Shown piece by piece: positions 1-63,248 of a stretch of 63,248 nt of DNA (position 1 is its first letter; every line of letters starts with the position of its first letter). The DNA is taken from the IMG/VR virus record IMGVR_UViG_3300034684_000231; one strand, given 5' to 3'. The notes beneath the pieces are model-generated. The model made no database searches, was not told where the DNA came from, and worked only from the letters and a program-made list of their open reading frames with translations. The translations under genes and the position numbers were made by a program. Source of the stretch: an uncultured virus (IMG/VR IMGVR_UViG_3300034684_000231). Its lineage: Duplodnaviria > Heunggongvirae > Uroviricota > Caudoviricetes.

Positions 1-1338
1 TGCTATTTTTGTAATTAACTTATCTACATCAGGCATTTTTCCAGTTTCCACCATTTCTTGCTTAGCAGATATTAGAGTTTCCTATACAGCAGCAGCGGAT
101 TCTGCAATCTTTTTAAATGGTCTTGGTAATTTTGGTTTGTTCTTTAATAGCGCAGATACAAAGCTTTTGTATGGCTACACAAAAGGAGAAGTAGTATTTT
201 CAATATTCAGTTCTTTGCTTGCAAATCTTTCAAATAGCGAACTTAATATTTGAGATTCATCGATGAATTTGTTGACATCAAACAACGACATTAATGCCTC
301 TTTAGAATATGTATCTCCGTAAAAAGCTGTGAATATATACATGAATTTGTGCAAATCTTTTATGTATTCTTTTAAGTATTCATTAGCTTCTAATCCTTCG
401 TTTATATTGTCTGCGATAGTATCAACTCCGTGGAGTATTAAACCTAAAATTGATACCATAATATAGGCAAATAACATTTGAACTAATCCTTCAAGCACAG
501 CACTCATTGGATCTGGGTTCTTTGTAATATTCCTAAAGAAATCCCCGGTTGCGTTCCATAAAACGTACATATTAGCATATGTGGCTTCTAAAACATCTAA
601 TGTCGTGACTGTATCATCAAGAAATTTATAAATTGACTCTTTGTTGTCCTTTAACATTTTAATCAGAGGAAGATTGTTATATTGACTTGTCCACGTATTG
701 ATTGTAGTTTCTACATAATCTTCAAATCGTTTATAACTTTCTTCGTTGGAATAATTATTAAAGATTTGAGAATAGTAATTCTTGTATGCAGTAATGTAAA
801 AGCCCCAAAAAGAAATATATTTAATTAAACAACAAGACGGATTTGAGAATATTACATCTAACAACGCATCAGCGGTTTTGTCTAAATTGTTAGCTAACCT
901 TTTCAGGCCTTCTTGTACCGCATTTTGTGCATCTGTTTTTAATTTGTTTACTACTGAATTTTCATTATCTGCAGATGTTGTTGATTTTTGTTGTGCTTCC
1001 GGACTAATAATTTCATATTTAGATATAGTATCTGTAAGTTCATTCACTAATACAACTTTGTCTTCGGTGTAATGAACTGCATATGCAAGATCTATAACAG
1101 AGCTTAAAGTGTTTTTGTGCTCTGACTCTAAAGACAACATCTAGTTATTTGCGCTGTTGATAATGTATCCTACAGCATTTAATACCTCTGGATATGCATA
1201 CTACACGTGAGGATCCATTATATCTGAAAATGCACTATATTTTGCAAACATGGATTGTCCACTGTTAATATAGAAAACTTTCTATTTGCCTTGCTTTTTA
1301 GCGATTTCTAAACATTGTTTAATGTCTCTTGAGGCCAT
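1..1338 (-). CDS. Late/structural hypothetical protein, TAG-recoded, runs off the window end
   Basis: ATG at 1338 after GGCGGTGA. The frame contains ORF 175..1140 and is interrupted only by TAG codons down to position 1. Confidence 0.75.
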
Positions 1339-1350
1339 TTAATCACCGCC

Positions 1351-2505
1351 TTATTTAAGAATGTTGCCAAGTGTTCGTTTGATGTCTGTTTCAGAATAAT
1401 ATTTTCTGCCATATCTGTTATATCCAAGCTATACAACAGCAAGCATCTTACGTTGTGTAATTGACAATTTGTTACTTGATACAGTCTTTTTGCCACTCAT
1501 TACTTGATCAAGAAAATAAGGAGTTGAATCTGTTCCTAGTGTTAGGCCCTTTGGAATCCTAAAGAATGAACACATTAATTCATATTCCCTTACAGCAAAG
1601 AACCATACTATATGTTCCCATACTGTAATGAGTGGTATCCACTTGAATGGATACCAACTAAAGTTAAATCCCCAAAACGAAAAACTAAATCCTATATTCC
1701 TAATTTTGCCTAATATCCAGTTCATAATTTGTTCAAACGGCAATATAGTCCATGAACCAAAGATCCTAATGATATCAAGTTTTGCTTCAAAGTTCATTAA
1801 TAATTTCCAAAATAATATTTGGAACCAATCAACATTGAATACACAATCTAGAGATGGAGCTTCAACCGGCTTTACATTTGCAAGTTTTACGCCGGTTGAC
1901 TTTTCCTATACGCGAATCTATTTTAATCCTTGTTTAACGCTCTTAGTATTTCCAGCATGTCTAGTTATATCTTTTTTAAATTGTCTAAATGTACCGTTAT
2001 ATTCACGGTACTAATTAATTACATCAGACGTGGTTACGTCTGGTTGTTCTTCAGCTAAATTTAAATTTGTTGCGAGCCAAACGCCATCTTTATTTTTTAC
2101 CCACGCCTATGTACCATCTGTGGACGGGAATGCTAAGCCGAACTGAGTTGGAATAGGTTTAAGCTCAAATCCGCTTAGCACCTATTCTCGGGGTGGAAGT
2201 TGAGATTTGTAAACATCTATGGCATACATTACATCTTTTGCCTTCACATACGGATCGGTATCATCGTCGCCTATGATTTCTCTAAATTGAAGCAATCTTT
2301 CTTTTAAGTTTACATCAACATTTGCATCTGTTATTGGTTTGTCTTTAACAGATTCAATCTATGCTTTCTAATATTCTTTTAATTTATTCATGTCATATTC
2401 TAATTGCAAGTCTTCTAATGTTTTCTATTGCCGTTTAGTTTCGTGTTTCTGAATAGTTTGTTGCTCAAAAGTCTATTGCCGTGATTTTAATTTGATAAAT
2501 TTCAT
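1351..2505 (-). CDS. Hypothetical late protein, 384 aa with TAG read-through
   Basis: ATG at 2505 after AGGTGA; several in-frame TAGs; includes ORF 1429..1797; ends TAA at 1351. Confidence 0.75.
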
Positions 2506-2511
2506 TCATAA

Positions 2512-4230
2512 TCACCTGCCCCAGCGGTAAAGTTTGTTAATAAGTTGATGTCTGTTAATACTACTATTTCCATTTACACCTCTAATGGTGTTAGATGTAA
2601 CAGGAGCTAACACGTCATTATTAGGATTCTATACTATGCCAATGGAATTAACTTTCGGCTATGCAAGCTCTTCTTTGATAAGATACATGCCAAATAAAGC
2701 AAGCATCATCTATTCAAGAGTGTGTACATTGCCCTTGGAGTATTTAACGCTTCCGTTTTCAAGTACTTTTTCAACCACATAAGAACGCATCTGTCCTATA
2801 AGTTTGCTTTTAATATCTTCTGATTTAGGAAGTATAAGCCTACCGTTTTCAAGCATACGTTTAGCGTTTGAAACCATAAAGTCTTTTGCAGGCACTTTTT
2901 GATATGTGCCTAAAATTGGATCGAATACTTCTATCGTGGAGCCAAAATGAATAGTTTCTAACGTGTTTAGAAATGCTTCGTTGTTGTTTTGTACTCCCCA
3001 ATGTCTAAGGGCTTGGATCTGCGTCATACCAAAACCTTCGTCCATGACTATCTTTCTTGGTTTGTATAATTCATAAAGCTCTATAATTTTATTTACCTAA
3101 ACTATTTGAGTAAACTCAGATGGAGGAACTATTACTATATTCGATATTCTGTGTTTGTTGTGATGTGGTTCATAACGAACTATTACTATGTGAACCCCCT
3201 ATATAGATTCATTCCAGTCTATACCAAATGTGTAAATGCTAGGCGGAGGTGGCATATGATCAAATTCATAATCTTCTAGTGCCATGTCTATTTGCTCGTT
3301 TGGAAACACACCAGATTCTTGCAGCGTAAATTCTGCGAGAACTTCTCTTTCATACTGTTCTTTTGACATATTACGCTTAAATTCTTCGTCTGTTTCTGGA
3401 TCGTATGTTTCTAAGTCGTGATATCTTCTATGCATTTCTGCATACTAAGGATCGTGACACCATTGATAGAAGTAGCTCCTGTGTCCAGATGGAGTTGAAG
3501 ACTAAATGAGTTGCGTATCACTTGAAGTAGCAATCAATGGGTAAATGGCCGCAAACTAATTTTCTGATATAAAGTCCATCTCATCAAGAATCAAAAGATC
3601 TGCAGACTGAGACCTAACACTAGTTCCATCTTTGTCACCTGTTGTAATACCTCTAATAGTAGACCCGTTTGTAAATTGAAATTCCATATTAGGGCTTTTC
3701 TTGTACAGAGTACCATCGTTTGAACCCCGTTTGACAACAGAATGGATTAATATGTCACTGTTGATAATCATTTCATTCATTTTGTCGAACAGTTCTTTAA
3801 CTTGCGATTCACGTGGTGCTACAACTCTTATCCTTGCTTTTGCATGTACGAACTAATACCACAAAGCATACATGGCCATAGCGTGTGATTTACCAGCACG
3901 CCTCTATATTCTTAATACTTTTCTTGGTGACGTACACGAAAGAAATTCTTTCTGGAATTGACGAGGGTTTATCTTTAATATGTATTTAACAAAGAAATAT
4001 GGATACTGCTATGCAAGTTTAATGATATCGTCTGGTTTCTTTGGTTCAATATCAAATAAACCAGCTGGTATAGGATTACATTTAACTTTCCAGTTTAATT
4101 GTTTGCCTAATACGTGATTTACAACGCAGTTTACACACGCGGTATCAGGTTCATAGTCTATATCTAGTACACGTTTTGCAAACTTAACCTATTTATCATA
4201 CGATTCAAATTTGTCAACCCATTTAACCAT
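2512..4230 (-). CDS. terL: Terminase large subunit, 572 aa with TAG read-through
   Basis: One frame joins ORFs 3556..3780, 3199..3435 and 2710..3045. Motifs: PRQFQ, Walker A VLRI*RRAGKS, VVAPRESQ, Walker B LLILDEMD, coupling LI*SSTPSG, REVLAEF, nuclease FGIDWN. SD GGAGGG; TGA stop. Confidence 0.92.
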
Positions 4231-4258
4231 GTAATATTTCCCTCCTTGTTTCTATTTT

Positions 4259-4268
4259 GTTAATTAAC
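4259..4268. promoter_or_regulatory. GTTAATTAAC palindrome, candidate late promoter element
   Basis: Lies between the divergent terL and 4296 genes; the same motif recurs before other TAG-containing operons. Confidence 0.45.
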
Positions 4269-4295
4269 ACACGAAGTTTGAGGAGGTGTATATAA

Positions 4296-4874
4296 ATGCT
4301 GCCAGAAAGAGCAAGGGAAGCACAAAGATAGAGCTTGCCTGAACGAGTTGTAAAAAAGCTTGGTAGAAATGTTTTAGCGGAACTTGAAGATCACGAAGAA
4401 TTTGATAAAGGCCAACTTTAGACTCTTGCGCTTGTATGTAAGGGTAAAGACAAATGTCCATACGGCACAGATTGTCCTGTATCAAAACCGCCAGTTAGCG
4501 AGCGTTGTCCTATGGAAATTTACTATTAGGAGAAGTGGTTTGCCGAATACTGCGAGTCTTACAACATTGATCCTGTTGACAAATCGCAGGCTTCTCTTGT
4601 TGTAAGTTTGATATCAGTTGAAATTCAGCTTATGAGATAGCAGTCTATTATTGCAAAAGAAGGATTTGAGCAAATGGTTGTAACTGAATCAGAAGATGGA
4701 AGGAAAAAGTATGATAAGAAGCTTCACAATGTGCTTCAGCTTATTGATCAATTGGAAAAGCGTAAGGCTACAATAATTAAAGAGATACGAAACTCTGTTT
4801 CAACAAAACAAACAAATTAGATAGTCGGAGATATAGCACAAATACTTTCAATGGCTAAAAAATCCGGGGAGTAA
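4296..4874 (+). CDS. Cys-cluster protein, 192 aa with 5 TAGs; possible terminase small subunit
   Basis: SD GGAGG, ATG at 4296, TAA at 4874. Contains CKGKDKCPYGTDCP..ERCPME then a helical region; divergent from terL. Function inferred from position only. Confidence 0.6.
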
Positions 4875-4889
4875 TTCCCCGAATTATTT

Positions 4890-7800
4890 TTATAGCCATT
4901 TTGTTGCTCTTTCTTTTAACATCTGAAGTTCATCAAATAATTCGTCATGTCTGTTTCCTCTTACCGACATTATCTCTGCCATTGTATATCCATATGTTCC
5001 GTATTTTGTTATAATAGCTCTCCTTTGTTGAAATACTTCTGGGCCTATTAAGATGTATGGTAATAAGTTAATCATGTCACCGTCGTCGTCTCCAGCAATC
5101 TATTCTGCTACATGCTTTGGCACATCTATTGTATTATGTCTAGAAAAACCTACTATTCTAATGTGTGGTAAGTGTCCTATAATTGGATGCCTTTGCATGT
5201 AACCCCACATTTCTCCATATTTTGTAGCAAAATCAAATGCTTTGTATGGCGGCTCTAACACACGAAGTCCTCTGTTTAATTCTTCAATTGCTAGTCCGCC
5301 AGCACGTTCTGAGTATTGTAGAAAACCTCGATACTTGTCTATTAACTGCATTATCTATCTTTTCTGGAACGCTCGTGCGTTTTTATATTTTTGAATTTTT
5401 AGTATAGACAAATCTTCTAAGATAGGTACATTCTACTAAACAAGCTCGTATATTTCTCGCTCGTTTGCATATTTGCCCTATTCTGGATTATAGTAAATTA
5501 CATAATCTTTTAACTTATTATTCCAGTCTATAATTAGCGCGCTTCTAGACCATCTTTCAAAGAGGTTGTTCACTTTCATTTCTTTTTGTCCACTAACATA
5601 CTATTCGATTTCTGATATTTCGCTTGCAGGTAAATGTGATTTTAATTCGTCAAGAGTAATAACGTTACTTTTAACCTAAGAAGCTATGAGCTGTTGTAAC
5701 TATCGTTTCGGCATTCTTGTGCCACCTAAATCTTCTCTTGCTGTTGCATGCAAACCGCTAATGCCGATACCGTGCCTTTTCGAAAGTGTGCGTGCAAACG
5801 CTCTTGTCTGTATGTTGCCAAGTGTCATCATTCTACTGGAATAGAATTTAAACGACTGCATTGCGCGCTATGCATCACCACGCGCAACGTTTTGTAAGAG
5901 AGAATGAATTCCCTAGAACATATTCATGAACGTTTCTGCCTCAAGTGATAAGTGTAGTTGTGCGCCCGTGTTGTTAAACAACCTTGGAACATACATTTTA
6001 GCCATTTGAATGCCCGCGTCCCCAGCAGAAAGTGTAATTATATTACCTTGTTCTTTTGCTATCTGCGTTAATACTTTTGTCATTCTATATGTGCTCCATT
6101 TGTTAAGACCAATTTGGCCTGCCTAACCTGTAAGTGTTTCAAAGTATTGTGTTGCAACCGCTGGAATTAATATTTCTTCACCTGCAAATTGCTATAACCT
6201 TTTTGCTTGAGATTCAGTAATTGAGAATACTATGTTTCCCGTATCTAACTGAGTTCTTGGGTTTGTAAGTATGTCAGATAATACATCTAACAGATCCTAT
6301 GTTCTTTGAAGTCTGGCATCTTGTATTCTTGCAGATCTAAACTATTGTGCCATTTGTCTTAATCTTACTACGTTGTCTCGCACTACTTCTTGAGATTTAA
6401 TTGAACTAAATACATTTACAAATGGCTGTAATCCTTGCAAAAGCCCTATATTTCGCTATGAATGTATGCCTGCTCCTTTATTAATCTATTTTCTTGCGGC
6501 ATAATTTGGTTTAACATAACCTTTTTCTATCAAAGCCTATATTTGACCTGCCTATGCACCTTCTGATAGAGAGGTGGTAGTATTAGTAAGCATTATCGTC
6601 TTTTCAATATCATTGTCACTTGCGTCTGAACTTAACAATAAACTAAGCAAACCTGTTTGTTTGAATAAAGCAAGCTGTGGCAAAACCTGTGCAGATTGGT
6701 TTGAAATTTCAGTCCAATATGCTTGGTGGCTCTTCCCTGTATAGGCATATACTTTGTGAAAAATCAAAGGCATTGTAATATTTGTTCTTGCCCATTTGTC
6801 TCCTTCTTTTATATAAACAGTGCCTTTCATTTTGTTCAAGAATACATCTGACATTTTCTCTGTTACATTTTTTGTGAATTCATTCCACGCAACTGGTTTT
6901 GTAACGTCTATACCTTCAGCTATTTCAGGCAAGAGTTTGTTGAACATATCCTCGCCGTAGATATATTTATAAGCTCTGAGAGAACCTTGTAAAAATTCTG
7001 CTATTTTGTTCTTACGTTTTCCTTGAGTGTTTATGAATGCACCAACTGGAATTAATTGTCCGTTGATTTCGACAGCAATTTCTCTGTCAAAACGGAATGT
7101 TACCATACCTTTTGATCTTGCAATACCAGTTATTTTCAACTGTTCTGGTATATCTGCAAATGTAACTTTACCAAATTTATCTCTTGTCTAAATTTTAAGA
7201 GATTCAGCCAATTGTTTCTACATAAAATATGCGTCTCCAACCATTGTTAAATCAGTACCAAGCACCGAGCTAAAGAAGGATATGTTTTCTTTGTCTACAA
7301 CACCCGTTGGCAATAGAAAACCTGGCATTTCTGTTGTTTCAAGAGTTTCTTCATATACACCAGGCATTTTTACTTTTAAAAGCTATGCGGCCCTTTTTTC
7401 GTTGAGTTGATACACATAATCTACTAACTCTGAAGTTTTTCTGTATGTGTGATCGATTACAAGATCCGGTGCTTTTGCACCGTATGTATTGATAACACGG
7501 ACTGCGTCAGTCTATGCGGCCACTGGGTTAAACATTTCTTGAATAGGCGTTACAGCATGTCCGTACGGCTTTAATGCAACTGTTGAACCTACTGTGTTTG
7601 GCGACGAAATAGAAATAGCATCTGTTAAACGGTGAGGAACAATTGATAGTAATACGCCTTTGTAGTTAAATTGCTGAATGCCAAGTAAGTACTCAGGAAG
7701 CTGTTCTAACTCAAAAGTTGATTTGTACTATAAGTGCGAGTAATATAACTCTTTTGTGCGTTTAAGCATTCTGTTGTATATCCATTCATACACGTTTGAT

Positions 7801-10800
7801 TCTGTAGGTGTGCTTCCTATTATTGATTTCAATCTTTGAAATTGTGAGTTACTTAATTTTCCAAGACGTTGAGCAAAGAATTCTTTAAACACGTCTTCTG
7901 TCTATTCTTTTAGATTTATTTTTTTTGCGTTTAAGAAGTTAGTTAACACGTCTTGATTCATTACATCGTGTAAAACAAAGTATAATTCTGGGTCAATTTC
8001 TTGTGCATTTCTATGCGAAAGAAACATTGCTCTTAATAAGTCAATTGATTGGAATGTTCTTCCTGTTTGGGTGTAACTGTACATTCTATTAAAGAGCATA
8101 TTTATTAAATCTCTTCTTGCTTCGTACTTAATTCCTGTTTTTGCGGTTGTGTACATCATTACTGGTAAACCTAAATTACTTGGTTTATACATCATTTCTG
8201 CATATTGTGGCGCTAAAACTCCAAGCCATGTTTTGATAGCCTACATAGCAGCTTCAGGTTGATCAAATACAGTTTCAAATGCATAGCGCGCTTGTGTTTC
8301 TGTATAAGAAAATGTTTCCCCGCTTCCAGGAGTTACAATCAAACCTCCCGATTTGCTTTCGTCAAATGAGTATATAATACCAGTTTGGTATACTTTTATA
8401 CCTTCTCCTTGCCTCATTGCATCTTCTGACATTTCTTCGAAAAATTCATCTTCTTCAAGTCCCAAGTCTTGAGCTTCTATCCTACCTTCCGCGACATTTA
8501 AACTTGTTTGTTTGTACTTTAACACCCCTTCCGCTGGCAAACCCTATGTTTCAACATATTGAAATTGTTTTTGCATAACAGGAGGAACTACCTGCGATAA
8601 ATTCATGTCAGGTGTAAGAATTCCACCCTATATTAAAGAGCGTATTTTTTGATATGCCCCGCCTTTGAGCTATTCTTCAAAATATCTTGTGGTCCTCTAC
8701 ATTCTTGTAATAGCTTGTTTTCTCGGTTCACGTATAAATCTGTATGTAGCTAAGTTTGTAAGAGATGAAATTTGTATATACGGGAACATTGTTGCTTCTG
8801 ACATTGATTTCATCTTTCTTTTAACAAGATACTGTAACTAATAATCGCTTGCATAGTTGCCTTTTATAAAATCGTCCACAACATCTTTATATGTGTCAAT
8901 GGTCAAGTTTGCCGCCATGCCATAACTAGTGTCTTGCTACGCCTTGTACTGAATCATATCTGCTAGCTAACCAAATCTAAGCTATTGTCTGTCTATATAG
9001 CGAAGCGACGATTTTTGCAAGATATCTTGGAAAGATGCAAACGTTTTTGCTTTGCTAATTGTTTTTGCAAACGTTTTGTTTTCCATCGTTTCTTGAACTA
9101 TTGCTTTCAATGTATTTTCGTCAACATATTTGTATTTCGCTCTCAATTTAAGTGTGATATATTCTGGCGTCTACATAGGTTTATCTTGTCCAGGTAAAAT
9201 AAGCTTTGGTTTTTCAACCTGTTGCTATAATTGCTGCTCTGATTCTATTGGTAATATTATTTTAGGTTTTTGCGTACTAGCTTTTGATGGTTTTGCTTTC
9301 TTGATGTTTTTTAATTCTTGTTGAACGTCGGCTACAATATTCTGTACTAATTTCATCGAACGATAATCAATGCTTGACGGTTCTATACCAAGTTGTTCCT
9401 ACAGCACATCAATAAATTGTCTTTTTTGTAATGAAGCCCAGCGTTGATACGCAATATCATCTTCCTATAAATCTGAAACTTGTTGTGCAAAATTCATATA
9501 GCGTTGAAACAATACATCTAAGTTTTGTGAAATTGCTTGTTGCCCACCGAGTGCTCTTTCAAAACCAGTTTGGAATAGTTCTGTAATACCAGAAGCAATA
9601 TACTATCTTCTCATTAATTGTTCTCCTGATGAGCCAAGAGACAAGGTTTGCCCAACATTGATGTATTTTGTTAATGTGTCGTATGCTATGAGTTCTTTAA
9701 TACTTCGTTGAATTGATTGGTTTGTGACAATTGGTTGTATATCCTCTCTCATTGATTCGTATAGAAATTTAGCAACGTTTTCTATGTTACTTACATATTT
9801 AGAGCGTAAGTCTTTAAAGAACTAATCAGCACTTGTGGTCGATTTTACACCAGTAATGAATTCCTCAGTAAAACCAAATCTATCTAATTGATCCTATTTG
9901 CGTTTAAGCAAATTTAATATTTCGCCAGTTTTAAACTGGCTTAAATCACCAGAATATAGCGCATTGTAAATAGAAGTCAATATGTTGGTTGGTTCTTGAT
10001 CAAATGGAGTATTTTGAGCAAGCGAATTAACAAGAGACTATATGATAACTTTTGTGTTAGATTTGTCAACTGTTTTCTGCGCGTCTGCTTGAAGAACAAG
10101 CTAAATATTAATAGCCTATTCTTGTTCGTATCTTCTTAACTATTCAGCTACTGATAAAGGATTATTTAAATCAGCATCTTTAAACATAGCAGACAATTCA
10201 GATTGAAAAGATGGTCCTGTTCCGGCAGGAGATTTATCTTTAACTGAAATGCCAAATATGTTAGCAAGTTGTTGCTATAACTGATCTATAGATTTTCTAC
10301 TTACAGAAGTTACAGCATATTGTTCTTGTTTGGTTAACATTTGCGTAAGCTGTTCCTATGTATCAGCAACAAATGTTCGTAATGTACTTAATAAATCTAT
10401 AGAATCAGTCATATTATTTGCTAATATTTGCTAATCATGCATTTTTGCACTGCCAACAAGCAAGCTTGCTGTATTTCTTAACTAATGAGCTAATTGAGGT
10501 GATATAGGAGCACCAGCAGGCGTGATTGATGTAGCGGCTTCTTCAAACTATTGCATTACTTTATAATAATTAAACCCTTCTATATCAAACTACACATTTT
10601 TTGCTTTTTCAAGAGCCTATTTAAACGCATAAGAGCTTAGTATGTTTTCTGGCGCTATTGATAATTGCCTTAGCCTGTTCACAAATTCATCCGTTGACAT
10701 TGAAGTTGTTAAAAATGTTTTGAATGAACTACCAAGACTTATTGAACGTATAACAAAATTTGTCAAATCAGACAAGCTTTTATTAGGATCAAGCAAAGTG

Positions 10801-11633
10801 TCAACAACTATACCAGTAACACTTTTACCCTTTAAACCTATAGTTGCTGTAAAGACATCTGCAATAGGGGCATAACCTTTTACATTCCGATTAAATTTCT
10901 CCTATTTCTTTATGAATGTTTCTAGTCCTTGTTGAGAGAATATATCTTGCATTGCAAGATCTGGGTTGTGCCTATAAAACTGTGCAATAGACTTTAATGT
11001 ATCTTGATGTTGGCCAACCCATTTTTCTACAGCTCCTGTATACTTTGTGTACTATTCACTACTTTTATCAAGAAATCTTGAGCCAAAAGTCAAAAGTCTT
11101 GATTTCAGTTCTTCCGGGATTTTATCTATATCAGCGCCTGTACGGCCATATAACGTATTAAAAAACAAAAACAAATCATTGAACTACAACAGCTTATTTG
11201 TGTCTTCGGCTGAACTAATTGAACCTAACATTTGCGCGTTAAAACTTCCCATTAACTATTCATAGGAAGTAATTGCGTCTGTTATGCCTTCTGTCGTTAT
11301 TCCAGCAGGTTTAAATACATCTTTGTATAACCGTTTAAATGGCTCAATGTTCTTTTTTGCATCTATAACGAATGAATGTATGTTGCTAATTGTTTGTAGC
11401 AACTTAGTTTGTTTTGCTTTGTCAGGTGTAATATCTGTAATGACTTGTGGTAATTGTGTTTTAAGTTGCCAAATTAAATTGTTGACTTGATCAAGATCGC
11501 CTTGTTGTGCATATGTATCTATCTTTTTGACAACAGCTCGTAAATCTTCAGGTAAGCTAAGCTTCTTTTCAGGTATTTCTAATATTTGTCCTAAAAGAGC
11601 CTAAAAAGAAGGCGCTCCTGCAAACAGCTTCAT
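4890..11633 (-). CDS. Giant (~2247 aa) virion-type two-barrel RNA polymerase polyprotein, TAG-recoded
   Basis: SD AAGGAGG, ATG at 11633. Track ORFs at 8241, 7902, 6552, 5100 and 4890 share one frame and the upstream four end in TAG. C-terminal QRHPIIG...VAE*IAGDDDGDMI catalytic motif. The frame was spot-checked, not read exhaustively. Confidence 0.82.
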
Positions 11634-11650
11634 TATTTTTGCCTCCTTTA

Positions 11651-12391
11651 TCATCCGTATATTGCAATATATGGATTTGTGCCAAACACACCCTAGTCAT
11701 TTAATATTTGCCTTGTTACCATTGCGTTTTGCAAGCTACGCATAATGATTTGCTCTTCCTATTTAGAGAATCGTTGTGAGTCTTTATACTTTGGATTAAT
11801 GCTACCAGTAATTCCCTACAAGCGTCTGTAATATCTAAGTCTTTCAGCACGCTTTTTTGATTCTATTGCCTATGTTCCAATAGCTTCTGCAATTGTTAAA
11901 CCTATACTCCACATTTGTGTTCTTTGCCACATTGACATGCCAGCAAGGATTTTTCCAGACTTGCGTGTCAATGAAACTATTTTTTTTAATTCTGCTTCTG
12001 CTACATCATCTAATGTTTCTTTAATAGTGCCCTTTAAAATTTTTTGAGGTACTTTTAAAGCTTTGTGTACATCAGTAGGATATCCGAGCCATCCCATATC
12101 TAATTGTGTTATTTTTGGTAAATGTTTCTGTAATATTGGGCGTATATGAGTGAATTTGTTTTTAAACTAAGGAGAAATGAGTTTCTCATATATAACTTTG
12201 TTTAATTTTCCAAGTCCTTTTCCAAATTGAATGTTTGGTTGTAATGGCTAAAGAGCCATCATGCTCAGAAATGATTCAACCTCATACTACCCTATCATTG
12301 ACAGTGATAGTTTAAACATCAACGAACCAAAATTTACATTACTAACCGGCTGTACTTCTTGTGTGTTTAAGTCATATATGAAGCTTGGCAT
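11651..12391 (-). CDS. Hypothetical virion/ejection-type protein, 246 aa, TAG-recoded
   Basis: SD AAGGAGG, ATG at 12391, includes ORF 11870..12097, ends TGA TAA; directly upstream of the giant RNAP gene. Confidence 0.7.
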
Positions 12392-12404
12392 TTAGGATGC
12401 CTCC

Positions 12405-13235
12405 TTATCCAAAGAATCTTTGGTGAGTTTTTGCTCCTGTTAATATAGATCTATAATCTATGTTTGATCCAGATGACATAGAAGAAAAAACACCTGCAAA
12501 AAATCCGAGCGTTGCGTATGATGTTAGCTAAGTAAGTCCTAGCTATTTTGACATACGTTTTGCTTTGAATATTTTAATTGCTTCATCCATGTTGGTTACA
12601 CCATATTTCTTGTACATCCTTGGTAATTTGTTTAGATCATTGCCAAAGATATGTGTCTTTAAGTTATTAAGTTTTTTGGCCACATCATCAGACTTGTGTA
12701 TATTACCAAATAATCGCTCGAGTATTTCTTGTTGTAGTTCGTCGGTAAGTTCTACTTTTTTGTTTACAACATCAAGCCAATTAATTTCTGTGCCATTTGA
12801 TAATTTAAGAGATACCTTACCAGCTGCAAAAGATTTAGCTATTTGAAAGTCTTGCTGTTGTGCATATCCTTCTATTATTTTGCGTGCATCTTCTAAGTAT
12901 TTGCTCATTGTTTTAGTAGCTGTTTTCTAATCTAAATCGTTTAGATCGACTACTTTCTTATATACATTTTCACTAATCAAGCCATATTTTTTCGCCAAGA
13001 ACAGTTTGTATACACTGTCTGTATATGCATCAAATTGCTTGCTTGCAGTCTCTATATTTTTTAATTTCTCTAGTTGCATTACCTTTTTAACGTATGCATT
13101 TTCGTATACCCATCCACCTGCAAACCTATATCCAAAAAGAAACGTGTTGCTTATTGCTCGACCAAGAACATTAGTTTTGTGTTTCGCATGATTATTAAGC
13201 TTTGTTTGTGCAGATGTGCCTGCTGCTGTTGCCAT
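12405..13235 (-). CDS. Hypothetical virion/ejection-type protein, 276 aa, C-terminal hydrophobic helix, TAG-recoded
   Basis: ORFs 12927..13235 and 12543..12908 share a frame across TAG; continues *LGLT*LTSYATLGFFAGVFSS to TAA at 12405. Confidence 0.75.
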
Positions 13236-13261
13236 TTATATACACCCCCCTAATATCTCCT

Positions 13262-13275
13262 CAGTTAATTAACTG
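13262..13275. promoter_or_regulatory. CAGTTAATTAACTG palindrome, candidate late promoter element
   Basis: Perfect 14-bp palindrome between divergent TAG-containing genes. Confidence 0.45.
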
Positions 13276-13327
13276 CGGCTGTTCTAAAATATAAACAAAA
13301 AAAGAAAATATGAAGGAGGATGGTATT

Positions 13328-13909
13328 ATGTTGATGGGATATTATACAACTTTACCAGGCTATGAATGTATATTGACTAACTACAAACAACACAGAATTA
13401 TAGGGATACCATATGAGTTTTATGAGCCTAATGGCATTGTGTTCATAGATTTTAACGACGCAGACAAAGAATGTACATTGTCATGGTATGAAATTTTACA
13501 TGCTTCAAATTTCGACAGCGTGTATTAGGAAGATGACGAAGAATTGAAAGACATAATGGAGAGTGCAATTTCAGACAGAAACAAAAGAGTGATGAAAGAT
13601 ATAGTTGCATTTTATATTGAACCAGTAGATTCTGACGTTAAAGCAATTGAATATATGTTGGAACATAGCAGATATTATGAACTGAGGTATTCTGAAATCC
13701 CATCTATGGTTCTTGATAGTTTTGTCCCGTTGTTTATAGACGATAACGATAAAATTCTTGCTATAGGTTTTGGAACCACTGCTATACATACGACAGATAC
13801 GACAAAAAATATGTTGGAAATGGTAGCGTTTAACGATCGTGTAATCATGAAAGAAGTGCTAATTATTCCTATTAAGAAATCAGCTATTGCGCTAAACCAT
13901 AACATATAA
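13328..13909 (+). CDS. Hypothetical protein, 193 aa, one internal TAG
   Basis: SD AGGAGG, ATG at 13328. ORFs 13310..13528 and 13544..13909 are in frame across the TAG at 13526. Confidence 0.65.
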
Positions 13910-13912
13910 GAA

Positions 13913-13937
13913 ACCGGGCATTTAAGCCCGGTTTTTT
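13913..13937. terminator. Bidirectional intrinsic terminator
   Basis: AACCGGGC-atttaa-GCCCGGTT hairpin with A/T tails between convergent genes. Confidence 0.7.
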
Positions 13938-15115
13938 CACAGTCTCTTAATCTACTCTTCCGCAAGTTTTGATCTAAACGTTTTGTTCAGTACTATGTTA
14001 GTGGATACATCAGATTCATACATCTTGTCGGCGACATAGATAAGTCCGTTTGTCTCGTTTTCTCTGTAATAAGTGTCAATTTGTTCAATGTCGCCAAGCA
14101 AGATAATCTTAGAACCGTAATCAATACGTGTGATAAATGTTTTTAATTCATGCGGATGAGTATTTTGTGCTTCGTCTATAATCACAATACTATTCTTAAT
14201 TGAACGTCCCCTGATGTTCTAGAATGATTGAATTTCAAGCTGCCACTCTTTGCCTTCCAACTAATTTTCGATCATTTGTTTGCCTTCATCACCAAGCAAG
14301 TATTCTATGTTGTCTATAATACCAGAAAACTGTTTGATTGTTTTCTCTTCAAGTGTGCCTGGTAAGTAACCATATCTATCTTTGCCACCGAGTTGTACAG
14401 GAGGTACAGCTATTATGAGCTTTTCATACGAGCCTGATTGAACAAGATGGATAGCACTCTAAATTGAAAGGAATGTTTTACCAGATCCTGCGGGGCCTAT
14501 ACCAACAACCATAGGAAGGCGTATATCGAAGATCTAATCAAGGAGCATAGTTTGTTCCATACAAAGAGGTTCTATCTTTTTGTCCCTTATTTTAAAGGAA
14601 ATCCTATCTATATATTCTATCTTGCCATTTACATACTTTCCTATTCGCGAGTTAATCCCGTCTGTAACTTTAACGTATGTAAACTCAGGCATATCAAGAT
14701 TGATTTCCATGCGATCTCCGCTGAGATCTTTATCTACTTGTACTGTTTTAATTGCTTCAAGGATATTTTCGGGACGTGTTTCTGTAAGAAGCTCAACCTT
14801 AACGTCGGCAACTTTCTATCTCATCTATAACTAAGTGTCAGATGTGTACAGTGTACCTTTATATATTTTTGCTACTTCTAATACAGATAGATCAGTTGTT
14901 TCGGCCATATCGTCAAATATAATTATTGCTCGTTTGTCAATCAGATCCATAATATCTCTTATCTACTTGATCTACCTATGTTTGGTTCTGTCTACTTCTT
15001 TCAACCTATCAAGCTCTGACAAAACGGAGAAAGTCGTGGCAATCTGTGTTTCGGAAGGAACGTTTTTGTGTGCTTGCAAAATGAAAGCTGATGTATCCAT
15101 TACCAAATACGACAT
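13937..15115 (-). CDS. phoH: PIN-PhoH (PhoH2-type) protein, 392 aa, TAG-recoded
   Basis: N-terminal PIN motif YLVMDTSAF; GIGPAGSGKTFLSI*SAI; GYLPGTLEEK; SF*NIRGRS; IIDEAQN; LLGDIEQID; RSKLAEE*IKRL then TGA. Confidence 0.92.
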
Positions 15116-15226
15116 ACAAACACCTCCATCGGCAAAGTCATTAGTAAATTAACTCCCCCCTGTTAATTAAATGGTAGATTGGTTAATTACCATCTTTACA
15201 CCTTCAAGAAAGGAGGGTAGATACCC

Positions 15227-15523
15227 ATGGCAGAGTTTTTGTACGCCGTTTTAGGATTTATAATCCCATTCATAACAGCGTATGCATTTTCAAAATTAAA
15301 TTCATAGAAAGCATAGGAATTGCTTACAGTACTTCTTAAAAAAGTACTTAAAGACGAAAAAGCATTAAACAAAACAACAAACACAGTAGGACTTGGGCTT
15401 ATAGATTTGGGAATATCCATAATCGAAAACACAGATCCAACAGAAGGACAAAAAGAAATTGAATTTGCAAAAGAACTTAGAAAATTTGTAGAAGAAAACG
15501 CAGGTAAATATCTTGATGTGTAA
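15227..15523 (+). CDS. Small membrane protein, 98 aa, 2 TAGs; possible holin
   Basis: SD AGGAGG, ATG at 15227; N-terminal TM segment FLYAVLGFIIPFITAYAF; joins ORF 15320..15523. Confidence 0.6.
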
Positions 15524-15673
15524 TTTGTGCAACTCTTGCCACAAGTTGCAAACATTGTACAGTTATCCAAAATCTTTACCTCTATAATTTAAGTGCAAAC
15601 AACAAAAAATGTCTTTGAGAAACTTTTACAGGTATTAAACCGTTCCGGCGAGGGCGGAATACCTATAAAGCGA

Positions 15674-15749
15674 GCAGGTGTATCTCAATTGGTAGAGCAG
15701 GTGATTTGTAATCATCAGGTTGGAGGGTCGAGTCCTCTAGCCTGCTCCA
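15674..15749 (+). tRNA. tRNA-Thr(TGT), degenerate
   Basis: Cloverleaf with GGTGA-TTTGTAA-TCATC anticodon arm and 3' CCA. Defects: G7:A66 mismatch, D-stem mismatch, T-loop GTCGA instead of TTCGA. Confidence 0.8.
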
Positions 15750-15750
15750 G

Positions 15751-15826
15751 GGGGGCGTAGCTCAATTGGGAGAGCTCCGGTCTCTAAAATCGGTGGTTGC
15801 GGGTTCGAGTCCCGTCGCCTCCACCA
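15751..15826 (+). tRNA. Amber-decoding tRNA (anticodon CTA) with tRNA-Ala identity elements
   Basis: Acceptor stem GGGGGCG/CGCCTCC gives G1:C72, G2:C71, G3:U70; discriminator A73; encoded CCA. Anticodon arm CCGGT-CTCTAAA-ATCGG with CTA at 15784-15786; canonical D and T arms. Confidence 0.95.
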
Positions 15827-16091
15827 GATCGGCAAGGTCATACAGTTTTTTATACATCTTTATTACCTCAACACATTCTAGACTTGTTCATTTAATCACC
15901 TTCTACCCGGGTAATTATACCCGGGTATTTTGTTAATTTAGATTAGACTGTGCCTTTTGCGGCCCAATATAATTTGTCTTGTCCGCGGTGACCAAGAGAG
16001 GCTTTAAGCCTCTCTTTTTTTGTTGCACAGTTATAATCTTGCTATATATGTACAATTTGCAATGAAATAACAAACAAGGAGGGGGTTTTGC

Positions 16092-16496
16092 ATGATGACA
16101 GCATTTAGAATTGTGAATATCATATTGGGCATATTTTCTGCTTACAAAATATTTGAAATAGTAAATTATCCTTTTGCATTTAGTTTTGGTGCAATTGCAT
16201 ATGCGATAATTGCATTAATCTTTCTTTTTGTTGGCTTTGCTTTGCCTTTTACAGACATTAAAAGATGGATTAAATATGTGGTTCGTCAAATCAAAGTTAA
16301 AAAAGAAATTAGAGAAGTATTAGAAGTTTTAATAGCGTTTCTGGTATTTCTTTTTGCTGGCATAGTATTAATAGCTCTAGTATTCATATACAAATGGATT
16401 ATTGCTATGCATCCAACGTTGTTTAATTCTATTGGTATATTTGCGTGGATAGGTTTAATCGCACTAATACTAATGAGATATTATGATGTTGATTGA
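16092..16496 (+). CDS. Membrane protein, about 4 TM helices
   Basis: ORF with SD and four hydrophobic segments. Confidence 0.7.
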   Translation: MMTAFRIVNIILGIFSAYKIFEIVNYPFAFSFGAIAYAIIALIFLFVGFALPFTDIKRWIKYVVRQIKVKKEIREVLEVLIAFLVFLFAGIVLIALVFIYKWIIAMHPTLFNSIGIFAWIGLIALILMRYYDVD

Positions 16497-16507
16497 GGAG
16501 GATTAAT

Positions 16508-16738
16508 ATGGATCGATTTGCTGAATTAATGTCGTTAATACAAGCAAGAATAAACGATATACAAAAAATGGGTGTAAAGGTACGGGCAGTTGTTAATATA
16601 ACGGCAAACGGACCAAAATATTTGATTGTAATTGATGATGATTACTATGGAGAAGTGGAATCTCTAGAACAAACAGAGGCGTTTTTGCATGGTTTTCGTG
16701 AAGCGTTAGGTTATATACGAAGAATTCAGGGGTGTTAA
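16508..16738 (+). CDS. Hypothetical protein
   Basis: SD GAGGAGG before the ATG of MDRFAEL. Confidence 0.6.
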   Translation: MDRFAELMSLIQARINDIQKMGVKVRAVVNITANGPKYLIVIDDDYYGEVESLEQTEAFLHGFREALGYIRRIQGC

Positions 16739-16807
16739 AGCCCCTTTTTCTTTTACAGTTATTAAACAGCTGGTAAATTAATATAATTTTGCAGGAGGTG
16801 ATAGCAT

Positions 16808-17098
16808 ATGACGCACTTGGATGCTTTGACAAAACTAGAGAAATTTATTATTGAAGACGAAAATTTACCTAATAAGAAATTGGATTTAACAGATAATGTT
16901 AGTGAAATAATTGTTGTATCTGCTCATCAATATTACAAATATGTGCTAGTTCTTAGAGATATCTTTATACCTGTTCCGTTGTTTAATCCAAAAATACAGT
17001 TTAAGATTGGTGATTTTGAAATCTCAGATAATAACATTAAGTTTTGGTATCAGTCAAACAAATATGAAACCACTTTTTCTCTCGAAGTACATATTTGA
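16808..17098 (+). CDS. Hypothetical protein
   Basis: ORF with SD GGAGG. Confidence 0.6.
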   Translation: MTHLDALTKLEKFIIEDENLPNKKLDLTDNVSEIIVVSAHQYYKYVLVLRDIFIPVPLFNPKIQFKIGDFEISDNNIKFWYQSNKYETTFSLEVHI

Positions 17099-17111
17099 TG
17101 GAGGTGTTTGT

Positions 17112-17744
17112 ATGGCATTGTTGGATATAGAGACTATTGACAGACTTAAAGGACTATTCGATGAAATTCAAGTACCAGTATCACTTTTTGTATTTGCAGG
17201 CGACACGGAATCAGACAAAATAACAAAACAACTTATGAAAGATATTGATGTTGCTAAGGACAAAGTAAGAATTTCTATATATGAATCGTCGCACGAACTT
17301 GCTAAAAACTATGTCGTTGAGCACACACCTGCAATTGTAATTGCAAACGAAAACGTAGATGATTTAGGTATAAGATACTATGGAACACCAGCGGGACATG
17401 AATTTGGAGCACTAGTACAAGCAATATTAATGGCAGGTAGCAGAGATGCGCCAGCAACTTCAAGCAAAGTAATGGATATAGATATGCATACGACAATCAG
17501 CATTTTTGTGACACCAAAATGTCCTTATTGTCCACAAGCAGTATTAACAGCATTTAAAATTGCGCTTGTAAATCCATTTGTTAAAGCAGAAGCTATAATG
17601 GCAAACGATTTTGAACAATTAAGTAGTGAATACGGGGTATCATCTGTACCACACGTTGTAATCAACAAAAACAAAAACACGTTTTTTGTAGGTTCGCATC
17701 CAGAGCCAATGTTCATAGAACATGTGGTTAAATTGAGTAAATAA
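17112..17744 (+). CDS. Protein disulfide oxidoreductase (PDO/AhpF-N-like, two thioredoxin folds)
   Basis: IRYYGTPAGHEFGALV, FVTPKCPYCPQAV, YGVSSVPHVVIN. The N-terminal fold lacks a CXXC. Confidence 0.88.
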   Translation: MALLDIETIDRLKGLFDEIQVPVSLFVFAGDTESDKITKQLMKDIDVAKDKVRISIYESSHELAKNYVVEHTPAIVIANENVDDLGIRYYGTPAGHEFGALVQAILMAGSRDAPATSSKVMDIDMHTTISIFVTPKCPYCPQAVLTAFKIALVNPFVKAEAIMANDFEQLSSEYGVSSVPHVVINKNKNTFFVGSHPEPMFIEHVVKLSK

Positions 17745-17819
17745 GGCGGAGCAAAATGCTCCGCTTTTTTAATAGTTATCTCCAGCTTATACTAGTACAA
17801 TATTGCTGGAGGTGATTAC

Positions 17820-17903
17820 ATGGATATCAAACAAGAAATTGAACAATTAAGAGCCGAAATCGAATATCACAATTACAGATATTATGTCCTTTTTAGATCC
17901 TAA
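17820..17903 (+). pseudogene. ligA: N-terminal fragment of NAD-dependent DNA ligase
   Basis: SD GGAGG; MDIKQEIEQLRAEIEYHNYRYYVL matches LigA domain Ia, then stops after 27 codons. Confidence 0.7.
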
Positions 17904-18139
17904 AGAAGTCGCAAAAAGAAAGCTTGATTCTTTTATTATTTGTTTTCATTTTGTGTATTTTGTTAATCGCCGTATTATTGATGACAATTATTTTGGCGCT
18001 GTTCGTTTTTGATATATTCAATGGTGCAATTAGTCATGATTTGGTTAGTGCTTTAATCATTCCTTAGTTGAGCAAAAGCGTAAAAATCAGCGGGGTTAGT
18101 CCCCGCTTTTTTGTTAATTAAGTGCTGATATAGCATATA

Positions 18140-18300
18140 AGCTACTTGTTGTAATTGTATATTTCTTATACAATTAATTGTTTAATGATTATGCATTTAA
18201 TTGCTCACTCTCTATACATTTAATTGTTCAATAGTTATATAATTGATTGTTCAAGCTTTATACAATTAATTGTTCAACTTTTATACATTTAATTGTATAA
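18140..18300. repeat. About 7 copies of a 23-bp-period TACA(A/T)TTAATTGT repeat
   Basis: TAATTG-like cores at 18152, 18175, 18198, 18221, 18244, 18267, 18290. Confidence 0.85.
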
Positions 18301-18320
18301 ACTAGCAGGAGGTGGCTAGA

Positions 18321-18665
18321 GTGAAAAAAGTATACGGAGTACATATAGTTTAGGAGTTATACGACGTAGATGCAGACCTATTAAACGATGGAGAATTTCT
18401 GGAAGAACTGCTCCTCGAATAGGCAGAAGAGTAGAATTAGACTATCGTCTACTCTCATTGGCATCCATTTGAACCGCACGGAGTGACATAGTTCGTAGTA
18501 TTAGCAGAGTCTCACATAAGTATTCACACATGGCCCGAGGATGGATATTAGAGTCTTGATGTATATACATGCGGAGATCACACGATGCCAGAAGAGGCAG
18601 TTGATTATATTATCAGCAGGTTGGGTTGCAAATAGAGTATTAAAACCATCAAACGAGGCGTATAA
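18321..18665 (+). CDS. speD: S-adenosylmethionine decarboxylase proenzyme, 114 aa, 7 TAGs
   Basis: SD AGGAGG, GTG start. [44 protein letters not shown], including the E|SH autocleavage site. Missing from the ORF track. Confidence 0.95.
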
Positions 18666-18746
18666 TCACAAAATAATAGAAAAGTATATTAAGCCCGCTT
18701 TTGTGCGGGCTGTTTTTTCATGTTATAATTTAACCGAGGTGAAAAC

Positions 18747-20069
18747 GTGGGAAAGTTAAAAGCTATCAAACCACATAGAACATTCTGGAAAAAGCTATTT
18801 GAATACGCATACAATTGCGGATCAGATGGCGTGTTTTCTGTTATCACGTCTATTGTCGTTACACCATCGCTAATTACAACAAATGATACTGTAAAATACA
18901 TTGAAAATAAAGTTAAGACAATTGATGTTATTGAAGAACAAATAGTATCACGCCCTCAATTTGCTATACCTCATATAAGGTATCTTGTTATGTATCTTAT
19001 GTATACTGCAGCGTTGTATTTACAGACTAACGAATTAAAAGATCCGGCAAATGTACTACATTTAATGTACGATCTTATTATGCAAGATTACAAAAAAGCA
19101 AATTATACAGAAGAAGATCTTGAAAGAATTGAAAAAGAAGGCAAATTACCAGAAGTTGATGCATTAAAAGCTATACCATATGATGTATATTTCTATGTAA
19201 AAGCCGTGCTTGAAAACGATAAAGAGCTGTTTTTCCTTATCTATAGCATAGAAACAGGAAATTATTATAAGATTGTGTCCAACATAGAAGGACAACATGC
19301 TATATATTTTGATCTACAATCTGAGACAGTTAGAAAGCAAATTGAACAACACATTAAAGATTTCTATGGCAGTGACGATGAAATGTTTAAGCAACTTAAT
19401 GTCAAAATAGATGGAGATAAAGCAATAATCAATAAAGACGTGCTTAAGCTTCTAATCACAAAATCAGATTTTGAATATATGAATGCAGTCAAAATGGAAA
19501 ATTTGTCCAAGTTGCTTCAGTACAAAGAAAATGCACATTACAAACAGTTAGAAACATATAGATCTATCATTGCTTCTCTGCAAAATCAAATTGAAGAACT
19601 CAAATTACAATTAGCAAACGAAGGCAAATCAAAAGAAAAAGAAATTATCTATGTTGATAACAGTGGAAAGTATGAGCTATTAATCCAAGACCTACAAAAC
19701 GAGCTTGCTGAAAAGGAAGAAGAAATACAACATCTTAAAAAGCTGCTAGCAATGGATCAAAAAGCAGAAGAAACAGATTACGAACCAAAATCATTTGAGC
19801 AGCCTGTATATATTAACTATGTTGGCTTAAAGAACAACGCTCTTGAAAACGAGTTGAGAAGATATAATGTGTTCATTAATTACTATTCGCCAACTGATAA
19901 GAATATAGAAATATCAAATAATTATCCGACGATTTTCAATATATCTGTTGCTTCACATGCTGTATTTGAGCGCATAAAAGAAAAACATCCACTGATAGTT
20001 TCTTTATCTAACGGAAAACTATTAGCAAAGAAAATAATGAGGTATTTAGAAGAGCAAATTGTTAATTAA
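18747..20069 (+). CDS. Hypothetical protein with coiled-coil region, 440 aa
   Basis: Long TAG-free ORF; heptad-rich central part. Confidence 0.8.
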   Translation: MGKLKAIKPHRTFWKKLFEYAYNCGSDGVFSVITSIVVTPSLITTNDTVKYIENKVKTIDVIEEQIVSRPQFAIPHIRYLVMYLMYTAALYLQTNELKDPANVLHLMYDLIMQDYKKANYTEEDLERIEKEGKLPEVDALKAIPYDVYFYVKAVLENDKELFFLIYSIETGNYYKIVSNIEGQHAIYFDLQSETVRKQIEQHIKDFYGSDDEMFKQLNVKIDGDKAIINKDVLKLLITKSDFEYMNAVKMENLSKLLQYKENAHYKQLETYRSIIASLQNQIEELKLQLANEGKSKEKEIIYVDNSGKYELLIQDLQNELAEKEEEIQHLKKLLAMDQKAEETDYEPKSFEQPVYINYVGLKNNALENELRRYNVFINYYSPTDKNIEISNNYPTIFNISVASHAVFERIKEKHPLIVSLSNGKLLAKKIMRYLEEQIVN

Positions 20070-20179
20070 ATTGAACCAGGTTCTGTTACAATTTGACAAT
20101 TCGGAAACAAAGTGTTACTATTGTAATGAGAAAAGTGTGTATAGGTGTGTATGTGTATATACACAAGGAGGGGTTAAAT

Positions 20180-20443
20180 ATGTCCAAAACAAGACACAAC
20201 ATAACAATAAGCGAAGAAAAATGGGCAATGTTATCATTATTAAAGAAAGCTTTAGATAAAAGTTATAGCGAACTTATAGAAGAAGCAATAAGTGAATATC
20301 TAGAGAATAGAAAAATAAATAAAGTTTATCTACAACTTATGTCAGCTCCATTTTGTGACAAAGAAGAAAACGAAGCACTTACACGCGAGCTTGATTCTTT
20401 AACAGAAGAAGATTTGGAAGTGGTAAAGGTTGAAGAATTATAA
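20180..20443 (+). CDS. Putative antitoxin (RHH/CopG-like N terminus, acidic tail)
   Basis: MSKTRHNITISEE...SYSELIEEAISEY; overlaps the start of the RelE-family gene. Confidence 0.75.
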   Translation: MSKTRHNITISEEKWAMLSLLKKALDKSYSELIEEAISEYLENRKINKVYLQLMSAPFCDKEENEALTRELDSLTEEDLEVVKVEEL

Positions 20444-20714
20444 ACTTGAATGGACAAAGAAAGCATATAAAGAATTCCAACAATTAGACCAAGAAAATCA
20501 GCAAAGAATACGCATAGAACTTCGGAACCTGGTTGATTACTATTGCGGAAACAATGAAGTAAAAATACCAGATGTAAAAAGATTAAAAGGCAAATATAAC
20601 GGCTTATTTAGACTTAGAGTTGGTAAGTATAGAGTTATCTTTAAGACAGAGTTGCACAAATTAGTTTTGCTTATAATCTCTATTGTTAAACGTGGAGATG
20701 TATATAAAAATTAG
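20430..20714 (+). CDS. relE: RelE/ParE-family type II toxin
   Basis: YKLEWTKKAYKEF, DVKRLKG, FRLRVGKYRVIF, KRGDVY; ends in TAG. Confidence 0.9.
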   Translation: MKNYKLEWTKKAYKEFQQLDQENQQRIRIELRNLVDYYCGNNEVKIPDVKRLKGKYNGLFRLRVGKYRVIFKTELHKLVLLIISIVKRGDVYKN

Positions 20715-20820
20715 AATTATATATATCAACACTATCGACCTCTTTGAAACCAGCACAACCCCCATAACTTTTAAGCATGGATGGTGTTGCGTTTAGCGGG
20801 CATAAAGCCCGCTTTTTTAT

Positions 20821-21006
20821 TTAATACTGTTTTGAATCAGTTGAATAGAAACCAGAGCCTTTGAATTTTACACCGACGCTTTTAGGCAGTCCTTTCTCCA
20901 TATCTGCCCCACACTCAGGACATTTTACCTCTTCGTCTTCTTTCCTGAGGACAATTACTTTTTCCTCATGTCCGCAGTTTGAACATACATACCTGTATAT
21001 AGGCAT
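20821..21006 (-). CDS. FmdB-family zinc ribbon protein
   Basis: MPIYRYVCSNCGH...CPECG...FKGSGFYSTD. Confidence 0.9.
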   Translation of the reverse strand: MPIYRYVCSNCGHEEKVIVLRKEDEEVKCPECGADMEKGLPKSVGVKFKGSGFYSTDSKQY

Positions 21007-21075
21007 ATTCACACCTCCTTAGCAGTTAATTATTGTTTGAAGATTTAGAATTGACAATCGAAGGAGGTTGATACA

Positions 21076-21297
21076 ATGAAATACTACAATGATAATGAAC
21101 CTGTTATATATGAACATGAACATATTGCAACATTTAGACATCAAATCAGAGAACTAAGTATCCAGATAGACTTTTTAAAAGAACGTGTGTTAGAAAAAGG
21201 ATTCATTCAAGCTTATAACGCTTTGGTTAGAGCACAAGCTGAATTATACAAAGCGCATGAATCTATAACTCTGCAAAAAAAGGAGAGTAAAGAATGA
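21076..21297 (+). CDS. Hypothetical protein
   Basis: ORF with SD AAGGAGG. Confidence 0.6.
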   Translation: MKYYNDNEPVIYEHEHIATFRHQIRELSIQIDFLKERVLEKGFIQAYNALVRAQAELYKAHESITLQKKESKE

Positions 21298-21974
21298 AGA
21301 TAGAAGAATGGCTTAAACAAGTAAACCACATGGTTGGGATTACATTCTACTCACGCAGATATATGGATGAATATTATCAATATTTAATTAACGTGGCAAA
21401 CAAATTAAACAAACATCCATATTTAAATTAGGTTGTGAATACATCGAATAATATTGAAACACCGTCGCTTGCAATAGTAAGTAATTTAATATGGATTGAG
21501 AATCCACATGAACCAAAAATGTTAGCAACTTTGATTTATATTCTTCCGTTTGCAAGATATGAATACATAGCTCCTGGAAAGCCAAAGTTGTATGTGAACA
21601 CAAGCGATAAGAGAAAGATAAAAGAAGCAGTTGAAAAAGCAATCAACGAACAGCAAGTAGTAGTATTTCAATCAATATCGATTTAAGGCCGGTGTTAATC
21701 ACCGGCTTTTACTATTTAGAAGGTTTGGCAAAAATCGCCTGTTTAAATCAAAAATAAGGCCTGTTTCAAGATGCTATATATGTAATTATATATTCCCCAA
21801 TGTTAACCACGCCTTATAATCGAAAATTCGAGGTCAATGTCATAAAACCGCATAAATAAAGGTTTCTCAAAGCCTAAATTTTGCAATATAAGTGCAATTA
21901 TATTGCATTAATATACTTACACCTAAAAATATGGGATCTATATGCAAAACAAATCGACATATTTAAATTAAACA

Positions 21975-22695
21975 TGTTATACAATTAATTGTTCAAAATG
22001 TATACATTTAATTATTTGTTTTGTATACTTTTAATTGTATATTTAATGTACATTTAATTGTTTATCATATGCATAATTAATTGTCTAAATATTGTACATT
22101 CAATTGTATATTGATTATACATTTAATTGTACATTATATAAACAATTAATTGTATAAACCATATACTTTAATTGTTTAAACAGTATACTTTAAATGTTCA
22201 ATACGTAAACTTTAATTGTATAATATATAAACATTTAATTGTATATTTAATGCACATTGAAATGTATATTTCTTATACATTTAATTGTATAAACAGTATA
22301 CATCAATTGTATATTCATTGTACAATTATAGACATAATCATTTTAAAAGCTTAATTGTTGAATTCTATTTAATTGTATAATTGTTATGCATTTAATTGTA
22401 TATTTTGTATACAATTAATTGTTTATTTATAATACACTTAATTGTCTAATTTGTATACACTAATTGTATATTTAAAATACTTTAAATGTCTAGATAATAT
22501 ACTCTAATTGTATATTTTATGTATATTTAATTGTTTATATAATGTACATTTAATTGTATAAATTCTATACATTTGATTGTTTAAGCTTTATACATTAAAC
22601 TGTTTGTGTTATATACAATTAATTGTTTAACTTGCATACAATTAATTGTCTAATACTCAAACTTTTAATTGTATAATTTGTATACAATTATAAAT
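21975..22695. repeat. About 30 copies of a 22-23-bp-period TATACA(A/T)TTAATTGT repeat (centromere/iteron-like array)
   Basis: Cores at 21986, 22009, 22032, 22055, 22078, 22101, 22124, 22147, 22169, 22191 and onward; palindromic core ACAATTAATTGT. Confidence 0.9.
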
Positions 22696-22735
22696 TTTTG
22701 TGGTATAATATGTGTGTCGTTAGGAGGTGGTATTA

Positions 22736-23335
22736 ATGTCAAGCAAATTTGATCCTACAAAAAGAATAGCTGAACATTTTGAACGAATAAAGAAAGCAGA
22801 TGAAGCAAAGAAGAAAAATGACGCAACTGATGAGACCGTTGATAATCTTGATGATTTGTTTTTGAAAACTGTTGAAAAAGGATATAATGCATACGGCAGA
22901 ATTCACGGGGTCGATGCAGAGGTATCTTTATTTGACAAAAAAGCTCCTGCTAAAGAAAGAGAACCGGTTAATGATACTGAGGCTCTATCTACAAAAGAGA
23001 TATTAAACAGAGTAAGGCAAACATTACAACGTCAGCATTTTATTCAAGCCTCGCAGTCTTATTTAGAGTATATTTATAAGAAAATGCTTGGAGTTAAACC
23101 TAGCAAGAACGATTTCTTTTATGCAATAGCCGTGCGTGATTTGGTGTCAAAGAGAGGGTTATATATAATAGACACCAGTAGAAATTTGGCAAAAGAATTA
23201 AACGTTTCAATCGGAACATTTTATAACGTAATCCTTCCTCGACTTACAGAACGAGTTGGTGCTCGCGTAAATACTACTAGAGGCAATGTCGGAAATATAA
23301 CAATAGATTTCAGCCAAATAATCGAGCAATCTTAA
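22736..23335 (+). CDS. DNA-binding protein with C-terminal winged HTH; candidate partition adaptor
   Basis: RGLYIIDTSRNLAKELNVSIGTFYNVILPRL; paralog of 24475..24807; lies between the repeat array and parA. Confidence 0.7.
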   Translation: MSSKFDPTKRIAEHFERIKKADEAKKKNDATDETVDNLDDLFLKTVEKGYNAYGRIHGVDAEVSLFDKKAPAKEREPVNDTEALSTKEILNRVRQTLQRQHFIQASQSYLEYIYKKMLGVKPSKNDFFYAIAVRDLVSKRGLYIIDTSRNLAKELNVSIGTFYNVILPRLTERVGARVNTTRGNVGNITIDFSQIIEQS

Positions 23336-23582
23336 TAAATCAACTCCATACTTTCATATACAACCTGTTACTACAATGACGCTGGTAAAAACCAGCGTCT
23401 TTTGTTTATTATTGGTTGTTGATCACAAAAACATGATTAAAACAAATAAGATTTTAGCATTATAAAGAACCGAATTTTATGTAAGATATAACGTTCACAA
23501 AACATTTATTTAAGAGGTTCGAATGTATTTTCAAAGTAACTAAAGCGTTGCGTTTTGTTATAAATTTATGACAAAAAACTAT

Positions 23583-23612
23583 TGACTTTCGAAACACAAA
23601 AATGTTAGAATA
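23583..23612 (+). promoter_or_regulatory. Sigma70-type promoter upstream of parA
   Basis: TTGACT and TGtTAGAAT boxes, about 18 bp apart. Confidence 0.55.
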
Positions 23613-23641
23613 GTTTCAGCACAATTTAGGAGGTGTATATA

Positions 23642-24478
23642 GTGTCTGCTAAAGTTATTAGTATTTATAATCTTAAAGGCGGAACAGGTAAAACAACATT
23701 AACTTTGGCACTTGGTTATTTTTCACCTGCAGTAAGACAAAATCTTAGAATTCTACTAATAGACTTAGACCAACAAGCAAATCTTACGGCATCGGCGTTG
23801 CCAAGCAATGTATTTCAAGAAATGTTTGAAAGCAAAAGGACAGTTGCACGCTTATTTGACGAAAAAGTAACTTTCGACCCACATGAGTTAGTATATCACA
23901 CGTTTCTAGAAACCACAGATATTGTTCCATCTGCGCTTGAATTGGCAAGCAGAGAATTTGAAGCATTTAGACTAATCGACGGCAAGCTACGAATTAAATT
24001 ATTTGTCGATCAATTAAAAGATGAATATGACCTAATAGTTATAGATACCCCACCAGCTTGGAACGTGTTCAGTTGGAATGCTCTCTATGCGTCCGATTAT
24101 TTAATTATGCCAACAGCTCCTAATTTCTGGAGCATTGAAGGAACTAGAGTTGTAATGGAATTGCTTGAACCTTTGCTAACATCTCCTAATTATAATCTTC
24201 AATTACTTGGTTTTGTAGTAAATTTTGTTGATAAGCGTTACAAAGCCCATAAATCATATATAGAATACCTACAACACACATATGGTTCAAGCATATTGGG
24301 TGTATTAGGCAAAAGAACTTTATATGAAAATCTATCGCTTATCAAAGATCACTTAGAAATATTTAAACTATTAAACGATGCAGCTGCCAAAGATTTGTTT
24401 AAAGTACTAGAAAACATCTTTACATTGATTTTTGATGAAGATAAATCAAAACAACAAAAAGGAGTGTTAAACAGATGA
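23642..24478 (+). CDS. parA: ParA/Soj-family partition ATPase
   Basis: Deviant Walker A NLKGGTGKTT, LLIDLDQQANLT, YDLIVIDTPP, NALYASDY. Confidence 0.95.
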   Translation: MSAKVISIYNLKGGTGKTTLTLALGYFSPAVRQNLRILLIDLDQQANLTASALPSNVFQEMFESKRTVARLFDEKVTFDPHELVYHTFLETTDIVPSALELASREFEAFRLIDGKLRIKLFVDQLKDEYDLIVIDTPPAWNVFSWNALYASDYLIMPTAPNFWSIEGTRVVMELLEPLLTSPNYNLQLLGFVVNFVDKRYKAHKSYIEYLQHTYGSSILGVLGKRTLYENLSLIKDHLEIFKLLNDAAAKDLFKVLENIFTLIFDEDKSKQQKGVLNR

Positions 24479-24807
24479 TTAATATCAGAGAAGAAATACA
24501 AGATAAGTACTATATTCCAGCTACTAAGGAACAAGTAGATACAATTTTCTACAAAGTAAGTAGCAAGAACGGCGGCAATAATATATACATAGCTACCGTT
24601 ATAGCTAACTTAATGTATCGACGCGGGTTAGTTATTATTTCTTCTTCAAGACAATTAACCAAAGAATTGGATGTTTCATCAACTACGTTGCACTACACAA
24701 TTTTACCAACCATCAAAGAACTAGGCGGTATCGTAGAAACAAAAGAAGGAAACTACGGAATAACTATCATCGATTTGCGTCCGATCTTTGAAACAAAAGA
24801 AAAATAA
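24475..24807 (+). CDS. Small winged-HTH protein translationally coupled to parA
   Basis: RGLVIISSSRQLTKELDVSSTTLHYTILPTI; ATGA overlap with parA. Confidence 0.75.
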   Translation: MINIREEIQDKYYIPATKEQVDTIFYKVSSKNGGNNIYIATVIANLMYRRGLVIISSSRQLTKELDVSSTTLHYTILPTIKELGGIVETKEGNYGITIIDLRPIFETKEK

Positions 24808-25096
24808 ATTGTATCTAATTGTATCTATTTTTGGTAAATATTCAGTAAACATTGGTTAAAAAAATATTACGACAGATACAATTGGATACAATTAGATACA
24901 ATTAGATACAATTTCAACAGATACAATTAGATACAATTTAACAGATACAATTGGATACAATTAGATACAATTAGATACAATTTAATGTTTGTGGATACAA
25001 TTTTAAAACATCTCTTAAGCAAGTATATATGGGGGTTTAAACACAAAAATACAAAAATAGAAACAAAATTAGAAATAGATACAATTAGATACAATT
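24808..25096. repeat. (A/G)GATACAATT 10-bp iteron array, about 13 direct plus 2 inverted copies; candidate origin
   Basis: Tandem decamers directly upstream of the HTH Rep-like gene. Confidence 0.85.
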
Positions 25097-25112
25097 AAAA
25101 GGAGAGGAGATT

Positions 25113-26093
25113 GTGAACAAGAAATTTAATATGGGGGGATTGGACAAACTTCTTAAACAAATTGTAACAAACAAAGGTATAAAAGCTACTGCAGGTACTA
25201 GAAAAATAATATTAAAGCTGATTACAGAATATAATTTACCAATCAAAACAAAGACTACTGTGCTTGCAAACGAATTGGGGGTATCACGTATAACAATCCA
25301 GCGTACAATAAAGGTTCTTGAAGATTTAGGATGTAACGTTTTAACATCACCAGGACGAAACGGATTTATAAAAATTGTAGATTTAAATAATATAACTTCC
25401 GAATTAGACAATTTCACAAAGTCTGAAACGCCTGGTAGTAGTAGTAATAATAATATATATATAAATATAAAAAACTACTACTACCGCCTGCGGGGAATTG
25501 GATACGAAATTGACGGCAGAAAAGTGAAAGTTTTGAACAAGACACTGATGAAGAGCTTTATCACCGTGTTGTCATTGTCTAAATTCGTTGAAAATTATAA
25601 TGTCACTAGCAAGACGTTTATACATGTATTACATGAATTTATGAAGCACGACGCTTTGATACAGTTGGTTGCATTTATACACTTTCATGATCAAACGCAT
25701 CGTGGAATAAGAAGTCCAATTGATTGGCTCATGTCCAGAATTAAGAGCGAAGATTTTAATTATGAACTTATTCACGAGAACGAATTGCTCAATAAAGTGG
25801 TTGATAAAGCACAGGCGGCTTATGTAATTTCAGAAGGTGATTATCACGATGCTATTTCACAGCTGAAATTAATAGAAGTGCCTCGTTTGGTATATGAATT
25901 GACAGATTCATACGTTTCTGGATTTAACGAAGAAAAATACATCAAATCAATCAAAATGTTGTATAATATAGCTAGGAGAGCTGATGAATTGTACAAAGTA
26001 TTCTTTGAGGGGTATGATCCGCAACTAACAGAACATATGTTAAAAGCTCTCTTAAAGCGAGGTGATTCAAATGAAAACAATGAAAGAATATGA
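25113..26093 (+). CDS. HTH protein, putative replication initiator
   Basis: TTVLANELGVSRITIQRTIKVLEDLG HTH; low-complexity linker; IRSPIDWL motif; preceded by iterons. Confidence 0.65.
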   Translation: MNKKFNMGGLDKLLKQIVTNKGIKATAGTRKIILKLITEYNLPIKTKTTVLANELGVSRITIQRTIKVLEDLGCNVLTSPGRNGFIKIVDLNNITSELDNFTKSETPGSSSNNNIYINIKNYYYRLRGIGYEIDGRKVKVLNKTLMKSFITVLSLSKFVENYNVTSKTFIHVLHEFMKHDALIQLVAFIHFHDQTHRGIRSPIDWLMSRIKSEDFNYELIHENELLNKVVDKAQAAYVISEGDYHDAISQLKLIEVPRLVYELTDSYVSGFNEEKYIKSIKMLYNIARRADELYKVFFEGYDPQLTEHMLKALLKRGDSNENNERI

Positions 26094-26421
26094 AAAGCTG
26101 GCTCGCAAAATACATGATAAGCTTGGAGTTGTATACATGACCTCTCATGATGATTTTGGTATTCCTGGCACGAATGTTCGTGATGTCAGGATCAAGGTAT
26201 ATGATTGGTACGTACCTTATGAAAAGCTTGGACGTATATTTGGAAGCATATCAGATGTTAAAACAATCATGACGATTGTTGTTGGAAAAGAAGCGATAAT
26301 GACAATACAAGCTTCACCTTATGTAGCGCAAGACGTAATAGACAAAATAAACGAAATCCTTGATGAAGAAGATTTCGATGTACGTGCTGTAGAATACGCA
26401 GATTTAGATCATGAAAGGTAG
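26071..26421 (+). CDS. Hypothetical protein, paralog of the next gene; ends in TAG in frame with it
   Basis: VYDWYVPYEKLGRIFG..TIMTIV versus VLDWLPKYKRIAQIIG..KLMTIV. Confidence 0.7.
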   Translation: MKTMKEYEKLARKIHDKLGVVYMTSHDDFGIPGTNVRDVRIKVYDWYVPYEKLGRIFGSISDVKTIMTIVVGKEAIMTIQASPYVAQDVIDKINEILDEEDFDVRAVEYADLDHER

Positions 26422-26442
26422 AAAAGGAGGACAGCAACAAAA

Positions 26443-26811
26443 ATGGACAATCTAAAAGAACTATACAGTCAGTTCAAGGAATTTGTTGACCTAATTAAAC
26501 AGGAATTAGCATCTGAATATGTAGTAGACCTGCGCGAACGTATTGACAAAGACAATAGACGAGTATTAATGGTACTTGAAGTATTAGATTGGCTTCCAAA
26601 ATACAAACGAATTGCACAAATCATTGGACCAGCACAAACAGGAACAGTCACAAAACTTATGACCATCGTTTTCAACAAGGAAAAAACAGCTGCCTTATTT
26701 GTGTATGGCGGAAAAAATGTCGGACGCGATATCCAAGATCGTGTTCTTGAACTATTAAAAGCAATTGGATTCGATACAGACTTAGTCAAATTAACACAAC
26801 TTAGAATGTAA
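26443..26811 (+). CDS. Hypothetical protein
   Basis: SD AGGAGG; paralog of the preceding gene. Confidence 0.7.
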   Translation: MDNLKELYSQFKEFVDLIKQELASEYVVDLRERIDKDNRRVLMVLEVLDWLPKYKRIAQIIGPAQTGTVTKLMTIVFNKEKTAALFVYGGKNVGRDIQDRVLELLKAIGFDTDLVKLTQLRM

Positions 26812-26838
26812 AAAAACAACCCTGCATAACGCAGGGCA

Positions 26839-27390
26839 TTATCGAACAAGTAAAGTAAATATTTTATCAATTATCAAATATACCAATCCACCGCCACCAA
26901 TTATTGATATCCAAAAACGTGTTTTGTCTAATGTCTGTTTCTCTTGTTTGATCTTATAAGTCTCCATCATTGCATTGTATCCATCTTTCATGTTTTGAAT
27001 TAGCTATTCGACTTGCTTTTTGTTCATTTCCAAGGCCTATTTCAATGTCTCATCAACCATTTGTTGATAATCCCTTTTTAACATGTTGATAAAGTCATGT
27101 CTCCATCCATTATCCAAGTGTGACTGCAAATCTTCAATTCTATTAAACAGCTTCTTTATATCTTGGGATAATTCGTGCATTCTATTTGTTAGAGCTTGTA
27201 TTTTCATTTCCTGTTTGTAATTCTTATCATCTACTTCGCTTATTAACTATTGCAAAGCATTGATTGCATCTTCTGTTACTTGATAGTACTTACTAAATTG
27301 TTCTTGTAGCTTTTCTACCGTAACACGAAGCGTTTCTATATGTTTCTATTGTTCTTCTGCATCTGTAAGTTTAACTTCGTGTGTATCCAT
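26839..27390 (-). CDS. Coiled-coil protein with C-terminal TM helix (XhlA/holin-like architecture), 183 aa, 4 TAGs
   Basis: SD AGGAGG, ATG at 27390; ends FWISIIGGGGLVYLIIDKIFTLLVR then TAA. Missing from the ORF track. Confidence 0.7.
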
Positions 27391-27403
27391 TGCCAATCCT
27401 CCT

Positions 27404-28075
27404 TTATATCAATTTAGCTTTTGGATGTTCTTTCAAATCTTGTGGAGAAATAAATTCAAATGGTTGATCAAACTCAATTCCACCTTCGTGAAGCATTCTC
27501 TAAACAAGTTCGGAACACATCATGTTTTTTGGATTATTATATGCAAGTAAATCTTGCACTTTTTCTTCGAGATCTTCATAACCTACAAATTTACCAAATG
27601 CACCAACAATTTCAGCTATTGAGTTTAAGCCTAAAGAAGCGTAGTCATATGGTAGATTCCAATACTTATCTACAGCTTTAAGCATTCGTTCTGCATCTAC
27701 GCCTTCAAATCTTAGCACATCAACCATCTAATAGTGTGAAGGAGGATACTTTAGCAATTTTACTCCTGACAGCCATGCTGCTAATACCCATCCTTTACCC
27801 AAATACAATTCTGCGTGTATATATTCCTGCTGGGCCAAGCGCACTACCTGTTTTGCAACTGCAGAGGAAACAAATTCTGCCGTGGGAGGAACAAGAGAAA
27901 GAATTGCATTCTATATAGTTTCTCCGAGGATCTTTTTCATGTAATTAATCATTCCTTCTAAAAACAGCTCTGCTTTAAACTCTATCTAGTTCTTGAGGGC
28001 TTTGTAAGGTTCGGAATAATAATAGGTTGGCAAAAGTAAAACATCACCAGGTTGAAGTTTGTCAATTTTTACCAT
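27404..28075 (-). CDS. Permuted papain-like NlpC/P60 (YiiX/YaeF-type) hydrolase, 223 aa, TAG-recoded
   Basis: LQPGDVLL, YIHAELYLG, LPYDY, MMCSELV*RM, ISPQDL, with His before Cys. Confidence 0.85.
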
Positions 28076-28081
28076 ACCTTA

Positions 28082-28399
28082 TCACCTCTTTTGTCCGTAG
28101 ATTACTAACACTTCGTATGTTCTTTCAAGTCTTACCTTCACTACTTTAACCCATTTTATTATTTTGTAATCAGGGAACTCTTGGCTGAACTCATCTAACA
28201 ACGCCTGTGGGTCTACAATCTCATCTTTGTCTGCATAGTAGACTAGAAAGATATCCACGCCCTCATCAGACTGATACTGCTCATATACCTACTACGGCTG
28301 AGCTTCAAATGTAGAACCGCCTACAACGTTAAATGTTACATACCCAATAACCGAGGCAAGAATTACGACAAACACCACTCTCCAATTAAAATATTCCAT
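28082..28399 (-). CDS. Signal/TM-anchored hypothetical protein, 105 aa, tandem TAG TAG
   Basis: SD AGGAGG, ATG at 28399; hydrophobic N terminus; AQP**VYE; ends TGA TAA. Confidence 0.7.
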
Positions 28400-28569
28400 G
28401 TCTAACACCTCCTTTGCGTCAAATTTAAATTAACATATTACCTATAACAAAACTTCCTATATACTATTTTTTTCTTTAATCTAAAAAGGAGCCAACCCCG
28501 TCCAGTTATGCCCCACCACCTCTATTACAATCTCCTTAGAAACTCACAAAAAAGAAAGGAGATGACTAC

Positions 28570-29334
28570 ATGTCTACAAGCGTATCTAACTCAAGCCTCT
28601 ATAAGTATGGAGTATTCCTACAAAAATACGGAATAGTGTCAGATAACTGGAAAGAAAACAAATCCGAATACGAACTCGTCCAAAACGTCGCCCAAATCGC
28701 CTCCACTATCAAACGCAGAATCCCTATCCCTGAAAAAGCTAAAGAAGTCATAAAACTCTATAAACCTGAACTCGCACATAAAATCGACCTTAACAGAAAA
28801 ATCATCGAATCCGCCACAGACCTCTATATCTATTACCCAGCTAATTGGGTCTCCCAAACTATAACCACCCTTAAACAAAATAACTCATTACCACTAGACT
28901 GGCAAAAAGATCCAGAAAGCTTGTCCTATATCCAAACTATACTCGATGATGTCCAAACCAATATACATAAATACTCTTCCCTCAGCCACGCCATCCGCGC
29001 AGCTATCAAACGTAATCTACAAACCACTAACCCACAACCACAAATGACTTTGAATACTAATAAACCACAACCAGAACAGTTAACACTCGTAGATGTCGAA
29101 CCAAACTTGTTCCAAAATATATCTAACCACCACAATGACTTCGAATTCGAAATAGTAGATACATTAACTAACCAAATAGTCACCACCCCTAACCAAATAG
29201 AAACTTCTACCAATACCTCAAAATATAACCAGCCTTCTATAGAAGACCTCTATTCAGTCGCTCTCGAAATTAGAAACCTCCTCAAAACATTAGTCCAAAC
29301 CCTCGAAAATAATAACTTAAACAGAAATAAATGA
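28570..29334 (+). CDS. Hypothetical protein, 254 aa, strongly C-rich/G-poor coding strand
   Basis: SD AGGAG; long ORF with distinctive base skew. Confidence 0.75.
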   Translation: MSTSVSNSSLYKYGVFLQKYGIVSDNWKENKSEYELVQNVAQIASTIKRRIPIPEKAKEVIKLYKPELAHKIDLNRKIIESATDLYIYYPANWVSQTITTLKQNNSLPLDWQKDPESLSYIQTILDDVQTNIHKYSSLSHAIRAAIKRNLQTTNPQPQMTLNTNKPQPEQLTLVDVEPNLFQNISNHHNDFEFEIVDTLTNQIVTTPNQIETSTNTSKYNQPSIEDLYSVALEIRNLLKTLVQTLENNNLNRNK

Positions 29335-29568
29335 ACCAAATATGAACAAAATAAACCAAATATAGAGAAAATAACCAGAAATGGAGTGAAAATAAACCAA
29401 AGATGGAGTTGAAAAAACTAAGAAAGAAATCAAAATAAACCAGAGATGGAAGGGGGGGACTATCCCCCCTCTCCTCGAGGGTCACCGAGGGGTGAGATCG
29501 GTGCCCCACCCCCTCCTTCGCACGTTTAGACGTCCGTGTCATTTACCAAAATTAAAGGAGGTGTTAGC

Positions 29569-29745
29569 ATGGATAGAGAATTGCTTATGAAATATTTAAA
29601 ACTTTTGTTAAAGTCATTAGGGCTCTATCTAGTGATAGAGCCAGACATGACAGAAGATGAACTCAAGACAGTAATAAAATTTCTAGAGATCACGAAGAAA
29701 AGAAGCACTTATGATTATAACAAAAACATTATAAGGGGGGAGTAA
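29569..29745 (+). CDS. Small hypothetical protein
   Basis: SD AAGGAGG after the leader motif; terminator follows. Confidence 0.65.
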   Translation: MDRELLMKYLKLLLKSLGLYLVIEPDMTEDELKTVIKFLEITKKRSTYDYNKNIIRGE

Positions 29746-29841
29746 TCCCCCCTTTTCTTTTTTCTTCTCGTGTGCTATCCCGTTTAAATAAGGTTTAGAC
29801 GATTTGTGTCGTTTAGCAAACACCAAAAGAAAAGGGGGGAA

Positions 29842-30033
29842 ATGAGAAGAAAAAGAAAAAGAAGAATTACCACTATCATTATAATTATGATAGTGGTTAT
29901 AGCCAGCTTTACCAGCTTTACAGCTGGTTACAAAGCCGGCTATAAAGCCGGGTTAACAAAAGGATTTATATATGCCATAGAAATAGAGATGCAATTCGAC
30001 GAGGCAATCAATTTCTGGGACTGGGGGAAGTAA
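29842..30033 (+). CDS. Small membrane/secreted protein
   Basis: Basic N terminus MRRKRKRR, TM helix, AGYKAGYKAG repeat. Confidence 0.65.
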   Translation: MRRKRKRRITTIIIIMIVVIASFTSFTAGYKAGYKAGLTKGFIYAIEIEMQFDEAINFWDWGK

Positions 30034-30176
30034 TCCCCCGGTCTCTCTTTTTTTATCACATGTATTTATTATTTTTTTCTTTTGCTTAGACTATCCCGGC
30101 CCAGAGGTCGTTTCGACGATTTGTGTCGTTTAGCAGGATTGAACCTGCTAAAAAAAATAAAAAGGAGGAGATATTT

Positions 30177-30443
30177 ATGGTCTATCTAGCAACTTCGTTT
30201 GATTTAAGCTTTATCGAATTACCGGCAAGCATTTTTGTTAAAGAAGTAAAGGAAGAAAAAATAAAAGAATTTTTGACCAAAGTTCCTTTTATTACTGTAG
30301 TTGGCCATCAGGCCACTGCAGTAATAAAGAAACTCAAAATTGAGACAAAAATTGCGCTTGATCAGAACATTAAGTGTTATGAAGGCGACCTTTTAGTGGT
30401 CGCGCTGCCGGATAAGTACTTAATGATAGAGATAATAAAGTAG
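30177..30443 (+). CDS. DUF1874 (STIV B116 / AcrIII-1 ring nuclease)-like protein
   Basis: MVYLATSFDLS..EEKIKEFL..FITVVGHQATA..GDLLVV resembles the DUF1874 SAIGHQATA signature; the C terminus is short. Confidence 0.7.
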   Translation: MVYLATSFDLSFIELPASIFVKEVKEEKIKEFLTKVPFITVVGHQATAVIKKLKIETKIALDQNIKCYEGDLLVVALPDKYLMIEIIK

Positions 30444-30680
30444 AGGAAGGCCCCAACACGGGGCTTTCCTTTTTTAAAAAACCCGGCGCATAGGAAAGCA
30501 AATGCTCAGACGGGTGAAAAATTATAAAGAGGCGAATTATAATGTTTTTGAAGAAAGAATTTGAACGGTGTATTTTTTCTACCAAAGATAACTATCCCAG
30601 CCTGGAAGTTGTTTCGACGATTTGTGTCGTTTAGCAGGTTCAAGCCTGCTAAAAAACTAAAACTAAAAGGAGGAGATAGT

Positions 30681-31004
30681 ATGACAATTGTAAACCTTAC
30701 GCCACATGAAGTAAAAATTATAAAACCAGATGGCACGGAAATTTCTTTCCCACCATCTGGTCAAGTAGCAAGAATCGAAGCAAAAGTAAAACAAGTCGGA
30801 GAAATAAACGGAATACCTTGTTACAAAATAGAATATGGCGAGCCAGTAGGCTTGCCAGAGGAACAACCAGGGACGATATATATAGTATCGTCGTTGGTGT
30901 TAGGTGCAACAAACAGAAAAGACGTCGTAGCACCTAACACTAATAACGCTGTTAGGGATTCAAGCGGGAAAATCATCGGCGTCCCAGGATTTATAGTCAA
31001 ATAA
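30681..31004 (+). CDS. Conserved phage protein (NLTPH motif)
   Basis: MTIVNLTPHEV, PPSGQVAR, GLPEE, YIVSSLV, RKDVVAP, VRDSSGKIIGV. Confidence 0.75.
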   Translation: MTIVNLTPHEVKIIKPDGTEISFPPSGQVARIEAKVKQVGEINGIPCYKIEYGEPVGLPEEQPGTIYIVSSLVLGATNRKDVVAPNTNNAVRDSSGKIIGVPGFIVK

Positions 31005-31215
31005 GAGCGGGCAAATGCCCGCTCTTTAAATTTAGTTATTGTGGCATATGCCCCGTTTTCTTTTTTTATTATCATAACACAATAGTACGCGATACTATTG
31101 AATCAGACGGTGTATTTTTTTATTCTACCGAAGATAACTATCCCAGCCTGGAAGTTGTTTCGACGGCTTGTGTCATATAGCAAAAACCCAAAATCAACTA
31201 AAAGGAGGAGATAGG

Positions 31216-31713
31216 ATGATAAAGATGTTTAAGGTAAAAAGTGAATTAGACGAAAGACCAACGATCATAAGCATTTACAAGAACGAACACACAAACGAGA
31301 TAATCCAAACATACGACATAAGAGCTCCACACCCAGAGGAACTACAAAAAACGCTGGAAATATCTGGACTCTGGGAGATTGGAGTGGAGCTAAACAAAAG
31401 AAGAAAAAATCCTTACAAGGTGTCTGTTGAAATAGGAACATCAGGTTGCCAAGATTACTACATTCAATACGCTGTACCAGTGTTCCCAGCAAACATCGAC
31501 GCATATCGCATAAGACGCACACACGTGCTACATGTATCAATGTATGATAAAATAAACGAAAGCACAAGGTGCTGGCTCGGAGACTTAATAGCAGTATTAC
31601 AAGCACTAAACTTAGACACAACAAACATCACGGCAAAAGAACTAACAGCGTACAGACTAGATGAATTAATAGAGAAAGGATTTACACTCCCTAATATAAT
31701 CGAACAAGAATAA
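31216..31713 (+). CDS. Hypothetical protein
   Basis: SD AGGAGG after the leader motif; terminator follows. Confidence 0.7.
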   Translation: MIKMFKVKSELDERPTIISIYKNEHTNEIIQTYDIRAPHPEELQKTLEISGLWEIGVELNKRRKNPYKVSVEIGTSGCQDYYIQYAVPVFPANIDAYRIRRTHVLHVSMYDKINESTRCWLGDLIAVLQALNLDTTNITAKELTAYRLDELIEKGFTLPNIIEQE

Positions 31714-31777
31714 AATAGCTCCCCTCATTGGGGAGCTTTGTTTTTTTTACAAAAATCAACTAAGAGGAGGTGTGGTT

Positions 31778-31969
31778 ATGTTTAAAATCATAATTGTAAA
31801 GGAGGATAAAACAGGGCAAAAGGAGGTAAATATTAATGAAGCAACAAGAGAAACACTGAAACAAACGGCAAAAACAACTGCAAAAGCAACGGCGAAAACA
31901 TTAGAAATACTAGGAGAAGGTCTGCTAAAATTAAACAAAAAAGTACTAAAAAAAATAAAGGAGGAGTAA
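31778..31969 (+). CDS. Small basic protein
   Basis: SD GGAGG. Confidence 0.6.
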   Translation: MFKIIIVKEDKTGQKEVNINEATRETLKQTAKTTAKATAKTLEILGEGLLKLNKKVLKKIKEE

Positions 31970-31971
31970 AG

Positions 31972-32346
31972 ATGAAGACAAAACAGATTTTTATAAATGC
32001 AGGTACGATTAGAAAAATACCAGTAGCGTTTGGAAACCAAGATATAGCAGAAAATTTTACTTACACAATCCACCCCGATGACAAACAAAAGATTATCGAT
32101 CAGTTTGTCAAGAAGGGGTGGAGATTAAGAAAAGGGTTTTTAGATTTTGCAGATTTAGTAAGAGATGTAGCAAACGATCTGGGGCTCAACGGAGATGCAC
32201 TAAAAGATATGCTAATAGCTGACGATCCTGACCCAGATCTAGATAGAGTAATAGATATAATAAACCAAAAGTTCATCAAAGTCCAACTACACGATAAAGC
32301 AACCGGACTCCACATAGCAGACTTCTTCGTCCAAGTAAAAAAATAA
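31972..32346 (+). CDS. Hypothetical protein
   Basis: SD AGGAGG; terminator follows. Confidence 0.7.
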   Translation: MKTKQIFINAGTIRKIPVAFGNQDIAENFTYTIHPDDKQKIIDQFVKKGWRLRKGFLDFADLVRDVANDLGLNGDALKDMLIADDPDPDLDRVIDIINQKFIKVQLHDKATGLHIADFFVQVKK

Positions 32347-32763
32347 GAGGGGGCATTTCCCCTCTTTTTTATTTCTTCCCCCAGTTCTATGTATGAAAGT
32401 GGGTGGTTTAGACGTTTTAAGGCCACCGCAAGCCACCCGACACTTTCACAAAGCCGCCGCACGTTAACATACAATATTAATCTAAATATGCCAATTTTAT
32501 ACTAAAAAATTTCAAAATTGCTTTCCCTCCCTTAGATAGGCTCAATTTCGTGAAACCCGCATAAATAAACATTTGAGAAATATGTCACAATCTAAATTAA
32601 TTTATCAATTTAAGTTTCGGAATTGTTGCGATTATGTTGGGGCGGGTGTTTTTTCTTTTTGTGGAAGGATACCTATCCCTGCTGGAACGTTGTTTAGACG
32701 ATTTGTGTCGGTTAGCAGGATTGAACCTGCTAAAAAACTAAAACTAAAAGGAGGTTGTGCATT

Positions 32764-32979
32764 ATGTTTAAACAAGTATGTGTTGGTAGCGAAGTGTTAG
32801 ATCTTTACTTTACTGATGAACCAGGGGTTTTCCTTGGGGTGCGTCACAAAGGCTATGAACAACCAATCGCATACGAAAACATATTTGGCGAACCTGTAGC
32901 TAGATACACGAATGACGAAATGTTAGAAATATCACAAGAAGAATTATTCGATATTATTACGGGAGGTGTAAAAATATGA
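32764..32979 (+). CDS. Hypothetical protein
   Basis: SD after the leader motif. Confidence 0.6.
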   Translation: MFKQVCVGSEVLDLYFTDEPGVFLGVRHKGYEQPIAYENIFGEPVARYTNDEMLEISQEELFDIITGGVKI

Positions 32980-33629
32980 AAATGCAAATATTGAAGGTAA
33001 AAAGTACAGAAGAATTAAAAGATTTTAAGAACTTTGAAGGTGTATTTGTATATTGGAAGCACCCACGAGCTTTCGCAGCAGTCAAGGCAGCGTTCGGAAC
33101 CTATGAAGGAAAAGTAGGATACATCAATATAGTACCAGTAGCAAACTGGAGGCAATTCAAATCATTAACAAGTAAAAACATACCAGTGTATGTGCTCGCA
33201 GATCAAAATTCAATTCAATCAGCCGTGCTAAACGGCAACGATAACACATATATTGTAGTAGATCTTTCAAATTTGGATATTGCATCCATTCCACAAGAAG
33301 TCGAAGTTATACGCATGAGCCCAGATAAGTATGTTGCAGAGAACCCAGATGCAGTCTTTGTATACAACGCACAAAGTATTCAAGCATTCGACGCAGTTCT
33401 AAACATTCCACCAGAACGCAAAAGATATTACAGCAAAGTCAACGAAGCTAAATTTTTACTAAACAACGAAAACGCCGTTTTAGTTCTTGGCATGGATGTT
33501 CCTGTCAAACAAGTTCTGTTCTCTGCATTATTCAGACCAGTACCTAGAATCAGAGTTTTAATCCCACCAAAGGACGGCGACAGGGAAGAAGTCGACAAAG
33601 TGATAGACGTAACAGATCTCTTTGAATAA
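32976..33629 (+). CDS. Hypothetical protein
   Basis: ATGA-coupled ORF of 217 aa; TTCG-loop terminator at about 33638-33668. Confidence 0.75.
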   Translation: MKMQILKVKSTEELKDFKNFEGVFVYWKHPRAFAAVKAAFGTYEGKVGYINIVPVANWRQFKSLTSKNIPVYVLADQNSIQSAVLNGNDNTYIVVDLSNLDIASIPQEVEVIRMSPDKYVAENPDAVFVYNAQSIQAFDAVLNIPPERKRYYSKVNEAKFLLNNENAVLVLGMDVPVKQVLFSALFRPVPRIRVLIPPKDGDREEVDKVIDVTDLFE

Positions 33630-33704
33630 TCACAATAGGCCACTCGCCTTCGGGCGGGTGGCTTTATTTTCCTCTATACCCCCCTATATACGTGCCTATC
33701 TAAA

Positions 33705-33895
33705 ATTAGACGACTTGTCTAAACGATTCCAATATGTGTCAGACGATAAGCCGACAAAACCCGACATTGTCTGCAGACAACCCGACAAATCACCCGACAT
33801 CGTCGACAAATTACCCGACAATCCAGACAATGCGGCCGACATTGTCGACAATTCCCCCGACATTGTCAGACATCCACCAGACATTGTCGATAAGT
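33705..33895. repeat. C(C/A)GACA(A/T) / GACATTGTC repeat cluster
   Basis: More than 12 copies of (C/A)GACA, several within the quasi-palindrome GACATTGTC, in an intergenic region. Confidence 0.8.
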
Positions 33896-34295
33896 TTCTT
33901 CAAACTTCGTTAAAAGCCAACGCCAGAATAATCGCAAAACGCACATAGGATGGGCGTGAGAGGCTATCCCCCACATTTTTTCGATTCTTTGTTCTTTTGT
34001 CGTGTACGCTTTTAGATGCTAGTTAATAGTTATTTATCGCAGCCTTTAATTAAGTCTGCTTGAAAAGGCATTGTGTAAGAAAGCATACGTTTGTTATATA
34101 GGAGGTGGTTAGATATGCATAGGGCTGTTATATGCGGCTATAGATAGGAGAGTGTAGATATTAGATTTAGAGGGAAGGAGGTATGCCGCGTTTTGTGTGT
34201 GCAAAAAGGAAGATGGTTTTGCCCGCGTTGAGGGTGTTAGTTAGGATATATGCCCGCTTTAAGGGTGACAAAAATTGAACAAAGGAGGGATTTTG

Positions 34296-34901
34296 ATGAA
34301 ATTAGTAGATTTTGATGCTCTAGATAAAGCAATTGAATATGAGCATGAGCATATAGATATAAAAGGCGCAGCACATAATCTTAGAGGACTTAAACAACTA
34401 ATGGGCCCTGTTACTAGTGTATGGTCTGATTTCGTATTGGAATCCGCTATGCGCTCTGGATTGACTGAAGATGAGAAAAAGGCTCTCGTCCGAGAGATGG
34501 AGGCTGATATAAGAAGAGCTGTTAAAAAGGATAAGTCAAAAGTTGTCTATGGCGCTATTGTGGCATTTGTTGCACTTAAACAATGGCATCTTGATGACTT
34601 TGCAATTACATATGCGCAAATGATTGGACTTAATATGAAGAAATTTCTTGCATATATTTCTAACTTTCAGTCTACAGGTGAAAAAGTAATACGCGGCTTT
34701 CAAGTTGTTTACGGAAAAAACGAAGAACTTGCACCAATATTTGCAAAGTTAATACCAGTTGCACAGGCTAATACATTTCAGAGAGCAAGTAGAAGGAGAA
34801 TTAATTTTATAATTGAGAGATTGCCACGCTATATAAGCCTATTTAAACAAATAAATAATTCAAAAGGAGGAGATAATAATGATATTAGGGAGAATATATA
34901 G
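34296..34901 (+). CDS. Hypothetical protein, first gene of the RNAP operon (possible RNAP subunit)
   Basis: SD GGAGG; overlaps the next gene; weak similarity to the giant RNAP near 8550-8750. Confidence 0.7.
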   Translation: MKLVDFDALDKAIEYEHEHIDIKGAAHNLRGLKQLMGPVTSVWSDFVLESAMRSGLTEDEKKALVREMEADIRRAVKKDKSKVVYGAIVAFVALKQWHLDDFAITYAQMIGLNMKKFLAYISNFQSTGEKVIRGFQVVYGKNEELAPIFAKLIPVAQANTFQRASRRRINFIIERLPRYISLFKQINNSKGGDNNDIRENI

Positions 34902-36108
34902 ATGGGTTAAAGTAAATACAGCTGCTATAGTAGAACTTCAAGATAAAACAATAGTTGCGCCGACAACAGAAGATGACTATAAAAGCCCTCAAGCATATAG
35001 AGGAGCCAGTAGAGTATATGCAGGAATGTTTGCTGGCATAATTAAATGGTTAACAAAAAATAACATGCTCTATGTCATACCAAGAGCCGAGCTTAAGACT
35101 AAGACTTTCTCTAAAGGCATTGACATAGAGAAATTCGACGGCTTGAGTCTTAGCTCAATTAATAGGCCATTCTCTAGATTAGTCGTATCATCGCACGAGA
35201 AATGCGGTATCGAAAGATGGGCTAATCCATTCGCACTTATAACAGACGGAACTAGAAATTTGAATACATTCTTCTATCAAATGCCTATCGTTAAATTGAG
35301 TAACAACCTACTTAGATTATTCCACAAATCTAAGCTTCCAATTAAAGGGCTTGGTCATGAGTTATTTGGTATTCCAGGAATTACAATCTTCCTAGACAAA
35401 ACAATGCCAGAAACTAATAAATTGATCCAACAAATTACAGGACTTCCAATAAGTCTTGAAGGAGATGGCATCATTGTGTCTAAGCAATGGAAATCTCAGA
35501 TTAAGGTTTTAACAGATTTAGGCGAAGAATTAGATCTACCAACCACTTTCAAAATGCAGGGATTAGCAAGATCTAAGGGAATCACAATTGCAGAATTTGA
35601 AGCCAACAGAGTTCTTATCCGCATTGGAGAACAAATCTTTCCAGTAGACGTAATAATGAATACACAAGGTAAAAGACTTAACAAGGCAGCAAATATAACA
35701 CTTTCCGCAATGAGACTTCGCAAATTTCTCGGAGAAGAAATACCAACTATCGATACAGCAAATGTTCAACAATTAATCGAGCTAAAGAACAAATACAAAT
35801 ATATGACAGGCACACTAATAGTTGGCGGAGAAGAAGTCGGAGAAGTTTTAGTTGGAATTAATAAATTCTACATAGATTTAACTCACAAAATGCAGCCAAA
35901 AGTAGATAGTCCAAATATATCATACGTCCAAGCAAAGCAAATTCTCAAAGCTATTGATTATCCGTTGCTAGATAGATTTCCAGAAAAGAAAATTGATGAA
36001 AATCTAAAATTCATAGAAAAACAAATGGATCAAGTCATGCAGATTATAAATGCCATAAATCACGAAGAAGGAGGGGATTTTAATGATAACGAAGACATTA
36101 TGTCCTAG
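34879..36108 (+). CDS. Non-virion two-barrel RNA polymerase, subunit 1 (beta-like barrel)
   Basis: LEGDGII, KMQGLARSKGI and MNTQGKRLNK match MVGDAYF, KITGIARSKGM and INTQGKRKNK in the giant ORF. Confidence 0.75.
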   Translation: MILGRIYRWVKVNTAAIVELQDKTIVAPTTEDDYKSPQAYRGASRVYAGMFAGIIKWLTKNNMLYVIPRAELKTKTFSKGIDIEKFDGLSLSSINRPFSRLVVSSHEKCGIERWANPFALITDGTRNLNTFFYQMPIVKLSNNLLRLFHKSKLPIKGLGHELFGIPGITIFLDKTMPETNKLIQQITGLPISLEGDGIIVSKQWKSQIKVLTDLGEELDLPTTFKMQGLARSKGITIAEFEANRVLIRIGEQIFPVDVIMNTQGKRLNKAANITLSAMRLRKFLGEEIPTIDTANVQQLIELKNKYKYMTGTLIVGGEEVGEVLVGINKFYIDLTHKMQPKVDSPNISYVQAKQILKAIDYPLLDRFPEKKIDENLKFIEKQMDQVMQIINAINHEEGGDFNDNEDIMS

Positions 36109-37078
36109 GTTTGAAAACGATATAGATGCAATCAAATGGCTTAGGGATAATGTGCCAGAACACTATCACTTTTATGACACTGTACTCCATGTTCTTGCTT
36201 CTCCAATTCTAGATGGGATTCCAGTATTCGGAGAAGAAGTTAAAGAAATGTTAGAACAAATAAATAAAACCCCAGTTTGGCTTGGAGATAAAGTATTCGA
36301 AATAGATGTAAAACCAAGAAGCTTATATTGGGAACTTCAAGATAATTTTGACGAAATGTTATCGGATTTAATGAAAGGCAATGATATGCCTGAATTTGAA
36401 TCTGAATTTACAGCAGAAAAATACTATGCAGCCACAGCATTATTGACAACAATAATTGACACTAATGTTTCAGCTACATACGTCTTCTCGAGTGTTGAAT
36501 CAAAACAATTTGCAAAAACATTAAAGATTCTTACAAGAAATCTTGAAAGAATTCAGGCAAGTTTAATCAAAGTTGCAGCAACTGAGATCGCAAATAAGAA
36601 AGATATCGTTGGTATTCGTGGAAGGCATATAACTCTTGATAGAAGCTTTAGAAATTTTCTTGCACCAGTAGATATACTACAAGAAGTACTTAAGAAACCA
36701 CAAATAGTTAGATCTATTGTTGTAGTAAATGGAGATACAGCATATACGTGTAATCTTAAAGGCGTAAGAGAACTACTCCAAAAGTTTGGCATTAACGGTA
36801 TCAAGAGAGTTGTAAGACTACATTTCAAAGATATGAAAAAGCTAATAGAATTTGATCCAAACAACGATACAATAATAGGCCATGTGTTTAGACATCCGAT
36901 TATAGGCTATATCGGCGTTGGCACAGTTCAGCCCGCTAATATCAATGGCATAGGTGTGCCAGCTGATGTAGCTGAAAAACTTGATGGTGACGATGATGGA
37001 GATATTATTGATTTAGTACCATCAATTATTGTTAAAAATAAGAAATTCTCATTTGCTACTACAGTTCTTGATCTTTAA
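36083..37078 (+). CDS. Non-virion two-barrel RNA polymerase, subunit 2 (catalytic DxDGD barrel)
   Basis: VFRHPIIG...IGVPADVAEKLDGDDDGDIIDLV: the R-x-P plus DxDGD signature of double-psi beta-barrel RNAPs. Confidence 0.82.
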   Translation: MITKTLCPRFENDIDAIKWLRDNVPEHYHFYDTVLHVLASPILDGIPVFGEEVKEMLEQINKTPVWLGDKVFEIDVKPRSLYWELQDNFDEMLSDLMKGNDMPEFESEFTAEKYYAATALLTTIIDTNVSATYVFSSVESKQFAKTLKILTRNLERIQASLIKVAATEIANKKDIVGIRGRHITLDRSFRNFLAPVDILQEVLKKPQIVRSIVVVNGDTAYTCNLKGVRELLQKFGINGIKRVVRLHFKDMKKLIEFDPNNDTIIGHVFRHPIIGYIGVGTVQPANINGIGVPADVAEKLDGDDDGDIIDLVPSIIVKNKKFSFATTVLDL

Positions 37079-37142
37079 TAAGCAGAGGGGGGGTAATTCC
37101 CCCTGTTTATTTTTAAAAAATAAATGCAGAGGAGGGATAATA

Positions 37143-37553
37143 ATGATTAAAACGATAGAAAGTAGAACAATATTAAAACCATGGTTAGATCAAACAGTAA
37201 AAGTAGTAGGCCAGGTAGCTGATTTTGCTACAGCCAAAGTAACAGGTAACTCAACAGAAAGACGACCTTCAATCTTGTTAAAAAGACTTACTATTGTTAA
37301 AGGAAAACATATAATTCGACTTGATCATATTTGGATTATTCCAAAAGGTGATCTTTTGCACAAAGAGATTGCAGATGGTGATTGGGTACAATTTAAGGCA
37401 AAGGTGTACCAGTATCACAAGTTTCACAAGAGACTTAAAAATACAATTGTCTGTTCGTATGGTTTAACTGATATTTCAGAATTTGAAGTATTATGGGAAA
37501 ATCCAAGCCCGAGTAAATTTCTTGAAGATGTCTATGTTGCAACGCTTTTATGA
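37143..37553 (+). CDS. Hypothetical beta-rich basic protein
   Basis: SD GGAGG; LDHIWI, GDWVQFKAKVYQY, SYGL. Confidence 0.7.
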   Translation: MIKTIESRTILKPWLDQTVKVVGQVADFATAKVTGNSTERRPSILLKRLTIVKGKHIIRLDHIWIIPKGDLLHKEIADGDWVQFKAKVYQYHKFHKRLKNTIVCSYGLTDISEFEVLWENPSPSKFLEDVYVATLL

Positions 37554-37809
37554 GCCGCGCATAGGCGGCTCTTTTTTCGTGGCTCTTTTTTCATGGTTAT
37601 TTTATTTTTTGTAGCTAATATGGTAATACGCCCGCGACCACTTTAGGCAGGGCAAAATTATATATTATTGGCTAATATTATACTAATTGCAGAATATGAC
37701 GGCATATATTAGATATTAGATTTCAAAAGTATGTATCTTATTGATTGCTCCCCGCCCTAAAGGGCGAGGCTTTCTGCAAAAGATCCATAGTAAAAAAGGA
37801 GGGATAAAA

Positions 37810-39177
37810 GTGAACGAATTAATAACAGATAATAGTTTGACTAAAATAGCTATTAGCTTAATCAAGAAAGCAATGCCATTAGAATATACGGTCTTTAAGG
37901 TTATAATATCTAAGTTATTTAACAACATTCTATACAATTATTTTAACCACGGGCGTGAATCTTTTACAACTCTCGAACGATTTTTCAAAAAGTTATTGCG
38001 TGAATTAAATCAAACATTGCCAGATTTAAATATATTCTATATACCAAAAACTCAATTTGCTGAGTCTTTATACGCACCGCTGATTAACAATAAAGATGTT
38101 GCACATCAACAATTTATAGAACCTGTGCAGAAAGATGACAATATAGGAATTATTATGAACATGATAGCAACAAGAGACAATACTCCGATACATAATCTGC
38201 TTCAGACGCCCGTAAGTAGCGAATATATTAGTAATTTTATTGAAGATCATCTGCCTTTTTTCGAAGATGTGGAATATATTAGACAAACAGCAGAAGATGC
38301 ATCTATCAGTTCTGCAATTTATATTTTGTTTATGAGTACGCCGCTTGAAACCCTTCATACATTATCAAAAAAGGATTTGTCTAAACAATCATGTGCAGTT
38401 ACATCTATTAACTATCTTACAATACCTTTTATAGAAGATGTCGTTACATATATGCATCATTACAAGTATGTATATGTGCTTTCAAATGACATTGAATGGA
38501 ATGATTACTTACCAATACATAAACTAAACGTGCCAACTTATACAGACTTCTTTTGTTACGATCAAATCAAACAATATATTGCTAAATGGATAGAATTTGC
38601 AAAGCGCGAATATAGAAATGTGTTTGATAAGATATCGGACGGCAACGTTGCCGAACTTATACAGTTTGTGTATGACTATGAACCAGCAAATATATATGTT
38701 TATAGCTCTAAAGTTGAATTGCCAGATATATTAAAAAATCTAATTGATAGACATAAGGAAATAAAAGATGTAGTATTAGAAATATTATACGAAAGTTACA
38801 TTGACTACATAAATTACAATGTGTTAGACGAAGATGAACAAGACGACTACTTTGACGATTTCTTTGCAAATGATATTAACGATGCCGATTGTGCAGATTA
38901 TATAATAGATAAATTATTTGAAAATGATTTAATTTACCATGTTGATTTGCACAGTTTTGACGACTTAGAATATCAAGCATTTAACTATATACGCTATGAG
39001 TTAGATTATGATTATGTACCAAATATGTTGGCTGATTTAAGAGCAAAAGATTTAATTGCACTTGCTTTCTTGCTTGGTGAATCGACTAAGCCAAATGGCT
39101 TTAAGACATACATAGATGATCAGATTGCAGAATATATAGATGCAACAAAGCAAAAACCTTTGTTATGTAATATCTGA
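37810..39177 (+). CDS. Hypothetical acidic protein
   Basis: Long ORF with SD GGAGG and GTG start. Confidence 0.8.
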   Translation: MNELITDNSLTKIAISLIKKAMPLEYTVFKVIISKLFNNILYNYFNHGRESFTTLERFFKKLLRELNQTLPDLNIFYIPKTQFAESLYAPLINNKDVAHQQFIEPVQKDDNIGIIMNMIATRDNTPIHNLLQTPVSSEYISNFIEDHLPFFEDVEYIRQTAEDASISSAIYILFMSTPLETLHTLSKKDLSKQSCAVTSINYLTIPFIEDVVTYMHHYKYVYVLSNDIEWNDYLPIHKLNVPTYTDFFCYDQIKQYIAKWIEFAKREYRNVFDKISDGNVAELIQFVYDYEPANIYVYSSKVELPDILKNLIDRHKEIKDVVLEILYESYIDYINYNVLDEDEQDDYFDDFFANDINDADCADYIIDKLFENDLIYHVDLHSFDDLEYQAFNYIRYELDYDYVPNMLADLRAKDLIALAFLLGESTKPNGFKTYIDDQIAEYIDATKQKPLLCNI

Positions 39178-39278
39178 AGCACAATTATATATTAATTTGT
39201 AAGTTAATTTTGGGTGCTCAGGAGATGTAATTCTCCTGAGTTTGTTATTATCTAGACTAATATATAGGAGGGGAAATT

Positions 39279-39821
39279 ATGCAAATTAGAAAGGAAATCG
39301 TTTCTGCATATTCTAAGCTTTTTGCTAAAATAGATTTTGTTGATTTTGCAGTTGAAATACCAATTCTTCCAAAAGGAAAAGAAGACGAATTATATATTTA
39401 TCAGCCAACACTCTTACTTGGAGAAAAAGAATATGAGTATACATCTAAAGATACCAAGGAAATTCGTTATACTATAGAACCAGAAGAAGACGAACTAATA
39501 TTTGTAGATGATAAACTCATTGTAAAACCAACTACAATTTCTGTACAACCACACGAGGCAAAGCATGTAATTAAATTTATTTCTACAGTGCCATACCATT
39601 CATCAAACGATTTAAGGTTAAAAGTTAAAGCAAAGGTATGGTACTTGTCAGATATATCAGGTTCAACAGACTATATCATTCTCATGCCATTAGAGAAAGA
39701 TAATTTTCCTATATATATGGTTTCTCCAAATATGAAAGTTGGCGAAAATATAGTTAAGATATTTAACAAAAACACTTCGTTGATACTATACAATACATAC
39801 GATATAGATGAAGACAAATAA
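39279..39821 (+). CDS. Hypothetical protein
   Basis: ORF with SD. Confidence 0.7.
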   Translation: MQIRKEIVSAYSKLFAKIDFVDFAVEIPILPKGKEDELYIYQPTLLLGEKEYEYTSKDTKEIRYTIEPEEDELIFVDDKLIVKPTTISVQPHEAKHVIKFISTVPYHSSNDLRLKVKAKVWYLSDISGSTDYIILMPLEKDNFPIYMVSPNMKVGENIVKIFNKNTSLILYNTYDIDEDK

Positions 39822-39921
39822 TATTTATCTTTCCAGCTGAGGTGGAGGCTTGCAAAAGCCTTAATGGACAAAGCAACATGTTACCATTGCAGGGAGCCAC
39901 ATTACATAAAGGAGGAATAAT

Positions 39922-40641
39922 ATGAAAATTACTGATATTTTTCCAACACCATGGTTTTATGCAACAAAAAATATAATAATAAAATTAGCTAAAGACGAAA
40001 CAATAAATAAAATTTTAAACATACATAAACTGACCGAACCTCTCGTATATTTTGGAAACCTTGAGGTTTGCCAAGAAGAATTATATAGTTTGAACCCTAA
40101 GAAATTATTAATTTATGCAATTATAAATAATCAAATACACCGAATCGCTAATGATATAAAAACATTTGTCCAAAAAAACATAAACAAAATAACAAAAATT
40201 GTTGTGGTAGACAAACAGGCTATAGCTATATTAACAAACTATAACCCGCACGATTTTCGCTTTAATGGAATTTTTAAATTCAACGACGGATATCTAGTAA
40301 ATATGCATGGTGTACAATTTAAGACCGAAACACTAGAAGAAGCAGAAAAACTCTACCAGCTAAAAGAAAAAATCAAAAAGTCCTTGGTCACAATTCATAC
40401 AACATATCCCCCTGATGAACCTATAGTATTTGAAAAGACGTCTATTAGTGATTCTTTACATAAGTTTTGGCTTGATGACAAGATAGTTGAAATACCAATT
40501 AAAGATTTATTCAGATTGTTTTTAAACAACGAAATTTGGGTTGATGAGAGTAGCTGGGCCTCTGATGCAACCAAAATTTATAAGGTATATTGTAGAGATG
40601 GCACCGTACGTTTGGTAGAAGAAGAAATATGGCATACTTAA
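39922..40641 (+). CDS. Hypothetical protein
   Basis: ORF with SD. Confidence 0.7.
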   Translation: MKITDIFPTPWFYATKNIIIKLAKDETINKILNIHKLTEPLVYFGNLEVCQEELYSLNPKKLLIYAIINNQIHRIANDIKTFVQKNINKITKIVVVDKQAIAILTNYNPHDFRFNGIFKFNDGYLVNMHGVQFKTETLEEAEKLYQLKEKIKKSLVTIHTTYPPDEPIVFEKTSISDSLHKFWLDDKIVEIPIKDLFRLFLNNEIWVDESSWASDATKIYKVYCRDGTVRLVEEEIWHT

Positions 40642-40731
40642 AAAATGGATGTTGAAACCAGACTTGTTACATGTAAAACACAAGTTAGGAATTTAACCTG
40701 TATAAAAAAATAACAATAAGGAGGAGATAGT

Positions 40732-41247
40732 ATGTTGAAGAGATTATTAGAAGAAATAAAAAAATTAAATATAGAATTTGAAATCTCTGGTGATAGAATC
40801 GTGGTAGTACTCAATGGTCATACGGTGCAATATAATCTGTACTATAATGATGTTTATACGGTAACAGTAATTGAAGATGGAGTTATTGTCACTGATTGGG
40901 ATGAATTCAACAATGAGGAAGACTTTATAACAAATATCATAAACGATATAAAAGAAAAAGCAAAATTATATAGTCAAAGAAATACAAAAAACGTTTTAAA
41001 AATTTATGATGAAGATACAATAGATTCTATTATAGATACAGATTTTGGTGAAGTGTGTCTCACAATCAACGTACTCAAAAAATATGAAGATAAATCAAGA
41101 GATTTTGTGGAATATGATGGCATTATACTCGATGCAGAGTTTAATGACCATATTCACGATGAAAAAGAAACAGAAGAATTGAAATCTTTTTATGTGGGAA
41201 AAAGAATCTCCGCCAATAATTTTGGTTGGTGGGAAATACACAATTAA
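40732..41247 (+). CDS. Hypothetical acidic protein
   Basis: ORF with SD. Confidence 0.7.
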   Translation: MLKRLLEEIKKLNIEFEISGDRIVVVLNGHTVQYNLYYNDVYTVTVIEDGVIVTDWDEFNNEEDFITNIINDIKEKAKLYSQRNTKNVLKIYDEDTIDSIIDTDFGEVCLTINVLKKYEDKSRDFVEYDGIILDAEFNDHIHDEKETEELKSFYVGKRISANNFGWWEIHN

Positions 41248-41297
41248 TTGTTAGAATTCTATAATAATGAATTAATACTAAAAAAGGAGGAAACATA

Positions 41298-41927
41298 ATG
41301 CCATACTATGCAGTTAAAGTGGGAAAACAGCCTGGAATATATACTTCATGGGAAGAAGCAAAACAACAAGTTAACGGATATCAAAACGCAGTATATAAGA
41401 AATTTAAAACAAAAGAAGAAGCTTTGGCGTTTTTAAATAACAACAAATTTAATAGCGATCACAATTCTGTTGATAACAACTTTCCAATAGCGTATGTTGA
41501 TGGTTCTTTTAGAGCAGAAGTTCCATCTGCTGGTATATATATAAAGCTTCCAAATGGTACAAGTCATGAATTTAGCTTTATTATTGATCAATTTAAAGAA
41601 AACCATCAAATTGCAGGCGAATTATTTGCATCACTATATGCAATTAAATGGGCAAAAGAAAAGGGCTACAAGAAATTAACTATAGTGTATGATTACGAAG
41701 GCGTTCGTGCTTTCGCAACAAACGACTGGGTTCCAAAAAGTAAAATTGCTAAATTGTATAGGAAACTATATAACAAGATATCTAGTGGCATAGAAGTAAA
41801 CTTTGTGAGCGTTAAAGCTCATACAAATATAGATGGCAACAACAGAGCAGATAAACTTGCTAAAAACGCATTCTTAAACGGCAACAAATGGCTCTTCATA
41901 GATCAAATTATTCAGTCATTACAGTAA
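41298..41927 (+). CDS. rnhA: Ribonuclease HI with N-terminal hybrid-binding (Cauli_VI) domain
   Basis: YYAVKVGKQPGIYTSWEE..YKKFKT; AYVDGSF; IAGEL; YDYEG; VKAH; NNRADKLAK. Confidence 0.93.
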   Translation: MPYYAVKVGKQPGIYTSWEEAKQQVNGYQNAVYKKFKTKEEALAFLNNNKFNSDHNSVDNNFPIAYVDGSFRAEVPSAGIYIKLPNGTSHEFSFIIDQFKENHQIAGELFASLYAIKWAKEKGYKKLTIVYDYEGVRAFATNDWVPKSKIAKLYRKLYNKISSGIEVNFVSVKAHTNIDGNNRADKLAKNAFLNGNKWLFIDQIIQSLQ

Positions 41928-42007
41928 CTTTAATTATTCAAAGATACAAAATGCCCTGGCAATTATGTCGGGAATTTTGTCTTTATTTTTTTAGATGAGG
42001 TGATTTA

Positions 42008-42667
42008 ATGTTCGGCAAAAGAACATTGAAAGCTATTGCAAGAAAAGTTAATTCTACTCATAATATAATTAAATTAGCTAATAGTTTATATTCATTAGAC
42101 ATTGAAGAAAATGCAGAATTGATATATGAAATTCTAAAAGAAGTATATGAAAAAGTTTATATAGTACCAAAAAGTCAAATACTCGATTTAAAAGTTTTGT
42201 ATAAACTTGCTTTATTAAGGCATGTAGAGTATGTTAAGAATTACGATTATAAGAATATGAGTTTTGAAGAGATTATTGTAAAAGCTAAAGACGATAATAA
42301 TATTCGCTTTAGTGAATTAAAAGAGAAAATAAAGAAAGAAGTAATTGCAATGGCTTCAGAAGTACCTGTTGCTTTTGAAGATACAACAGAGAAATTAAAC
42401 AGTTGGTATAAGATGGCATATGATAATTTGCATAATACAAATGGTTATAGATTGACTTATTTATTGTACTTGCCAGCACGATTGTATCCAATATCGTCAG
42501 ATAAACTGGAAAATATATTTAGAAATTGCTACAGCGCTAGTATTACACCAAAAGTATCCGAGTATTACTATGCTGTATTGATTTTTGAAAGGTATAATGA
42601 CAATCATGATTTAATACCAAGTGATATTAAGATTGATTTAGATATTAAAGAGCTTATTCTCAGTTAA
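42008..42667 (+). CDS. Hypothetical protein
   Basis: ORF with SD; N terminus resembles that of the 58557 gene. Confidence 0.7.
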   Translation: MFGKRTLKAIARKVNSTHNIIKLANSLYSLDIEENAELIYEILKEVYEKVYIVPKSQILDLKVLYKLALLRHVEYVKNYDYKNMSFEEIIVKAKDDNNIRFSELKEKIKKEVIAMASEVPVAFEDTTEKLNSWYKMAYDNLHNTNGYRLTYLLYLPARLYPISSDKLENIFRNCYSASITPKVSEYYYAVLIFERYNDNHDLIPSDIKIDLDIKELILS

Positions 42668-42681
42668 TGGAATTTAGACGG

Positions 42682-43190
42682 GTCAACTACCCACCACCTA
42701 TAGAGGCGGGGGCTTGTGAAGAACAAGCCATAGTTGATTAGACTCAGCCAGGGGGTATTAACCCTATCGGGCTACGTTATGCAGGAATATATAGGCACCA
42801 TGGGATACTCCACAAGTTCCATGCAAAATATATAGATATAAGAGATGGCTCAATTAAAACAGGACAGGAACTTTTCAATGGTAGAAGATGTCGTAACAAA
42901 AACTTGAATACAGAAAACCTTCGTAAGTTTAGAGGGCAGAAAATCTCTGCTGGTAGAAGAAGTATCCGCACACAAAGATATTTTTACCAACCAAAAGACA
43001 TTGTCATCTATGAAGGTAGAAAATACACTGTTAAGGTTATCCAAAACAAAGGTGCTTATATTAAGTTAGCAGAGATTTGTAAGCCAGTTAAAACTGAATT
43101 GGTTAAGCCATACGTGTTTAGGAAGGGTTTATGTGTTCTATAGGTGCAATTCATCACCCGCCTATAGAGGTGAGTGTCTTCTTGCATAGT
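42682..43190 (+). mobile_element. iscB: Internally deleted IS200/IS605 IscB-type element (omegaRNA/HEARO 5' part plus C-terminal IscB fragment)
   Basis: Left end GTCAACTACCCACCACCTATAGAGGCGGGGGCTTG..GTTGATTAGACTCAG..CTACGTT; truncated basic ORF 42904..43143; right-end hairpin CAATTCATCACCCGCCTATAGAGGTGAGTG. Confidence 0.75.
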
Positions 43191-43322
43191 TTTAAGATAA
43201 AAAATGCTGCCGACATACTTTATGATATGGTAGATAGATTACCAGATGGCACAAAGGGAAAGTAAAACAACGTAAAACAGATTTTAGATTTTGAATAAAG
43301 AAATTTGAAGGGAGGAGATAAT

Positions 43323-43508
43323 ATGACTGTTTATGATTTGACGGACTTACATGACTTATTCGACGGGAGAGATGTATATCTCTTAATTAGAGCTAAGAAT
43401 GAAGAAGTTTTAAAAGAACTTTATGATATGATTGACGAAGCTTTTAAAGAGGGAGAACTTTCTTCGTTAGACTTTAAAATTTATTTAGTAACAACAGAGG
43501 AGGTATAA
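43323..43508 (+). CDS. Hypothetical protein
   Basis: SD GGAGG. Confidence 0.6.
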   Translation: MTVYDLTDLHDLFDGRDVYLLIRAKNEEVLKELYDMIDEAFKEGELSSLDFKIYLVTTEEV

Positions 43509-43509
43509 C

Positions 43510-43755
43510 ATGAGTGCAAATAGGCAGAGGACAATATTTTTAAACTTTTTGAATTTTTTAAGGGATAGTAGGAAAGAAACTGACAAAGAACTTTACAAGT
43601 TAATATCAAAATTAAAATATCTGGCTACTGAATATGAAGATGATAAAAAACGCGAGGGAGCATTTGATGAGCTTGAAGACAAGATTTTGCGATTTGAATA
43701 CCTGACATGGTTTGAGGGATATCTAACGGCACAGTTTGAAGAAAAGTTTAAATAA
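43510..43755 (+). CDS. Hypothetical protein
   Basis: SD GGAGG; terminator follows. Confidence 0.6.
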   Translation: MSANRQRTIFLNFLNFLRDSRKETDKELYKLISKLKYLATEYEDDKKREGAFDELEDKILRFEYLTWFEGYLTAQFEEKFK

Positions 43756-43911
43756 ATAGTTGTAAATAATACAAATCCTCCCTCTTTTAAGGGAGGATTT
43801 TTTTAAAAAAGTAAACGTTGAATGAAATTAACTCAGTCGGGTGAACAGCCCGACTTTGTTGTATAATTATTATACGGAAAACAAATCTAAAAAATGAGGG
43901 GGTATAAAAAT

Positions 43912-44154
43912 ATGTTTGAAGAAATTTATAGAGAAATAGCATATAAGCCTATCGATAAAATGTCAAAACGTGAGCTTGATTTATTTATTTTTTTTCTTGA
44001 AAACTTATCAATTCAAGATAGATTACGCCGCTTAATAAGCGCTATAAACGCAGGCATGCCGATAACTGAGGAAGATATAAAAGAATATTTGGGAATTTCA
44101 AACAAAGTTAAGGTAAAAGGCCACCGGGCTGACCCGCATAACAAATCAGAATAA
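43912..44154 (+). CDS. Hypothetical protein
   Basis: ORF with SD and upstream TATAAT. Confidence 0.55.
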   Translation: MFEEIYREIAYKPIDKMSKRELDLFIFFLENLSIQDRLRRLISAINAGMPITEEDIKEYLGISNKVKVKGHRADPHNKSE

Positions 44155-44164
44155 ATACCGAGTT

Positions 44165-44353
44165 ATGTTAAGCGGTTATGATAACGAACTTTACAGCAAA
44201 CTAGAACGTCACGGCTGGAAAAAGTTCGAATTTAAAATTACCAGCGCCGCCGTTGGACGAACCAAACACGCAAAATTAAAAGGCGACGGTGTATTTAAAG
44301 ACAAGCCTGAACACGTTCGTGTCGAATGTATTTGGATAAATTACGCAATCTAA
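44165..44353 (+). pseudogene. C-terminal fragment of a Dam-like DNA adenine methyltransferase
   Basis: MLSGYDNELY...GW...VECIWINY is the typical C terminus of D12-class N6-MTases; no SAM-binding or DPPY motif upstream. Confidence 0.7.
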
Positions 44354-44394
44354 AACGGGGATGGATCCAATGAAGAGGAAAAGGAGGTTTAAAA

Positions 44395-44817
44395 ATGTTT
44401 AAAAACGATGATAAAAATGAATTAGAAAATAAAATTAACAACATACACAATAATATGTTTGAGATAATTGCATTATTAAAAGATAAACTAAAAAAAGCAT
44501 TAAAAGAATTTTTGGATAAATATAATAATATTGAATATTATTCTGTTTTTGTAACTAAATGGCAAACTGAATTACGCAATGACGAACCATATTCTGTTAT
44601 TGAACTTACATTATTGTTGCATGAACATCTAACATATATGCAACGTAAAAATTTTTTCAAAGAATTTGAAGATTTTGAATGTGAATTACAAGATGAATAT
44701 TCTAATTTGGTAATAGTTGTTAATGCTGAAAATCTCGATAACAAAGAAGAATTTATTTGTAGGAGAAACACTCACATTGATTGGAATTATCTAATTGTAG
44801 AAAAGTTTGATATTTAG
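44395..44817 (+). CDS. Hypothetical protein (ends in TAG)
   Basis: SD AGGAGG. Confidence 0.65.
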   Translation: MFKNDDKNELENKINNIHNNMFEIIALLKDKLKKALKEFLDKYNNIEYYSVFVTKWQTELRNDEPYSVIELTLLLHEHLTYMQRKNFFKEFEDFECELQDEYSNLVIVVNAENLDNKEEFICRRNTHIDWNYLIVEKFDI

Positions 44818-44904
44818 GATGGAATTATACATCTTGTAGAAGCGGAGGCTTGCAAAAGCCTTAGTTGACTACCCTAACGTTAATGTTCGAAAGGAGGGTA
44901 AATT

Positions 44905-45405
44905 ATGAGTAAAATGAGGATATTTGTTCAAAATTTGTGTGAATATAACAAAGGTAAAACAATTGGCAAATGGTTAGATTTACCATTTACAAGAGAGGAA
45001 TTTGAAGCAACTTTAAAAGAAATTGGTGTCGATGGTGTAACATGTGAAGAATGGTTTATCGCTGATCATGAGAACTTTCCATTTAATATCGGAGAACATG
45101 TGGATCTTGAATATTTACTTAGACTTTCTAAATTAATAAGTGAAAAAGGGTTTGAGGAAGCATATGCAGTAGGTTATGGCGTAGTTGATTGGGAAGAATG
45201 GTTAGGTACATTAGAAAACGATGAGTATGTTTTTCATAAAGGCATGAATTTGGAAGATGTTGCGTATGCACTTTTAGAAGAATTCATACCATCTGTTATT
45301 TTTAAACATATATCTAGTTATATTGATTACAAAAAATATGCTCGTGATTTAGAACTTGATATGTATTTTGAAACACCATATGGTGTTGTTCGTTTGGATT
45401 ATTAA
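44905..45405 (+). CDS. ardA: ArdA antirestriction protein
   Basis: IFVQNLCEYNKGKTIGKWLDLP, EEWFIADHE, YIDYKKYARDL; acidic. Confidence 0.9.
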   Translation: MSKMRIFVQNLCEYNKGKTIGKWLDLPFTREEFEATLKEIGVDGVTCEEWFIADHENFPFNIGEHVDLEYLLRLSKLISEKGFEEAYAVGYGVVDWEEWLGTLENDEYVFHKGMNLEDVAYALLEEFIPSVIFKHISSYIDYKKYARDLELDMYFETPYGVVRLDY

Positions 45406-45420
45406 AAAAGGGGGGATAGT

Positions 45421-45711
45421 ATGATAGTTGGTGTACATACAAAGTCCATTGAAGACGCTAAACGTTTGCAATATCTATTGACGCAAATGTCAAAGAATGA
45501 GTTAGCCGATATACAAATCAAAGATATAGAAATATATCTAATAATTAATGCATTTGATTTAGAACAAACTCGTCGACTTGCAGAAAGATTTGGTATCAGT
45601 ATTTGGGATGTATATTTGGAATGGTTGGATTTTGAAGGAGATTCTTTAAGTGAATTTGAAGATTTTTTAGAAGAAAAATATGATTTGTCAGACGAAGACG
45701 ACGAAGATTAA
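45421..45711 (+). CDS. Small acidic protein, paralog of 57540..57785
   Basis: WLDFEGDSLSEF versus WLKFEGDSISEF. Confidence 0.7.
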   Translation: MIVGVHTKSIEDAKRLQYLLTQMSKNELADIQIKDIEIYLIINAFDLEQTRRLAERFGISIWDVYLEWLDFEGDSLSEFEDFLEEKYDLSDEDDED

Positions 45712-46131
45712 TGTAAGGCAAGTCACGGCTGAATTTAATATTATTAAGAGCTCGCATCGCGCGGGCTTTTTAATTTTAAGGAGGCGAAAGTATGTTCATA
45801 GGTATTTTTGTCACCGAAAAAGGAGTTGAGGTTGTATGCTGCAAAATAAACATATAGTAATAACATCAAGAACAGAAATTATGGAATTAGAGCAAGATGC
45901 ATTATTGTTTTTTCAAATACTAACAAAATATGTTTGGAGTCCAGAAAAGAGACAGTGGCAACAGTATGTATATGCTAAACACGGAAGTTCAGTAGAACTT
46001 ATGGAAGAACGTTGGATAACCGCAGACATCAAAGAAGCAATGCGAAGGGATATACTGCGTGCGGAAAAATTAACGGTTATCAACGGAAAACGTGTGTGTA
46101 AAATCAAAAATATTAAATAAGGAGGTATAAT

Positions 46132-46527
46132 ATGTATAACGACACAAAATTCAAACAATTTAAAATTAAAGCCAGTTATAAAGGGAATAAAAAGGCTTCT
46201 TGGGGTGATAACTGGAATAATTACATGATAACAGTTACCAACACAGAAACAGATCAAAAAATCACTTTTGAATTTTGGGCAAGTATAGCAAACCCAGAAT
46301 TAAAAACGGAATACGACATATTGAACGCCTTTTATTGCTTTGTATCCGATGCAATAGCTGGAAGTTATACTTTTGAAGAATTTTGCAGCGAATTTGGTTA
46401 TAACAACGATAGCCGACAAGCTGAAAAAATTTACAAGAAATGTAAAAAACAGCTTGAAAAGCTAAAGAAAATTTATGACGGCGATATATACGAATTGGCA
46501 AATAAACTTCAAGAAGTGGCAGATTAA
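46132..46527 (+). CDS. Conserved phage hypothetical protein
   Basis: SDAIAGSYTFEEFCSEFGYNNDSR motif; SD. Confidence 0.7.
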   Translation: MYNDTKFKQFKIKASYKGNKKASWGDNWNNYMITVTNTETDQKITFEFWASIANPELKTEYDILNAFYCFVSDAIAGSYTFEEFCSEFGYNNDSRQAEKIYKKCKKQLEKLKKIYDGDIYELANKLQEVAD

Positions 46528-46862
46528 ATAATAAATGGCGTAAATCAAAGTAGCAAAAAGCGTAAATCTTTTTAAAGAAGTTGGGGTCTCCACGCCTTAA
46601 TTTTGATGATGAACATAAGGAGGGGGAAAAACATGGATTCACCATTTGCAACCTTAATTGCTTTGATAGGTATGATATTATTCTTCTCATCATTTGTTGT
46701 AGGTATATTTAATAGTAGACTTGCATTAATATTGTTTTTTGTAGGAGCTTTTTTAATGTGGGCTGTTTTAATGATGTCTTACTAACTTAAACCAACTGTT
46801 TGCTCGCTTTTACTTTTCACTTAATCTGTACTTTTAATAATACAATATAGGAGGTATGTAAG

Positions 46863-47084
46863 ATGTATATATTAGGCGCAATAATTTCATTCATTGGCGT
46901 TGGTATTGTAATTGCAGGTTTCGTGTATGTGGGAAAAATCGTAATATACAATATAAAGGATTTGAATAATGAGTATGTACCAATAGATAAATGGGATCAT
47001 GACAAACATGTGAGTTATATTCTACTGGGTGTAGGACTTGCATTGATGTTAATAGGATTAATTGTTATGTCTTTTGTTAATTAA
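46863..47084 (+). CDS. Small two-TM membrane protein
   Basis: Two hydrophobic segments; SD. Confidence 0.6.
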   Translation: MYILGAIISFIGVGIVIAGFVYVGKIVIYNIKDLNNEYVPIDKWDHDKHVSYILLGVGLALMLIGLIVMSFVN

Positions 47085-47098
47085 AGGAGGATGGATAT

Positions 47099-47410
47099 AT
47101 GACGAAACTTATTCCAGTAATGATTAACCTGCAAGATCCAGAAAATTGGAAAAAACTTCAGGAAATATTAAAGGTTAATCCCAAAACAACGTTGATTGTA
47201 AATCAAAAGAAATTAAAGCTTCTTATATTCAACGATGAATTGAAGCTTCCAATTGATATGTTTAAATCTGACAAAGAAATTATCACAGATCTAAATATTA
47301 AAACGTATTTAAGCATCAAAAAGACAAAACAATATTGGACTGTTAAATTCAATAAACAAAAAGTAGCAACAGAAGAATTAGAAGCAATAGCAATGGCTGC
47401 AGAATCTTAA
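47099..47410 (+). CDS. Hypothetical protein
   Basis: SD AGGAGG. Confidence 0.65.
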   Translation: MTKLIPVMINLQDPENWKKLQEILKVNPKTTLIVNQKKLKLLIFNDELKLPIDMFKSDKEIITDLNIKTYLSIKKTKQYWTVKFNKQKVATEELEAIAMAAES

Positions 47411-47422
47411 GGAGGTGCATTT

Positions 47423-47911
47423 ATGTTTAAACAGTACATCTTAGACGGCTGGAAAAAATGGGGAAATCACATATTAGAAATAACAAAAGAATAGGAAGTT
47501 GATCCGGCATTAGTAGGCACAATAATTACAATAGAATCATCCTGGAAACCAGATTAGAGAACGAATTGGGCAAGAGGGCTTATGGGAATTTCTAAGTCTG
47601 CTGTAGAAGATGTCAACAGAATATACAATTTTTCTTTCACATATGATGATATGTTTGAGCCAAAAAAGAATATTACAACCGGTATTTATTATATTCGATA
47701 TATCAATACATACTTCTTACAAGAAATTCCAACTGAAGTAAAAATTATATACATAGGCCTTGCGTATAATGCGGGCATAGGATTTGCAAAAGAATTCTTT
47801 AACGAAACAAGCATGTACAATGCACTTAAAATTATTCCGCAGGAAACACAATACTATGTTTGGAAGATTGCATACTTATACCCAGTATGGAAAGCATTTT
47901 TAAGTAAATAA
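47423..47911 (+). CDS. Soluble lytic transglycosylase (SLT), 162 aa, 2 TAGs
   Basis: SD AAGGAGG, ATG at 47423; VDPALV..IESSWKPD*R..ARGLMGI..NI..G..Y..LAYNAG..PQETQYYV; TAGs at 47492 and 47555. Confidence 0.9.
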
Positions 47912-47992
47912 TCTCTTTCATCCTACCATCTCATTCGTCTATAGCCATGGCACCCGTTAAAGGGTGCCTTTTGTTTTTGGGAGGTGATTTAT

Positions 47993-48268
47993 ATGTTAGT
48001 TGTTCTAACAAGCGTTTCGTTATTAGCTATGTTTTCAATATGGATTTACCAGTTAAGATCAACGGCAAAAAACATTCTTGGTTGGAAACCGCTCAATGCG
48101 TTAATTGAGTTCATAAGGTTAGGCATTGATATAGGTATATTCTTCTTAACTTTGCTTTTTGTTGGCGGAACAGCCTTTGGCCTACAGGTAGCTGCAATCT
48201 TGAATATAGGCTCCAGTTTAATTGTGCAACTAATGATAAAAAATAGGAAGGCTAAAAGCAGTACATAG
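47993..48268 (+). CDS. Membrane protein (possible holin), ends in TAG
   Basis: Three hydrophobic segments, basic tail. Confidence 0.55.
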   Translation: MLVVLTSVSLLAMFSIWIYQLRSTAKNILGWKPLNALIEFIRLGIDIGIFFLTLLFVGGTAFGLQVAAILNIGSSLIVQLMIKNRKAKSST

Positions 48269-48291
48269 ATTTTAGATTTTAAAAGAAGGGG

Positions 48292-48412
48292 GTGGGATCA
48301 AGAATCGCGGAATTTCCGCAGATAGGCAACTATGAGCTGCGGAAACAATTAGCTATTTAAATAGGTAAAGTAATATTTTTTTGCGTTACGCATTATATTA
48401 ACACAACACAAA
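48292..48412 (+). ncRNA. Structured leader / candidate ncRNA, copy 1
   Basis: TTTCCGCAG..CTGCGGAAA stem with an internal GCAA-loop hairpin; sequence blocks shared with 57160..57285. Confidence 0.45.
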
Positions 48413-48425
48413 GGGAGGGAGTTAT

Positions 48426-49520
48426 ATGGCAACAACAAATGAATTGTTTGAAATACTTCCAGAAATTATGAAGAACGGTGAAGTACCAATGTTGGTTGGA
48501 CACGCTGGTGTTGGTAAAACTGAAGTAATAAGAGCAATAGGTAGAAAATACAATAGGGAAGTAATAGTACTAGCATTGTCTCAGATGGAGCCAGGGGATT
48601 TGATAGGTATGCCATCAAGAGAGGGAAACAGAACTGTATGGCTCCAACCAGAATGGTGGCCACAAAATGGTAATACAATTATATTCTTAGACGAAATTAA
48701 CAGATCTCACGAAACTGTAAGAGCTGCAATTATGCAACTTCTATTAGATAAAAGACTCAATACACATGTGCTTCCAGAAGGTACATGGCTTGTAGCAGCC
48801 ATGAATCCAGAAACAGATGAGTACGAAGTAAACATGACAATTGACCAAGCATATATCGATAGATTTGTTTGGTTAAAGGTAATAAATAAATTTGACGAAT
48901 GGAAAAACTTTGCGAATGCAAATCTGGGATCTAAAGGAAGACAATATGTAATGGCGCTAGACAATGTTTATAAACTTGAATCAGAATCTTTCCAAATGAA
49001 TTCTAATTTTGAACTTCCAAATATTGTGCCAACTCCAAGAGCACATTTCAGAGTTGCTAAGCTATATCAAAACATAGACAAACAAGTCTGGGAAAAATAT
49101 GGATATGAGATATTACAAGGTACAATTGGAAAGAAATATGCAAGTATTATAATGAAGCAACTTAAAGAACTGAATGAAGTATCACTAACAGTAGAAGATA
49201 TTCTTGAAAATAGAATAGATAAGATTAAACATGCTAAACATCAATCAAGAATTAATGCAATTTCTCAATTAGTAAACTATTTAATTGACAATCCAGAACT
49301 TTCAAATGAACAAATCAATAATATGGTAAAATCCCTTAAGCTTTTCAACAAAGAAGAACTTGGTGTACTTATAAGATCATCATATGACAATAAAGAATTT
49401 CGACAGATAATGAATAAATTGCAAAACAGGAACGAAGAATTAGAAAAATTCATTGTGGAATTATTGGTTGGTTCCAATATAGATGATATCGATCTAGAAG
49501 CATTTAGCAAAATTCTTTAA
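48426..49520 (+). CDS. MoxR-like AAA+ ATPase
   Basis: GHAGVGKT, EPGDLIGMP, IFLDEINRS, VAAMNP, DRF, PTPR. Confidence 0.92.
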   Translation: MATTNELFEILPEIMKNGEVPMLVGHAGVGKTEVIRAIGRKYNREVIVLALSQMEPGDLIGMPSREGNRTVWLQPEWWPQNGNTIIFLDEINRSHETVRAAIMQLLLDKRLNTHVLPEGTWLVAAMNPETDEYEVNMTIDQAYIDRFVWLKVINKFDEWKNFANANLGSKGRQYVMALDNVYKLESESFQMNSNFELPNIVPTPRAHFRVAKLYQNIDKQVWEKYGYEILQGTIGKKYASIIMKQLKELNEVSLTVEDILENRIDKIKHAKHQSRINAISQLVNYLIDNPELSNEQINNMVKSLKLFNKEELGVLIRSSYDNKEFRQIMNKLQNRNEELEKFIVELLVGSNIDDIDLEAFSKIL

Positions 49521-49578
49521 ATCATAAAACGGCAACCGTATTGGCCGGTTGCCTTATTTTTCAATGGGGGTGATAGGA

Positions 49579-51045
49579 ATGAATAAAGAGGAAATACTTG
49601 AGCTAACAAGGCAAGCACTTGCAATAGGCGTAAGTGCATTTAAATATGGAGACAATTTAAAAGAAGAATTAATATTCAATATTGTGGTTTCAAAATTAAA
49701 CGAAATTAAAATAGACGACTCTACAGATCCGAAAGCCCCACTTGCATATGTTGGATTAAGCAGAAAAGGAATTAACCTATATTTAAACCCTTTTAAAATA
49801 TTAGATACATACAAATATGCGTACGAAGATATACAAGATCTAGAAGAAAGACGCAACATTATGTTAGCAATCTTAAGAGGCGTTCTTAAACACGAAATGC
49901 TACATGTTATGTTAAAACATCTTATCAATTATCCAAAACGTTCTAATCATATGTTGGCTAATATAGTACAGGATGCAATTATTAATTCTTATATAAAAGA
50001 GTTCGAATATTTAAATTTACGAGTTTCTACACCAGAAAAATCACTTGAAATACAAACAAATAATAAAAACAACTTAATACCGGCCAAATTCGATACACAA
50101 AAGATAAATAATGAAGTTCCAGGAATATTTATGCTATCTAAACATGCATACTATCGTGATTTTACATGGGAAGAATACTATGATTATCTTAAAGACAAGC
50201 TTCCGCAAGAGACTATAGTTGATCTATCACTAAGCTATGATAACGGCAGTAACAACAGCGATTCTGAAGATTCACAATCTCAAAGCAATAGTAGTAGCGA
50301 TGGTTCAGAAACGAGCAACGGTATTGGTAATAATATTAAGAAAAACAATCCTCTTATTGGAGATACTAAACCATGCGATCCTAGTGAAATAGGTGAACAA
50401 ACTCTTGGCGAACTTGACAATTTAATTAAAGAAGTAATCGAAAGAACAAAAGGTACTAAATTAGGTAACTTAGTTGAGGAAATATATATTAAAACTAAAA
50501 AGAAAGAAGCAATAAGTTGGAGAAATATACTCAAAAAGAGCTTTGCAAACGGAAGCAGAATAATTCGTAAATACAGTATTAAAAGATTCGATAGAAGATT
50601 TGATATTCCGCCAGGCCCAAAAATGAAATATGTAGGTGGAATAGTTAGAGTATTAATAGATTCAAGCGGATCAGTCTCTTCAAAAGAAATAGAAGAATTT
50701 TTGTCAGAACTCTATATATTGTCCAAAAAATATGGATATCAAGTTGATGGATATTTCTACGATTATGGACTGCAAAACCATTTTACAGAAAAAGATATAA
50801 AGAAAAAGCGACTACACGTAGAAGGAAGAGGCGGCACTTCAGTGCTTAAAGCATTAAAACAATTAGATCAGTCAAAAAAAGCAAAAATAATGATTATAGC
50901 AACAGACGGACATGATAGTCCGCCGAAACGTGAAGATATAAATGCAGAAAAAGTGGTATTTCTGTTAACTAAAAATCACAGTAATATATTTAAGACAACT
51001 GTTTCAAAATATGCTATTGTCGGAGTTATTAACAACGATGATTAA
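49579..51045 (+). CDS. Metallopeptidase-like plus vWA domain protein (DUF2201 type)
   Basis: VLKHEMLHVMLKH (HExxH), NIVQDAIIN, Ser-rich linker, MIDAS IDSSGS, GRGGT, ATDG. Confidence 0.9.
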   Translation: MNKEEILELTRQALAIGVSAFKYGDNLKEELIFNIVVSKLNEIKIDDSTDPKAPLAYVGLSRKGINLYLNPFKILDTYKYAYEDIQDLEERRNIMLAILRGVLKHEMLHVMLKHLINYPKRSNHMLANIVQDAIINSYIKEFEYLNLRVSTPEKSLEIQTNNKNNLIPAKFDTQKINNEVPGIFMLSKHAYYRDFTWEEYYDYLKDKLPQETIVDLSLSYDNGSNNSDSEDSQSQSNSSSDGSETSNGIGNNIKKNNPLIGDTKPCDPSEIGEQTLGELDNLIKEVIERTKGTKLGNLVEEIYIKTKKKEAISWRNILKKSFANGSRIIRKYSIKRFDRRFDIPPGPKMKYVGGIVRVLIDSSGSVSSKEIEEFLSELYILSKKYGYQVDGYFYDYGLQNHFTEKDIKKKRLHVEGRGGTSVLKALKQLDQSKKAKIMIIATDGHDSPPKREDINAEKVVFLLTKNHSNIFKTTVSKYAIVGVINNDD

Positions 51046-51057
51046 GGAGTGATATAT

Positions 51058-51384
51058 ATGTTTCCAACCAAACGTGTATATAAACACATGTCGAAAAGTA
51101 AAAACGGGCATGTGCTTTTAAAATACTTTAAAGAGCTGATGAAACACAAATCTGCAAAGTCATATATATTAATATCATTTATAGTCTTTTATATTCTTGA
51201 CCCATTTGATGTTATTCCAGATTTTGCACCAGCAATAGGATTCTTAGACGACTTAACTGCAATACTGATAGGAATAGAAACACTTAGAAGAAATGAAGGT
51301 ATCAAAGAATTTAAGAAAGAATTTAAATTTAAGGTAAATCAATTAAAGGAAAGATTAATACAACACAATACAAATGAGAGGTGA
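51058..51384 (+). CDS. YkvA/DUF1232 membrane protein
   Basis: YILDPFDVIPDFAPAIGFLDD. Confidence 0.85.
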   Translation: MFPTKRVYKHMSKSKNGHVLLKYFKELMKHKSAKSYILISFIVFYILDPFDVIPDFAPAIGFLDDLTAILIGIETLRRNEGIKEFKKEFKFKVNQLKERLIQHNTNER

Positions 51385-51388
51385 AAAT

Positions 51389-52117
51389 ATGCAATTATTT
51401 AATTTTCAATATCTAGGAAAAGTGCTTATATCAGATTCGGTTCCTAAGAATTTTACTGGCGTTCAATTCGGTAATGACGTTTTTTTGTTTGCTAAATATC
51501 ATAAGCCAAACGATAACTCTTCTAAAATTATGAACATAGAAAACATAATTAGTAAAATAGATAAAAATAAGTACTTAACGCTAATTAAAGCATATGCAAA
51601 TGGACATGTTGTATGGGAAATAGATACTCATGGATCTAGTAAATCGCACGAATATATACCTTTTTTATCACAGAGAGCTCTTTTGCTAACTTGTTCTATG
51701 TTATCAAGATTATTAACTCCGAATACTATAAAGGTATTTTTGTTGACGGAATTGAGACACAAGATATTTAAAGATTTTAATAGAATATCTGATTCCAATA
51801 AAAGTCAATTTTATGATTTTGCTCAAAAGATAGTATTAGTACAGTACGATACTGGAAATACAAATATGGGAATAATTACAAATCTTTATAACAGAAGCGG
51901 CAACGGAGAAGCAAGGATTGTCAATAATGTTACTCCAATTAAAGCTTTTTTCAATGAGCGCGATCGTATAGAATTAATAGCTTTAAAAAGGATTAAACAT
52001 GAAATAACACAGATCAAAATCATGTCATATTCAAATTACGTAGATATTGTTGAAAGCACAGCTTCGATTATTGGTAAGAGAACATTTAGGAAATTCAAGG
52101 AAAGTATAACTGTTTAA
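51389..52117 (+). CDS. Hypothetical protein
   Basis: ORF within the operon, SD GAGGTG. Confidence 0.7.
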   Translation: MQLFNFQYLGKVLISDSVPKNFTGVQFGNDVFLFAKYHKPNDNSSKIMNIENIISKIDKNKYLTLIKAYANGHVVWEIDTHGSSKSHEYIPFLSQRALLLTCSMLSRLLTPNTIKVFLLTELRHKIFKDFNRISDSNKSQFYDFAQKIVLVQYDTGNTNMGIITNLYNRSGNGEARIVNNVTPIKAFFNERDRIELIALKRIKHEITQIKIMSYSNYVDIVESTASIIGKRTFRKFKESITV

Positions 52118-52147
52118 TAAAAGCACAACACAAAGGAGGTCGAGAAT

Positions 52148-53170
52148 ATGGCAGTTACTGCCTATACTACATATGATGTTTCTGTAATACTAGAGGAAGA
52201 GCCAAGGCTCTTGACATTCCTTGAGAAGATAAGAAATAGACTTTACACCGAATATTACATCAAAAAACGTTCTGGTGGAAAGAGAGAAATAAATACTTAT
52301 CTATATAAAGCCAAAAATAAGGAAGAAGAATATCCTTCAATAGAATTTAACAAGATTTATAACCTAGAAAAGCTTACAGATGCATCATTGAAGTTAAAAG
52401 AAATCCACACAAAGATAAATAATAGAATATTTAAAGAGTTAACATTCCCCGAATCCGTTCACGGTTTTATTCCGGGCAAATCGATTCTAAGTGCCGCAAA
52501 ACCGCATGTAGGCAAACGCTGGGTAATATCAATGGACCTTCACGACTTCTTTGGTTCAGTAAGAAGCAATTATATCTTGGAATCTTTAGTAAATAACTTT
52601 GGTTTCGGAAGAGAAGCCGCATGGCTTATTGCAAGACTTGTAGCTCATAAAAGAAGACTTCCGCAAGGGGCAGTTACTAGCCCCATGGCTTCAAATGTCG
52701 CGTTTTATAATGCAGATAAAGAAATTGAAGCATTTTGTCAGGAGCATAATATAACTTATACAAGATATGCAGACGACTTGATTTTTAGTTTCAATGATGA
52801 TTCATTAAAAGATAAAATCTTAAATAAGATTCCTGAAATAACAGAAAAACACGGATACAAGATTAATCATAAGAAAACAAAAGTATATGGGCCAACTCAA
52901 ATTCATTATGTGCTTGGTTATGTTGTTAATAGAAAACTTAATGTTAACAAAGAAACACGAAGACGTTTAGAGGCAGCAATTTATAATTTTGTACACAAGC
53001 ATCAAGTTCCATATCCAGTAAAGAACTATGTTAGATACAAACGCTCCTTAATCGGAAAAGCAACTCATATTCTTAATGCTAATCCAGATCTAACAAGACT
53101 TAGAAGATTCTTACAAGAGTTAAAGGAATTTGATCCAAATAAGCATGAATTCGAATACATATACATTTAA
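52148..53170 (+). CDS. Reverse transcriptase, retron-like
   Basis: IKKRSGGKREI, VHGFIPGKSILSAAKPH (region X-like), MDLHDFFGSV, LPQGAVTSP, YTRYADDLIFS, INHKKTK, VLGYVV (VTG-like region Y). Confidence 0.92.
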   Translation: MAVTAYTTYDVSVILEEEPRLLTFLEKIRNRLYTEYYIKKRSGGKREINTYLYKAKNKEEEYPSIEFNKIYNLEKLTDASLKLKEIHTKINNRIFKELTFPESVHGFIPGKSILSAAKPHVGKRWVISMDLHDFFGSVRSNYILESLVNNFGFGREAAWLIARLVAHKRRLPQGAVTSPMASNVAFYNADKEIEAFCQEHNITYTRYADDLIFSFNDDSLKDKILNKIPEITEKHGYKINHKKTKVYGPTQIHYVLGYVVNRKLNVNKETRRRLEAAIYNFVHKHQVPYPVKNYVRYKRSLIGKATHILNANPDLTRLRRFLQELKEFDPNKHEFEYIYI

Positions 53171-53183
53171 GGAGCAGATTAAT

Positions 53184-53711
53184 ATGGGGATAATAGCAAA
53201 AGGACACACAAAATATTTGCCACGTTCTATACGTGTTCCCATCGGCAATGATTTTGTTGAACTTAGTGTAGCATATGTAAACAAAACAATATTTAGAAGA
53301 CTTAAGTATTATGCAAAGAGCGCTAGCAGTTTTGATAGAATTGTACTCTTTAAAGGCACAAACAATAACGATAATTACGTGTTTATACCGGTCAAAAACA
53401 ATAGAATTGTAGATATATTAATGCACGGCATACTGCTATATACCAGTAATGACCAAAAAGTTTGGATAGAAAAACCTGTAAGAGCAATTGCCTGCGAAAT
53501 TAACAATGAACAGTTTATAATTCAAAAAGGCGGTATATTCCCAACAAAACTAGACAAATCAATATATTCTCTAGATAGTATAATGATAATCTTTTACAAC
53601 AATAAAGCATTTGTTAAACGTATTAGTGGCGGATACTTTTTCAAAGAAATATTTGATATGATCAATATAAGAACAATATATAAAGCGGTCAATAAAAAGA
53701 GGTGTATGTAA
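53184..53711 (+). CDS. Hypothetical protein
   Basis: Follows the RT gene; SD AAGGAG. Confidence 0.7.
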   Translation: MGIIAKGHTKYLPRSIRVPIGNDFVELSVAYVNKTIFRRLKYYAKSASSFDRIVLFKGTNNNDNYVFIPVKNNRIVDILMHGILLYTSNDQKVWIEKPVRAIACEINNEQFIIQKGGIFPTKLDKSIYSLDSIMIIFYNNKAFVKRISGGYFFKEIFDMINIRTIYKAVNKKRCM

Positions 53712-53712
53712 C

Positions 53713-54810
53713 ATGTATGTGCCAGCATTTCCGGTTGAAAATGGAATGTATTATGATTACATATATAAGTTAAATGATTTATGCCGAAGAAAGTACATTA
53801 CACATACTATAATTCCACACGGAATAATTCTATCAGAAAAATCCAAAAGTCTCAGAACAGTGAATAGAATTGCGATATTACCTGATAAACCGATAGATGA
53901 AGTAGATACATTAGAACCGTACATTCTTGAAGGAAGGACAATGGTGTTTGAATATATAAGAGATGTGCGCAAGCTTAAAACAAAGATTATAAACGTGCAC
54001 ATAACTAAAAACTACATTTATGTACTTGTTCATCAATATGATAGCCAACATAATGGTGGCTACCATATTGGTGTATATGACAGAAAACTGCGGCTTATTA
54101 AAGTCCAGCCTTTACCAGAAGGAATTTATTTTTACGATATGTTAACTGGGCGCGGTGATCTTTCTGTATCAATGTGGACAAAAGATGGTTATATTGTGTT
54201 CTATTATCATCCGAAGCATGGACTAAAATATAGACGTAATGCATATTATCAACAAAGAACAATATTACTTCCAGAAAACGCAGTGCCTGTAATTCCACAT
54301 TGTTATGCAATAGATAAAGGTAAAGAAATAATGGTTTACAATTATGCAGAAGAGCCGTTTATGAATATTGAAAAAAGTAAGTTGGAAGAAACGAAATATA
54401 TGTCATTTGAAGATATACTTTACATGAACTTGAATATTACGACAGTAATTGATTTGCAAGACGATGTAAAAAATATTCTTGTAGTTCCAAAGAAACCGCT
54501 CAAGAAGCCATTGAAAAATGTAACGTATATCACACGTAGGGATTTTAAAAATGTATCATCTTACGTATACGAAGGAATGGCAAAAGTTACAGACAATTCA
54601 TACTTAGTTATTTATTATGCGTTATATGGTCAAGAATACGAATACTTTGTCAAAGATAATGCTATAAACATAAAATTTATTCGTGATGAGTCTAATCAGT
54701 TATTAACAATCAATTTGGATAAAATACCTAAAAATGGATATAGTGTAATGTTTCAGCTTAAAAATAATAATGTATTAAAGCGATGGCATAAATTACCAAA
54801 AAATTACTAA
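53713..54810 (+). CDS. Hypothetical beta-rich protein
   Basis: 365-aa ORF coupled to the previous gene. Confidence 0.75.
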   Translation: MYVPAFPVENGMYYDYIYKLNDLCRRKYITHTIIPHGIILSEKSKSLRTVNRIAILPDKPIDEVDTLEPYILEGRTMVFEYIRDVRKLKTKIINVHITKNYIYVLVHQYDSQHNGGYHIGVYDRKLRLIKVQPLPEGIYFYDMLTGRGDLSVSMWTKDGYIVFYYHPKHGLKYRRNAYYQQRTILLPENAVPVIPHCYAIDKGKEIMVYNYAEEPFMNIEKSKLEETKYMSFEDILYMNLNITTVIDLQDDVKNILVVPKKPLKKPLKNVTYITRRDFKNVSSYVYEGMAKVTDNSYLVIYYALYGQEYEYFVKDNAINIKFIRDESNQLLTINLDKIPKNGYSVMFQLKNNNVLKRWHKLPKNY

Positions 54811-54832
54811 AACACAGAAGGAGGTTGTTAGT

Positions 54833-55114
54833 ATGGTATTGAAAGACATTATTGATGTACTCAAACAAAAAGAAGGGATGGAGAAATTTAGTAAAAAAGA
54901 TCTTTACATGATTGCAGATAAGCTTTTTGAAACTATCACAGAGAAGGTTCTTAAAGATGGACAAGAAGTTAAAATTGGAACATACGGCAAATTTGTACCA
55001 GCAAAGTCTAACAGGACAAAAGGATACAATCCACTAAGCGGCACAACTATTACTTATACTCCTAAAGTGAGGATGAAATTTAAACCATTCAAAAAGGCTA
55101 TAAAAGAAGAATAA
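54833..55114 (+). CDS. HU/IHF-family DNA-binding protein
   Basis: GQEVKIGTYGKF, RTKGYNP, KFKPFK. Confidence 0.88.
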   Translation: MVLKDIIDVLKQKEGMEKFSKKDLYMIADKLFETITEKVLKDGQEVKIGTYGKFVPAKSNRTKGYNPLSGTTITYTPKVRMKFKPFKKAIKEE

Positions 55115-55179
55115 TTGATATATTAGATTTTAAAACATGGGGCCTAGTGCCCCATTTGAATTTTTAGGAGGTGTATAGT

Positions 55180-55677
55180 ATGAAAAACACAGCCCAGCTA
55201 TTAGGTGTAGTTGTAGATACATATCGAGAATACAAACAAAATCCTATGTTATCTCCAAAGTCTAAGTTAAAAATGGCAAAAAACGATATGATAATGGTTG
55301 TACAGCAAAATCCAAATAAGAACAGTATTTTTGCTAAAATGGCTAAAAATGGGCACGAAATTGCACAAGTATTAGCCAAAAGATTGCCAAGCTCAGATTA
55401 TGAATATTTTGGTGTGTTTATATCAGATAGATTATTTATCTATGGGGATGCTTTAAAAAGGTTTTTCAATGTAAATTGGAAGGATTTATATAAGTACCTA
55501 ATGACACAAAATATAGAAGTTAAAGCATTTACAGATGGTTCTTACAAACTTGATGCCGGAATTGATAAAGATACAGGCAAATATGCGTTCTATATAATTA
55601 CAGATCTAAATAGACATAAATCACACATTTTGGTTGATACATCAATATTTACTTCATATATGCAAAGTTTTAATTAA
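55180..55677 (+). CDS. Hypothetical protein
   Basis: SD GGAGG. Confidence 0.7.
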   Translation: MKNTAQLLGVVVDTYREYKQNPMLSPKSKLKMAKNDMIMVVQQNPNKNSIFAKMAKNGHEIAQVLAKRLPSSDYEYFGVFISDRLFIYGDALKRFFNVNWKDLYKYLMTQNIEVKAFTDGSYKLDAGIDKDTGKYAFYIITDLNRHKSHILVDTSIFTSYMQSFN

Positions 55678-55690
55678 GGAGGTTGATACA

Positions 55691-56263
55691 ATGGCAGAAC
55701 AAAACAACACAACATTAAGTGTTGGGCAAAAAATTAAGGAGTTAAGAAACAAAGTTAATATGTCTCAGCAACAACTTGCGCAAGAATTAAGTATTTCTAG
55801 AGATACTTTATCTAAATACGAAAATGATAAAGCATTACCAACAGAAGATATTATGAACAAACTTGCAGAAATTTTTAATGTTCCAATTGAGTATTTTACT
55901 GAACATATGATTGTAGCAGATGAAGATATAGAAACAGACAAAGACGAGTTAGATAAGACAGTTGATAACAAGAACGAAAACAGCGAAGCTATTAACAAAA
56001 CAATTATAGTTGAAAATGACAAAGTATATGTATCAGCAGGTATAAAATTAGGATTAAAGAACTACTCGACTATTAACATAGACTTTGGTATCACAAAAGT
56101 TATTGGTAAAGATGATAATATTGAAAACATAGCTAACCAAATCTTTGAAGAAACAATACTTCCAAAAACTAAACAATTTGCTTCAAAATTGGCAGCTGTT
56201 GGTTATCAAATGGCGAATATAATAGAATCTAAGAACAATGCAAGAAGAACATTTACAGATTAA
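55691..56263 (+). CDS. XRE-family HTH regulator with extra C-terminal domain
   Basis: VGQKIKELR..MSQQQLAQELSISRDTLSKYEND..KLAEIFNV. Confidence 0.88.
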   Translation: MAEQNNTTLSVGQKIKELRNKVNMSQQQLAQELSISRDTLSKYENDKALPTEDIMNKLAEIFNVPIEYFTEHMIVADEDIETDKDELDKTVDNKNENSEAINKTIIVENDKVYVSAGIKLGLKNYSTINIDFGITKVIGKDDNIENIANQIFEETILPKTKQFASKLAAVGYQMANIIESKNNARRTFTD

Positions 56264-56277
56264 AGGAGGGAAGCAAA

Positions 56278-56520
56278 GTGACATACAAAACGACTGACAT
56301 TTATGAAGCAGCTTATTTTCAATGGAAAGGAATAAAGCCTAAGAAATATAATATTCTTGGAGATATTATCGAATGGGAGTTTGCATATGAACAAGTAAAA
56401 GATTTGCAGGCTACTTATCACAATCAACTTAGAGATTATGTGAGTAATGTTATTAAATTAAAATCATTTGCAACCAAAACAAAACAAAAAAGGAGGAGGA
56501 AGCATGGCATTACAAAATGA
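56278..56520 (+). CDS. Hypothetical protein
   Basis: YKTTDIYEAAYF; SD. Confidence 0.65.
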   Translation: MTYKTTDIYEAAYFQWKGIKPKKYNILGDIIEWEFAYEQVKDLQATYHNQLRDYVSNVIKLKSFATKTKQKRRRKHGITK

Positions 56521-57082
56521 ATTTGATGTTCAGGAATTTAACAATTTGAATGACATGTTAGAACCACAGGTAAGTGTTAACGAGACAAAAAACTATTATT
56601 CTAATGAAACGCACAAGCATGAGTATAAAGACAACGCATTTACCATCTTCTGGCGCTCTAATGCAATGATGTCTATTATCCCTAATCAAGACAAGGTGCT
56701 TCTCAAGTTCATGCTAGGCGAAGGTAAGGATCCAAAGACAAACAGCTATGACAAAGATTCTAAAACATTCTTCAGTATTGACAAAGAAGAATTGTTTGGA
56801 CTTGTTGACAAGCTTAACTATATTTACAAAGGTATGCTTGCAAAGAAAGTACTTCAACCAGTAATGATAACACATAACTACAATAACGAAATCAAGACAC
56901 TTAGTATTGCACAAAGTCAAAAGGATCCATCCCAAGTTTATGTCACACTTAAGAAGGATAACAATAAATATTATATAGGTATGAATCCAACTGATTTTAA
57001 ATACTTTTTGTTCGCATTAAAGATGATACTTTACGAAATATACACAGGAACAAGACAAGGTTTTAGATTTGATTGGATCTGA
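56504..57082 (+). CDS. Hypothetical protein
   Basis: SD GGAGG; terminator follows. Confidence 0.7.
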   Translation: MALQNEFDVQEFNNLNDMLEPQVSVNETKNYYSNETHKHEYKDNAFTIFWRSNAMMSIIPNQDKVLLKFMLGEGKDPKTNSYDKDSKTFFSIDKEELFGLVDKLNYIYKGMLAKKVLQPVMITHNYNNEIKTLSIAQSQKDPSQVYVTLKKDNNKYYIGMNPTDFKYFLFALKMILYEIYTGTRQGFRFDWI

Positions 57083-57159
57083 TAAGACGGGGCAGTAATG
57101 CCCCATTTTTAACACTAATTGTGATTATATAATTAGGAGGTGATTAACAAATTAAATGA

Positions 57160-57285
57160 ATCACGCACTTACGTGCGTGAACGATGGGATTTGCTCGAGA
57201 GGCCAAATTTAATAGCTATTTTAATAGGTGAGATAAGTTATCTATGCGTTACGCATTTTATTAAACACAAAACAAATGAAAGGAG
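57160..57285 (+). ncRNA. Structured leader / candidate ncRNA, copy 2
   Basis: TCACGCAC-ttac-GTGCGTGA hairpin, then TGGGAT, TAGCTATTTTAATAGGT, TGCGTTACGCATT and AACACAAAACAAA blocks shared with 48292..48412. Confidence 0.45.
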
Positions 57286-57286
57286 A

Positions 57287-57337
57287 CTTGACACTCCCCA
57301 TGACTAAAGTCAGGGGCCTTCGGCTAAGCCAATTGTA
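57287..57337. mobile_element. Solo IS200/IS605-type end hairpin
   Basis: CTTGACACTCCCCATGACTAAAGTCAGGGG. Confidence 0.5.
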
Positions 57338-57539
57338 AATATGTTTTATATAGTTAATTTGTGCTATTGTCAACGGTGGTTATACACTTGCATCTGAATT
57401 CTTTGGGCTTGATCCGACGCTTAGATTTATTATTGTGTATATGTTAGAACCTTCTGTTATCATAAATAACTTTTATGAAATTTTACGGCATGAAAACAAA
57501 ACACAAATAATATGTGTGCTAATCTAAGGAGGTGTAATC

Positions 57540-57785
57540 ATGTTTGTAGGTTATATTGTTTCTGACATAGAACAAGCAAAACAACTCAAAAATGAGCTTT
57601 TAAAATTATTGCCAGATAAAGATCCAAACATATATATATTATTCAACGGCTGGGACGAAGAAGATATCAAATATAAACTTGGTATACTAACAGAACCTGA
57701 ATTAAATGAACTTAATCATAGATGGCTAAAATTCGAAGGAGATTCTATATCTGAATTTATTCAATCAATTGAGTATGACAAATAA
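57540..57785 (+). CDS. Small acidic protein, paralog of 45421..45711
   Basis: Shared FEGDS motif; SD. Confidence 0.7.
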   Translation: MFVGYIVSDIEQAKQLKNELLKLLPDKDPNIYILFNGWDEEDIKYKLGILTEPELNELNHRWLKFEGDSISEFIQSIEYDK

Positions 57786-57907
57786 TATTCCTTTTTCTTA
57801 TCGCGCGAAAAGCATACTACCTTAAATAAATAATCTCTTTCGTCCTATCACCAAAACAGAAAAGGCACTCGTTTGCGAGTGTCTTTATTTTTTAGGAGGT
57901 GACTTAT

Positions 57908-58390
57908 ATGTTAGAAACAGATAACATTAGGTATTTGTTATATAAGGAAAATGAAATATATTATGTACACCCAAACGATTTGGTTGAAGTTATACCAGAC
58001 CATGGCGGACTTAAAGATGCAAACGGCAACTATTTAAGTTGGTGTGATTGGATTTTTAAAGGCGATGTAATAACAGCAATTGAAGAAACGGGATATGTTA
58101 TAGACGACACTTTCCCAGATCAAATATGGGACGATCCAGAAGAGATAGAAGAATGGAATTGGTCTCCAGCAGCCTACTACTCCGACAATGCAAATTTTTA
58201 CTTAATAGTCGGAGAGTACGTTGAAAAGATTGAGATAATTGAAGAAGAAATTATAAAAGAATATTACAATGGCTTCTGGAAAAAGATTAAATTTAAAAAC
58301 AAATTGGGTAAAGTTCAACAAGGATATGTATATGTCTCAAGATACGCAGACAAATATCCAGAATTTTACTATACATTGGAAGAGGATTAA
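57908..58390 (+). CDS. Hypothetical acidic protein
   Basis: SD GGAGG. Confidence 0.7.
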   Translation: MLETDNIRYLLYKENEIYYVHPNDLVEVIPDHGGLKDANGNYLSWCDWIFKGDVITAIEETGYVIDDTFPDQIWDDPEEIEEWNWSPAAYYSDNANFYLIVGEYVEKIEIIEEEIIKEYYNGFWKKIKFKNKLGKVQQGYVYVSRYADKYPEFYYTLEED

Positions 58391-58556
58391 ATATAATCTA
58401 CTTTTCTCTATAGACAAAGCCCCAGGCAATTATGTCGGGGCTTTTTATAGAGAACAGTTTGATTCAGCAAAAATTTAAAAGACTTTTTAGAACAGCTGCA
58501 GTCTTCTTGATATTTGGTTATTTGAAACTGTCAGTTGCTAGATGGTGGTGATATAT

Positions 58557-59933
58557 ATGATTGAATTATTTACAAAAAGAACAATTTTAAAGATTGTGAA
58601 AAGTTTTATCAAATACAGAAATGATATTCCTAAGTCAGAATACGAGGAAAAAGCTGTGCGATTGTACTATGAAATAAAAGATTATAGCGATTCGTTGAAA
58701 GGAAAATCTAAATCTCAATTTGTACAAGAATTTTCTAGAGAGCTTATGACTTCCGTTTTACCAAATGCCGGTGTTGAAGTGTCATATATCTATTTAGAAG
58801 ATTTATTTGAAAGCGTATATAGATTACTCATAGGAAATTATAACAACGTGTTGCGATATAAAGGCTTAGAAGGATATACACTCTTATCAATTCTAAAAGG
58901 AGATTTGAGTTTTATCAATAGAATTACTAACGTTGATCCTTCTAAGCTTCAGAAAGAAACACTAATAGAACTATTACGTTCAATGAAAGATGTCGAGAGA
59001 ATATTTGGAGAAATAATTTCTAGAACCAATAGCTATAGATCAACTCCATTTTTGCTTCTAACACAGAAGCCGCTAGACGAATGGAAGTATTTTTCGTTTA
59101 ACAAATGGTTGGAATATAAAAAGGATACAGCGAACAAATCTTATTACCACAATGATATAATTGATCCATTAATAGAAGAGTTTGATTTCAACAGCAGTGG
59201 TTCTTGGTACTATATATTGAAGTACTTACATAATGTAAACCATGTTTATGTAATAGTCAATGACGAAAATGAACTTCAATATGATATTCCAAAGTATAAC
59301 GGTGTACTTCCAAGTATCGATATTGCAAAATCAAAAATTCCGCAGATCCATAATTTATTCAAACGAATATACCAGCAATTGGTTTCGTATACCGATAAAG
59401 ACTTGCTTAAGTTAGCTGACAATATGGACCCAGAAATAGTATTTAAGTTGCGCAAACCTGAATTACCGCCCGGAAAAATAATATTTGTAAAGAATTCGAA
59501 TGATTTGGAGTCAGCAGTTTGGGAAATAATAAACAGCAGAGAATTTTACAAGAACCATGTGTACAAATATTTAAAAGGCAGACTTAGACGGCAAAATATG
59601 CCAATTACAGAGGAAAACATCAAAAAAGAACTTCATAACATACTAAACAGAAACCATACTTACTATAGATTCTTTAAAAAACTAAAAAATGAGTTGGGGA
59701 TTGAATATGTTGAATTAACCAAATATAGTCACAGTTTATATTATGCTACGCAAGACTTACTAGCAAACAAATATAAAGTAATAAACGAAGTGTATAGAGT
59801 ATATACTCCAACTTGTCAGGAAATAGTAGCACTTGCTTACTGTATAAACCCAGAATTCTATAAAGAGCTGCAGTTTCCAGATAACCTAAATCCAAAATGG
59901 CCAAATTACGTGATATATAGAACTTATTTGTAA
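58557..59933 (+). CDS. Hypothetical protein
   Basis: Long TAG-free ORF. Confidence 0.8.
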   Translation: MIELFTKRTILKIVKSFIKYRNDIPKSEYEEKAVRLYYEIKDYSDSLKGKSKSQFVQEFSRELMTSVLPNAGVEVSYIYLEDLFESVYRLLIGNYNNVLRYKGLEGYTLLSILKGDLSFINRITNVDPSKLQKETLIELLRSMKDVERIFGEIISRTNSYRSTPFLLLTQKPLDEWKYFSFNKWLEYKKDTANKSYYHNDIIDPLIEEFDFNSSGSWYYILKYLHNVNHVYVIVNDENELQYDIPKYNGVLPSIDIAKSKIPQIHNLFKRIYQQLVSYTDKDLLKLADNMDPEIVFKLRKPELPPGKIIFVKNSNDLESAVWEIINSREFYKNHVYKYLKGRLRRQNMPITEENIKKELHNILNRNHTYYRFFKKLKNELGIEYVELTKYSHSLYYATQDLLANKYKVINEVYRVYTPTCQEIVALAYCINPEFYKELQFPDNLNPKWPNYVIYRTYL

Positions 59934-60008
59934 GTCGCCGTGAACTTCATACTTATGTTACATACGAATATAGCCCAGGCAATTAAGCTCTGGGCTTTTT
60001 AATATCAT

Positions 60009-60330
60009 GTGAACTACCATGACTTCTATAAGTCATGGCTTCCTGCTTCAACCAGTGATGGCTCGTAGACCCTTTGCAGGTTCCGCCGCCAGAGCACTGT
60101 CCACAGGCGTAAATTCGGACGGTTCCCGCCCTACTGATAGCATCAAGCCGTACCTGACCAGATTCTTCGCAGCATTCATGTCTCTTTCGTGATGCGCTCC
60201 ACATAATGGTTATTAGATTCAAGAAACATTTTTCACCTCTATATTATATATTAACACCGATATTATAACATATTATACACAAATATGCAAATTCATCTCC
60301 ATCTTACAGAAGATGGAGTCTTCTTTGCAA
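60009..60330 (-). mobile_element. Non-autonomous IS200/IS605 TnpB-type relic (right end / omegaRNA scaffold, no tnpB ORF)
   Basis: Minus strand reads GTAGGGCGGGAACCGTCCGAATTTACGCCTGTGG..GGTTGAAGCAGGAAGCCATGACTTATAGAAGTCATGGTAGTTCAC; a second end hairpin lies at 60290-60330. Confidence 0.7.
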
Positions 60331-60358
60331 AAACGATATAAAAGGGGGGGCGAATAAT

Positions 60359-60598
60359 GTGCTTGAGTACATAACAACTATGCTTTCAAAGTTAGACAAA
60401 GAAAAATTAAATGAAGTATATGAATATATTCTATCTCTTATTTATAATGATAGTGATTTGTATCTTACTACAGATCAATTAGCTCAGCGATTTGGCTTGT
60501 CACATGCAACAGTTGAACTTGTTATTAAAGAAAACAATTTAAAAGATAAAGATGGGAAATATAGTTTAAACGAATTTAGACGTGCATTAAGTATGTAA
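60359..60598 (+). CDS. Small HTH-like protein
   Basis: YLTTDQLAQRFGLSHATV. Confidence 0.6.
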   Translation: MLEYITTMLSKLDKEKLNEVYEYILSLIYNDSDLYLTTDQLAQRFGLSHATVELVIKENNLKDKDGKYSLNEFRRALSM

Positions 60599-60682
60599 TA
60601 TATAGGATGTATGTTAGTTAAACACATTAACAGCTAGTTAAGGCAGGTATTAAATTACACTAATTCTTTAGGAGGTGTTAGT

Positions 60683-62221
60683 ATGAGTATGAAAATGATA
60701 AATGAAATCCTCCAGGATTATGCTGATTACAGAACGGCAGATACGGTAAATTATGAAGGACATCCAGCATGGCAGAGAAAAGGATTAGAAAGACTAAGAG
60801 AAATCCTATTTGTTGGAACAGTAGGAAATCAGTTTTACGTTAATTCAAATGAGAATATCTTATATAAAGTAAAAGATTTAGAGCAATTAATCATGGATAA
60901 AGATATTCCAATTGATGAAATAAAAAAACTGATAGTATCAGCTAGACAAGAAGGTTTGTTTAGGACAATGCCTATATTGGCACTTGTTTTACTAAGAAAA
61001 CGTTCTCCAAAGGCATTCTCTGAGATATTTAATCAAGTAATAATTACAGGCAACGATTTAGAAGACTTTTTGGATATCAACCAAAATTTAATTGGTGGTT
61101 TTGGAAGAGCAGCCAAAAAGGCTATTCACGGTTATCTTAAAAATGCAAATCAATTTTACGCTATCAAATATAGAAAACAATTAGCGGATGCAATAGCCTT
61201 ATCCAGACCAAAGATAGATAATTTTGAAAATGGTTTGTTGTTAAAATACATATACATGACTAAAAAGAAAAAGGTAGATAAAAAAACAGTCATATCAATA
61301 TTTAACAAATACCCACAAATAACAGCCGCAGAATTGTTTAAGCTCTATATATCAGACGGCTTAATAGATAAAGCATTAGCAGTGGCAAAACAAGCAAAAT
61401 TACCAGCAGACCTTCTTATAGGACTCATTGGAAATTTAAATGATAAGAAAATCTGGCGCGTTATAATGCAAAATATGGGGTTAATGCAATTTATTAAATA
61501 TATAAATAAGCTAATCTCAGTTGGACTTAAGGAAGAAGTAATAGCAAAACTTAAAGATATAACACCAGAAGATATAATAAAAGCCAAGATTTTTCCTTAT
61601 AGACTTTTTGTTGCATGGCTAAACGCAACAGATCCAGACGTAAAAGAGCAATTGGTAGAACTTCTTAGTAAATTTCAAGATCCACAAAAGTATCCCGTGC
61701 TGAATAAAAAATGGCAAAATCATACTTATGCTATTTGTCCAGATGTTTCTGCTTCAATGATATGGGAAGGACAACCACCTGCAGCAGATATAGCAGGATT
61801 CTTTACAGCTGTTTTGGCTAAACAACTTAAAGTAGAAGAAGTATTAGCTTGGAGCGATACAGTAGAACCATTAGATATTAGAAACAAATCATTCATGGAA
61901 ATATATCAAGACGTTCATAAAAACGGTGGTGGAACTGCAATGAGCTCGCCAATATTATATATGCTGGAAAATTATAAACAATTGCCAGACATTGTATTCA
62001 TTATAACAGACTCAGAAACTTGGAATGATGATGTATCAGTAAAAAGAGCATGGTTAGACTATAAGAGACGAAATCCAAAAGCAAAATTGGTAGTAATAGA
62101 AGTAGCTGGATATGGCCATTCAGTTATAGACGAAGATTTTGCAAATAGATATGATATATATACGGTCTTTGGATGGACAGATTCGGTCTTTAAATGGATT
62201 GAATTAAAAGTTTTAAGTTAA
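60683..62221 (+). CDS. Ro60/Rsr-like TROVE plus vWA RNA-binding protein
   Basis: TVNYEGHPAW, LFVGTVGNQFY, GGFGRAAKKAI, YAIKY, IFPYR, CPDVSASM, GGGT, IITDSETW. Confidence 0.88.
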   Translation: MSMKMINEILQDYADYRTADTVNYEGHPAWQRKGLERLREILFVGTVGNQFYVNSNENILYKVKDLEQLIMDKDIPIDEIKKLIVSARQEGLFRTMPILALVLLRKRSPKAFSEIFNQVIITGNDLEDFLDINQNLIGGFGRAAKKAIHGYLKNANQFYAIKYRKQLADAIALSRPKIDNFENGLLLKYIYMTKKKKVDKKTVISIFNKYPQITAAELFKLYISDGLIDKALAVAKQAKLPADLLIGLIGNLNDKKIWRVIMQNMGLMQFIKYINKLISVGLKEEVIAKLKDITPEDIIKAKIFPYRLFVAWLNATDPDVKEQLVELLSKFQDPQKYPVLNKKWQNHTYAICPDVSASMIWEGQPPAADIAGFFTAVLAKQLKVEEVLAWSDTVEPLDIRNKSFMEIYQDVHKNGGGTAMSSPILYMLENYKQLPDIVFIITDSETWNDDVSVKRAWLDYKRRNPKAKLVVIEVAGYGHSVIDEDFANRYDIYTVFGWTDSVFKWIELKVLS

Positions 62222-62247
62222 TTTACTGTGTTGTAGTATAATTATTG

Positions 62248-62309
62248 TAGAGGTGGCAAAGGGCTTTCAACGTATTTGGGTACGTATACGCCCTTTGCAA
62301 AATCCTCTG
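62248..62309 (+). ncRNA. Short Y-like RNA candidate
   Basis: Terminal pairing AGAGG/CCTCT and GCAAAGGGC/GCCCTTTGC with an internal TTTCAAC loop; TATAAT at 62237. Confidence 0.55.
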
Positions 62310-62323
62310 TATTTTAAAATTAA

Positions 62324-62457
62324 AAACAGGGGTGTTTAGGAAGTTTCAACGGAGTGTGATCCCGAGGTGTGGGTTCGAGTCCCACCCACTAGACTTAGTG
62401 CTAGTGGTAGCTTAATGGATAGAGCGCGTATATGCTTCCTAAGTTAATCCCCTGTTT
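62324..62457 (+). ncRNA. yrlA: YrlA-type Y RNA (permuted tRNA-mimic domain)
   Basis: Terminal stems AAACAGGGG/CCCCTGTTT and TTAGGAAG/CTTCCTAA; T arm GTGGG-TTCGAGT-CCCAC; loop-closed acceptor stem CCACTAG/CTAGTGG; then D arm TAGCTTAATGGATAGAGC; directly after the Ro60 gene. Confidence 0.85.
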
Positions 62458-62461
62458 GTTA

Positions 62462-62490
62462 GCCCGGGCAATTAAGTCCGGGCTTTTTGT
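62462..62490 (+). terminator. Intrinsic terminator after the Y RNAs
   Basis: GCCCGGGC-aattaa-GTCCGGGC-TTTTT; related hairpins at about 41952, 58419 and 59972. Confidence 0.75.
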
Positions 62491-62564
62491 TTAATATTTA
62501 GCTTGAAATAGAAAAATAAGAAATTAAGAACAGGAAATACTCATATGCTCGGAGGTGAATCAAT

Positions 62565-63086
62565 GTGAAGAAAGCAACCGTTATCTTGATAACTGTGTTA
62601 TTGGCATTAAGCATTTTTTCCAATGAGTTTCAAAGCGCATATTATTTTACATACAAAGTTGCTCGCTATTATGGAGTTTCACATGAGCGCGCATCTATAT
62701 TAGCAAATACTGTAGCAGAAGAATATGAAAAGCATCCTCAAGTACCATATCAAATGTTTGTTGCTCTTATAGTTTCGGAATCTGGATTTAAAAATGTGTA
62801 TGGAGACGCAGGTAAAGCAGTTGGATATTGCCAGTTACATGAAGCATCTGCATGGTATGTTGCAACTTTCTACCCAGAAATAAGAGCAGTATTAAAGAAA
62901 ATTAGATACGAAGACTTAATTAAATTTCCAGAATTACAAATACGAATTGGGTATAGATACCTGTACCTTATAATGAAAAACATTACAAACTGGAATATTA
63001 TAGAAGCTTTAAATTATTGGAATAATTCGCATACTTATTATGTGCGCGTATTAGATATCTTAACTTATATTTACAAAATCATATAG
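62565..63086 (+). CDS. Secreted SLT-family lytic transglycosylase
   Basis: Signal peptide; ALIVSESGF, AVGYCQL, ALNYWN; ends TAG TGA. Confidence 0.8.
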   Translation: MKKATVILITVLLALSIFSNEFQSAYYFTYKVARYYGVSHERASILANTVAEEYEKHPQVPYQMFVALIVSESGFKNVYGDAGKAVGYCQLHEASAWYVATFYPEIRAVLKKIRYEDLIKFPELQIRIGYRYLYLIMKNITNWNIIEALNYWNNSHTYYVRVLDILTYIYKII

Positions 63087-63132
63087 TGAGAATTTTTATA
63101 TCAGTTATAAAAAATTGAAATGGGTGAGGTTA

Positions 63133-63248
63133 ATGATTTTACAATATGAAGGCAAAAAACCAAAGGAAGTAATATATCAAAATATTCCTCTGAAGGAACT
63201 TAAGAAAGTTAATGATATTGAAAGTCCTAATTTATTAATTAAAGCTGA
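63133..63248 (+). CDS. Partial ORF at the window end
   Basis: SD GAGG, ATG, open to the end of the window. Confidence 0.5.
   Translation, partial: MILQYEGKKPKEVIYQNIPLKELKKVNDIESPNLLIKA

What the first reader, a model, noticed from the sequence alone, without database searches (positions are those of the whole stretch)
1..28399. Amber codon TAG is reassigned to alanine, an apparently undescribed phage genetic code
Seen: late genes are broken only by in-frame TAG, and those TAGs fall at family-conserved Ala positions. SpeD: HIV*ELY (HLVAEFY), E*AEE*N*TIV (QAAYESGATIV), GY*SLDVYTCG (GYASIDVYTCG). PhoH: LLD*IFD, GKTFLSI*SAI (GKTLLALAAAL), F*NIRGRS (LAYMRGR), RSKLAEE*. Terminase: RI*RRAGKS, ALWY*F, LI*SSTP. 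NlpC/P60: CSELV*R (CSELVAR). SLT at 47423: ESSWKPD*R (ESxxNPxA). Gln fits these small, buried sites poorly. Known: described phage amber recoding is TAG=Gln (code 15); I know UAG=Ala only from some green-algal mitochondria. Inference: a new phage code, independently supported by the Ala-identity CUA tRNA at 15751. The reference motifs are recalled from memory, not aligned.
Basis: partly seen in the sequence, partly recalled or inferred. Interest (0 to 1): 0.98.

Follow-up and report, generated by a model that had tools for sequence, protein, structure and literature searches.

The report
Phage reads TAG stop as alanine
This uncultured phage uses the stop codon TAG as an alanine codon in its packaging, lysis-type and some metabolic genes and carries its own alanine-type tRNA to read it, whereas published recoded phages and the public protein catalogues read TAG as glutamine.

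Summary
Fourteen genes hold 128 in-frame TAG codons; 27 rightward genes hold none. Reading TAG as sense raises coding density in 1-15200 from 0.485 to 0.906.

The tRNA at 15751-15826 has anticodon CUA and an alanine-type acceptor end: G3:U70, A73, G2:C71, G4:C69.

I ran a Codetta-like test with profiles built only from standard-code homologues of SpeD, PhoH and the large terminase. Over 20 well-occupied TAG columns alanine is best, serine trails by 20.6 nats and glutamine by 39.4. The same profiles decode 41 of 46 sense codons correctly.

Fourteen metagenome contigs with the same PhoH-tRNA module were tested; three of their four groups also give alanine.

Public catalogues translate these proteins with Gln at every TAG.

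My paper searches found no phage TAG=Ala code. One 2025 preprint shows a phage-derived tRNA(CUA) with the same acceptor end inserting alanine in E. coli extract.

This scan noted TAG=Ala once before, on other DNA (e1-6146486).

No peptide evidence exists, the host is unknown, and 'late gene' timing is inferred. This is a new variant of a known kind.

The parts
15751..15826 (+). Suppressor tRNA, anticodon CUA, with alanine-type acceptor end (G1:C72, G2:C71, G3:U70, G4:C69, A73, encoded CCA; GGGA in the D loop)
   Evidence: ARAGORN finds it. Rfam tRNA scores 66.4 bits with no non-standard pair flagged. The sequence was read. Aligned with annotated phage tRNA-Ala and tRNA-Trp. In the family alignment 99.6% of cells are paired and 11 of 21 pairs show compensatory change.
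15674..15746 (+). Second tRNA, anticodon UGU (Thr) read off the Rfam alignment, 4 bases upstream of the suppressor
   Evidence: Rfam tRNA scores 46.7 bits with four non-standard pairs flagged. ARAGORN did not find it.
2512..4230 (-). Large terminase subunit, 572 aa, 12 in-frame TAG
   Evidence: Pfam Terminase_6N 5.3e-10; phrog_2 1.2e-36. TAG columns 126, 243, 344, 378 and 507 are mostly Ala in standard-code homologues.
13937..15115 (-). PhoH-like ATPase, 392 aa, 10 in-frame TAG, next to the tRNA
   Evidence: Pfam PhoH 3.4e-41. In the PDB 3b85 alignment 3 of 4 covered TAG sites are A. The same PhoH-tRNA arrangement occurs in 14 metagenome loci.
18270..18665 (+). S-adenosylmethionine decarboxylase (SpeD type), 131 aa, 8 in-frame TAG (7 inside the domain)
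   Evidence: Pfam AdoMet_dc 4.3e-36. PDB alignments. 150 representatives were tabulated.
4890..11654 (-). Giant protein, 2254 aa, 56 in-frame TAG, function unknown
   Evidence: ORF. No Pfam or PHROG match. Only 2 relatives in the large protein catalogue.
1..1338 (-). Gene running off the window start, 5 in-frame TAG, unknown function
1351..2505 (-). 384-aa gene, 10 in-frame TAG, unknown function
4296..4874 (+). 192-aa gene, 5 in-frame TAG, unknown function
11651..12391 (-). 246-aa gene, 7 in-frame TAG; syntenic homologue (33% identity) in relatives L095, L109, L133, L134, L138
12405..13235 (-). 276-aa gene, 3 in-frame TAG
13310..13909 (+). 199-aa gene, 1 in-frame TAG; homologue (28-29% identity) in the same relatives
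26839..28408 (-). Three minus-strand genes (185, 223 and 108 aa) with 4, 4 and 2 in-frame TAG. The middle one holds the CSELVxR motif; its NlpC/P60 label is not supported.
47423..47911 (+). SLT-domain lytic transglycosylase, 162 aa, 2 in-frame TAG
   Evidence: Pfam SLT 1.2e-13. TAG 45 aligns with the A of ESSFNPYA in 3 of 3 MltC chains.
34275..36114 (+). Two TAG-free genes that end at TAG under table 11 (34901 and 36108), each with a TAA or TGA 1-2 codons further on
62565..63089 (+). SLT-domain gene ending TAG-TGA (tandem stops)

Best explanation
The window is part of an uncultured tailed phage that has turned TAG into an alanine codon for a subset of its genes.

Shown:
- TAG is sense in at least 14 genes.
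- The residue that evolution expects at those sites is alanine.
- The phage encodes one tRNA with anticodon CUA whose acceptor end carries the alanine marks (G3:U70, A73).

Inferred:
- The host's alanyl-tRNA synthetase does not read the anticodon, so it charges this tRNA with alanine.
- The charged tRNA outcompetes the host's release factor 1 at UAG, so full-length terminase, PhoH, SpeD, the giant protein and the lysis-type enzymes are made.
- Genes without TAG (ArdA, RNase H, reverse transcriptase, HTH regulators and others) can be translated by the unmodified host. Genes with TAG wait for the tRNA, as proposed for TAG=Gln phages.

TAG supplies 128 of 463 (28%) of the alanine codons in the recoded genes. 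It ranks second after GCA.
For: Codon level.
- 128 in-frame TAG in 14 genes against 0 in 27 other genes.
- Coding density in 1-15200 rises from 0.485 to 0.906.
- GCN codons are only 3.6-4.5% of codons in the most TAG-rich genes. Adding TAG restores 6.1-9.8%.

Meaning of TAG.
- Profiles came from 150 SpeD, 108 PhoH and 31 TerL standard-code homologues.
- Over 20 TAG columns with at least 50% occupancy, Ala is best, Ser -20.6 nats and Gln -39.4 nats. Over all 30 columns Ala leads Ser by 23.3 nats.
- Ala is the commonest residue in 11 of 20 columns and Gln in 0 of 20.
- Control: 41 of 46 sense codons with at least 5 columns are decoded correctly. CAA and CAG give Q; GCA and GCT give A. TAG gives 1.03 nats per column, like GCA at 1.06.
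- In 81 TerL loci (L005-L085) the codon opposite window TAG 378 is GCN in 77 of 81, opposite TAG 507 in 75 of 80, and opposite TAG 344 in 49 of 81.
- PDB alignments agree.

tRNA.
- Anticodon CUA.
- The acceptor end is identical in pairs 1-4 and base 73 to annotated phage tRNA-Ala genes. It differs from tRNA-Trp, which has A1:U72, G3:C70 and G73.
- AlaRS of all three domains relies mainly on G3:U70 (abstract of PMC6451123, seen in the listing).
- tRNA(CUA)-151 of a 2025 preprint, from a phage metagenome, has a GGGG...CUCC-A acceptor end (supplementary table). It put alanine at UAG in E. coli extract by intact-protein mass spectrometry. The other 28 of 29 tested tRNAs gave Gln (section 7).

Relatives.
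- 14 metagenome loci have PhoH beside an Ala-type CUA tRNA.
- PhoH TAG columns give Ala in group A (15 columns; Ser -8.7, Gln -21.5), group B (23 columns; Ser -16.1, Gln -36.5) and group D (8 columns; Val -6.0, Gln -12.0).
- The union of 33 columns gives Ala, with Ser -19.5 and Gln -44.0.
- Within the recoded clade, where a relative is not TAG it is most often Ala.
Against: - There is no peptide, aminoacylation or expression evidence, and the host is unknown.
- In 9 of 20 well-occupied columns another residue is commonest: G twice, L twice, and N, Y, T, D, S once each.
- The profiles have low effective sequence numbers (1.6-3.4), so emissions lean on priors.
- In the poorly conserved giant protein, the only distant relative (P0318, itself probably recoded) has at the 56 window TAG sites: Q 25, S 6, E 4, L 3, A 3, R 3 and others. 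Ala does not stand out there.
- In codon exchanges with relatives Ser is as frequent as Ala in one direction: S 12 against A 11. In the other direction it is A 24 against S 17.
- PhoH column 224 is Gln in 92 of 108 standard-code homologue rows (the PhoH alignment has 111), yet carries TAG in groups C and D. Group C has only this one usable column.
- The 5' half and anticodon arm of the tRNA resemble tRNA-Trp.
- G3:U70 in the 54 metagenome tRNAs was imposed by my search pattern, so it says nothing about conservation.
- The more distant recoded relative L005 favours Ala by only 3.7 nats over Ser.
Confidence: 0.88

Rival explanations
1. TAG is read as glutamine (code 15), as in all published recoded phages and as the public protein catalogues translate these genes. 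On this view the alanine-like acceptor stem is incidental and the tRNA is charged by GlnRS through U35.
For: The catalogue entries for this phage and its close relatives carry Q at every TAG: P0001 10 of 10, P0121 12 of 12, P0317 56 of 56. In the 2025 preprint 28 of 29 tested phage tRNA(CUA) inserted Gln in E. coli extract. PhoH column 224, Gln in standard-code homologues, carries TAG in two related groups.
Against: The Q's come from the translation table used by the gene caller; they are not observations. Gln is 39.4 nats worse than Ala over 20 columns and is the commonest residue in 0 of 20, while the true Gln codons CAA and CAG are decoded as Gln by the same profiles. From recall, the tRNA has G1:C72, G3:U70 and A73, which are not the Gln marks. 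The one tRNA in the preprint with this acceptor end gave Ala.
Confidence: 0.04
2. TAG is read as another small residue (serine or glycine), or ambiguously as a mix of small residues.
For: Ser is second in every test: -20.6 nats in the window, -19.5 in relatives, -3.7 in L005. Ser is as frequent as Ala among exchange partners in one direction. Two conserved columns are Gly (SpeD 74, TerL 109).
Against: A 20-nat gap is large. The tRNA has a short variable region of 5 bases, whereas bacterial tRNA-Ser has a long arm (recalled). The tRNA carries G3:U70. TCG (Ser) is one mutational step from TAG on the way to GCG (Ala), which would by itself enrich Ser among exchange partners (inference).
Confidence: 0.05
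3. The TAGs are not translated: the genes are pseudogenes, the assembly is wrong, or the stops are bypassed.
For: None beyond the formal possibility.
Against: 128 TAGs and no in-frame TAA or TGA interrupt 14 long frames. The frames keep family-level similarity across the TAGs (PhoH 3.4e-41, AdoMet_dc 4.3e-36). TAG sites are shared with diverged relatives: 21 shared sites and P0318 with 25 of 56. A cognate tRNA is encoded.
Confidence: 0.01

Closest known systems
Alternatively coded ('code 15') phages: crAss-like, Lak and other clades with TAG read as Gln (Borges et al., bioRxiv 10.1101/2021.08.26.457843, passages read; Peters et al., PMC9523058, abstract seen in the listing)
   Same: In-frame TAG is concentrated in some genes and absent from others. 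The phage encodes its own tRNA(CUA). The host apparently uses the standard code. The phage depends on a host synthetase.
   Different: The amino acid is Ala, not Gln. The tRNA carries Ala marks, and the synthetase hijacked would be AlaRS. [quoted passage not shown]
tRNA(CUA)-151 of Seki et al. 2025 (bioRxiv 10.1101/2025.10.30.685624 = PMC12636597; sections 5 and 7, discussion passages and supplementary table read)
   Same: It is a phage-metagenome tRNA with anticodon CUA and a GGGG...CUCC-A acceptor end (G3:U70, A73). It inserted alanine at UAG in E. coli extract.
   Different: The tRNA body is different, with an odd D arm. A search of the library table for an 8-base stretch of this window's D arm found it in no CUA entry. 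That paper gives no genome evidence that any phage uses TAG=Ala and calls the biological relevance unclear. Here the genome evidence is supplied but no biochemistry.
UAG as a sense codon in chlorophycean mitochondria (Hayashi-Ishimaru et al. 1996; seen only as reference 33 of PMC12636597, content recalled)
   Same: UAG is read as Ala in some lineages.
   Different: That is an organelle code. It is not a virus overriding a standard-code host with a single tRNA gene.
Laboratory amber suppressors built on tRNA-Ala or by transplanting G3:U70 (Hou and Schimmel; McClain and Foss, 1988; recalled, not read here)
   Same: The mechanism is the same: AlaRS ignores the anticodon, so a CUA anticodon on a G3:U70 tRNA inserts Ala at UAG.
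   Different: Those are engineered constructs. This is a natural phage gene with a genome adapted to it.
   Same: The same reassignment, with an Ala-type suppressor tRNA.
   Different: It is another genome. No look-alike of this window's tRNA or PhoH is in the scan's index. The cause it proposed, avoidance of the GC step, does not hold here: GpC observed/expected is 1.27-1.32.

Membership tests
Stop-codon-recoded phages with their own suppressor tRNA | A stop codon occurs in frame in conserved genes, and coding density rises when it is read as sense | tested here: met
   128 in-frame TAG in 14 genes. Density rises from 0.485 to 0.906 in 1-15200.
Stop-codon-recoded phages with their own suppressor tRNA | A phage-encoded tRNA whose anticodon matches the recoded stop | tested here: met
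   tRNA(CUA) at 15751-15826
Stop-codon-recoded phages with their own suppressor tRNA | Part of the genome stays compatible with the standard code | tested here: met
   27 plus-strand genes have 0 internal in-frame TAG in 7308 codons. Three of them end at TAG with a second stop 0-2 codons on.
Genetic code 15 (TAG = Gln) | TAG columns favour glutamine | tested here: not met
   Gln is -39.4 nats relative to Ala and is the commonest residue in 0 of 20 columns. No NCBI table in the Biopython copy has TAG = Ala.
tRNA of alanine identity | G3:U70 wobble pair in the acceptor stem | tested here: met
   Acceptor stem GGGGGCG/CGCCUCC
tRNA of alanine identity | A73 discriminator, G2:C71, G4:C69 and G20 (minor E. 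coli determinants, recalled) | tested here: met
   Read from the sequence and from the alignment with annotated phage tRNA-Ala
tRNA of alanine identity | Charged with alanine by AlaRS | not testable with these tools
   Only by analogy: tRNA(CUA)-151, with the same acceptor end, gave Ala in E. coli extract.
tRNA of alanine identity | Overall sequence nearest to tRNA-Ala genes | tested here: inconclusive
   The best full-length phage matches are Sup-CTA tRNAs of Aeromonas phages (82.9%) and tRNA-Ala of Vibrio and Cronobacter phages (77-82%). tRNA-Trp genes match bases 2-69 at 84%.
   No Pfam match at E<=0.01, no PDB match at E<=1, only phrog_1128.

The most novel reading that the evidence does not exclude
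TAG=Ala is the working code of a broad, multi-lineage set of uncultured phages, of which this window is one member. Several observations point that way.
- A single scan found 54 metagenome loci with Ala-type CUA tRNAs. One of them, L099, is not a tRNA.
- Of the 32 loci of at least 5 kb, 23 gain at least 0.10 coding density when TAG is sense.
- Three of four PhoH-tRNA lineages decode TAG as Ala.
- A lineage with different genes (ThyX) has Ala at 4 of 10 TAG sites.

If so, phage amber recoding is polyphyletic in meaning. Alanine may be the easiest capture because AlaRS is blind to the anticodon. Public catalogues that apply code 15 would then mistranslate about 2% of residues in these phages.
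Probability: 0.65. Interest if true: 0.9.

Novelty: new variant of a known kind. Interest (0 to 1): 0.85.

Why it matters
- It adds a new meaning (Ala) to the small list of natural stop-codon reassignments outside organelles. It also shows that phage amber recoding is not always Gln.
- It gives a genome context to the one phage tRNA(CUA) that was found to insert Ala in vitro and whose relevance was called unclear.
- It has a practical cost. Gene callers that switch to code 15 write Gln at every TAG. That affects 128 sites in 14 genes here and every catalogue entry I looked at, which distorts alignments, profiles and structure predictions for this clade.
- It offers a natural amber suppressor tRNA that needs no cognate synthetase of its own, for a host whose AlaRS accepts it.
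- It supports the idea that synthetases blind to the anticodon are the easy route to code change.

Tried and rejected
- Whole-genome access: none is held for this window.
- GpC avoidance as the cause of TAG=Ala, a lead from e1-6146486: rejected here, since GpC observed/expected is 1.27-1.32.
- A bias in the base after TAG that might weaken termination: none seen. A 42, G 36, T 29, C 21, close to the overall first-base usage.
- Close relatives in IMG/VR using PhoH alone: none.
- Cultured relatives: the best is Moorella phage MTATph1 TerL at 30.8% identity.
- Giant protein: only 2 catalogue relatives, so it added little to the column test.
- MFE folding of the tRNA does not give the cloverleaf and is not better than shuffles (z -1.70). 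The Rfam covariance model and the family covariation are the relevant evidence.
- Promoter and terminator scan around the tRNAs: a weak promoter-like site at 15536-15563 and a terminator-like hairpin at 15904-15927. Promoter-like sites are not above chance (5 found against 3.3 +/- 2.0).
- A strict filter asking that TAG-sense density beat both TAA-sense and TGA-sense by 0.05 passes only 8 of 32 loci. Opening TAA inflates ORFs in AT-rich DNA, so I do not trust that filter.
- A look at the giant protein's C-terminal part in the ESM Atlas was not possible, so its function stays open.
- Literature: searches found no paper describing a phage TAG=Ala code. The library lacks most subscription journals.

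Full report
**What is there.** The 63-kb window is phage DNA of about 33% G+C. Under table 11 the leftward genes of 1-15115 fall into fragments. With TAG open they become nine long genes with 109 in-frame TAGs. Coding density of 1-15200 is 0.485 under table 11 and 0.906 with TAG as sense. It is 0.655 with TGA as sense and 0.689 with TAA as sense.

Other TAG-bearing genes are:
- SpeD at 18270-18665, with 8 TAGs.
- Three leftward genes at 26839-28408, with 10 TAGs.
- An SLT transglycosylase at 47423-47911, with 2 TAGs.

Counting 14 confident genes, with SpeD taken from codon 22 because the first TAG may lie before the true start, there are 128 in-frame TAGs in 5748 codons. By contrast, 27 rightward genes of 28.5-63 kb have no internal in-frame TAG in 7308 codons, although TAG occurs 354 times in their other frames. 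These genes include ArdA, RNase H, a reverse transcriptase, HTH regulators, a Ro60-like protein and a MoxR-like ATPase. Three of the 27 end at TAG, each with a TAA or TGA 0-2 codons further on. So the phage keeps one gene set readable by a standard-code host and another that needs TAG to be read through.

**The decoder.** ARAGORN finds one tRNA, anticodon CUA, at 15751-15826. Rfam's tRNA model scores it at 66.4 bits with no non-standard pair flagged. It also finds a second tRNA (UGU, Thr) 4 bases upstream that ARAGORN missed.

The acceptor stem is GGGGGCG paired with CGCCUCC, followed by A and an encoded CCA. That gives G1:C72, G2:C71, G3:U70, G4:C69 and A73, with GGGA in the D loop. Aligned with annotated phage tRNAs, this end is the same as in tRNA-Ala of Vibrio phage Pylo. 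It differs from tRNA-Trp of Caulobacter phage RB23, which has A1:U72, G3:C70 and G73.

By overall similarity the picture is mixed. The nearest full-length matches are 'Sup-CTA' tRNAs of Aeromonas T5-like phages (82.9%; they also have G3:U70 and A73) and phage tRNA-Ala genes. tRNA-Trp genes match bases 2-69 at 84%.

That AlaRS relies mainly on G3:U70 in all three domains is stated in the abstract of PMC6451123 (listing). That it ignores the anticodon is textbook knowledge (recalled).

**What TAG means.** I repeated the logic of Codetta by hand. Homologues came from three searches:
- PhoH: the best 120 of 4900 hits.
- TerL: 46 hits.
- SpeD: the best 150 of 6699 representatives.

The close relatives in the catalogue carry Q at every window TAG site. 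This includes P0001, which is the window's own protein: 10 of 10 sites. P0121 has 12 of 12 and P0317 has 56 of 56. These Q's come from a code-15 translation; they are not data.

I therefore dropped P0001-P0012, P0121-P0132, P0141, P0143 and P0144, which have Q at TAG columns or a Q fraction of at least 0.058. I built profiles only from the remaining 108 PhoH, 31 TerL and 150 SpeD proteins, without the query.

Of 30 TAG columns, 20 are occupied in at least half of the rows. Over these 20:
- Ala is best, Ser is -20.6 nats, Val -23.1, Gly -29.4 and Gln -39.4.
- Ala is the commonest residue in 11 of 20 columns and Gln in none.

As a control, the same profiles decode 41 of 46 sense codons that have at least 5 columns. 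CAA and CAG come out as Gln, GCA and GCT as Ala. The five misses are ATC, ATG, CAT, TGG and TTC. The signal per TAG column (1.03 nats) equals that of GCA (1.06).

Further support:
- In 81 TerL loci fetched as DNA, the codon opposite window TAG 378 is GCN in 77 of 81, opposite TAG 507 in 75 of 80, and opposite TAG 344 in 49 of 81. Sites 109, 225 and 262 are mostly Gly, Asp and Arg in these distant relatives.
- Solved structures agree. SpeD 2iii has A, A, A, L, G, A, R at 7 sites. PhoH 3b85 has A, A, L, A at 4 sites. MltC has A at the ESSxxPxA site in 3 of 3 chains.
- Codon usage fits. GCN is 3.6-4.5% of codons in the TAG-rich genes and 6.1-9.8% once TAG is added. TAG is 128 of 463 putative Ala codons, second after GCA at 175.

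**Relatives.** A pattern for an Ala-type CUA tRNA, which fixes GGGG...CUCC-A and so G3:U70, found 2 IMG/VR loci and 54 metagenome loci. One of the 54, L099, is not a tRNA.

Twenty-four distinct tRNAs fold into the cloverleaf in 99.6% of cells, with compensatory change at 11 of 21 pairs. The covariation score is 0.527 against 0.159 in shuffles (0 of 500 as high) and at most 0.152 when partners are slid. Pairs 1-4 are invariant by construction of the pattern.

Fourteen loci have PhoH beside the tRNA, as in the window. Some also share the next genes and the giant protein. Their PhoH TAG columns, scored with the same standard-code profile, give:
- Group A: Ala (15 columns; Ser -8.7, Gln -21.5).
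- Group B: Ala (23 columns; Ser -16.1, Gln -36.5).
- Group D: Ala (8 columns; Val -6.0, Gln -12.0).
- Group C: only one usable column, which favours Gln.
- Union of 33 columns: Ala, with Ser -19.5 and Gln -44.0.

Of the 32 loci of at least 5 kb, 23 gain at least 0.10 coding density with TAG as sense. Only 8 also beat TAA-sense and TGA-sense by 0.05, a filter that AT-rich DNA defeats.

A lineage with other genes, L098, has a ThyX with 10 TAGs. Against T. maritima ThyX these sites are A at 4 and V, I, E, N, W, G at the rest. A more distant recoded relative, L005, has 21 TAGs in TerL and favours Ala by only 3.7 nats over Ser.

**Weak points.**
- There is no protein-level or charging evidence, and the host is unknown.
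- Nine of 20 columns are not Ala-dominated.
- In the giant protein the only distant relative has Ala at just 3 of the 56 window TAG sites.
- Ser rivals Ala among exchange partners in one direction. This may reflect TCG lying on the mutational path between TAG and GCG (inference).
- 'Late genes' is an inference from gene content. PhoH and SpeD are not classical late genes.
- None of the 60 ORFs scanned against Pfam matched a synthetase or release-factor family, so nothing else in the window is known to help the code change.

**Known or new.** Borges et al. aligned terminases with X at stops. They wrote that they only observe TAG to Gln and TGA to Trp in phages whose code differs from the host's (passages). 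Peters et al. validated TAG=Gln by proteomics (abstract in the listing). No NCBI table in the Biopython copy gives TAG=Ala. Seven searches of the paper library found no phage TAG=Ala code.

The nearest precedent is Seki et al. 2025. Of 29 phage tRNA(CUA) tested in E. coli extract, 28 gave Gln and one, number 151, gave Ala. The authors called this an unusual reassignment of unclear biological relevance (sections 5 and 7 and discussion passages). Its sequence in their table has the same GGGG...CUCC-A acceptor end. Among the hits that one search printed, it is the only CUA entry ending in CUCCA after a GGGG 5' end. An 8-base stretch of this window's D arm occurs in no CUA entry of the library. 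As prior cases of UAG to Ala they cite only chlorophycean mitochondria and allo-tRNA experiments (reference list).

Its proposed cause, GpC avoidance, does not apply here.

**Verdict.** TAG is most likely read as alanine through a phage tRNA(CUA) charged by the host AlaRS (confidence 0.88). It is a new variant of a known kind: stop-codon recoding in phages. Clade-level support suggests that it is not a one-off.

Noticed in passing
window 2512-4230, 4890-11654, 13937-15115; proteins P0001, P0121, P0317: The large public protein catalogue holds these proteins translated with Gln at every TAG (10 of 10, 12 of 12 and 56 of 56 sites). Relatives show raised Q (7-10%) and lowered A (2.6-4.5%). This looks like a systematic mistranslation if TAG is Ala.
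   Followed up: partly
window 15674-15746 (+): A second tRNA (anticodon UGU, Thr) sits 4 bases upstream of the suppressor. Only Rfam finds it (46.7 bits, four non-standard pairs flagged); ARAGORN does not.
   Followed up: no
window 4890-11654 (-): A 2254-aa protein with 56 TAGs has no Pfam or PHROG match and only two catalogue relatives. An AGDDDGD stretch near the C end recalls, from memory only, the metal-binding motif of two-barrel RNA polymerases such as virion RNA polymerases. This is untested.
   Followed up: partly
L001, L086 (Aeromonas phages Akh-2, AhSzw-1 and relatives): Cultured T5-like Aeromonas phages carry, inside a 33-tRNA array and right before tRNA-Ala(UGC), a CUA tRNA with G3:U70 and A73. 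Records annotate it variously as tRNA-TERM, tRNA-Pyl, tRNA-OTHER or not at all. Whether these phages use in-frame TAG was not checked.
   Followed up: no
L087 and L135 (same tRNA; contigs of 135 kb and 236 kb, G+C about 0.30): A cluster of tRNA-Ala(UGC), an Ala-type tRNA(CUA) 86% identical to the window's, and a tmRNA (tag ANEYIPLAA). It lies next to a 1262-aa ORF with 23 in-frame TAGs. The TerL of that record has no stops inside.
   Followed up: partly
L089, L112, L122, L125, L137, L140 (G+C 0.24): Contigs with the Ala-type tRNA(CUA). The two that were scanned for tRNAs (L089, L125) also carry two or three tRNA(UUA) genes. Coding density rises from 0.49-0.65 to 0.87-0.92 when TAA is read as sense, which may mean TAA recoding or double recoding. 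AT-rich DNA inflates this measure.
   Followed up: no
L108, L114, L115, L131, L132: Two tandem Ala-type tRNA(CUA) genes differ only in acceptor pairs 5-7 and one or two other bases, inside a tRNA array. Coding density rises from 0.46-0.48 to 0.93-0.94 with TAG as sense. A 1092-aa fibronectin-repeat protein carries 36 TAGs.
   Followed up: partly
L005 (9.3-kb contig of a bacterial MAG): A phage fragment binned into a MAG. Every ORF of at least 260 aa carries 6-21 in-frame TAGs. Its TerL is 38% identical to the window's, and Ala is favoured only weakly (3.7 nats over Ser).
   Followed up: partly
window 52148-53170, 60683-62221, 44905-45405, 20093-20747: The TAG-free part encodes a reverse transcriptase (RVT_1, 9.6e-25), a Ro60/TROVE-like protein with a vWA domain, ArdA antirestriction, and an RHH plus ParE-like pair. 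The ParE-like ORF has one TAG 11 codons before its end.
   Followed up: no
window 42667-43173 (+): An HNH endonuclease (phrog_119, 2.4e-30) in the otherwise TAG-free region. It has 3 TAGs, two of them in the last 10 codons, so it may simply end at TAG.
   Followed up: no

What the first reader, a model, noticed from the sequence alone, without database searches (positions are those of the whole stretch)
15751..15826. CUA-anticodon tRNA with G3:U70 and A73 alanyl identity on a tRNA-Trp-like body
Seen: acceptor pairs G1:C72, G2:C71, G3:U70, discriminator A73, anticodon CTA. The arm CCGGT-CTCTAAA-ATCGG closely resembles bacterial tRNA-Trp (CCGGTCTCCAAAACCGG). Known: AlaRS recognises G3:U70 and A73 and ignores the anticodon, so host AlaRS could charge it without a phage synthetase. 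Inference: a Trp-derived tRNA (CCA to CTA) gained Ala identity and is the decoder for the TAG=Ala code.
Basis: partly seen in the sequence, partly recalled or inferred. Interest (0 to 1): 0.93.

Follow-up and report, generated by a model that had tools for sequence, protein, structure and literature searches.

The report
Phage amber tRNA built to carry alanine
A phage carries a transfer RNA that reads the stop codon TAG but has every mark that the alanine-charging enzyme looks for, and the phage's late genes use TAG where related proteins have alanine, which points to a phage genetic code (TAG = alanine) that has not been described.

Summary
Observation confirmed. Window 15751-15826 (+) is a canonical 76-nt tRNA with anticodon CUA, G1:C72, G2:C71, G3:U70, G4:C69, A73, G20 and an encoded CCA. 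That is the complete bacterial alanine identity set.

Its D and anticodon arms are of the bacterial tRNA-Trp type. All 120 of 120 sampled genomic matches to that body were tRNA-Trp(CCA). Against their consensus the tRNA differs only at positions 1, 35, 40, 70, 72 and 73; position 20 (G) is also a base none of them has.

The window is a phage whose minus-strand late block (1-15115) is full of in-frame TAG. These TAGs align with alanine, not glutamine, in standard-code homologues:
- Terminase: Ala is the top residue at 5 of 8 usable TAG columns, p=2e-5.
- PhoH: 3 of 10, p=0.02.

Three other phage lineages carry G3:U70/A73 CUA tRNAs and are also TAG-recoded. In two of them TAG again aligns with Ala, including the cultured Aeromonas T5-like phage AhSzw-1 (8 of 15 columns, p=1e-5).

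Best reading (0.8): host AlaRS charges this tRNA and TAG is read as Ala in late genes. Charging itself is inferred, not shown. Public databases translate these proteins with Gln at TAG.

The parts
15751..15826 (+). Amber-suppressor tRNA(CUA) with the alanine identity set. G3 is at 15753, G20 at 15770, the anticodon CTA at 15784-15786, U70 at 15820, A73 at 15823 and the encoded CCA at 15824-15826.
   Evidence: ARAGORN; Rfam RF00005 at 66.4 bits; sequence read directly; identity set taken from the PMC9976931 table.
15674..15749 (+). Companion tRNA, anticodon UGU (Thr-like), ending one base before the suppressor. It has mismatches at 7:66 and 10:25, and a G at T-loop position 54 (window 15727).
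   Evidence: Rfam RF00005 at 46.7 bits; ARAGORN misses it. It is 85.7% identical to the annotated tRNA-Thr of phage Phass-1. At 15727 all 4 laid runs read T.
15904..16016 (+). Two terminator-like hairpins with T runs (15904-15927 and 15994-16016) that close the small tRNA unit before the first early ORF at 16092.
   Evidence: Consensus scan: 2 found against 0.9 expected. This is a pattern match only.
13937..15115 (-). PIN/PhoH-like ATPase gene with 10 in-frame TAG. It is the nearest recoded gene to the tRNA.
   Evidence: Pfam PF02562, 3.4e-41. TAG columns compared with 108 homologues: Ala is the top residue at 3 of 10 (positions 100, 219, 388), Gln at none.
2512..4230 (-). Terminase large subunit gene with 12 in-frame TAG.
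   Evidence: Pfam PF03237 and PHROG 2. Ala is the top residue at 5 of 8 usable TAG columns against 13 DNA-verified standard-code relatives, and at 6 of 12 against 28 low-Gln database relatives.
4890..11654 (-). 2254-aa late ORF with 56 in-frame TAG. It has a DDDGD motif near the C-terminus and matches no family.
   Evidence: ORF lists; no Pfam or PHROG hit; only two database relatives.
1..15115 (-). Late block read with TAG as a sense codon. Stop-to-stop ORF coverage is 0.35 under code 11 and 0.99 with TAG read as sense. The 6 complete minus-strand genes of this block checked for their stop codon, plus 2 recoded minus-strand genes at 26839-28075, all end in TAA or TGA.
26839..28075 (-). Small second recoded block of two minus-strand ORFs with 4 TAG each. 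One is a putative cell-wall hydrolase-like protein.

Best explanation
The tRNA is a phage-encoded amber suppressor that the host's alanyl-tRNA synthetase charges with alanine. AlaRS reads the acceptor end (G3:U70, A73, G2:C71, G4:C69) and G20, and does not read the anticodon.

The tRNA is transcribed from its own short unit, together with a tRNA-Thr, between the divergent early (+) and late (-) gene blocks. Once it is present, the roughly 110 in-frame TAG codons of the late, packaging and lysis genes are read as Ala, so these genes can be translated only then.

The molecule looks like a bacterial tRNA-Trp whose anticodon became CUA and whose acceptor end was rebuilt (A1:U72 to G1:C72, C70 to U, G73 to A, position 20 to G). 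These changes remove the Trp and Gln determinants and install the Ala ones.

Shown here: the tRNA and its identity nucleotides; TAG recoding of the late genes; TAG aligning with Ala rather than Gln; and the same link in two other phage lineages.

Inferred: aminoacylation by host AlaRS, the timing of expression, and descent from tRNA-Trp.
For: tRNA and identity set:
- establish the tRNA and its nucleotides. The bacterial Ala set A73, G2-C71, G3.U70, G4-C69, G20 comes from the table in PMC9976931 (passages).

Recoding:
- ORF coverage of window 1-15200 is 0.35 under code 11 and 0.99 with TAG as sense. The block holds 12, 56 and 10 TAG in the terminase, the 2254-aa ORF and PhoH.

TAG = Ala in the window:
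- Terminase against 13 relatives whose DNA has no in-frame TAG: Ala is the top residue at 5 of 8 usable TAG columns, against 25 of 427 columns overall (p=2.3e-5). Mean Ala frequency is 0.47 against 0.06; Gln is 0.02.
- Terminase against 28 low-Gln database relatives: 6 of 12, p=1e-5.
- PhoH against 108 homologues: 3 of 10, p=0.02.
- Internal control: the window's own CAA/CAG columns give Gln 0.32 and its GCN columns give Ala 0.30 in the same alignment.
- At the window's TAG columns, 7 DNA-verified recoded relatives show A 24, TAG 18, S 7, Q 2. In reverse, where those relatives have TAG, the window has A 31, S 20, TAG 18, Q 4.
- In 12 Gln-rich database relatives, 'Q' falls on conserved-Ala columns 60 times and on conserved-Gln columns 57 times. 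In standard-code rows the figures are 138 on Gln, with Ala not among the eight commonest.

Trp-type body:
- 120 of 120 pattern matches are tRNA-Trp(CCA). All have A1:U72 and G73, and none has G20.
- Only positions 1, 35, 40, 70, 72 and 73 depart from the consensus (at 90% or more) of 82 distinct tRNA-Trp.

Independent lineages with G3:U70/A73 CUA tRNAs:
- Aeromonas phage AhSzw-1 terminase has 15 TAG, and Ala is the top residue at 8 of 15 columns against 6 T5-like phages, p=1.4e-5.
- IMG/VR phage G003 terminase has 25 TAG, and Ala is top at 11 of 24, p=3.6e-7. In its protease, 2 of 4 TAG sit at columns that are Ala in 83 and 93 of 101 homologues.
- G001 is also TAG-recoded.

Contrast:
- CUA tRNAs of phAss-1 and of L082/L083 have a U1 start, G73 and a Watson-Crick pair at 3:70 (G3:C70 in L082/L083, U3:A70 in phAss-1), not G:U. 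For phAss-1, TAG is reported at conserved Gln positions (PMC10607447, passage).
Against: - No aminoacylation or proteomic evidence exists. The identity rules come mostly from E. coli, and the host is unknown.
- U35 together with A73 can also attract LysRS, and U35 attracts GlnRS, so mixed charging is not excluded.
- Not all TAG columns are Ala. In PhoH, 7 of 10 align with H, S, N, R, L, Y or T.
- In the 2254-aa protein the only distant relative (38% identity) shows Q 25, S 6, E 4, L 3, A 3, R 3 and others at the 56 TAG columns, which does not single out Ala.
- One TAG-to-CAG difference (window 2427) is seen in a near-identical strain, out of 33 listed differences mapped.
- Ser is the second-best signal in several relatives, and one subgroup (L137-L142) gives no clear answer.
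- No relative of the window's own clade yielded a tRNA (0 tRNAs in 22 metagenome loci), so conservation of G3:U70 within the clade is untested.
- The minimum-free-energy fold is not the cloverleaf (z=-1.7).
- Only 63 kb of the genome is visible, so another TAG decoder or a phage synthetase could lie outside the window.
Confidence: 0.8

Rival explanations
1. An ordinary code-15 suppressor: the tRNA is charged with glutamine, as the classical tRNA-Trp amber suppressor is, and TAG means Gln, as the databases assume.
For: [quoted passage not shown]
- U35 is a GlnRS determinant.
- One TAG-to-CAG variant exists in a near-identical strain.
- The protein database translates the window's own proteins with Q at TAG.
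- The phage surveys read here report only TAG->Gln and TGA->Trp.
Against: - Gln frequency at TAG columns is 0.00-0.03, at or below background, in all three alignments, while Ala is 0.28-0.47.
- The GlnRS acceptor determinants are replaced: the 1-72 and 3-70 pairs and the discriminator are here G1:C72, G3:U70 and A73.
- 'Q' in recoded relatives sits on invariant Ala motifs, such as DEAQN written as DEQQN.
Confidence: 0.04
2. Ambiguous decoding: the tRNA is charged mainly with Ala but also appreciably with Lys or Gln. Alternatively, TAG is partly read as stop by RF1, so late proteins are statistical mixtures.
For: - U35 and A73 are part of the bacterial Lys identity set (table in PMC9976931).
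- Several TAG columns are not Ala in homologues.
- TAG still ends some early genes, three of them with a back-up stop 1-3 codons later.
Against: - Lys is rare at TAG columns: 2 of 116 residues in standard-code terminase rows.
- TAG sits at invariant Ala positions of catalytic motifs, where a mixture would be costly.
Confidence: 0.1
3. The tRNA is not the decoder. TAG is read by another tRNA outside the window, phage or host, and this gene is a bystander or a decayed copy.
For: - Only 63 kb of a genome of perhaps 90-160 kb is visible (contig lengths).
- The neighbouring tRNA-Thr carries defects.
Against: - It is the only CUA tRNA in the window, has no mispairs and scores 66 bits.
- No difference inside it is among the 40 of 189 differences listed for the near-identical phage contigs of 4 other studies.
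- Its predicted amino acid matches what the TAG columns show.
- The pairing of a G3:U70 CUA tRNA with TAG at Ala positions recurs in two other lineages.
Confidence: 0.05
4. A pyrrolysine tRNA, as ARAGORN labels it.
For: The ARAGORN label 'tRNA-Pyl', which is given for any CUA anticodon.
Against: - The cloverleaf is canonical, with an 8-nt D loop containing G18G19 and a 5-nt variable loop, and it matches RF00005 over the full model.
- No Pyl genes appear among the ORFs scanned.
- TAG columns are Ala.
Confidence: 0.005

Closest known systems
Sup-CTA tRNAs of TAG-recoded ('code 15') phages: crAss-like, Lak, phAss-1 (Borges preprint 10.1101/2021.08.26.457843; PMC9523058; PMC10607447)
   Same: A phage-encoded CUA tRNA. 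Late, structural and lysis genes carry in-frame TAG while early genes do not. No phage synthetase is evident, so a host enzyme is presumably used.
   Different: In those phages TAG is Gln. The CUA tRNAs of that kind fetched here (phAss-1, L082/L083) have U1, G73 and a Watson-Crick pair at 3:70. Here the acceptor end is G1:C72, G3:U70, A73, and TAG aligns with Ala. The Borges preprint states that only TAG->Gln and TGA->Trp were seen in phages that differ from their host (passage).
Laboratory amber suppressors made alanine-accepting by transplanting G3:U70 (Hou and Schimmel 1988 and McClain and Foss 1988, both recalled; summarised in PMC9976931)
   Same: An amber-anticodon tRNA of another family becomes an AlaRS substrate through G3:U70 (plus A73), because AlaRS ignores the anticodon.
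   Different: Those are engineered. This one is natural, sits in a phage, and is coupled to genome-wide use of TAG.
E. coli su+7, the amber suppressor derived from tRNA-Trp (recalled name; its charging with Gln is stated in PMC9976931)
   Same: A tRNA-Trp body with the anticodon changed from CCA to CUA.
   Different: su+7 keeps A1:U72, G3:C70 and G73 and inserts Gln. The phage tRNA has exactly these positions changed.
CUA tRNA of cultured Aeromonas T5-like phages (AhSzw-1, AhSzq-1, Akh-2, vB_AdhS_TS3; genus Shenzhenvirus)
   Same: It is 63/76 identical to the window tRNA, with G3:U70, A73, an encoded CCA and a G-containing D loop. The phage's late genes are TAG-recoded at Ala positions.
   Different: A different phage family and host. 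Its acceptor stem (GGGGATG/CATCTCC) equals that of phage tRNA-Ala rather than tRNA-Trp, and its anticodon stem differs. Records annotate it as tRNA-Pyl, TERM, OTHER or not at all.
UAG = Ala in Hydrodictyaceae (green-algal) mitochondria (PMC6821328, passages) and CUG = Ala in Pachysolen (NCBI table 26)
   Same: A codon captured for alanine, made possible by anticodon-blind AlaRS.
   Different: Those are organellar or nuclear codes of eukaryotes and apply to the whole genome. Here a virus imposes the reading on a standard-code bacterial host for part of its genes. No NCBI table reads TAG as Ala.

Membership tests
tRNA (Rfam RF00005) | Cloverleaf that matches the covariance model above the gathering score | tested here: met
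   66.4 bits against a gathering score of 29, model positions 1-71 of 71, no non-canonical pair flagged; ARAGORN also finds it.
AlaRS substrates (bacterial alanine identity set) | G3.U70 wobble pair | tested here: met
   G at 15753 and T at 15820, read from the sequence in the register of the Rfam alignment.
AlaRS substrates (bacterial alanine identity set) | A73, G2-C71, G4-C69 and G20 (table in PMC9976931) | tested here: met
   A at 15823; G2:C71 and G4:C69 in GGGGGCG/CGCCTCC; G at 15770.
AlaRS substrates (bacterial alanine identity set) | Alanine anticodon (NGC) | tested here: not met
   The anticodon is CUA. From recalled knowledge, AlaRS does not read the anticodon, so this does not bar charging.
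AlaRS substrates (bacterial alanine identity set) | Actual aminoacylation with alanine | not testable with these tools
   Indirect only: TAG columns are enriched for Ala.
Bacterial tRNA-Trp | Anticodon C34 C35 A36 | tested here: not met
   The anticodon is CUA, with U at position 35.
Bacterial tRNA-Trp | G73, A1-U72 and G3-C70 | tested here: not met
   The tRNA has A73, G1:C72 and G3:U70. All 82 distinct comparison tRNA-Trp have A1, T72 and G73, and 99% have C70.
Bacterial tRNA-Trp | Body: D arm, anticodon arm, A9, G2-C71, G4-C69, G5-C68 | tested here: met
   120 of 120 sampled genomic matches to the body pattern are tRNA-Trp(CCA). E. coli trpT is 61/76 identical, against 55/76 for the best tRNA-Ala in the sample.
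Code-15 phage suppressor system (TAG = Gln) | Phage-encoded CUA tRNA together with in-frame TAG in late genes | tested here: met
Code-15 phage suppressor system (TAG = Gln) | TAG aligns with Gln in standard-code homologues | tested here: not met
   Gln is the top residue at 0 of 8, 0 of 12 and 0 of 10 TAG columns; mean Gln frequency is 0.02, 0.03 and 0.00.
Code-15 phage suppressor system (TAG = Gln) | Gln acceptor determinants on the tRNA (weak 1-72 pair, G3-C70, G73) | tested here: not met
   The tRNA has G1:C72, G3:U70 and A73. The determinants are taken from PMC9976931.
tRNA-Pyl | Atypical Pyl cloverleaf (recalled: short D loop, 3-nt variable loop) and pyl genes nearby | tested here: not met
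   The cloverleaf is canonical, with an 8-nt D loop and a 5-nt variable loop. No Pyl-related family was found among the 46 ORFs scanned.

The most novel reading that the evidence does not exclude
A previously unrecognised phage genetic code, TAG = alanine, exists and is enacted by a class of phage amber-suppressor tRNAs that hijack host AlaRS through G3:U70 and A73.

It occurs in at least three, probably four, unrelated phage lineages:
- the window's clade, from oil-field, shale and wastewater samples;
- cultured Aeromonas T5-like phages;
- two IMG/VR lineages.

If so, an unknown share of phage proteins now stored as 'code 15' carry Gln where the virus makes Ala. It also means that tRNA acceptor-stem identity, not the anticodon, predicts what a recoded stop codon means.
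Probability: 0.75. Interest if true: 0.9.

Novelty: new variant of a known kind. Interest (0 to 1): 0.87.

Why it matters
Stop-codon recoding in phages is currently described as TAG->Gln or TGA->Trp, and gene callers and databases hard-wire Gln for TAG. The window's own proteins are stored with Q at every TAG.

If TAG = Ala here, several things follow:
- A new natural code variant is added. No NCBI table reads TAG as Ala.
- AlaRS, the one synthetase that ignores the anticodon, is shown to be exploitable by viruses for code change.
- Protein sequences, structure predictions and homology searches for these phage clades are systematically wrong at 2-4% of residues, often in catalytic motifs.
- The amino acid can be predicted from the suppressor's acceptor stem.

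Cultured Aeromonas phages show the same tRNA type and the same TAG-at-Ala pattern, so the claim is directly testable by virion proteomics.

A natural Ala-inserting amber suppressor on a Trp scaffold is also of interest for work on tRNA identity and suppressor design.

Tried and rejected
Searches for relatives and context that gave nothing useful:
- No whole genome is held for the window.
- A PhoH single-protein scan of IMG/VR found no relative. The PhoH-profile scan returned only distant standard-code phages.
- The window-specific tRNA patterns found no copy of this tRNA in IMG/VR.
- The terminase-profile scan of genome contigs found nothing.
- The records behind the metagenome loci are not held, so the tRNAs of the window's recoded relatives could not be reached. 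ARAGORN found 0 tRNAs in those 22 loci.
- Our earlier findings: nothing by place, sequence or words.

Tests that were uninformative:
- The 2254-aa protein has only one distant relative, which is not informative.
- Sequencing runs: no RNA holder is listed. The contigs laid are near-identical (about 99.5%), so they show neither covariation in the tRNA nor a TAG substitution spectrum. Only 40 of 189 differences were printed.
- The minimum-free-energy fold does not give the cloverleaf.
- No ribozyme or other RNA family lies next to the tRNAs. At E<=1 there are only weak hits far below the gathering scores.
- A planned negative control, running my column test on a Gln-type phage, was dropped. Pfam terminase and portal models found no match in phAss-1 or the L082 phage. 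I rely instead on the internal Gln-column control and on the published statement for phAss-1.
- G001 (the L148/L153 phage) is shown to be TAG-recoded, but the six ORFs scanned matched no Pfam family, so the meaning of its TAG was not tested.

Amino acids considered and rejected for TAG:
- Ser: the tRNA has no long variable arm.
- Gly: requires U73, C35 and C36, which are absent.
- Lys: K is rare at TAG columns.
- Pyl: see the membership test.

Literature: searches for a published phage TAG->Ala code found none in the held library. The supplementary Table S1 of PMC11210395, which lists the Demerecviridae genomes called table 15, was not opened.

Full report
THE OBJECT

Window 15751-15826 (+) is a tRNA. 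ARAGORN finds it with anticodon cta at position 34, and labels it tRNA-Pyl only because of that anticodon. Rfam RF00005 scores it 66.4 bits (E=3e-12) over the whole model with no mispair.

Read from the sequence, in linear numbering equal to standard numbering:
- Acceptor stem GGGGGCG/CGCCTCC, which gives G1:C72, G2:C71, G3:U70 (15753/15820) and G4:C69.
- Discriminator A73 (15823) and an encoded CCA.
- D loop AAUUGGGA, with G20 (15770).
- Anticodon loop CUCUAAA.
- A 5-nt variable loop and a canonical T loop.

One base upstream ends a second tRNA (15674-15749, UGU, Thr-like). Rfam scores it 46.7 bits and ARAGORN misses it. Two terminator-like hairpins follow the pair. No other RNA family lies near.

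CONTEXT

The window is a phage. It contains a terminase, a PIN/PhoH ATPase, ParA, RNase H, HNH nucleases, an anti-restriction protein, a repressor and a transglycosylase.
- Under code 11 the minus-strand block 1-15115 is shattered. Stop-to-stop ORF coverage is 0.35, and it rises to 0.99 when TAG is read through.
- TAG-sense ORFs include a 572-aa terminase (12 TAG), a 2254-aa protein (56 TAG) and PhoH (10 TAG).
- The eight complete recoded genes checked (six in the late block, two at 26839-28075) end in TAA or TGA. GCN-Ala makes up 6.0% of late-gene codons and TAG 2.2%.
- The plus-strand block from 16092 onward is largely standard. Seven of 46 ORFs of at least 100 aa end at TAG, and three of these have a back-up stop 1-3 codons later.
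- The tRNA pair sits in the gap between the two divergent blocks, on the early strand.

WHAT TAG MEANS

The protein database holds the window's own proteins with Q at every TAG (P0001, P0121, P0123). A Q in close database relatives is therefore uninformative, and I used homologues that are demonstrably or probably standard-code.

Terminase:
- Against 13 relatives whose DNA shows no in-frame TAG (IMG/VR and metagenome loci), Ala is the commonest residue at 5 of 8 usable TAG columns, against 25 of 427 columns overall (hypergeometric p=2.3e-5). Mean Ala frequency is 0.47 against 0.06 (permutation p=5e-5). Gln is 0.02.
- Against 28 database relatives with under 5% Gln, the figure is 6 of 12 (p=1e-5).

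PhoH:
- Against 108 homologues, 3 of 10 TAG columns are Ala-dominant (p=0.02): A in 66, 97 and 96 of 108. None is Gln.

Control:
- In the same terminase alignment the window's CAA/CAG columns give Gln 0.32 and its GCN columns give Ala 0.30. TAG columns therefore behave like Ala columns.

Recoded relatives with DNA in hand:
- 17 loci carry 9-23 in-frame TAG and no TAA or TGA in the terminase.
- At the window's TAG columns, seven representatives have A 24, TAG 18, S 7, Q 2.
- Where those representatives have TAG, the window has A 31, S 20, TAG 18, Q 4, although only 4.4% of its terminase is Ala.

Gln-rich database relatives:
- In 12 of them, 'Q' falls on conserved-Ala columns 60 times and on conserved-Gln columns 57 times. 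In standard-code rows the figures are 138 on Gln and 4 or fewer on Ala. In PhoH, for example, the invariant DEAQN motif is written DEQQN.

Results that do not point to Ala:
- Seven of the ten PhoH TAG columns align with other residues.
- The 2254-aa protein's one distant relative gives Q 25, S 6, E 4, L 3, A 3, R 3 and others at the 56 TAG columns.
- Ser is the second signal in several relatives, which fits the single-step path TCG-TAG and the exchangeability of Ala and Ser. The L137-L142 subgroup gives no clear answer.
- A near-identical strain has CAG in place of one TAG.

WHO WOULD CHARGE IT

According to the identity table of PMC9976931 (passages):
- Bacterial Ala identity is A73, G2-C71, G3.U70, G4-C69 and G20. 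All five are present.
- Bacterial Trp identity is G73, A1-U72, G2-C71, G3-C70, G4-C69, G5-C68, A9, C34, C35 and A36. Here G73, A1-U72, G3-C70 and C35 are all changed.
[quoted passage not shown] Only U35 remains.

That AlaRS ignores the anticodon, and that G3:U70 transplants confer Ala acceptance on amber suppressors, is established knowledge. I recalled it, and the review passages partly restate it. No synthetase gene was seen in the window. Charging by host AlaRS is therefore the inference that fits both the tRNA and the TAG columns; it was not tested.

ORIGIN OF THE BODY

- I searched a pattern made of the tRNA's D arm and anticodon arm, with the anticodon and four other positions left free. 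It matched about 6700 stretches in bacterial and archaeal genomes by estimate. All 120 of the 120 returned were tRNA-Trp(CCA) with A1:U72 and G73. Position 20 was T in 85, C in 32 and A in 3, never G.
- Against the consensus (at 90% or more) of the 82 distinct sequences, the phage tRNA differs only at positions 1, 35, 40, 70, 72 and 73. These are the anticodon, the wobble in the anticodon stem, and the acceptor-end identity positions.
- E. coli trpT is 61/76 identical. The best tRNA-Ala among 196 tRNAs from the loci fetched is 55/76.

Caveats:
- The comparison set was selected with a pattern taken from this tRNA. Outside the pattern, identity is 51-78%.
- The closest single sequence is the CUA tRNA of Aeromonas phages (63/76), whose acceptor stem equals that of phage tRNA-Ala.

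I put descent from tRNA-Trp at about 0.6.

THE SAME PAIRING ELSEWHERE

A generic 3'-half pattern (CUA loop ... U70 C71 C72 A73) found three further distinct G3:U70/A73 CUA tRNAs in IMG/VR: 4 ARAGORN-confirmed tRNAs among 46 pattern hits.

(a) Aeromonas phage AhSzw-1 and its kin (T5-like, cultured):
- RefSeq annotates the portal protein and the terminase only as fragments.
- With TAG read as sense, the terminase is a 430-aa ORF with 15 TAG.
- Against six standard-code T5-like terminases, Ala is the top residue at 8 of 15 TAG columns, against 41 of 430 overall (p=1.4e-5). Gln is top at 1.
- The Akh-2 paper does not mention stop codons or suppressors (term search of PMC7157608).
- Cook et al. note sporadic stop-codon repurposing in Demerecviridae (PMC11210395, passage); their Table S1 was not opened.

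(b) G003 (28 kb, HK97-type):
- The terminase has 25 TAG, and Ala is top at 11 of 24 usable columns (p=3.6e-7).
- In the prohead protease, 2 of 4 TAG sit at columns that are Ala in 83 and 93 of 101 homologues. The other two sit at Pro-dominant columns.

(c) G001 (103 kb):
- It is broadly TAG-recoded, for example a 2822-aa ORF with 58 TAG. The meaning of its TAG was not tested.

By contrast, the CUA tRNAs of phAss-1 and of L082/L083 have U1, G73 and a Watson-Crick pair at 3:70, and phAss-1 TAGs are reported at conserved Gln positions (PMC10607447).

DISTRIBUTION

- Near-identical copies (about 99.5%; one contig spans the whole 16.1 kb) occur in assemblies from shale-gas, crude-oil, oil-facility and wastewater studies.
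- None of the 40 of 189 differences listed falls inside the suppressor on the phage contigs.
- All four runs read T where the window has G at 15727. That restores T54 of the tRNA-Thr.

NOVELTY

- The phage surveys read here report TAG->Gln and TGA->Trp only (Borges preprint, passages; PMC11210395, passages; PMC10879173, term search without hits for alanine).
- Four full-text searches found no phage TAG->Ala report.
- No NCBI table reads TAG as Ala.
- UAG=Ala is known in Hydrodictyaceae mitochondria (PMC6821328, passages), and CUG=Ala in Pachysolen (table 26).

This is therefore a new variant of a known kind of system, phage stop-codon recoding through a suppressor tRNA, using a different amino acid and a different hijacked synthetase.

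VERDICT

- Confidence is 0.8 that the tRNA inserts Ala at TAG.
- The missing proof is biochemical, and it is within reach because cultured Aeromonas phages show the same features.

Noticed in passing
window 15674-15749 (+), position 15727: The companion tRNA-Thr(UGU) has G at T-loop position 54, a 7:66 G:A mismatch and a 10:25 mismatch, and ARAGORN misses it. All four other runs laid on the window read T at 15727, which restores the canonical TTCGAGT loop. The window's G may therefore be a strain variant or an assembly error.
   Followed up: partly
L312 (NC_047950.1 102000-108000), Aeromonas phage AhSzw-1: RefSeq annotates the portal protein as two short pieces and the terminase large subunit as a 207-nt fragment. 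With TAG read through, the terminase is a 430-aa ORF with 15 TAG, the small terminase has 6 TAG, and neighbouring ORFs have 4-13. A cultured T5-like phage is TAG-recoded without this being reflected in its record.
   Followed up: yes
P0001, P0121, P0123 (database copies of window proteins): The public protein collection stores the window's own late proteins with Q at every TAG (code 15). If TAG is Ala, these sequences are wrong at 2-4% of residues. Relatives show motifs such as DEQQN in place of DEAQN.
   Followed up: yes
window 34275-34910, 34879-36114, 62565-63089 (+): Three early-strand genes end in TAG and are followed by a TAA or TGA within 1-3 codons. These look like back-up stops that would limit read-through once the suppressor is expressed.
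   Followed up: partly
window 52148-53170 (+): An ORF matching PHROG 2825 ('polymerase', 5e-59) and a reverse-transcriptase PHROG (5e-14). It lies next to an HNH-type gene and an AAA ATPase, and could be a retroelement or a diversity-generating system.
   Followed up: no
window 23633-24478, 44905-45405, 55634-56263 (+): A ParA-like partition protein, an anti-restriction protein and a repressor-type regulator. These hint at a temperate or plasmid-like lifestyle.
   Followed up: no
L087/L159 (IMGVR_UViG_3300035698_001120), about 4001-4075 (-): A tRNA-like element with a CUCUAAA loop, acceptor GGATCAC/GTGATCC (A3:U70), A73 and CCA, but a degenerate D arm. ARAGORN does not call it. It lies about 450 nt from a phage tmRNA gene.
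   Followed up: no
L319-L324 (G001, IMGVR_UViG_3300045988_140357): A 103-kb phage with a G3:U70/A73 CUA tRNA is TAG-recoded over most of its length, for example a 2822-aa ORF with 58 TAG and a 2114-aa ORF with 16 TAG. None of the six ORFs scanned matched a Pfam family, so the meaning of its TAG was not tested.
   Followed up: partly
L137-L142 (metagenome relatives, GC about 30%): This terminase subgroup has 9-17 in-frame TAG, but its TAG columns show no clear amino acid (Ala 0.10-0.23; Asp and Pro next). It may place TAG at less conserved sites, or read it differently.
   Followed up: no
Read laying loose ends at window 15812 (runs X8, X9): High-depth contigs from other organisms in the same samples match the tRNA body and continue with an acceptor 3' strand and discriminator of the ordinary tRNA-Trp type (…GCCCCTGCCA). 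Bacteria with a tRNA-Trp close to the suppressor's scaffold therefore live in these communities.
   Followed up: no

Follow-up and report, generated by a model that had tools for sequence, protein, structure and literature searches.

A split, three-gene candidate two-barrel RNA polymerase and its giant TAG-recoded paralog in an uncultured tailed phage

The arrangement of two RNA polymerases (RNAPs) described here has its closest precedents in phage P23-45 and in the virion and non-virion (vRNAP/nvRNAP) pairs of phiKZ and AR9. In P23-45, the virion protein gp96 and the non-virion protein gp64 are described as paralogous two-barrel polymerases acting in sequence, the vRNAP being the N-terminus of the tape-measure protein gp96 and gp64 a monomeric single chain (Chaban et al., 2024; PMC10770324). 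In phiKZ and AR9, paralogous vRNAP and nvRNAP sets are reported from one genome, as enzymes of four to five subunits whose two barrels, beta-like and beta'-like, are carried by distinct chains and which also have a beta N-terminal piece, an extra phage-specific subunit and a C-terminal module of beta' bearing the bridge helix and trigger loop (PMC7598289; PMC7824862). YonO from the Bacillus prophage SPbeta is presented as a minimal active two-barrel DNA-dependent RNAP (Forrest et al., 2017; PMC5467207), and gp66 of phi14:2, a crAss-like phage, as a giant virion-type protein with a C-terminal two-barrel core (PDB 6VR4; bioRxiv 10.1101/2020.03.07.982082). N4 vRNAP is another of the giant RNAPs packaged in virions. 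Late-gene recoding of TAG also occurs in many crAss-like phages, for which no second small polymerase was found reported in the literature searched. Finally, code 15 phages are described as having sense TAG in late genes, the standard code in early genes and their own tRNA(CUA) (Borges et al., 10.1101/2021.08.26.457843; Peters et al., PMC9523058).

The window analyzed here, a stretch of 63,248 nucleotides from an uncultured tailed phage, holds three overlapping genes, P0004, P0002 and P0003 (Table 1), which run from the ATG of P0004 at 34296 to the last stop base of P0003 at 37078 and total 941 residues. The overlaps measure 23 nt (P0004/P0002) and 26 nt (P0002/P0003), and at each junction the downstream gene possesses its own ATG and a GGAGG ribosome-binding site sitting within the upstream gene. 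P0004 stops at a TAG with a back-up TAA three codons on, P0002 at a TAG with a TGA two codons on and P0003 at TAA TAA. Terminator-like hairpins mark the operon bounds on both sides, in a region (29-38 kb) with 31 terminator-like sites for 6.2 expected. Sigma-70-like sites showed no enrichment (34 vs 28.4 expected), and no promoter was assigned; the repeat array of the leader offers candidate regulator-binding sites. ParA and iterons are found upstream of the operon, and the block holds replication-type genes.

Table 1. Positions of the polymerase genes and associated features in the window
Feature	Position	Strand	Description
P0004	34296..34901	+	201 aa; predicted third subunit (polymerase N-terminal module)
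P0002	34879..36108	+	409 aa; beta/Rpb2-like subunit, barrel with basic residues
P0003	36083..37078	+	331 aa; beta'/Rpb1-like subunit with catalytic barrel
Giant paralog ORF	4890..11654	-	2254 codons, 56 in-frame sense TAG
Giant ORF polymerase core (putative)	residues about 1345-2205		beta-like 1345-1615; beta'-like barrel ends at GDDDGD 2188-2193
Suppressor tRNA, anticodon CUA	15751..15826	+	G3:U70 and A73 (alanine-type identity)
Terminator-like hairpin	33637..33664	+	12-bp stem and T-run; closes upstream unit
Terminator-like hairpin (repeat family D10)	37086..37104	+	with T-run; 8 nt past P0003 stop
CCGACAttGTC-type near-palindromic repeat array (family D14)	33760..33890	.	4 copies, in the operon's 630-nt leader
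RNase H gene	41298-41927		in same block as the split-RNAP operon

This organization is not restricted to the window. Split forms recur in further clusters, 8 with proteins of 229-321 aa and 10 with proteins of 253-410 aa, at 40-70% identity, and the same gene order is kept at four other loci (L001, L002, L004 and L005), where a homologue of P0004, whose family counts 9 other clusters, is always located directly upstream of the beta-like gene. Fused forms exist as well: P0025 (703 aa) joins P0002 and P0003, the latter aligning to its residues 420-695 (E 7e-26), and the three modules are found together, arranged as the genes are, in P0027 (801 aa) and P0029 (802 aa). Such single-chain relatives of 703-802 aa, along with junctions that are overlaps in different frames, could suggest that the three ORFs are remnants of what was one polymerase gene, disrupted by frameshifts or stops and encoding an inactive enzyme. 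However, the recurrence of the same split and lengths in these clusters and loci, the translation signals proper to each junction, the invariant catalytic motifs and a split point matching the beta/beta' boundary of cellular enzymes make this extremely improbable: the split is conserved and does not reflect decay. Regarding known proteins, the family had no match in Pfam, PHROG or PDB sequences, PDB profile searches found none, and tblastn against 50,697 GenBank phage records, phiKZ and AR9 enzymes included, gave no match. Likewise, four invariant motifs of the family are absent from the 10 supplementary files of PMC10770324.

P0002 carries the motifs GDG (195-197), ARSKG (230-234) and NTQGKRLNK (261-269). 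Among the ten members of its family, GDG, ARSKG and MNTQ..R.NK are invariant and, within MNTQGKRxNK, so are R266 and K269, with K265 kept in at least 90%; P0002 thus has the conserved basic active-site residues (K265/R266/K269) of the second barrel. Its AF2 model (pLDDT 78.7, pTM 0.73), built like that of P0003 on a shallow alignment (8 and 10 sequences for the two models, taken together), gave 56 Foldseek matches at E<=1e-3, those listed all being multisubunit RNAP entries (chains B/C). In the VIA comparison, only nine of the 48,161 chains compared reached Z>=8, and all nine are second-largest RNAP subunits (Z 14.0-17.1 over 196-290 aligned residues; next best Z 4.4). Of these, 8qma_A has 254 residues aligned at an rmsd of 3.9 A (Z 17.1), and the AR9 (7s00_C, Z 14.9) and phiKZ (7ogp_C, Z 14.8) chains score highly, in contrast to the other two-barrel enzymes, namely 6vr4_B (gp66, Z 4.4), gp96 (Z 4.1) and RDR2 (Z 3.7). 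Residues 8-342 align with beta/Rpb2 chains, so that the beta-type fold extends beyond the barrel. As modeled, the small enzyme belongs by structure with the beta-beta' enzymes of cells and jumbo phages and not with the crAss-like ones. Iyer et al. assign YonO to an RNA-dependent-polymerase-like branch (PMC7824862), whereas P0002 looks like a cellular beta subunit.

P0003 comprises a helical N-terminal part followed by a catalytic barrel (residues 176-331) with the motifs RGRH (179-182), FRHPIIGY (269-276) and DGDDDGD (301-307). DGDDDGD, FRHPIIGY and RxRH are invariant in 8/8 family members, and the metal-binding aspartate triad (DxDGD; D303, D305, D307) is present in P0003 as well as in the giant ORF and all fused relatives inspected. 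For its AF2 model (pLDDT 79.0, pTM 0.50), the top Foldseek rows are all multisubunit RNAP entries, the best being the AR9 nvRNAP (7s00_d, E 7e-4), and the best VIA match, 2pmz_A, has a middling Z of 7.1, tied with non-polymerase barrels. Residues 176-331 align to double-psi barrels, both those of the largest RNAP subunits and those of other proteins. Both models find some of their best structural matches in the phiKZ and AR9 enzymes, and the two barrels, as far as predicted models from shallow alignments can tell, are borne by two polypeptides split at the beta/beta' boundary.

Since P0003 stops 24 residues past its DxDGD motif, as do the fused relatives, there is no obvious place for a bridge helix and a trigger loop; neither was found, nor was any Rpb1-type domain in the P0004 family or the neighbouring ORFs scanned. 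These elements are reportedly conserved in solved single-chain enzymes (PMC10770324), and YonO is reported to work without a recognizable trigger loop (PMC5467207), which for P0003 is an analogy only. The missing region would suit a two-barrel enzyme with another job, such as an RNA-dependent RNAP, a primase-like replication enzyme or a PolD-type DNA polymerase. Indeed, the superfamily is described as including RNA-dependent RNAPs and archaeal PolD (PMC10770324; PMC7824862), and the operon shares its block with RNase H, ParA and iterons. We nevertheless regard such a job as quite unlikely: P0002 resembles the beta subunits of DNA-dependent RNAPs (Z 14-17) far more than RNA-dependent RDR2, the paralogous copy is part of a giant late protein, as in known virion transcriptases, and the precedents P23-45, phiKZ and AR9 are all transcriptases. 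P0002 and P0003 very likely form a functional polymerase complex, whose activity is predicted, on a computational basis, for an uncultured phage.

Regarding P0004, for which Pfam and PHROG searches gave no match, a reading of the sequence alone had suggested that 34296..34901 may be a third piece of the enzyme, and both the fusion found in relatives of about 800 aa and the complex model bear this out. P0004 aligns with the N-terminus of the 801/802-aa single-chain relatives (hhalign 96%, E 4.3e-9, 62 columns; BLASTP E 6e-5), and fused forms of 700-720 aa occur without this module in the same chain. When the three products were modeled together with P0004 as the scored partner, ipSAE reached 0.82, 0.79 and 0.80, against 0.00 for the best of three controls; at least 89% of contacts agree between runs, with pLDDT of at least 83 for P0004 and about 85 for the other chains. 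In calibration, 116 of 157 solved complexes attained the ipSAE mark vs 2 of 215 mismatched pairs, counts that apply only roughly to P0004 because custom alignments and three chains were used. This model scored the P0004 interface only; both barrels are present in one chain in the relatives P0025, P0024 and P0027. The predicted interface includes the family-invariant residues M36, T40, D45, E69, I72, R73, V76, K78, F161, R163 and L176, and P0004 packs in the model against the catalytic loops of both barrels. The complex model supports, rather than demonstrates, binding of P0004, which is likely a physical subunit. It may stand in for the missing C-terminal functions of beta' or confer promoter recognition.

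The window contains a second copy of this polymerase core. All six motif pairs which the sequence-only reading had matched between the split genes and the giant ORF were recovered in collinear alignments, and similarity extends beyond these short motifs. Indeed, one BLASTP HSP aligns P0002 87-288 with residues 1345-1570 of the giant protein (61/229 identical, E 6e-16), spanning GDGII/GDAYF, KMQGLARSKG/KITGIARSKG and NTQGKRLNK/NTQGKRKNK, and another aligns P0003 202-317 with residues 2095-2203 (37/117 identical, E 2e-11), spanning RHPIIG and VAEKLDGDDDGD/VAE(TAG)IAGDDDGD. The pair VGIRGRHIT/IGISGLHAT belongs to a weak separate HSP (E 1.7), yet it is collinear and its R, H and T positions are family-invariant. 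Profile comparisons with the giant ORF concur for P0002 (hhalign 99.1% probability, E 5.4e-19, 225 columns) and P0003 (95.5%, E 1.5e-8, 56 columns), and are unchanged when TAG is read as Ala. Moreover, a second phage contig (158,442 bp) carries a giant homolog of 2412 aa, 43% identical and with invariant catalytic motifs, together with all three split subunits. The giant ORF has no detected counterpart of P0004 and no sequence match to crAss-like gp66 or to any solved polymerase, and its assignment as a putative polymerase comes from paralogy and motifs. Judged by its terminase, the phage of the window is not crAss-like: the closest terminases (about 30% identity) are those of Moorella phage MTATph1 and Bacillus phage 0305phi8-36. 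A role as virion enzyme is suggested by the size of the giant protein and by the place of its gene, which neighbours that of the large terminase within the late block with recoded TAG.

As had been supposed from the sequence, the split and giant copies use different genetic codes. The three split genes contain no internal TAG, although P0004 and P0002 end on this codon, so that their earlier description as TAG-free holds for the interior of the genes and not for these two stops. The 10 TAG-containing ORFs treated as late have 3-56 sense TAG each, and the 32 ORFs of the TAG-free set none. This pattern, shared with code 15 phages, agrees with the proposed gating of late-gene translation by recoding, and so strict a partition argues for different expression times of the two enzymes; their proposed temporal order comes from codon usage and analogy. 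However, the hallmarks of code 15, TAG aligned with Gln and a glutamine-type suppressor tRNA, were not found. In TerL and PhoH aligned with standard-code homologs, 17 TAG columns were usable, and their BLOSUM62 sums are +57 for Ala, -5 for Val, -6 for Ser and -65 for Gln, and the phage tRNA(CUA) bears G3:U70 and A73; similarity searches with this tRNA gave mixed results. From the G3:U70 tRNA and the alignment columns, TAG probably stands for alanine here, not glutamine. Borges et al. describe such phages only with TAG->Gln and TGA->Trp (10.1101/2021.08.26.457843), and a TAG->Ala reassignment was not found for phages in the literature searched.

A duplication within one genome had been proposed, and this holds in the sense that one genome contains two paralogs. 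The tree puts the giants inside the split/fused clade (support 83/92), but the AU test keeps the alternative with the giants outside all small forms (p 0.27). There might be no sequential pair, the split enzyme having been acquired separately from another phage and acting alongside or instead of a giant module that is a relic or serves in ejection and not in transcription. The alternative topology would agree with this, as would the 27-32% identity between the copies and the putative character of virion packaging. We consider this reading as a whole rather unlikely, given that the giant keeps every catalytic motif, invariant across two giants that are 43% identical, that both enzymes co-occur on the second contig and that the TAG partition argues for different expression times.

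We thus favour, with a probability of about 0.72, a split, three-gene minimal RNAP which is the non-virion partner of a giant late polymerase. The observations comprise paralogy, folds, fused relatives and TAG usage, along with the conservation of the motifs, of the split and of synteny. Sequence, profile, fold, synteny and fused relatives agree with the initial proposal of a second, split and compact two-barrel RNAP. The genes at 34296-37078 would encode a minimal heteromeric two-barrel (beta/beta') RNAP, presumably DNA-dependent and of putative stoichiometry. P0002 would be a cut-down beta supplying the barrel with K265/R266/K269, P0003 a cut-down N-terminal half of beta' supplying the Mg-binding D303/D305/D307, and P0004 a helical third subunit placed against both others and equivalent to the single-chain relatives' N-terminal domain. 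The split genes would be read in the standard code, and their overlaps with internal ribosome-binding sites suggest that translation is probably coupled and takes place before TAG suppression sets in. The second polymerase core would be located C-terminally in a late protein of 2254 residues which, being full of sense TAG, would be made only once the phage tRNA(CUA) is active and would probably be packaged into the virion. Through this pairing, the system would work like the virion/non-virion polymerases of P23-45 and phiKZ/AR9, with putative gene targets for each enzyme, and the code switch would add a translational lock on the late copy. Such a division of labour between split and giant enzymes is plausible and mildly favoured.

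Compared with P23-45, the likeness lies in two paralogous two-barrel RNAPs per phage, one in a giant, here putatively structural, late protein and the other small and presumably early, and in a very low similarity to known polymerases apart from DxDGD. It differs in that the small enzyme is here cut into three genes, in that the P0002 model is far from gp96 and close to cellular-type beta, and in that P23-45 uses one genetic code and has no sequence relation to the family. The phiKZ/AR9 enzymes share paralogous sets in one genome, barrels on separate chains and an extra phage-specific subunit; however, nothing follows the catalytic barrel here, and the second copy, split in these phages, is fused into a giant chain. 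YonO, of similar total size, is a single chain, and no sequence match between it and the split enzyme was found. Taken jointly, an undescribed lineage with the smallest known "multisubunit" RNAP lacking a bridge-helix/trigger-loop module and a two-polymerase, two-code (TAG = alanine) programme is a tentative and somewhat doubtful proposition.

Phages that encode transcription machinery of their own serve as models of how small an RNAP can be and of how the cellular enzyme may have come together from parts. Bacterial beta and beta' together are about three times the size of the split enzyme, and the natural forms found here, split, two-module-fused and three-module-fused, provide a series to define what a minimal two-barrel transcriptase needs. 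Moreover, the paralog pair, one member using TAG as stop and the other carrying 56 sense TAG, constitutes a built-in control for late expression timed by recoding. Finally, TAG as alanine, if confirmed, would add to the genetic codes known in phages.

The three-gene split is real and conserved. The coordinates of the sequence-only reading are exact, position 34296 being the ATG of P0004, and the open reading frames have 201, 409 and 331 aa (P0004, the beta-like P0002 and the beta'-like P0003, respectively). Adjoining genes share 23 and 26 nt in the window, with GGAGG sites lying inside the upstream gene, and terminator-like hairpins bracket the operon on both sides (see the table). In a large protein collection, P0003-like proteins form 8 further clusters (229-321 aa) and P0002-like proteins 10 (253-410 aa), in both cases at 40-70% identity. 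The order P0004, P0002, P0003 is kept in four metagenome loci, three of which also retain homologs of the two flanking genes.

Regarding the folds, AF2 models were built from small family alignments and are of fair confidence (pLDDT 78.7 and pTM 0.73 for P0002; pLDDT 79.0 and pTM 0.50 for P0003). With the P0002 model, Foldseek returned 56 matches at E ≤ 1e-3, and all among the matches listed are multisubunit RNA polymerase entries, chains B or C. A Foldseek-independent structure search (VIA) against 48,161 chains gave Z of at least 8 for exactly nine, all second-largest (beta/Rpb2-type) subunits, with Z 14.0-17.1 over 196-290 aligned residues and including the non-virion enzymes of the jumbo phages AR9 (7s00_C, Z 14.9) and phiKZ (7ogp_C, Z 14.8). 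The next-best chain reaches Z 4.4, in a background that holds crAss-like gp66 (4.4), P23-45 gp96 (4.1) and RDR2 (3.7). With the P0003 model, whose double-psi barrel spans residues 176-331, the top Foldseek rows are likewise all multisubunit RNA polymerase entries, the best being AR9 nvRNAP 7s00_d (E 7e-4); its best VIA score is Z 7.1, level with unrelated barrel proteins, so that the assignment of P0003 rests more on motifs than on fold. These motifs are invariant: DGDDDGD (with the DxDGD triad D303/D305/D307), FRHPIIGY and RxRH in 8/8 members of the P0003 family, and GDG, ARSKG and MNTQ..R.NK in 10/10 members of the P0002 family. Taken together, folds and motifs identify P0002 as a cut-down beta and P0003 as a cut-down N-terminal half of beta', and the boundary between the two genes is the beta/beta' boundary of cellular enzymes. 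P0003 and its fused relatives end about 24 residues past the catalytic motif, which leaves no room behind it for a bridge helix and trigger loop as in beta'.

The earlier interpretation as a split, compact polymerase was essentially right, and three points of it have to be corrected: the enzyme belongs to the beta/beta' kind and not to the crAss-like one, it has three subunits, and the late TAG probably means alanine. A crAss-like classification is rejected: the terminase has its closest counterparts in phages of the Moorella MTATph1 and Bacillus 0305phi8-36 type, and gp66 scores low against the P0002 model.

The suggestion that 34296-34901 encodes a third piece has gained support from position, homology and modelling. 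P0004 always lies upstream of a P0002-like gene in the loci examined, and it forms a distinct, conserved family with invariant K33, MGPVT, W43, D45, E69, D71 and IR..VKK.K. It is homologous to the N-terminus of single chains of 801 and 802 aa (BLASTP E 6e-5; hhalign 96%, E 4.3e-9, 62 columns), in which the domain order is the gene order of the window. When the three products were modelled together, as the sequence-only reading had proposed, with P0004 as the scored partner, ipSAE was 0.82, 0.79 and 0.80, the best of three controls scoring 0.00; contacts agree between runs to at least 89%, with partner pLDDT of at least 83. Of 157 solved complexes, 116 attain the ipSAE mark, as do 2 of 215 mismatched pairs, a calibration that is rough here (own alignments, three chains). 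The models support the predicted binding of P0004 to P0002 and P0003. In them it touches both chains, namely the long helix 152-171 of P0003, together with residues 272-276 and 301, and several parts of P0002, including residues of the NTQGKRLNK loop (262, 267, 269-270, 273-274). From this modelled placement, P0004 may, speculatively, replace functions of the missing C-terminal half of beta' or, alternatively, recognise promoters like the fifth subunit of the jumbo-phage enzymes. An Atlas lead pointing to a TFIIB/cyclin-like protein was rejected, its score (0.77-0.79) being in the noise range, and none of nine P0004-family members has a TFIIB match in Pfam at E ≤ 10.

The split enzyme is paralogous to the polymerase core near the C-terminus of the giant ORF. 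Pairwise alignment with the recoded giant ORF, another proposed comparison, is significant for both large subunits: P0002 87-288 matches residues 1345-1570 (61/229 identical, E 6e-16) and P0003 202-317 matches residues 2095-2203 (37/117 identical, E 2e-11), independently of how TAG is read. Five of the six collinear motif pairs noticed by eye fall inside these alignments; the sixth, VGIRGRHIT/IGISGLHAT, is collinear and its positions are invariant in the family, but its HSP is weak (E 1.7). Family profiles compared with a pair of giant homologs gave 99.1% probability for P0002 (E 5.4e-19, 225 columns) and 95.5% for P0003 (E 1.5e-8, 56 columns). No counterpart of P0004 was detectable in the giant ORF. 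A contig of 158,442 bp is reported, with the same sources, for a homolog of the giant protein and for each of the three split subunits (identities of 43% for the giant, 70% for the beta-like, 50% for the beta'-like subunit and 64% for P0004). Hence a second, diverged phage keeps both enzymes, and the duplication is older than the divergence of these two phages. A 23-row tree built on the beta-like region puts the giants inside the clade of split and fused 700-aa forms, with 83/92 support and a branch length of 3.42; their placement outside that clade is not rejected by the AU test (p 0.27).

The family is small: among 1.84 billion representatives, searched exhaustively by profile, only 23 relatives were found at E ≤ 1e-3. 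Both barrels are found on single chains of 703 aa (P0025, whose residues 420-695 match P0003 with E 7e-26) and 720 aa, and the 801- and 802-aa chains carry both barrels preceded by the P0004-like domain. Further relatives reach about 900-1700 aa, and one, of 2412 aa, is homologous to the giant ORF. Outside the window, the 1676-aa protein P0030 combines N-terminal membrane segments, the polymerase core of the family and a C-terminal part named 'SLOG family protein' by NCBI; its cluster comes from contigs about 60-116 kb long, some of them with a Mesotoga MAG label, and it is a further giant, possibly of virion type, in the family. No match was obtained by tblastn of P0002, P0003 and the giant ORF against 50,697 GenBank phage records, by IMG/VR scans with our query A1 and the fused relatives P0025, P0024 and P0027, or by a reference-genome scan with our query A2. 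Pfam and PHROGs gave no meaningful match for proteins P0001-P0004, Pfam was nearly blank on 25 neighbouring ORFs, and PDB sequence and profile searches with A1, A2 and the giant ORF returned nothing relevant.

Features of the window and TAG positions compared with standard-code homologs
Feature	Position	Strand	Remark
Large terminase (TerL)	2512-4230	-	open only with TAG as sense
Giant ORF	4890-11654	-	2254 codons; open only with TAG as sense; 56 TAGs
PhoH-like ATPase	13937-15115	-	open only with TAG as sense
tRNA, anticodon CUA	15751-15826	+	
Repeat arrays	18106-18323, 21963-22700, 24862-25107		23-bp and 10-bp repeats
ParA-like gene	23633-24478		
HTH protein	25113-26093		
Two minus-strand genes	26839-28075	-	4 sense TAGs each
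Recurrent element, 21-mer core	29798-29818, 30115-30135, 30616-30636, 32697-32717		degenerate fifth copy near 31162
Upstream flanking gene	32976-33629		
Terminator-like hairpin, upstream bracket	33637-33664		
CCGACAttGTC near-palindromes	33760-33890		several, packed
P0004	34296-34901	+	201 aa
P0002	34879-36108	+	409 aa, beta-like
P0003	36083-37078	+	331 aa, beta'-like
Terminator-like hairpin, downstream bracket	37086-37104		
Downstream flanking gene	37140-37553		
HNH endonuclease	42667-43173	+	3 sense TAGs
Transglycosylase-like protein	47423-47911	+	2 sense TAGs
Reverse-transcriptase-like protein	52148-53170	+	
Ro60-like protein (predicted)	60683-62218	+	512 aa
TAG position, TerL	378 and 507		homologs Ala in 3/3
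TAG position, PhoH	194		homologs A/L/A/S/S
TAG position, PhoH	219		homologs A/M/A/A/A/V
TAG position, PhoH	285		homologs L/L/L/L/I/L
TAG position, PhoH	388		homologs V/A/V/V/A/I

The window comes from an uncultured phage, has a G+C content of about 32% and is part of a contig recorded as 125,248 bp in the protein collection. That its two paralogs are written in different codes, as had been proposed, holds: the giant ORF carries 56 sense TAGs, against 3-12 in the other ORFs of the minus-strand block 1-15115, while the three split genes have no internal TAG. Internal TAG is nearly absent from plus-strand genes beyond about 17 kb. Within this otherwise TAG-free region, sense TAGs occur in an HNH endonuclease gene, a transglycosylase-like gene and two minus-strand genes, so that the code boundary runs gene by gene and not simply by genome half. 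In two of the three split genes the stop itself is TAG, backed up by another stop 3 and 2 codons further on, an arrangement that fits genes needing correct termination before suppression and tolerating suppression afterwards.

As to its meaning, the phage probably reads TAG as alanine and not as glutamine. The tRNA(CUA) combines A73 with a G3:U70 pair, the features by which alanyl-tRNA synthetase recognises its tRNA without reading the anticodon. In standard-code homologs, the residues opposite the TAGs of TerL and PhoH are mostly small or hydrophobic, and BLOSUM62 sums over the 17 usable columns are +57 for Ala, -5 for Val, -6 for Ser and -65 for Gln; in the catalytic context VAE-TAG-IAGDDDGD, the homolog of the 158-kb phage has Ala at the TAG position. 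Similarity of the tRNA itself is mixed, with one E. coli-genome match annotated tRNA-Trp, phage CUA-type tRNAs at 83% and, among the matches listed, tRNA-Ala in 16 of 25, at 77%. Composition is uninformative because late genes are richer in Ala and Gln alike. Glutamine does appear in the database translation of the giant homolog, opposite 23 of 54 TAG positions of the giant ORF, where the gene caller probably rendered TAG as Gln. The metagenome loci L001-L006 yielded no tRNA genes. In the available part of Borges et al. (10.1101/2021.08.26.457843), TAG to Gln and TGA to Trp are the only reassignments reported for such phages, and our search of openly accessible papers and preprints found no report of TAG to Ala in the passages covered.

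Sigma-70-like sites are not enriched, and no promoter could be assigned to the operon. Its 630-nt leader, from the upstream terminator to the P0004 start, contains closely packed CCGACAttGTC near-palindromes, resembling an operator array that would control the operon. Just upstream of the operon, an element of about 90 nt recurs before small genes that each have a terminator-like hairpin behind them. It consists of a CTATCCC box and, after it, GTTTCGACGATTTGTGTCGTTTAGCA, in many cases with a hairpin next, and ends with a ribosome-binding site. Its 21-mer core has four matches where 0.01 would be expected; the element may be a phage-specific promoter or 5' leader of an early gene cluster. A copy before the polymerase operon was sought and rejected, only the CTATCCC box being present and the remainder aligning poorly. 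Elsewhere, dense arrays of 23-bp (TATACAATTAATTGT-type) and 10-bp (GATACAATTA) repeats surround the ParA-like gene and the HTH protein; they resemble iterons or a partition site and hint at plasmid-like maintenance or a replication origin. The window also encodes a reverse-transcriptase-like protein (phrog_2825, E 5e-59; phrog_1423 'Reverse transcriptase', E 5e-14) and a predicted Ro60-like RNA-binding protein of the phage, in which Pfam recognises a TROVE (E 2e-5) and a Ro60 vWA domain (E 1e-12).

Two polymerases in one phage are a known strategy, the nearest precedents being P23-45 and phiKZ/AR9. In P23-45, the virion polymerase forms one protein with the tape measure and acts on the first genes; among these is the gene of a small paralog that is not carried in the virion and that goes on to transcribe early and middle genes (PMC10770324). 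The jumbo phages phiKZ and AR9 have paralogous virion and non-virion multisubunit enzymes (PMC7824862). By analogy with these systems and from codon usage, the three split genes would be translated early in the host's standard code, and P0004, P0002 and P0003 would assemble into a non-virion polymerase to which phage transcription passes. Activity of tRNA(CUA) would then permit translation of the TAG-rich late genes, the one for the giant polymerase-bearing protein among them. We infer that this protein is packaged for the next infection, since it is very large, is encoded next to the terminase within the recoded late block and has precedents. In the same openly accessible literature, no report was found of recoded phages with a second two-barrel polymerase or with a split one. 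What is new is the family itself, with its minimal three-part architecture devoid of the bridge-helix/trigger-loop region, its natural series of split and fused forms, and the contrast in genetic code between paralogs.
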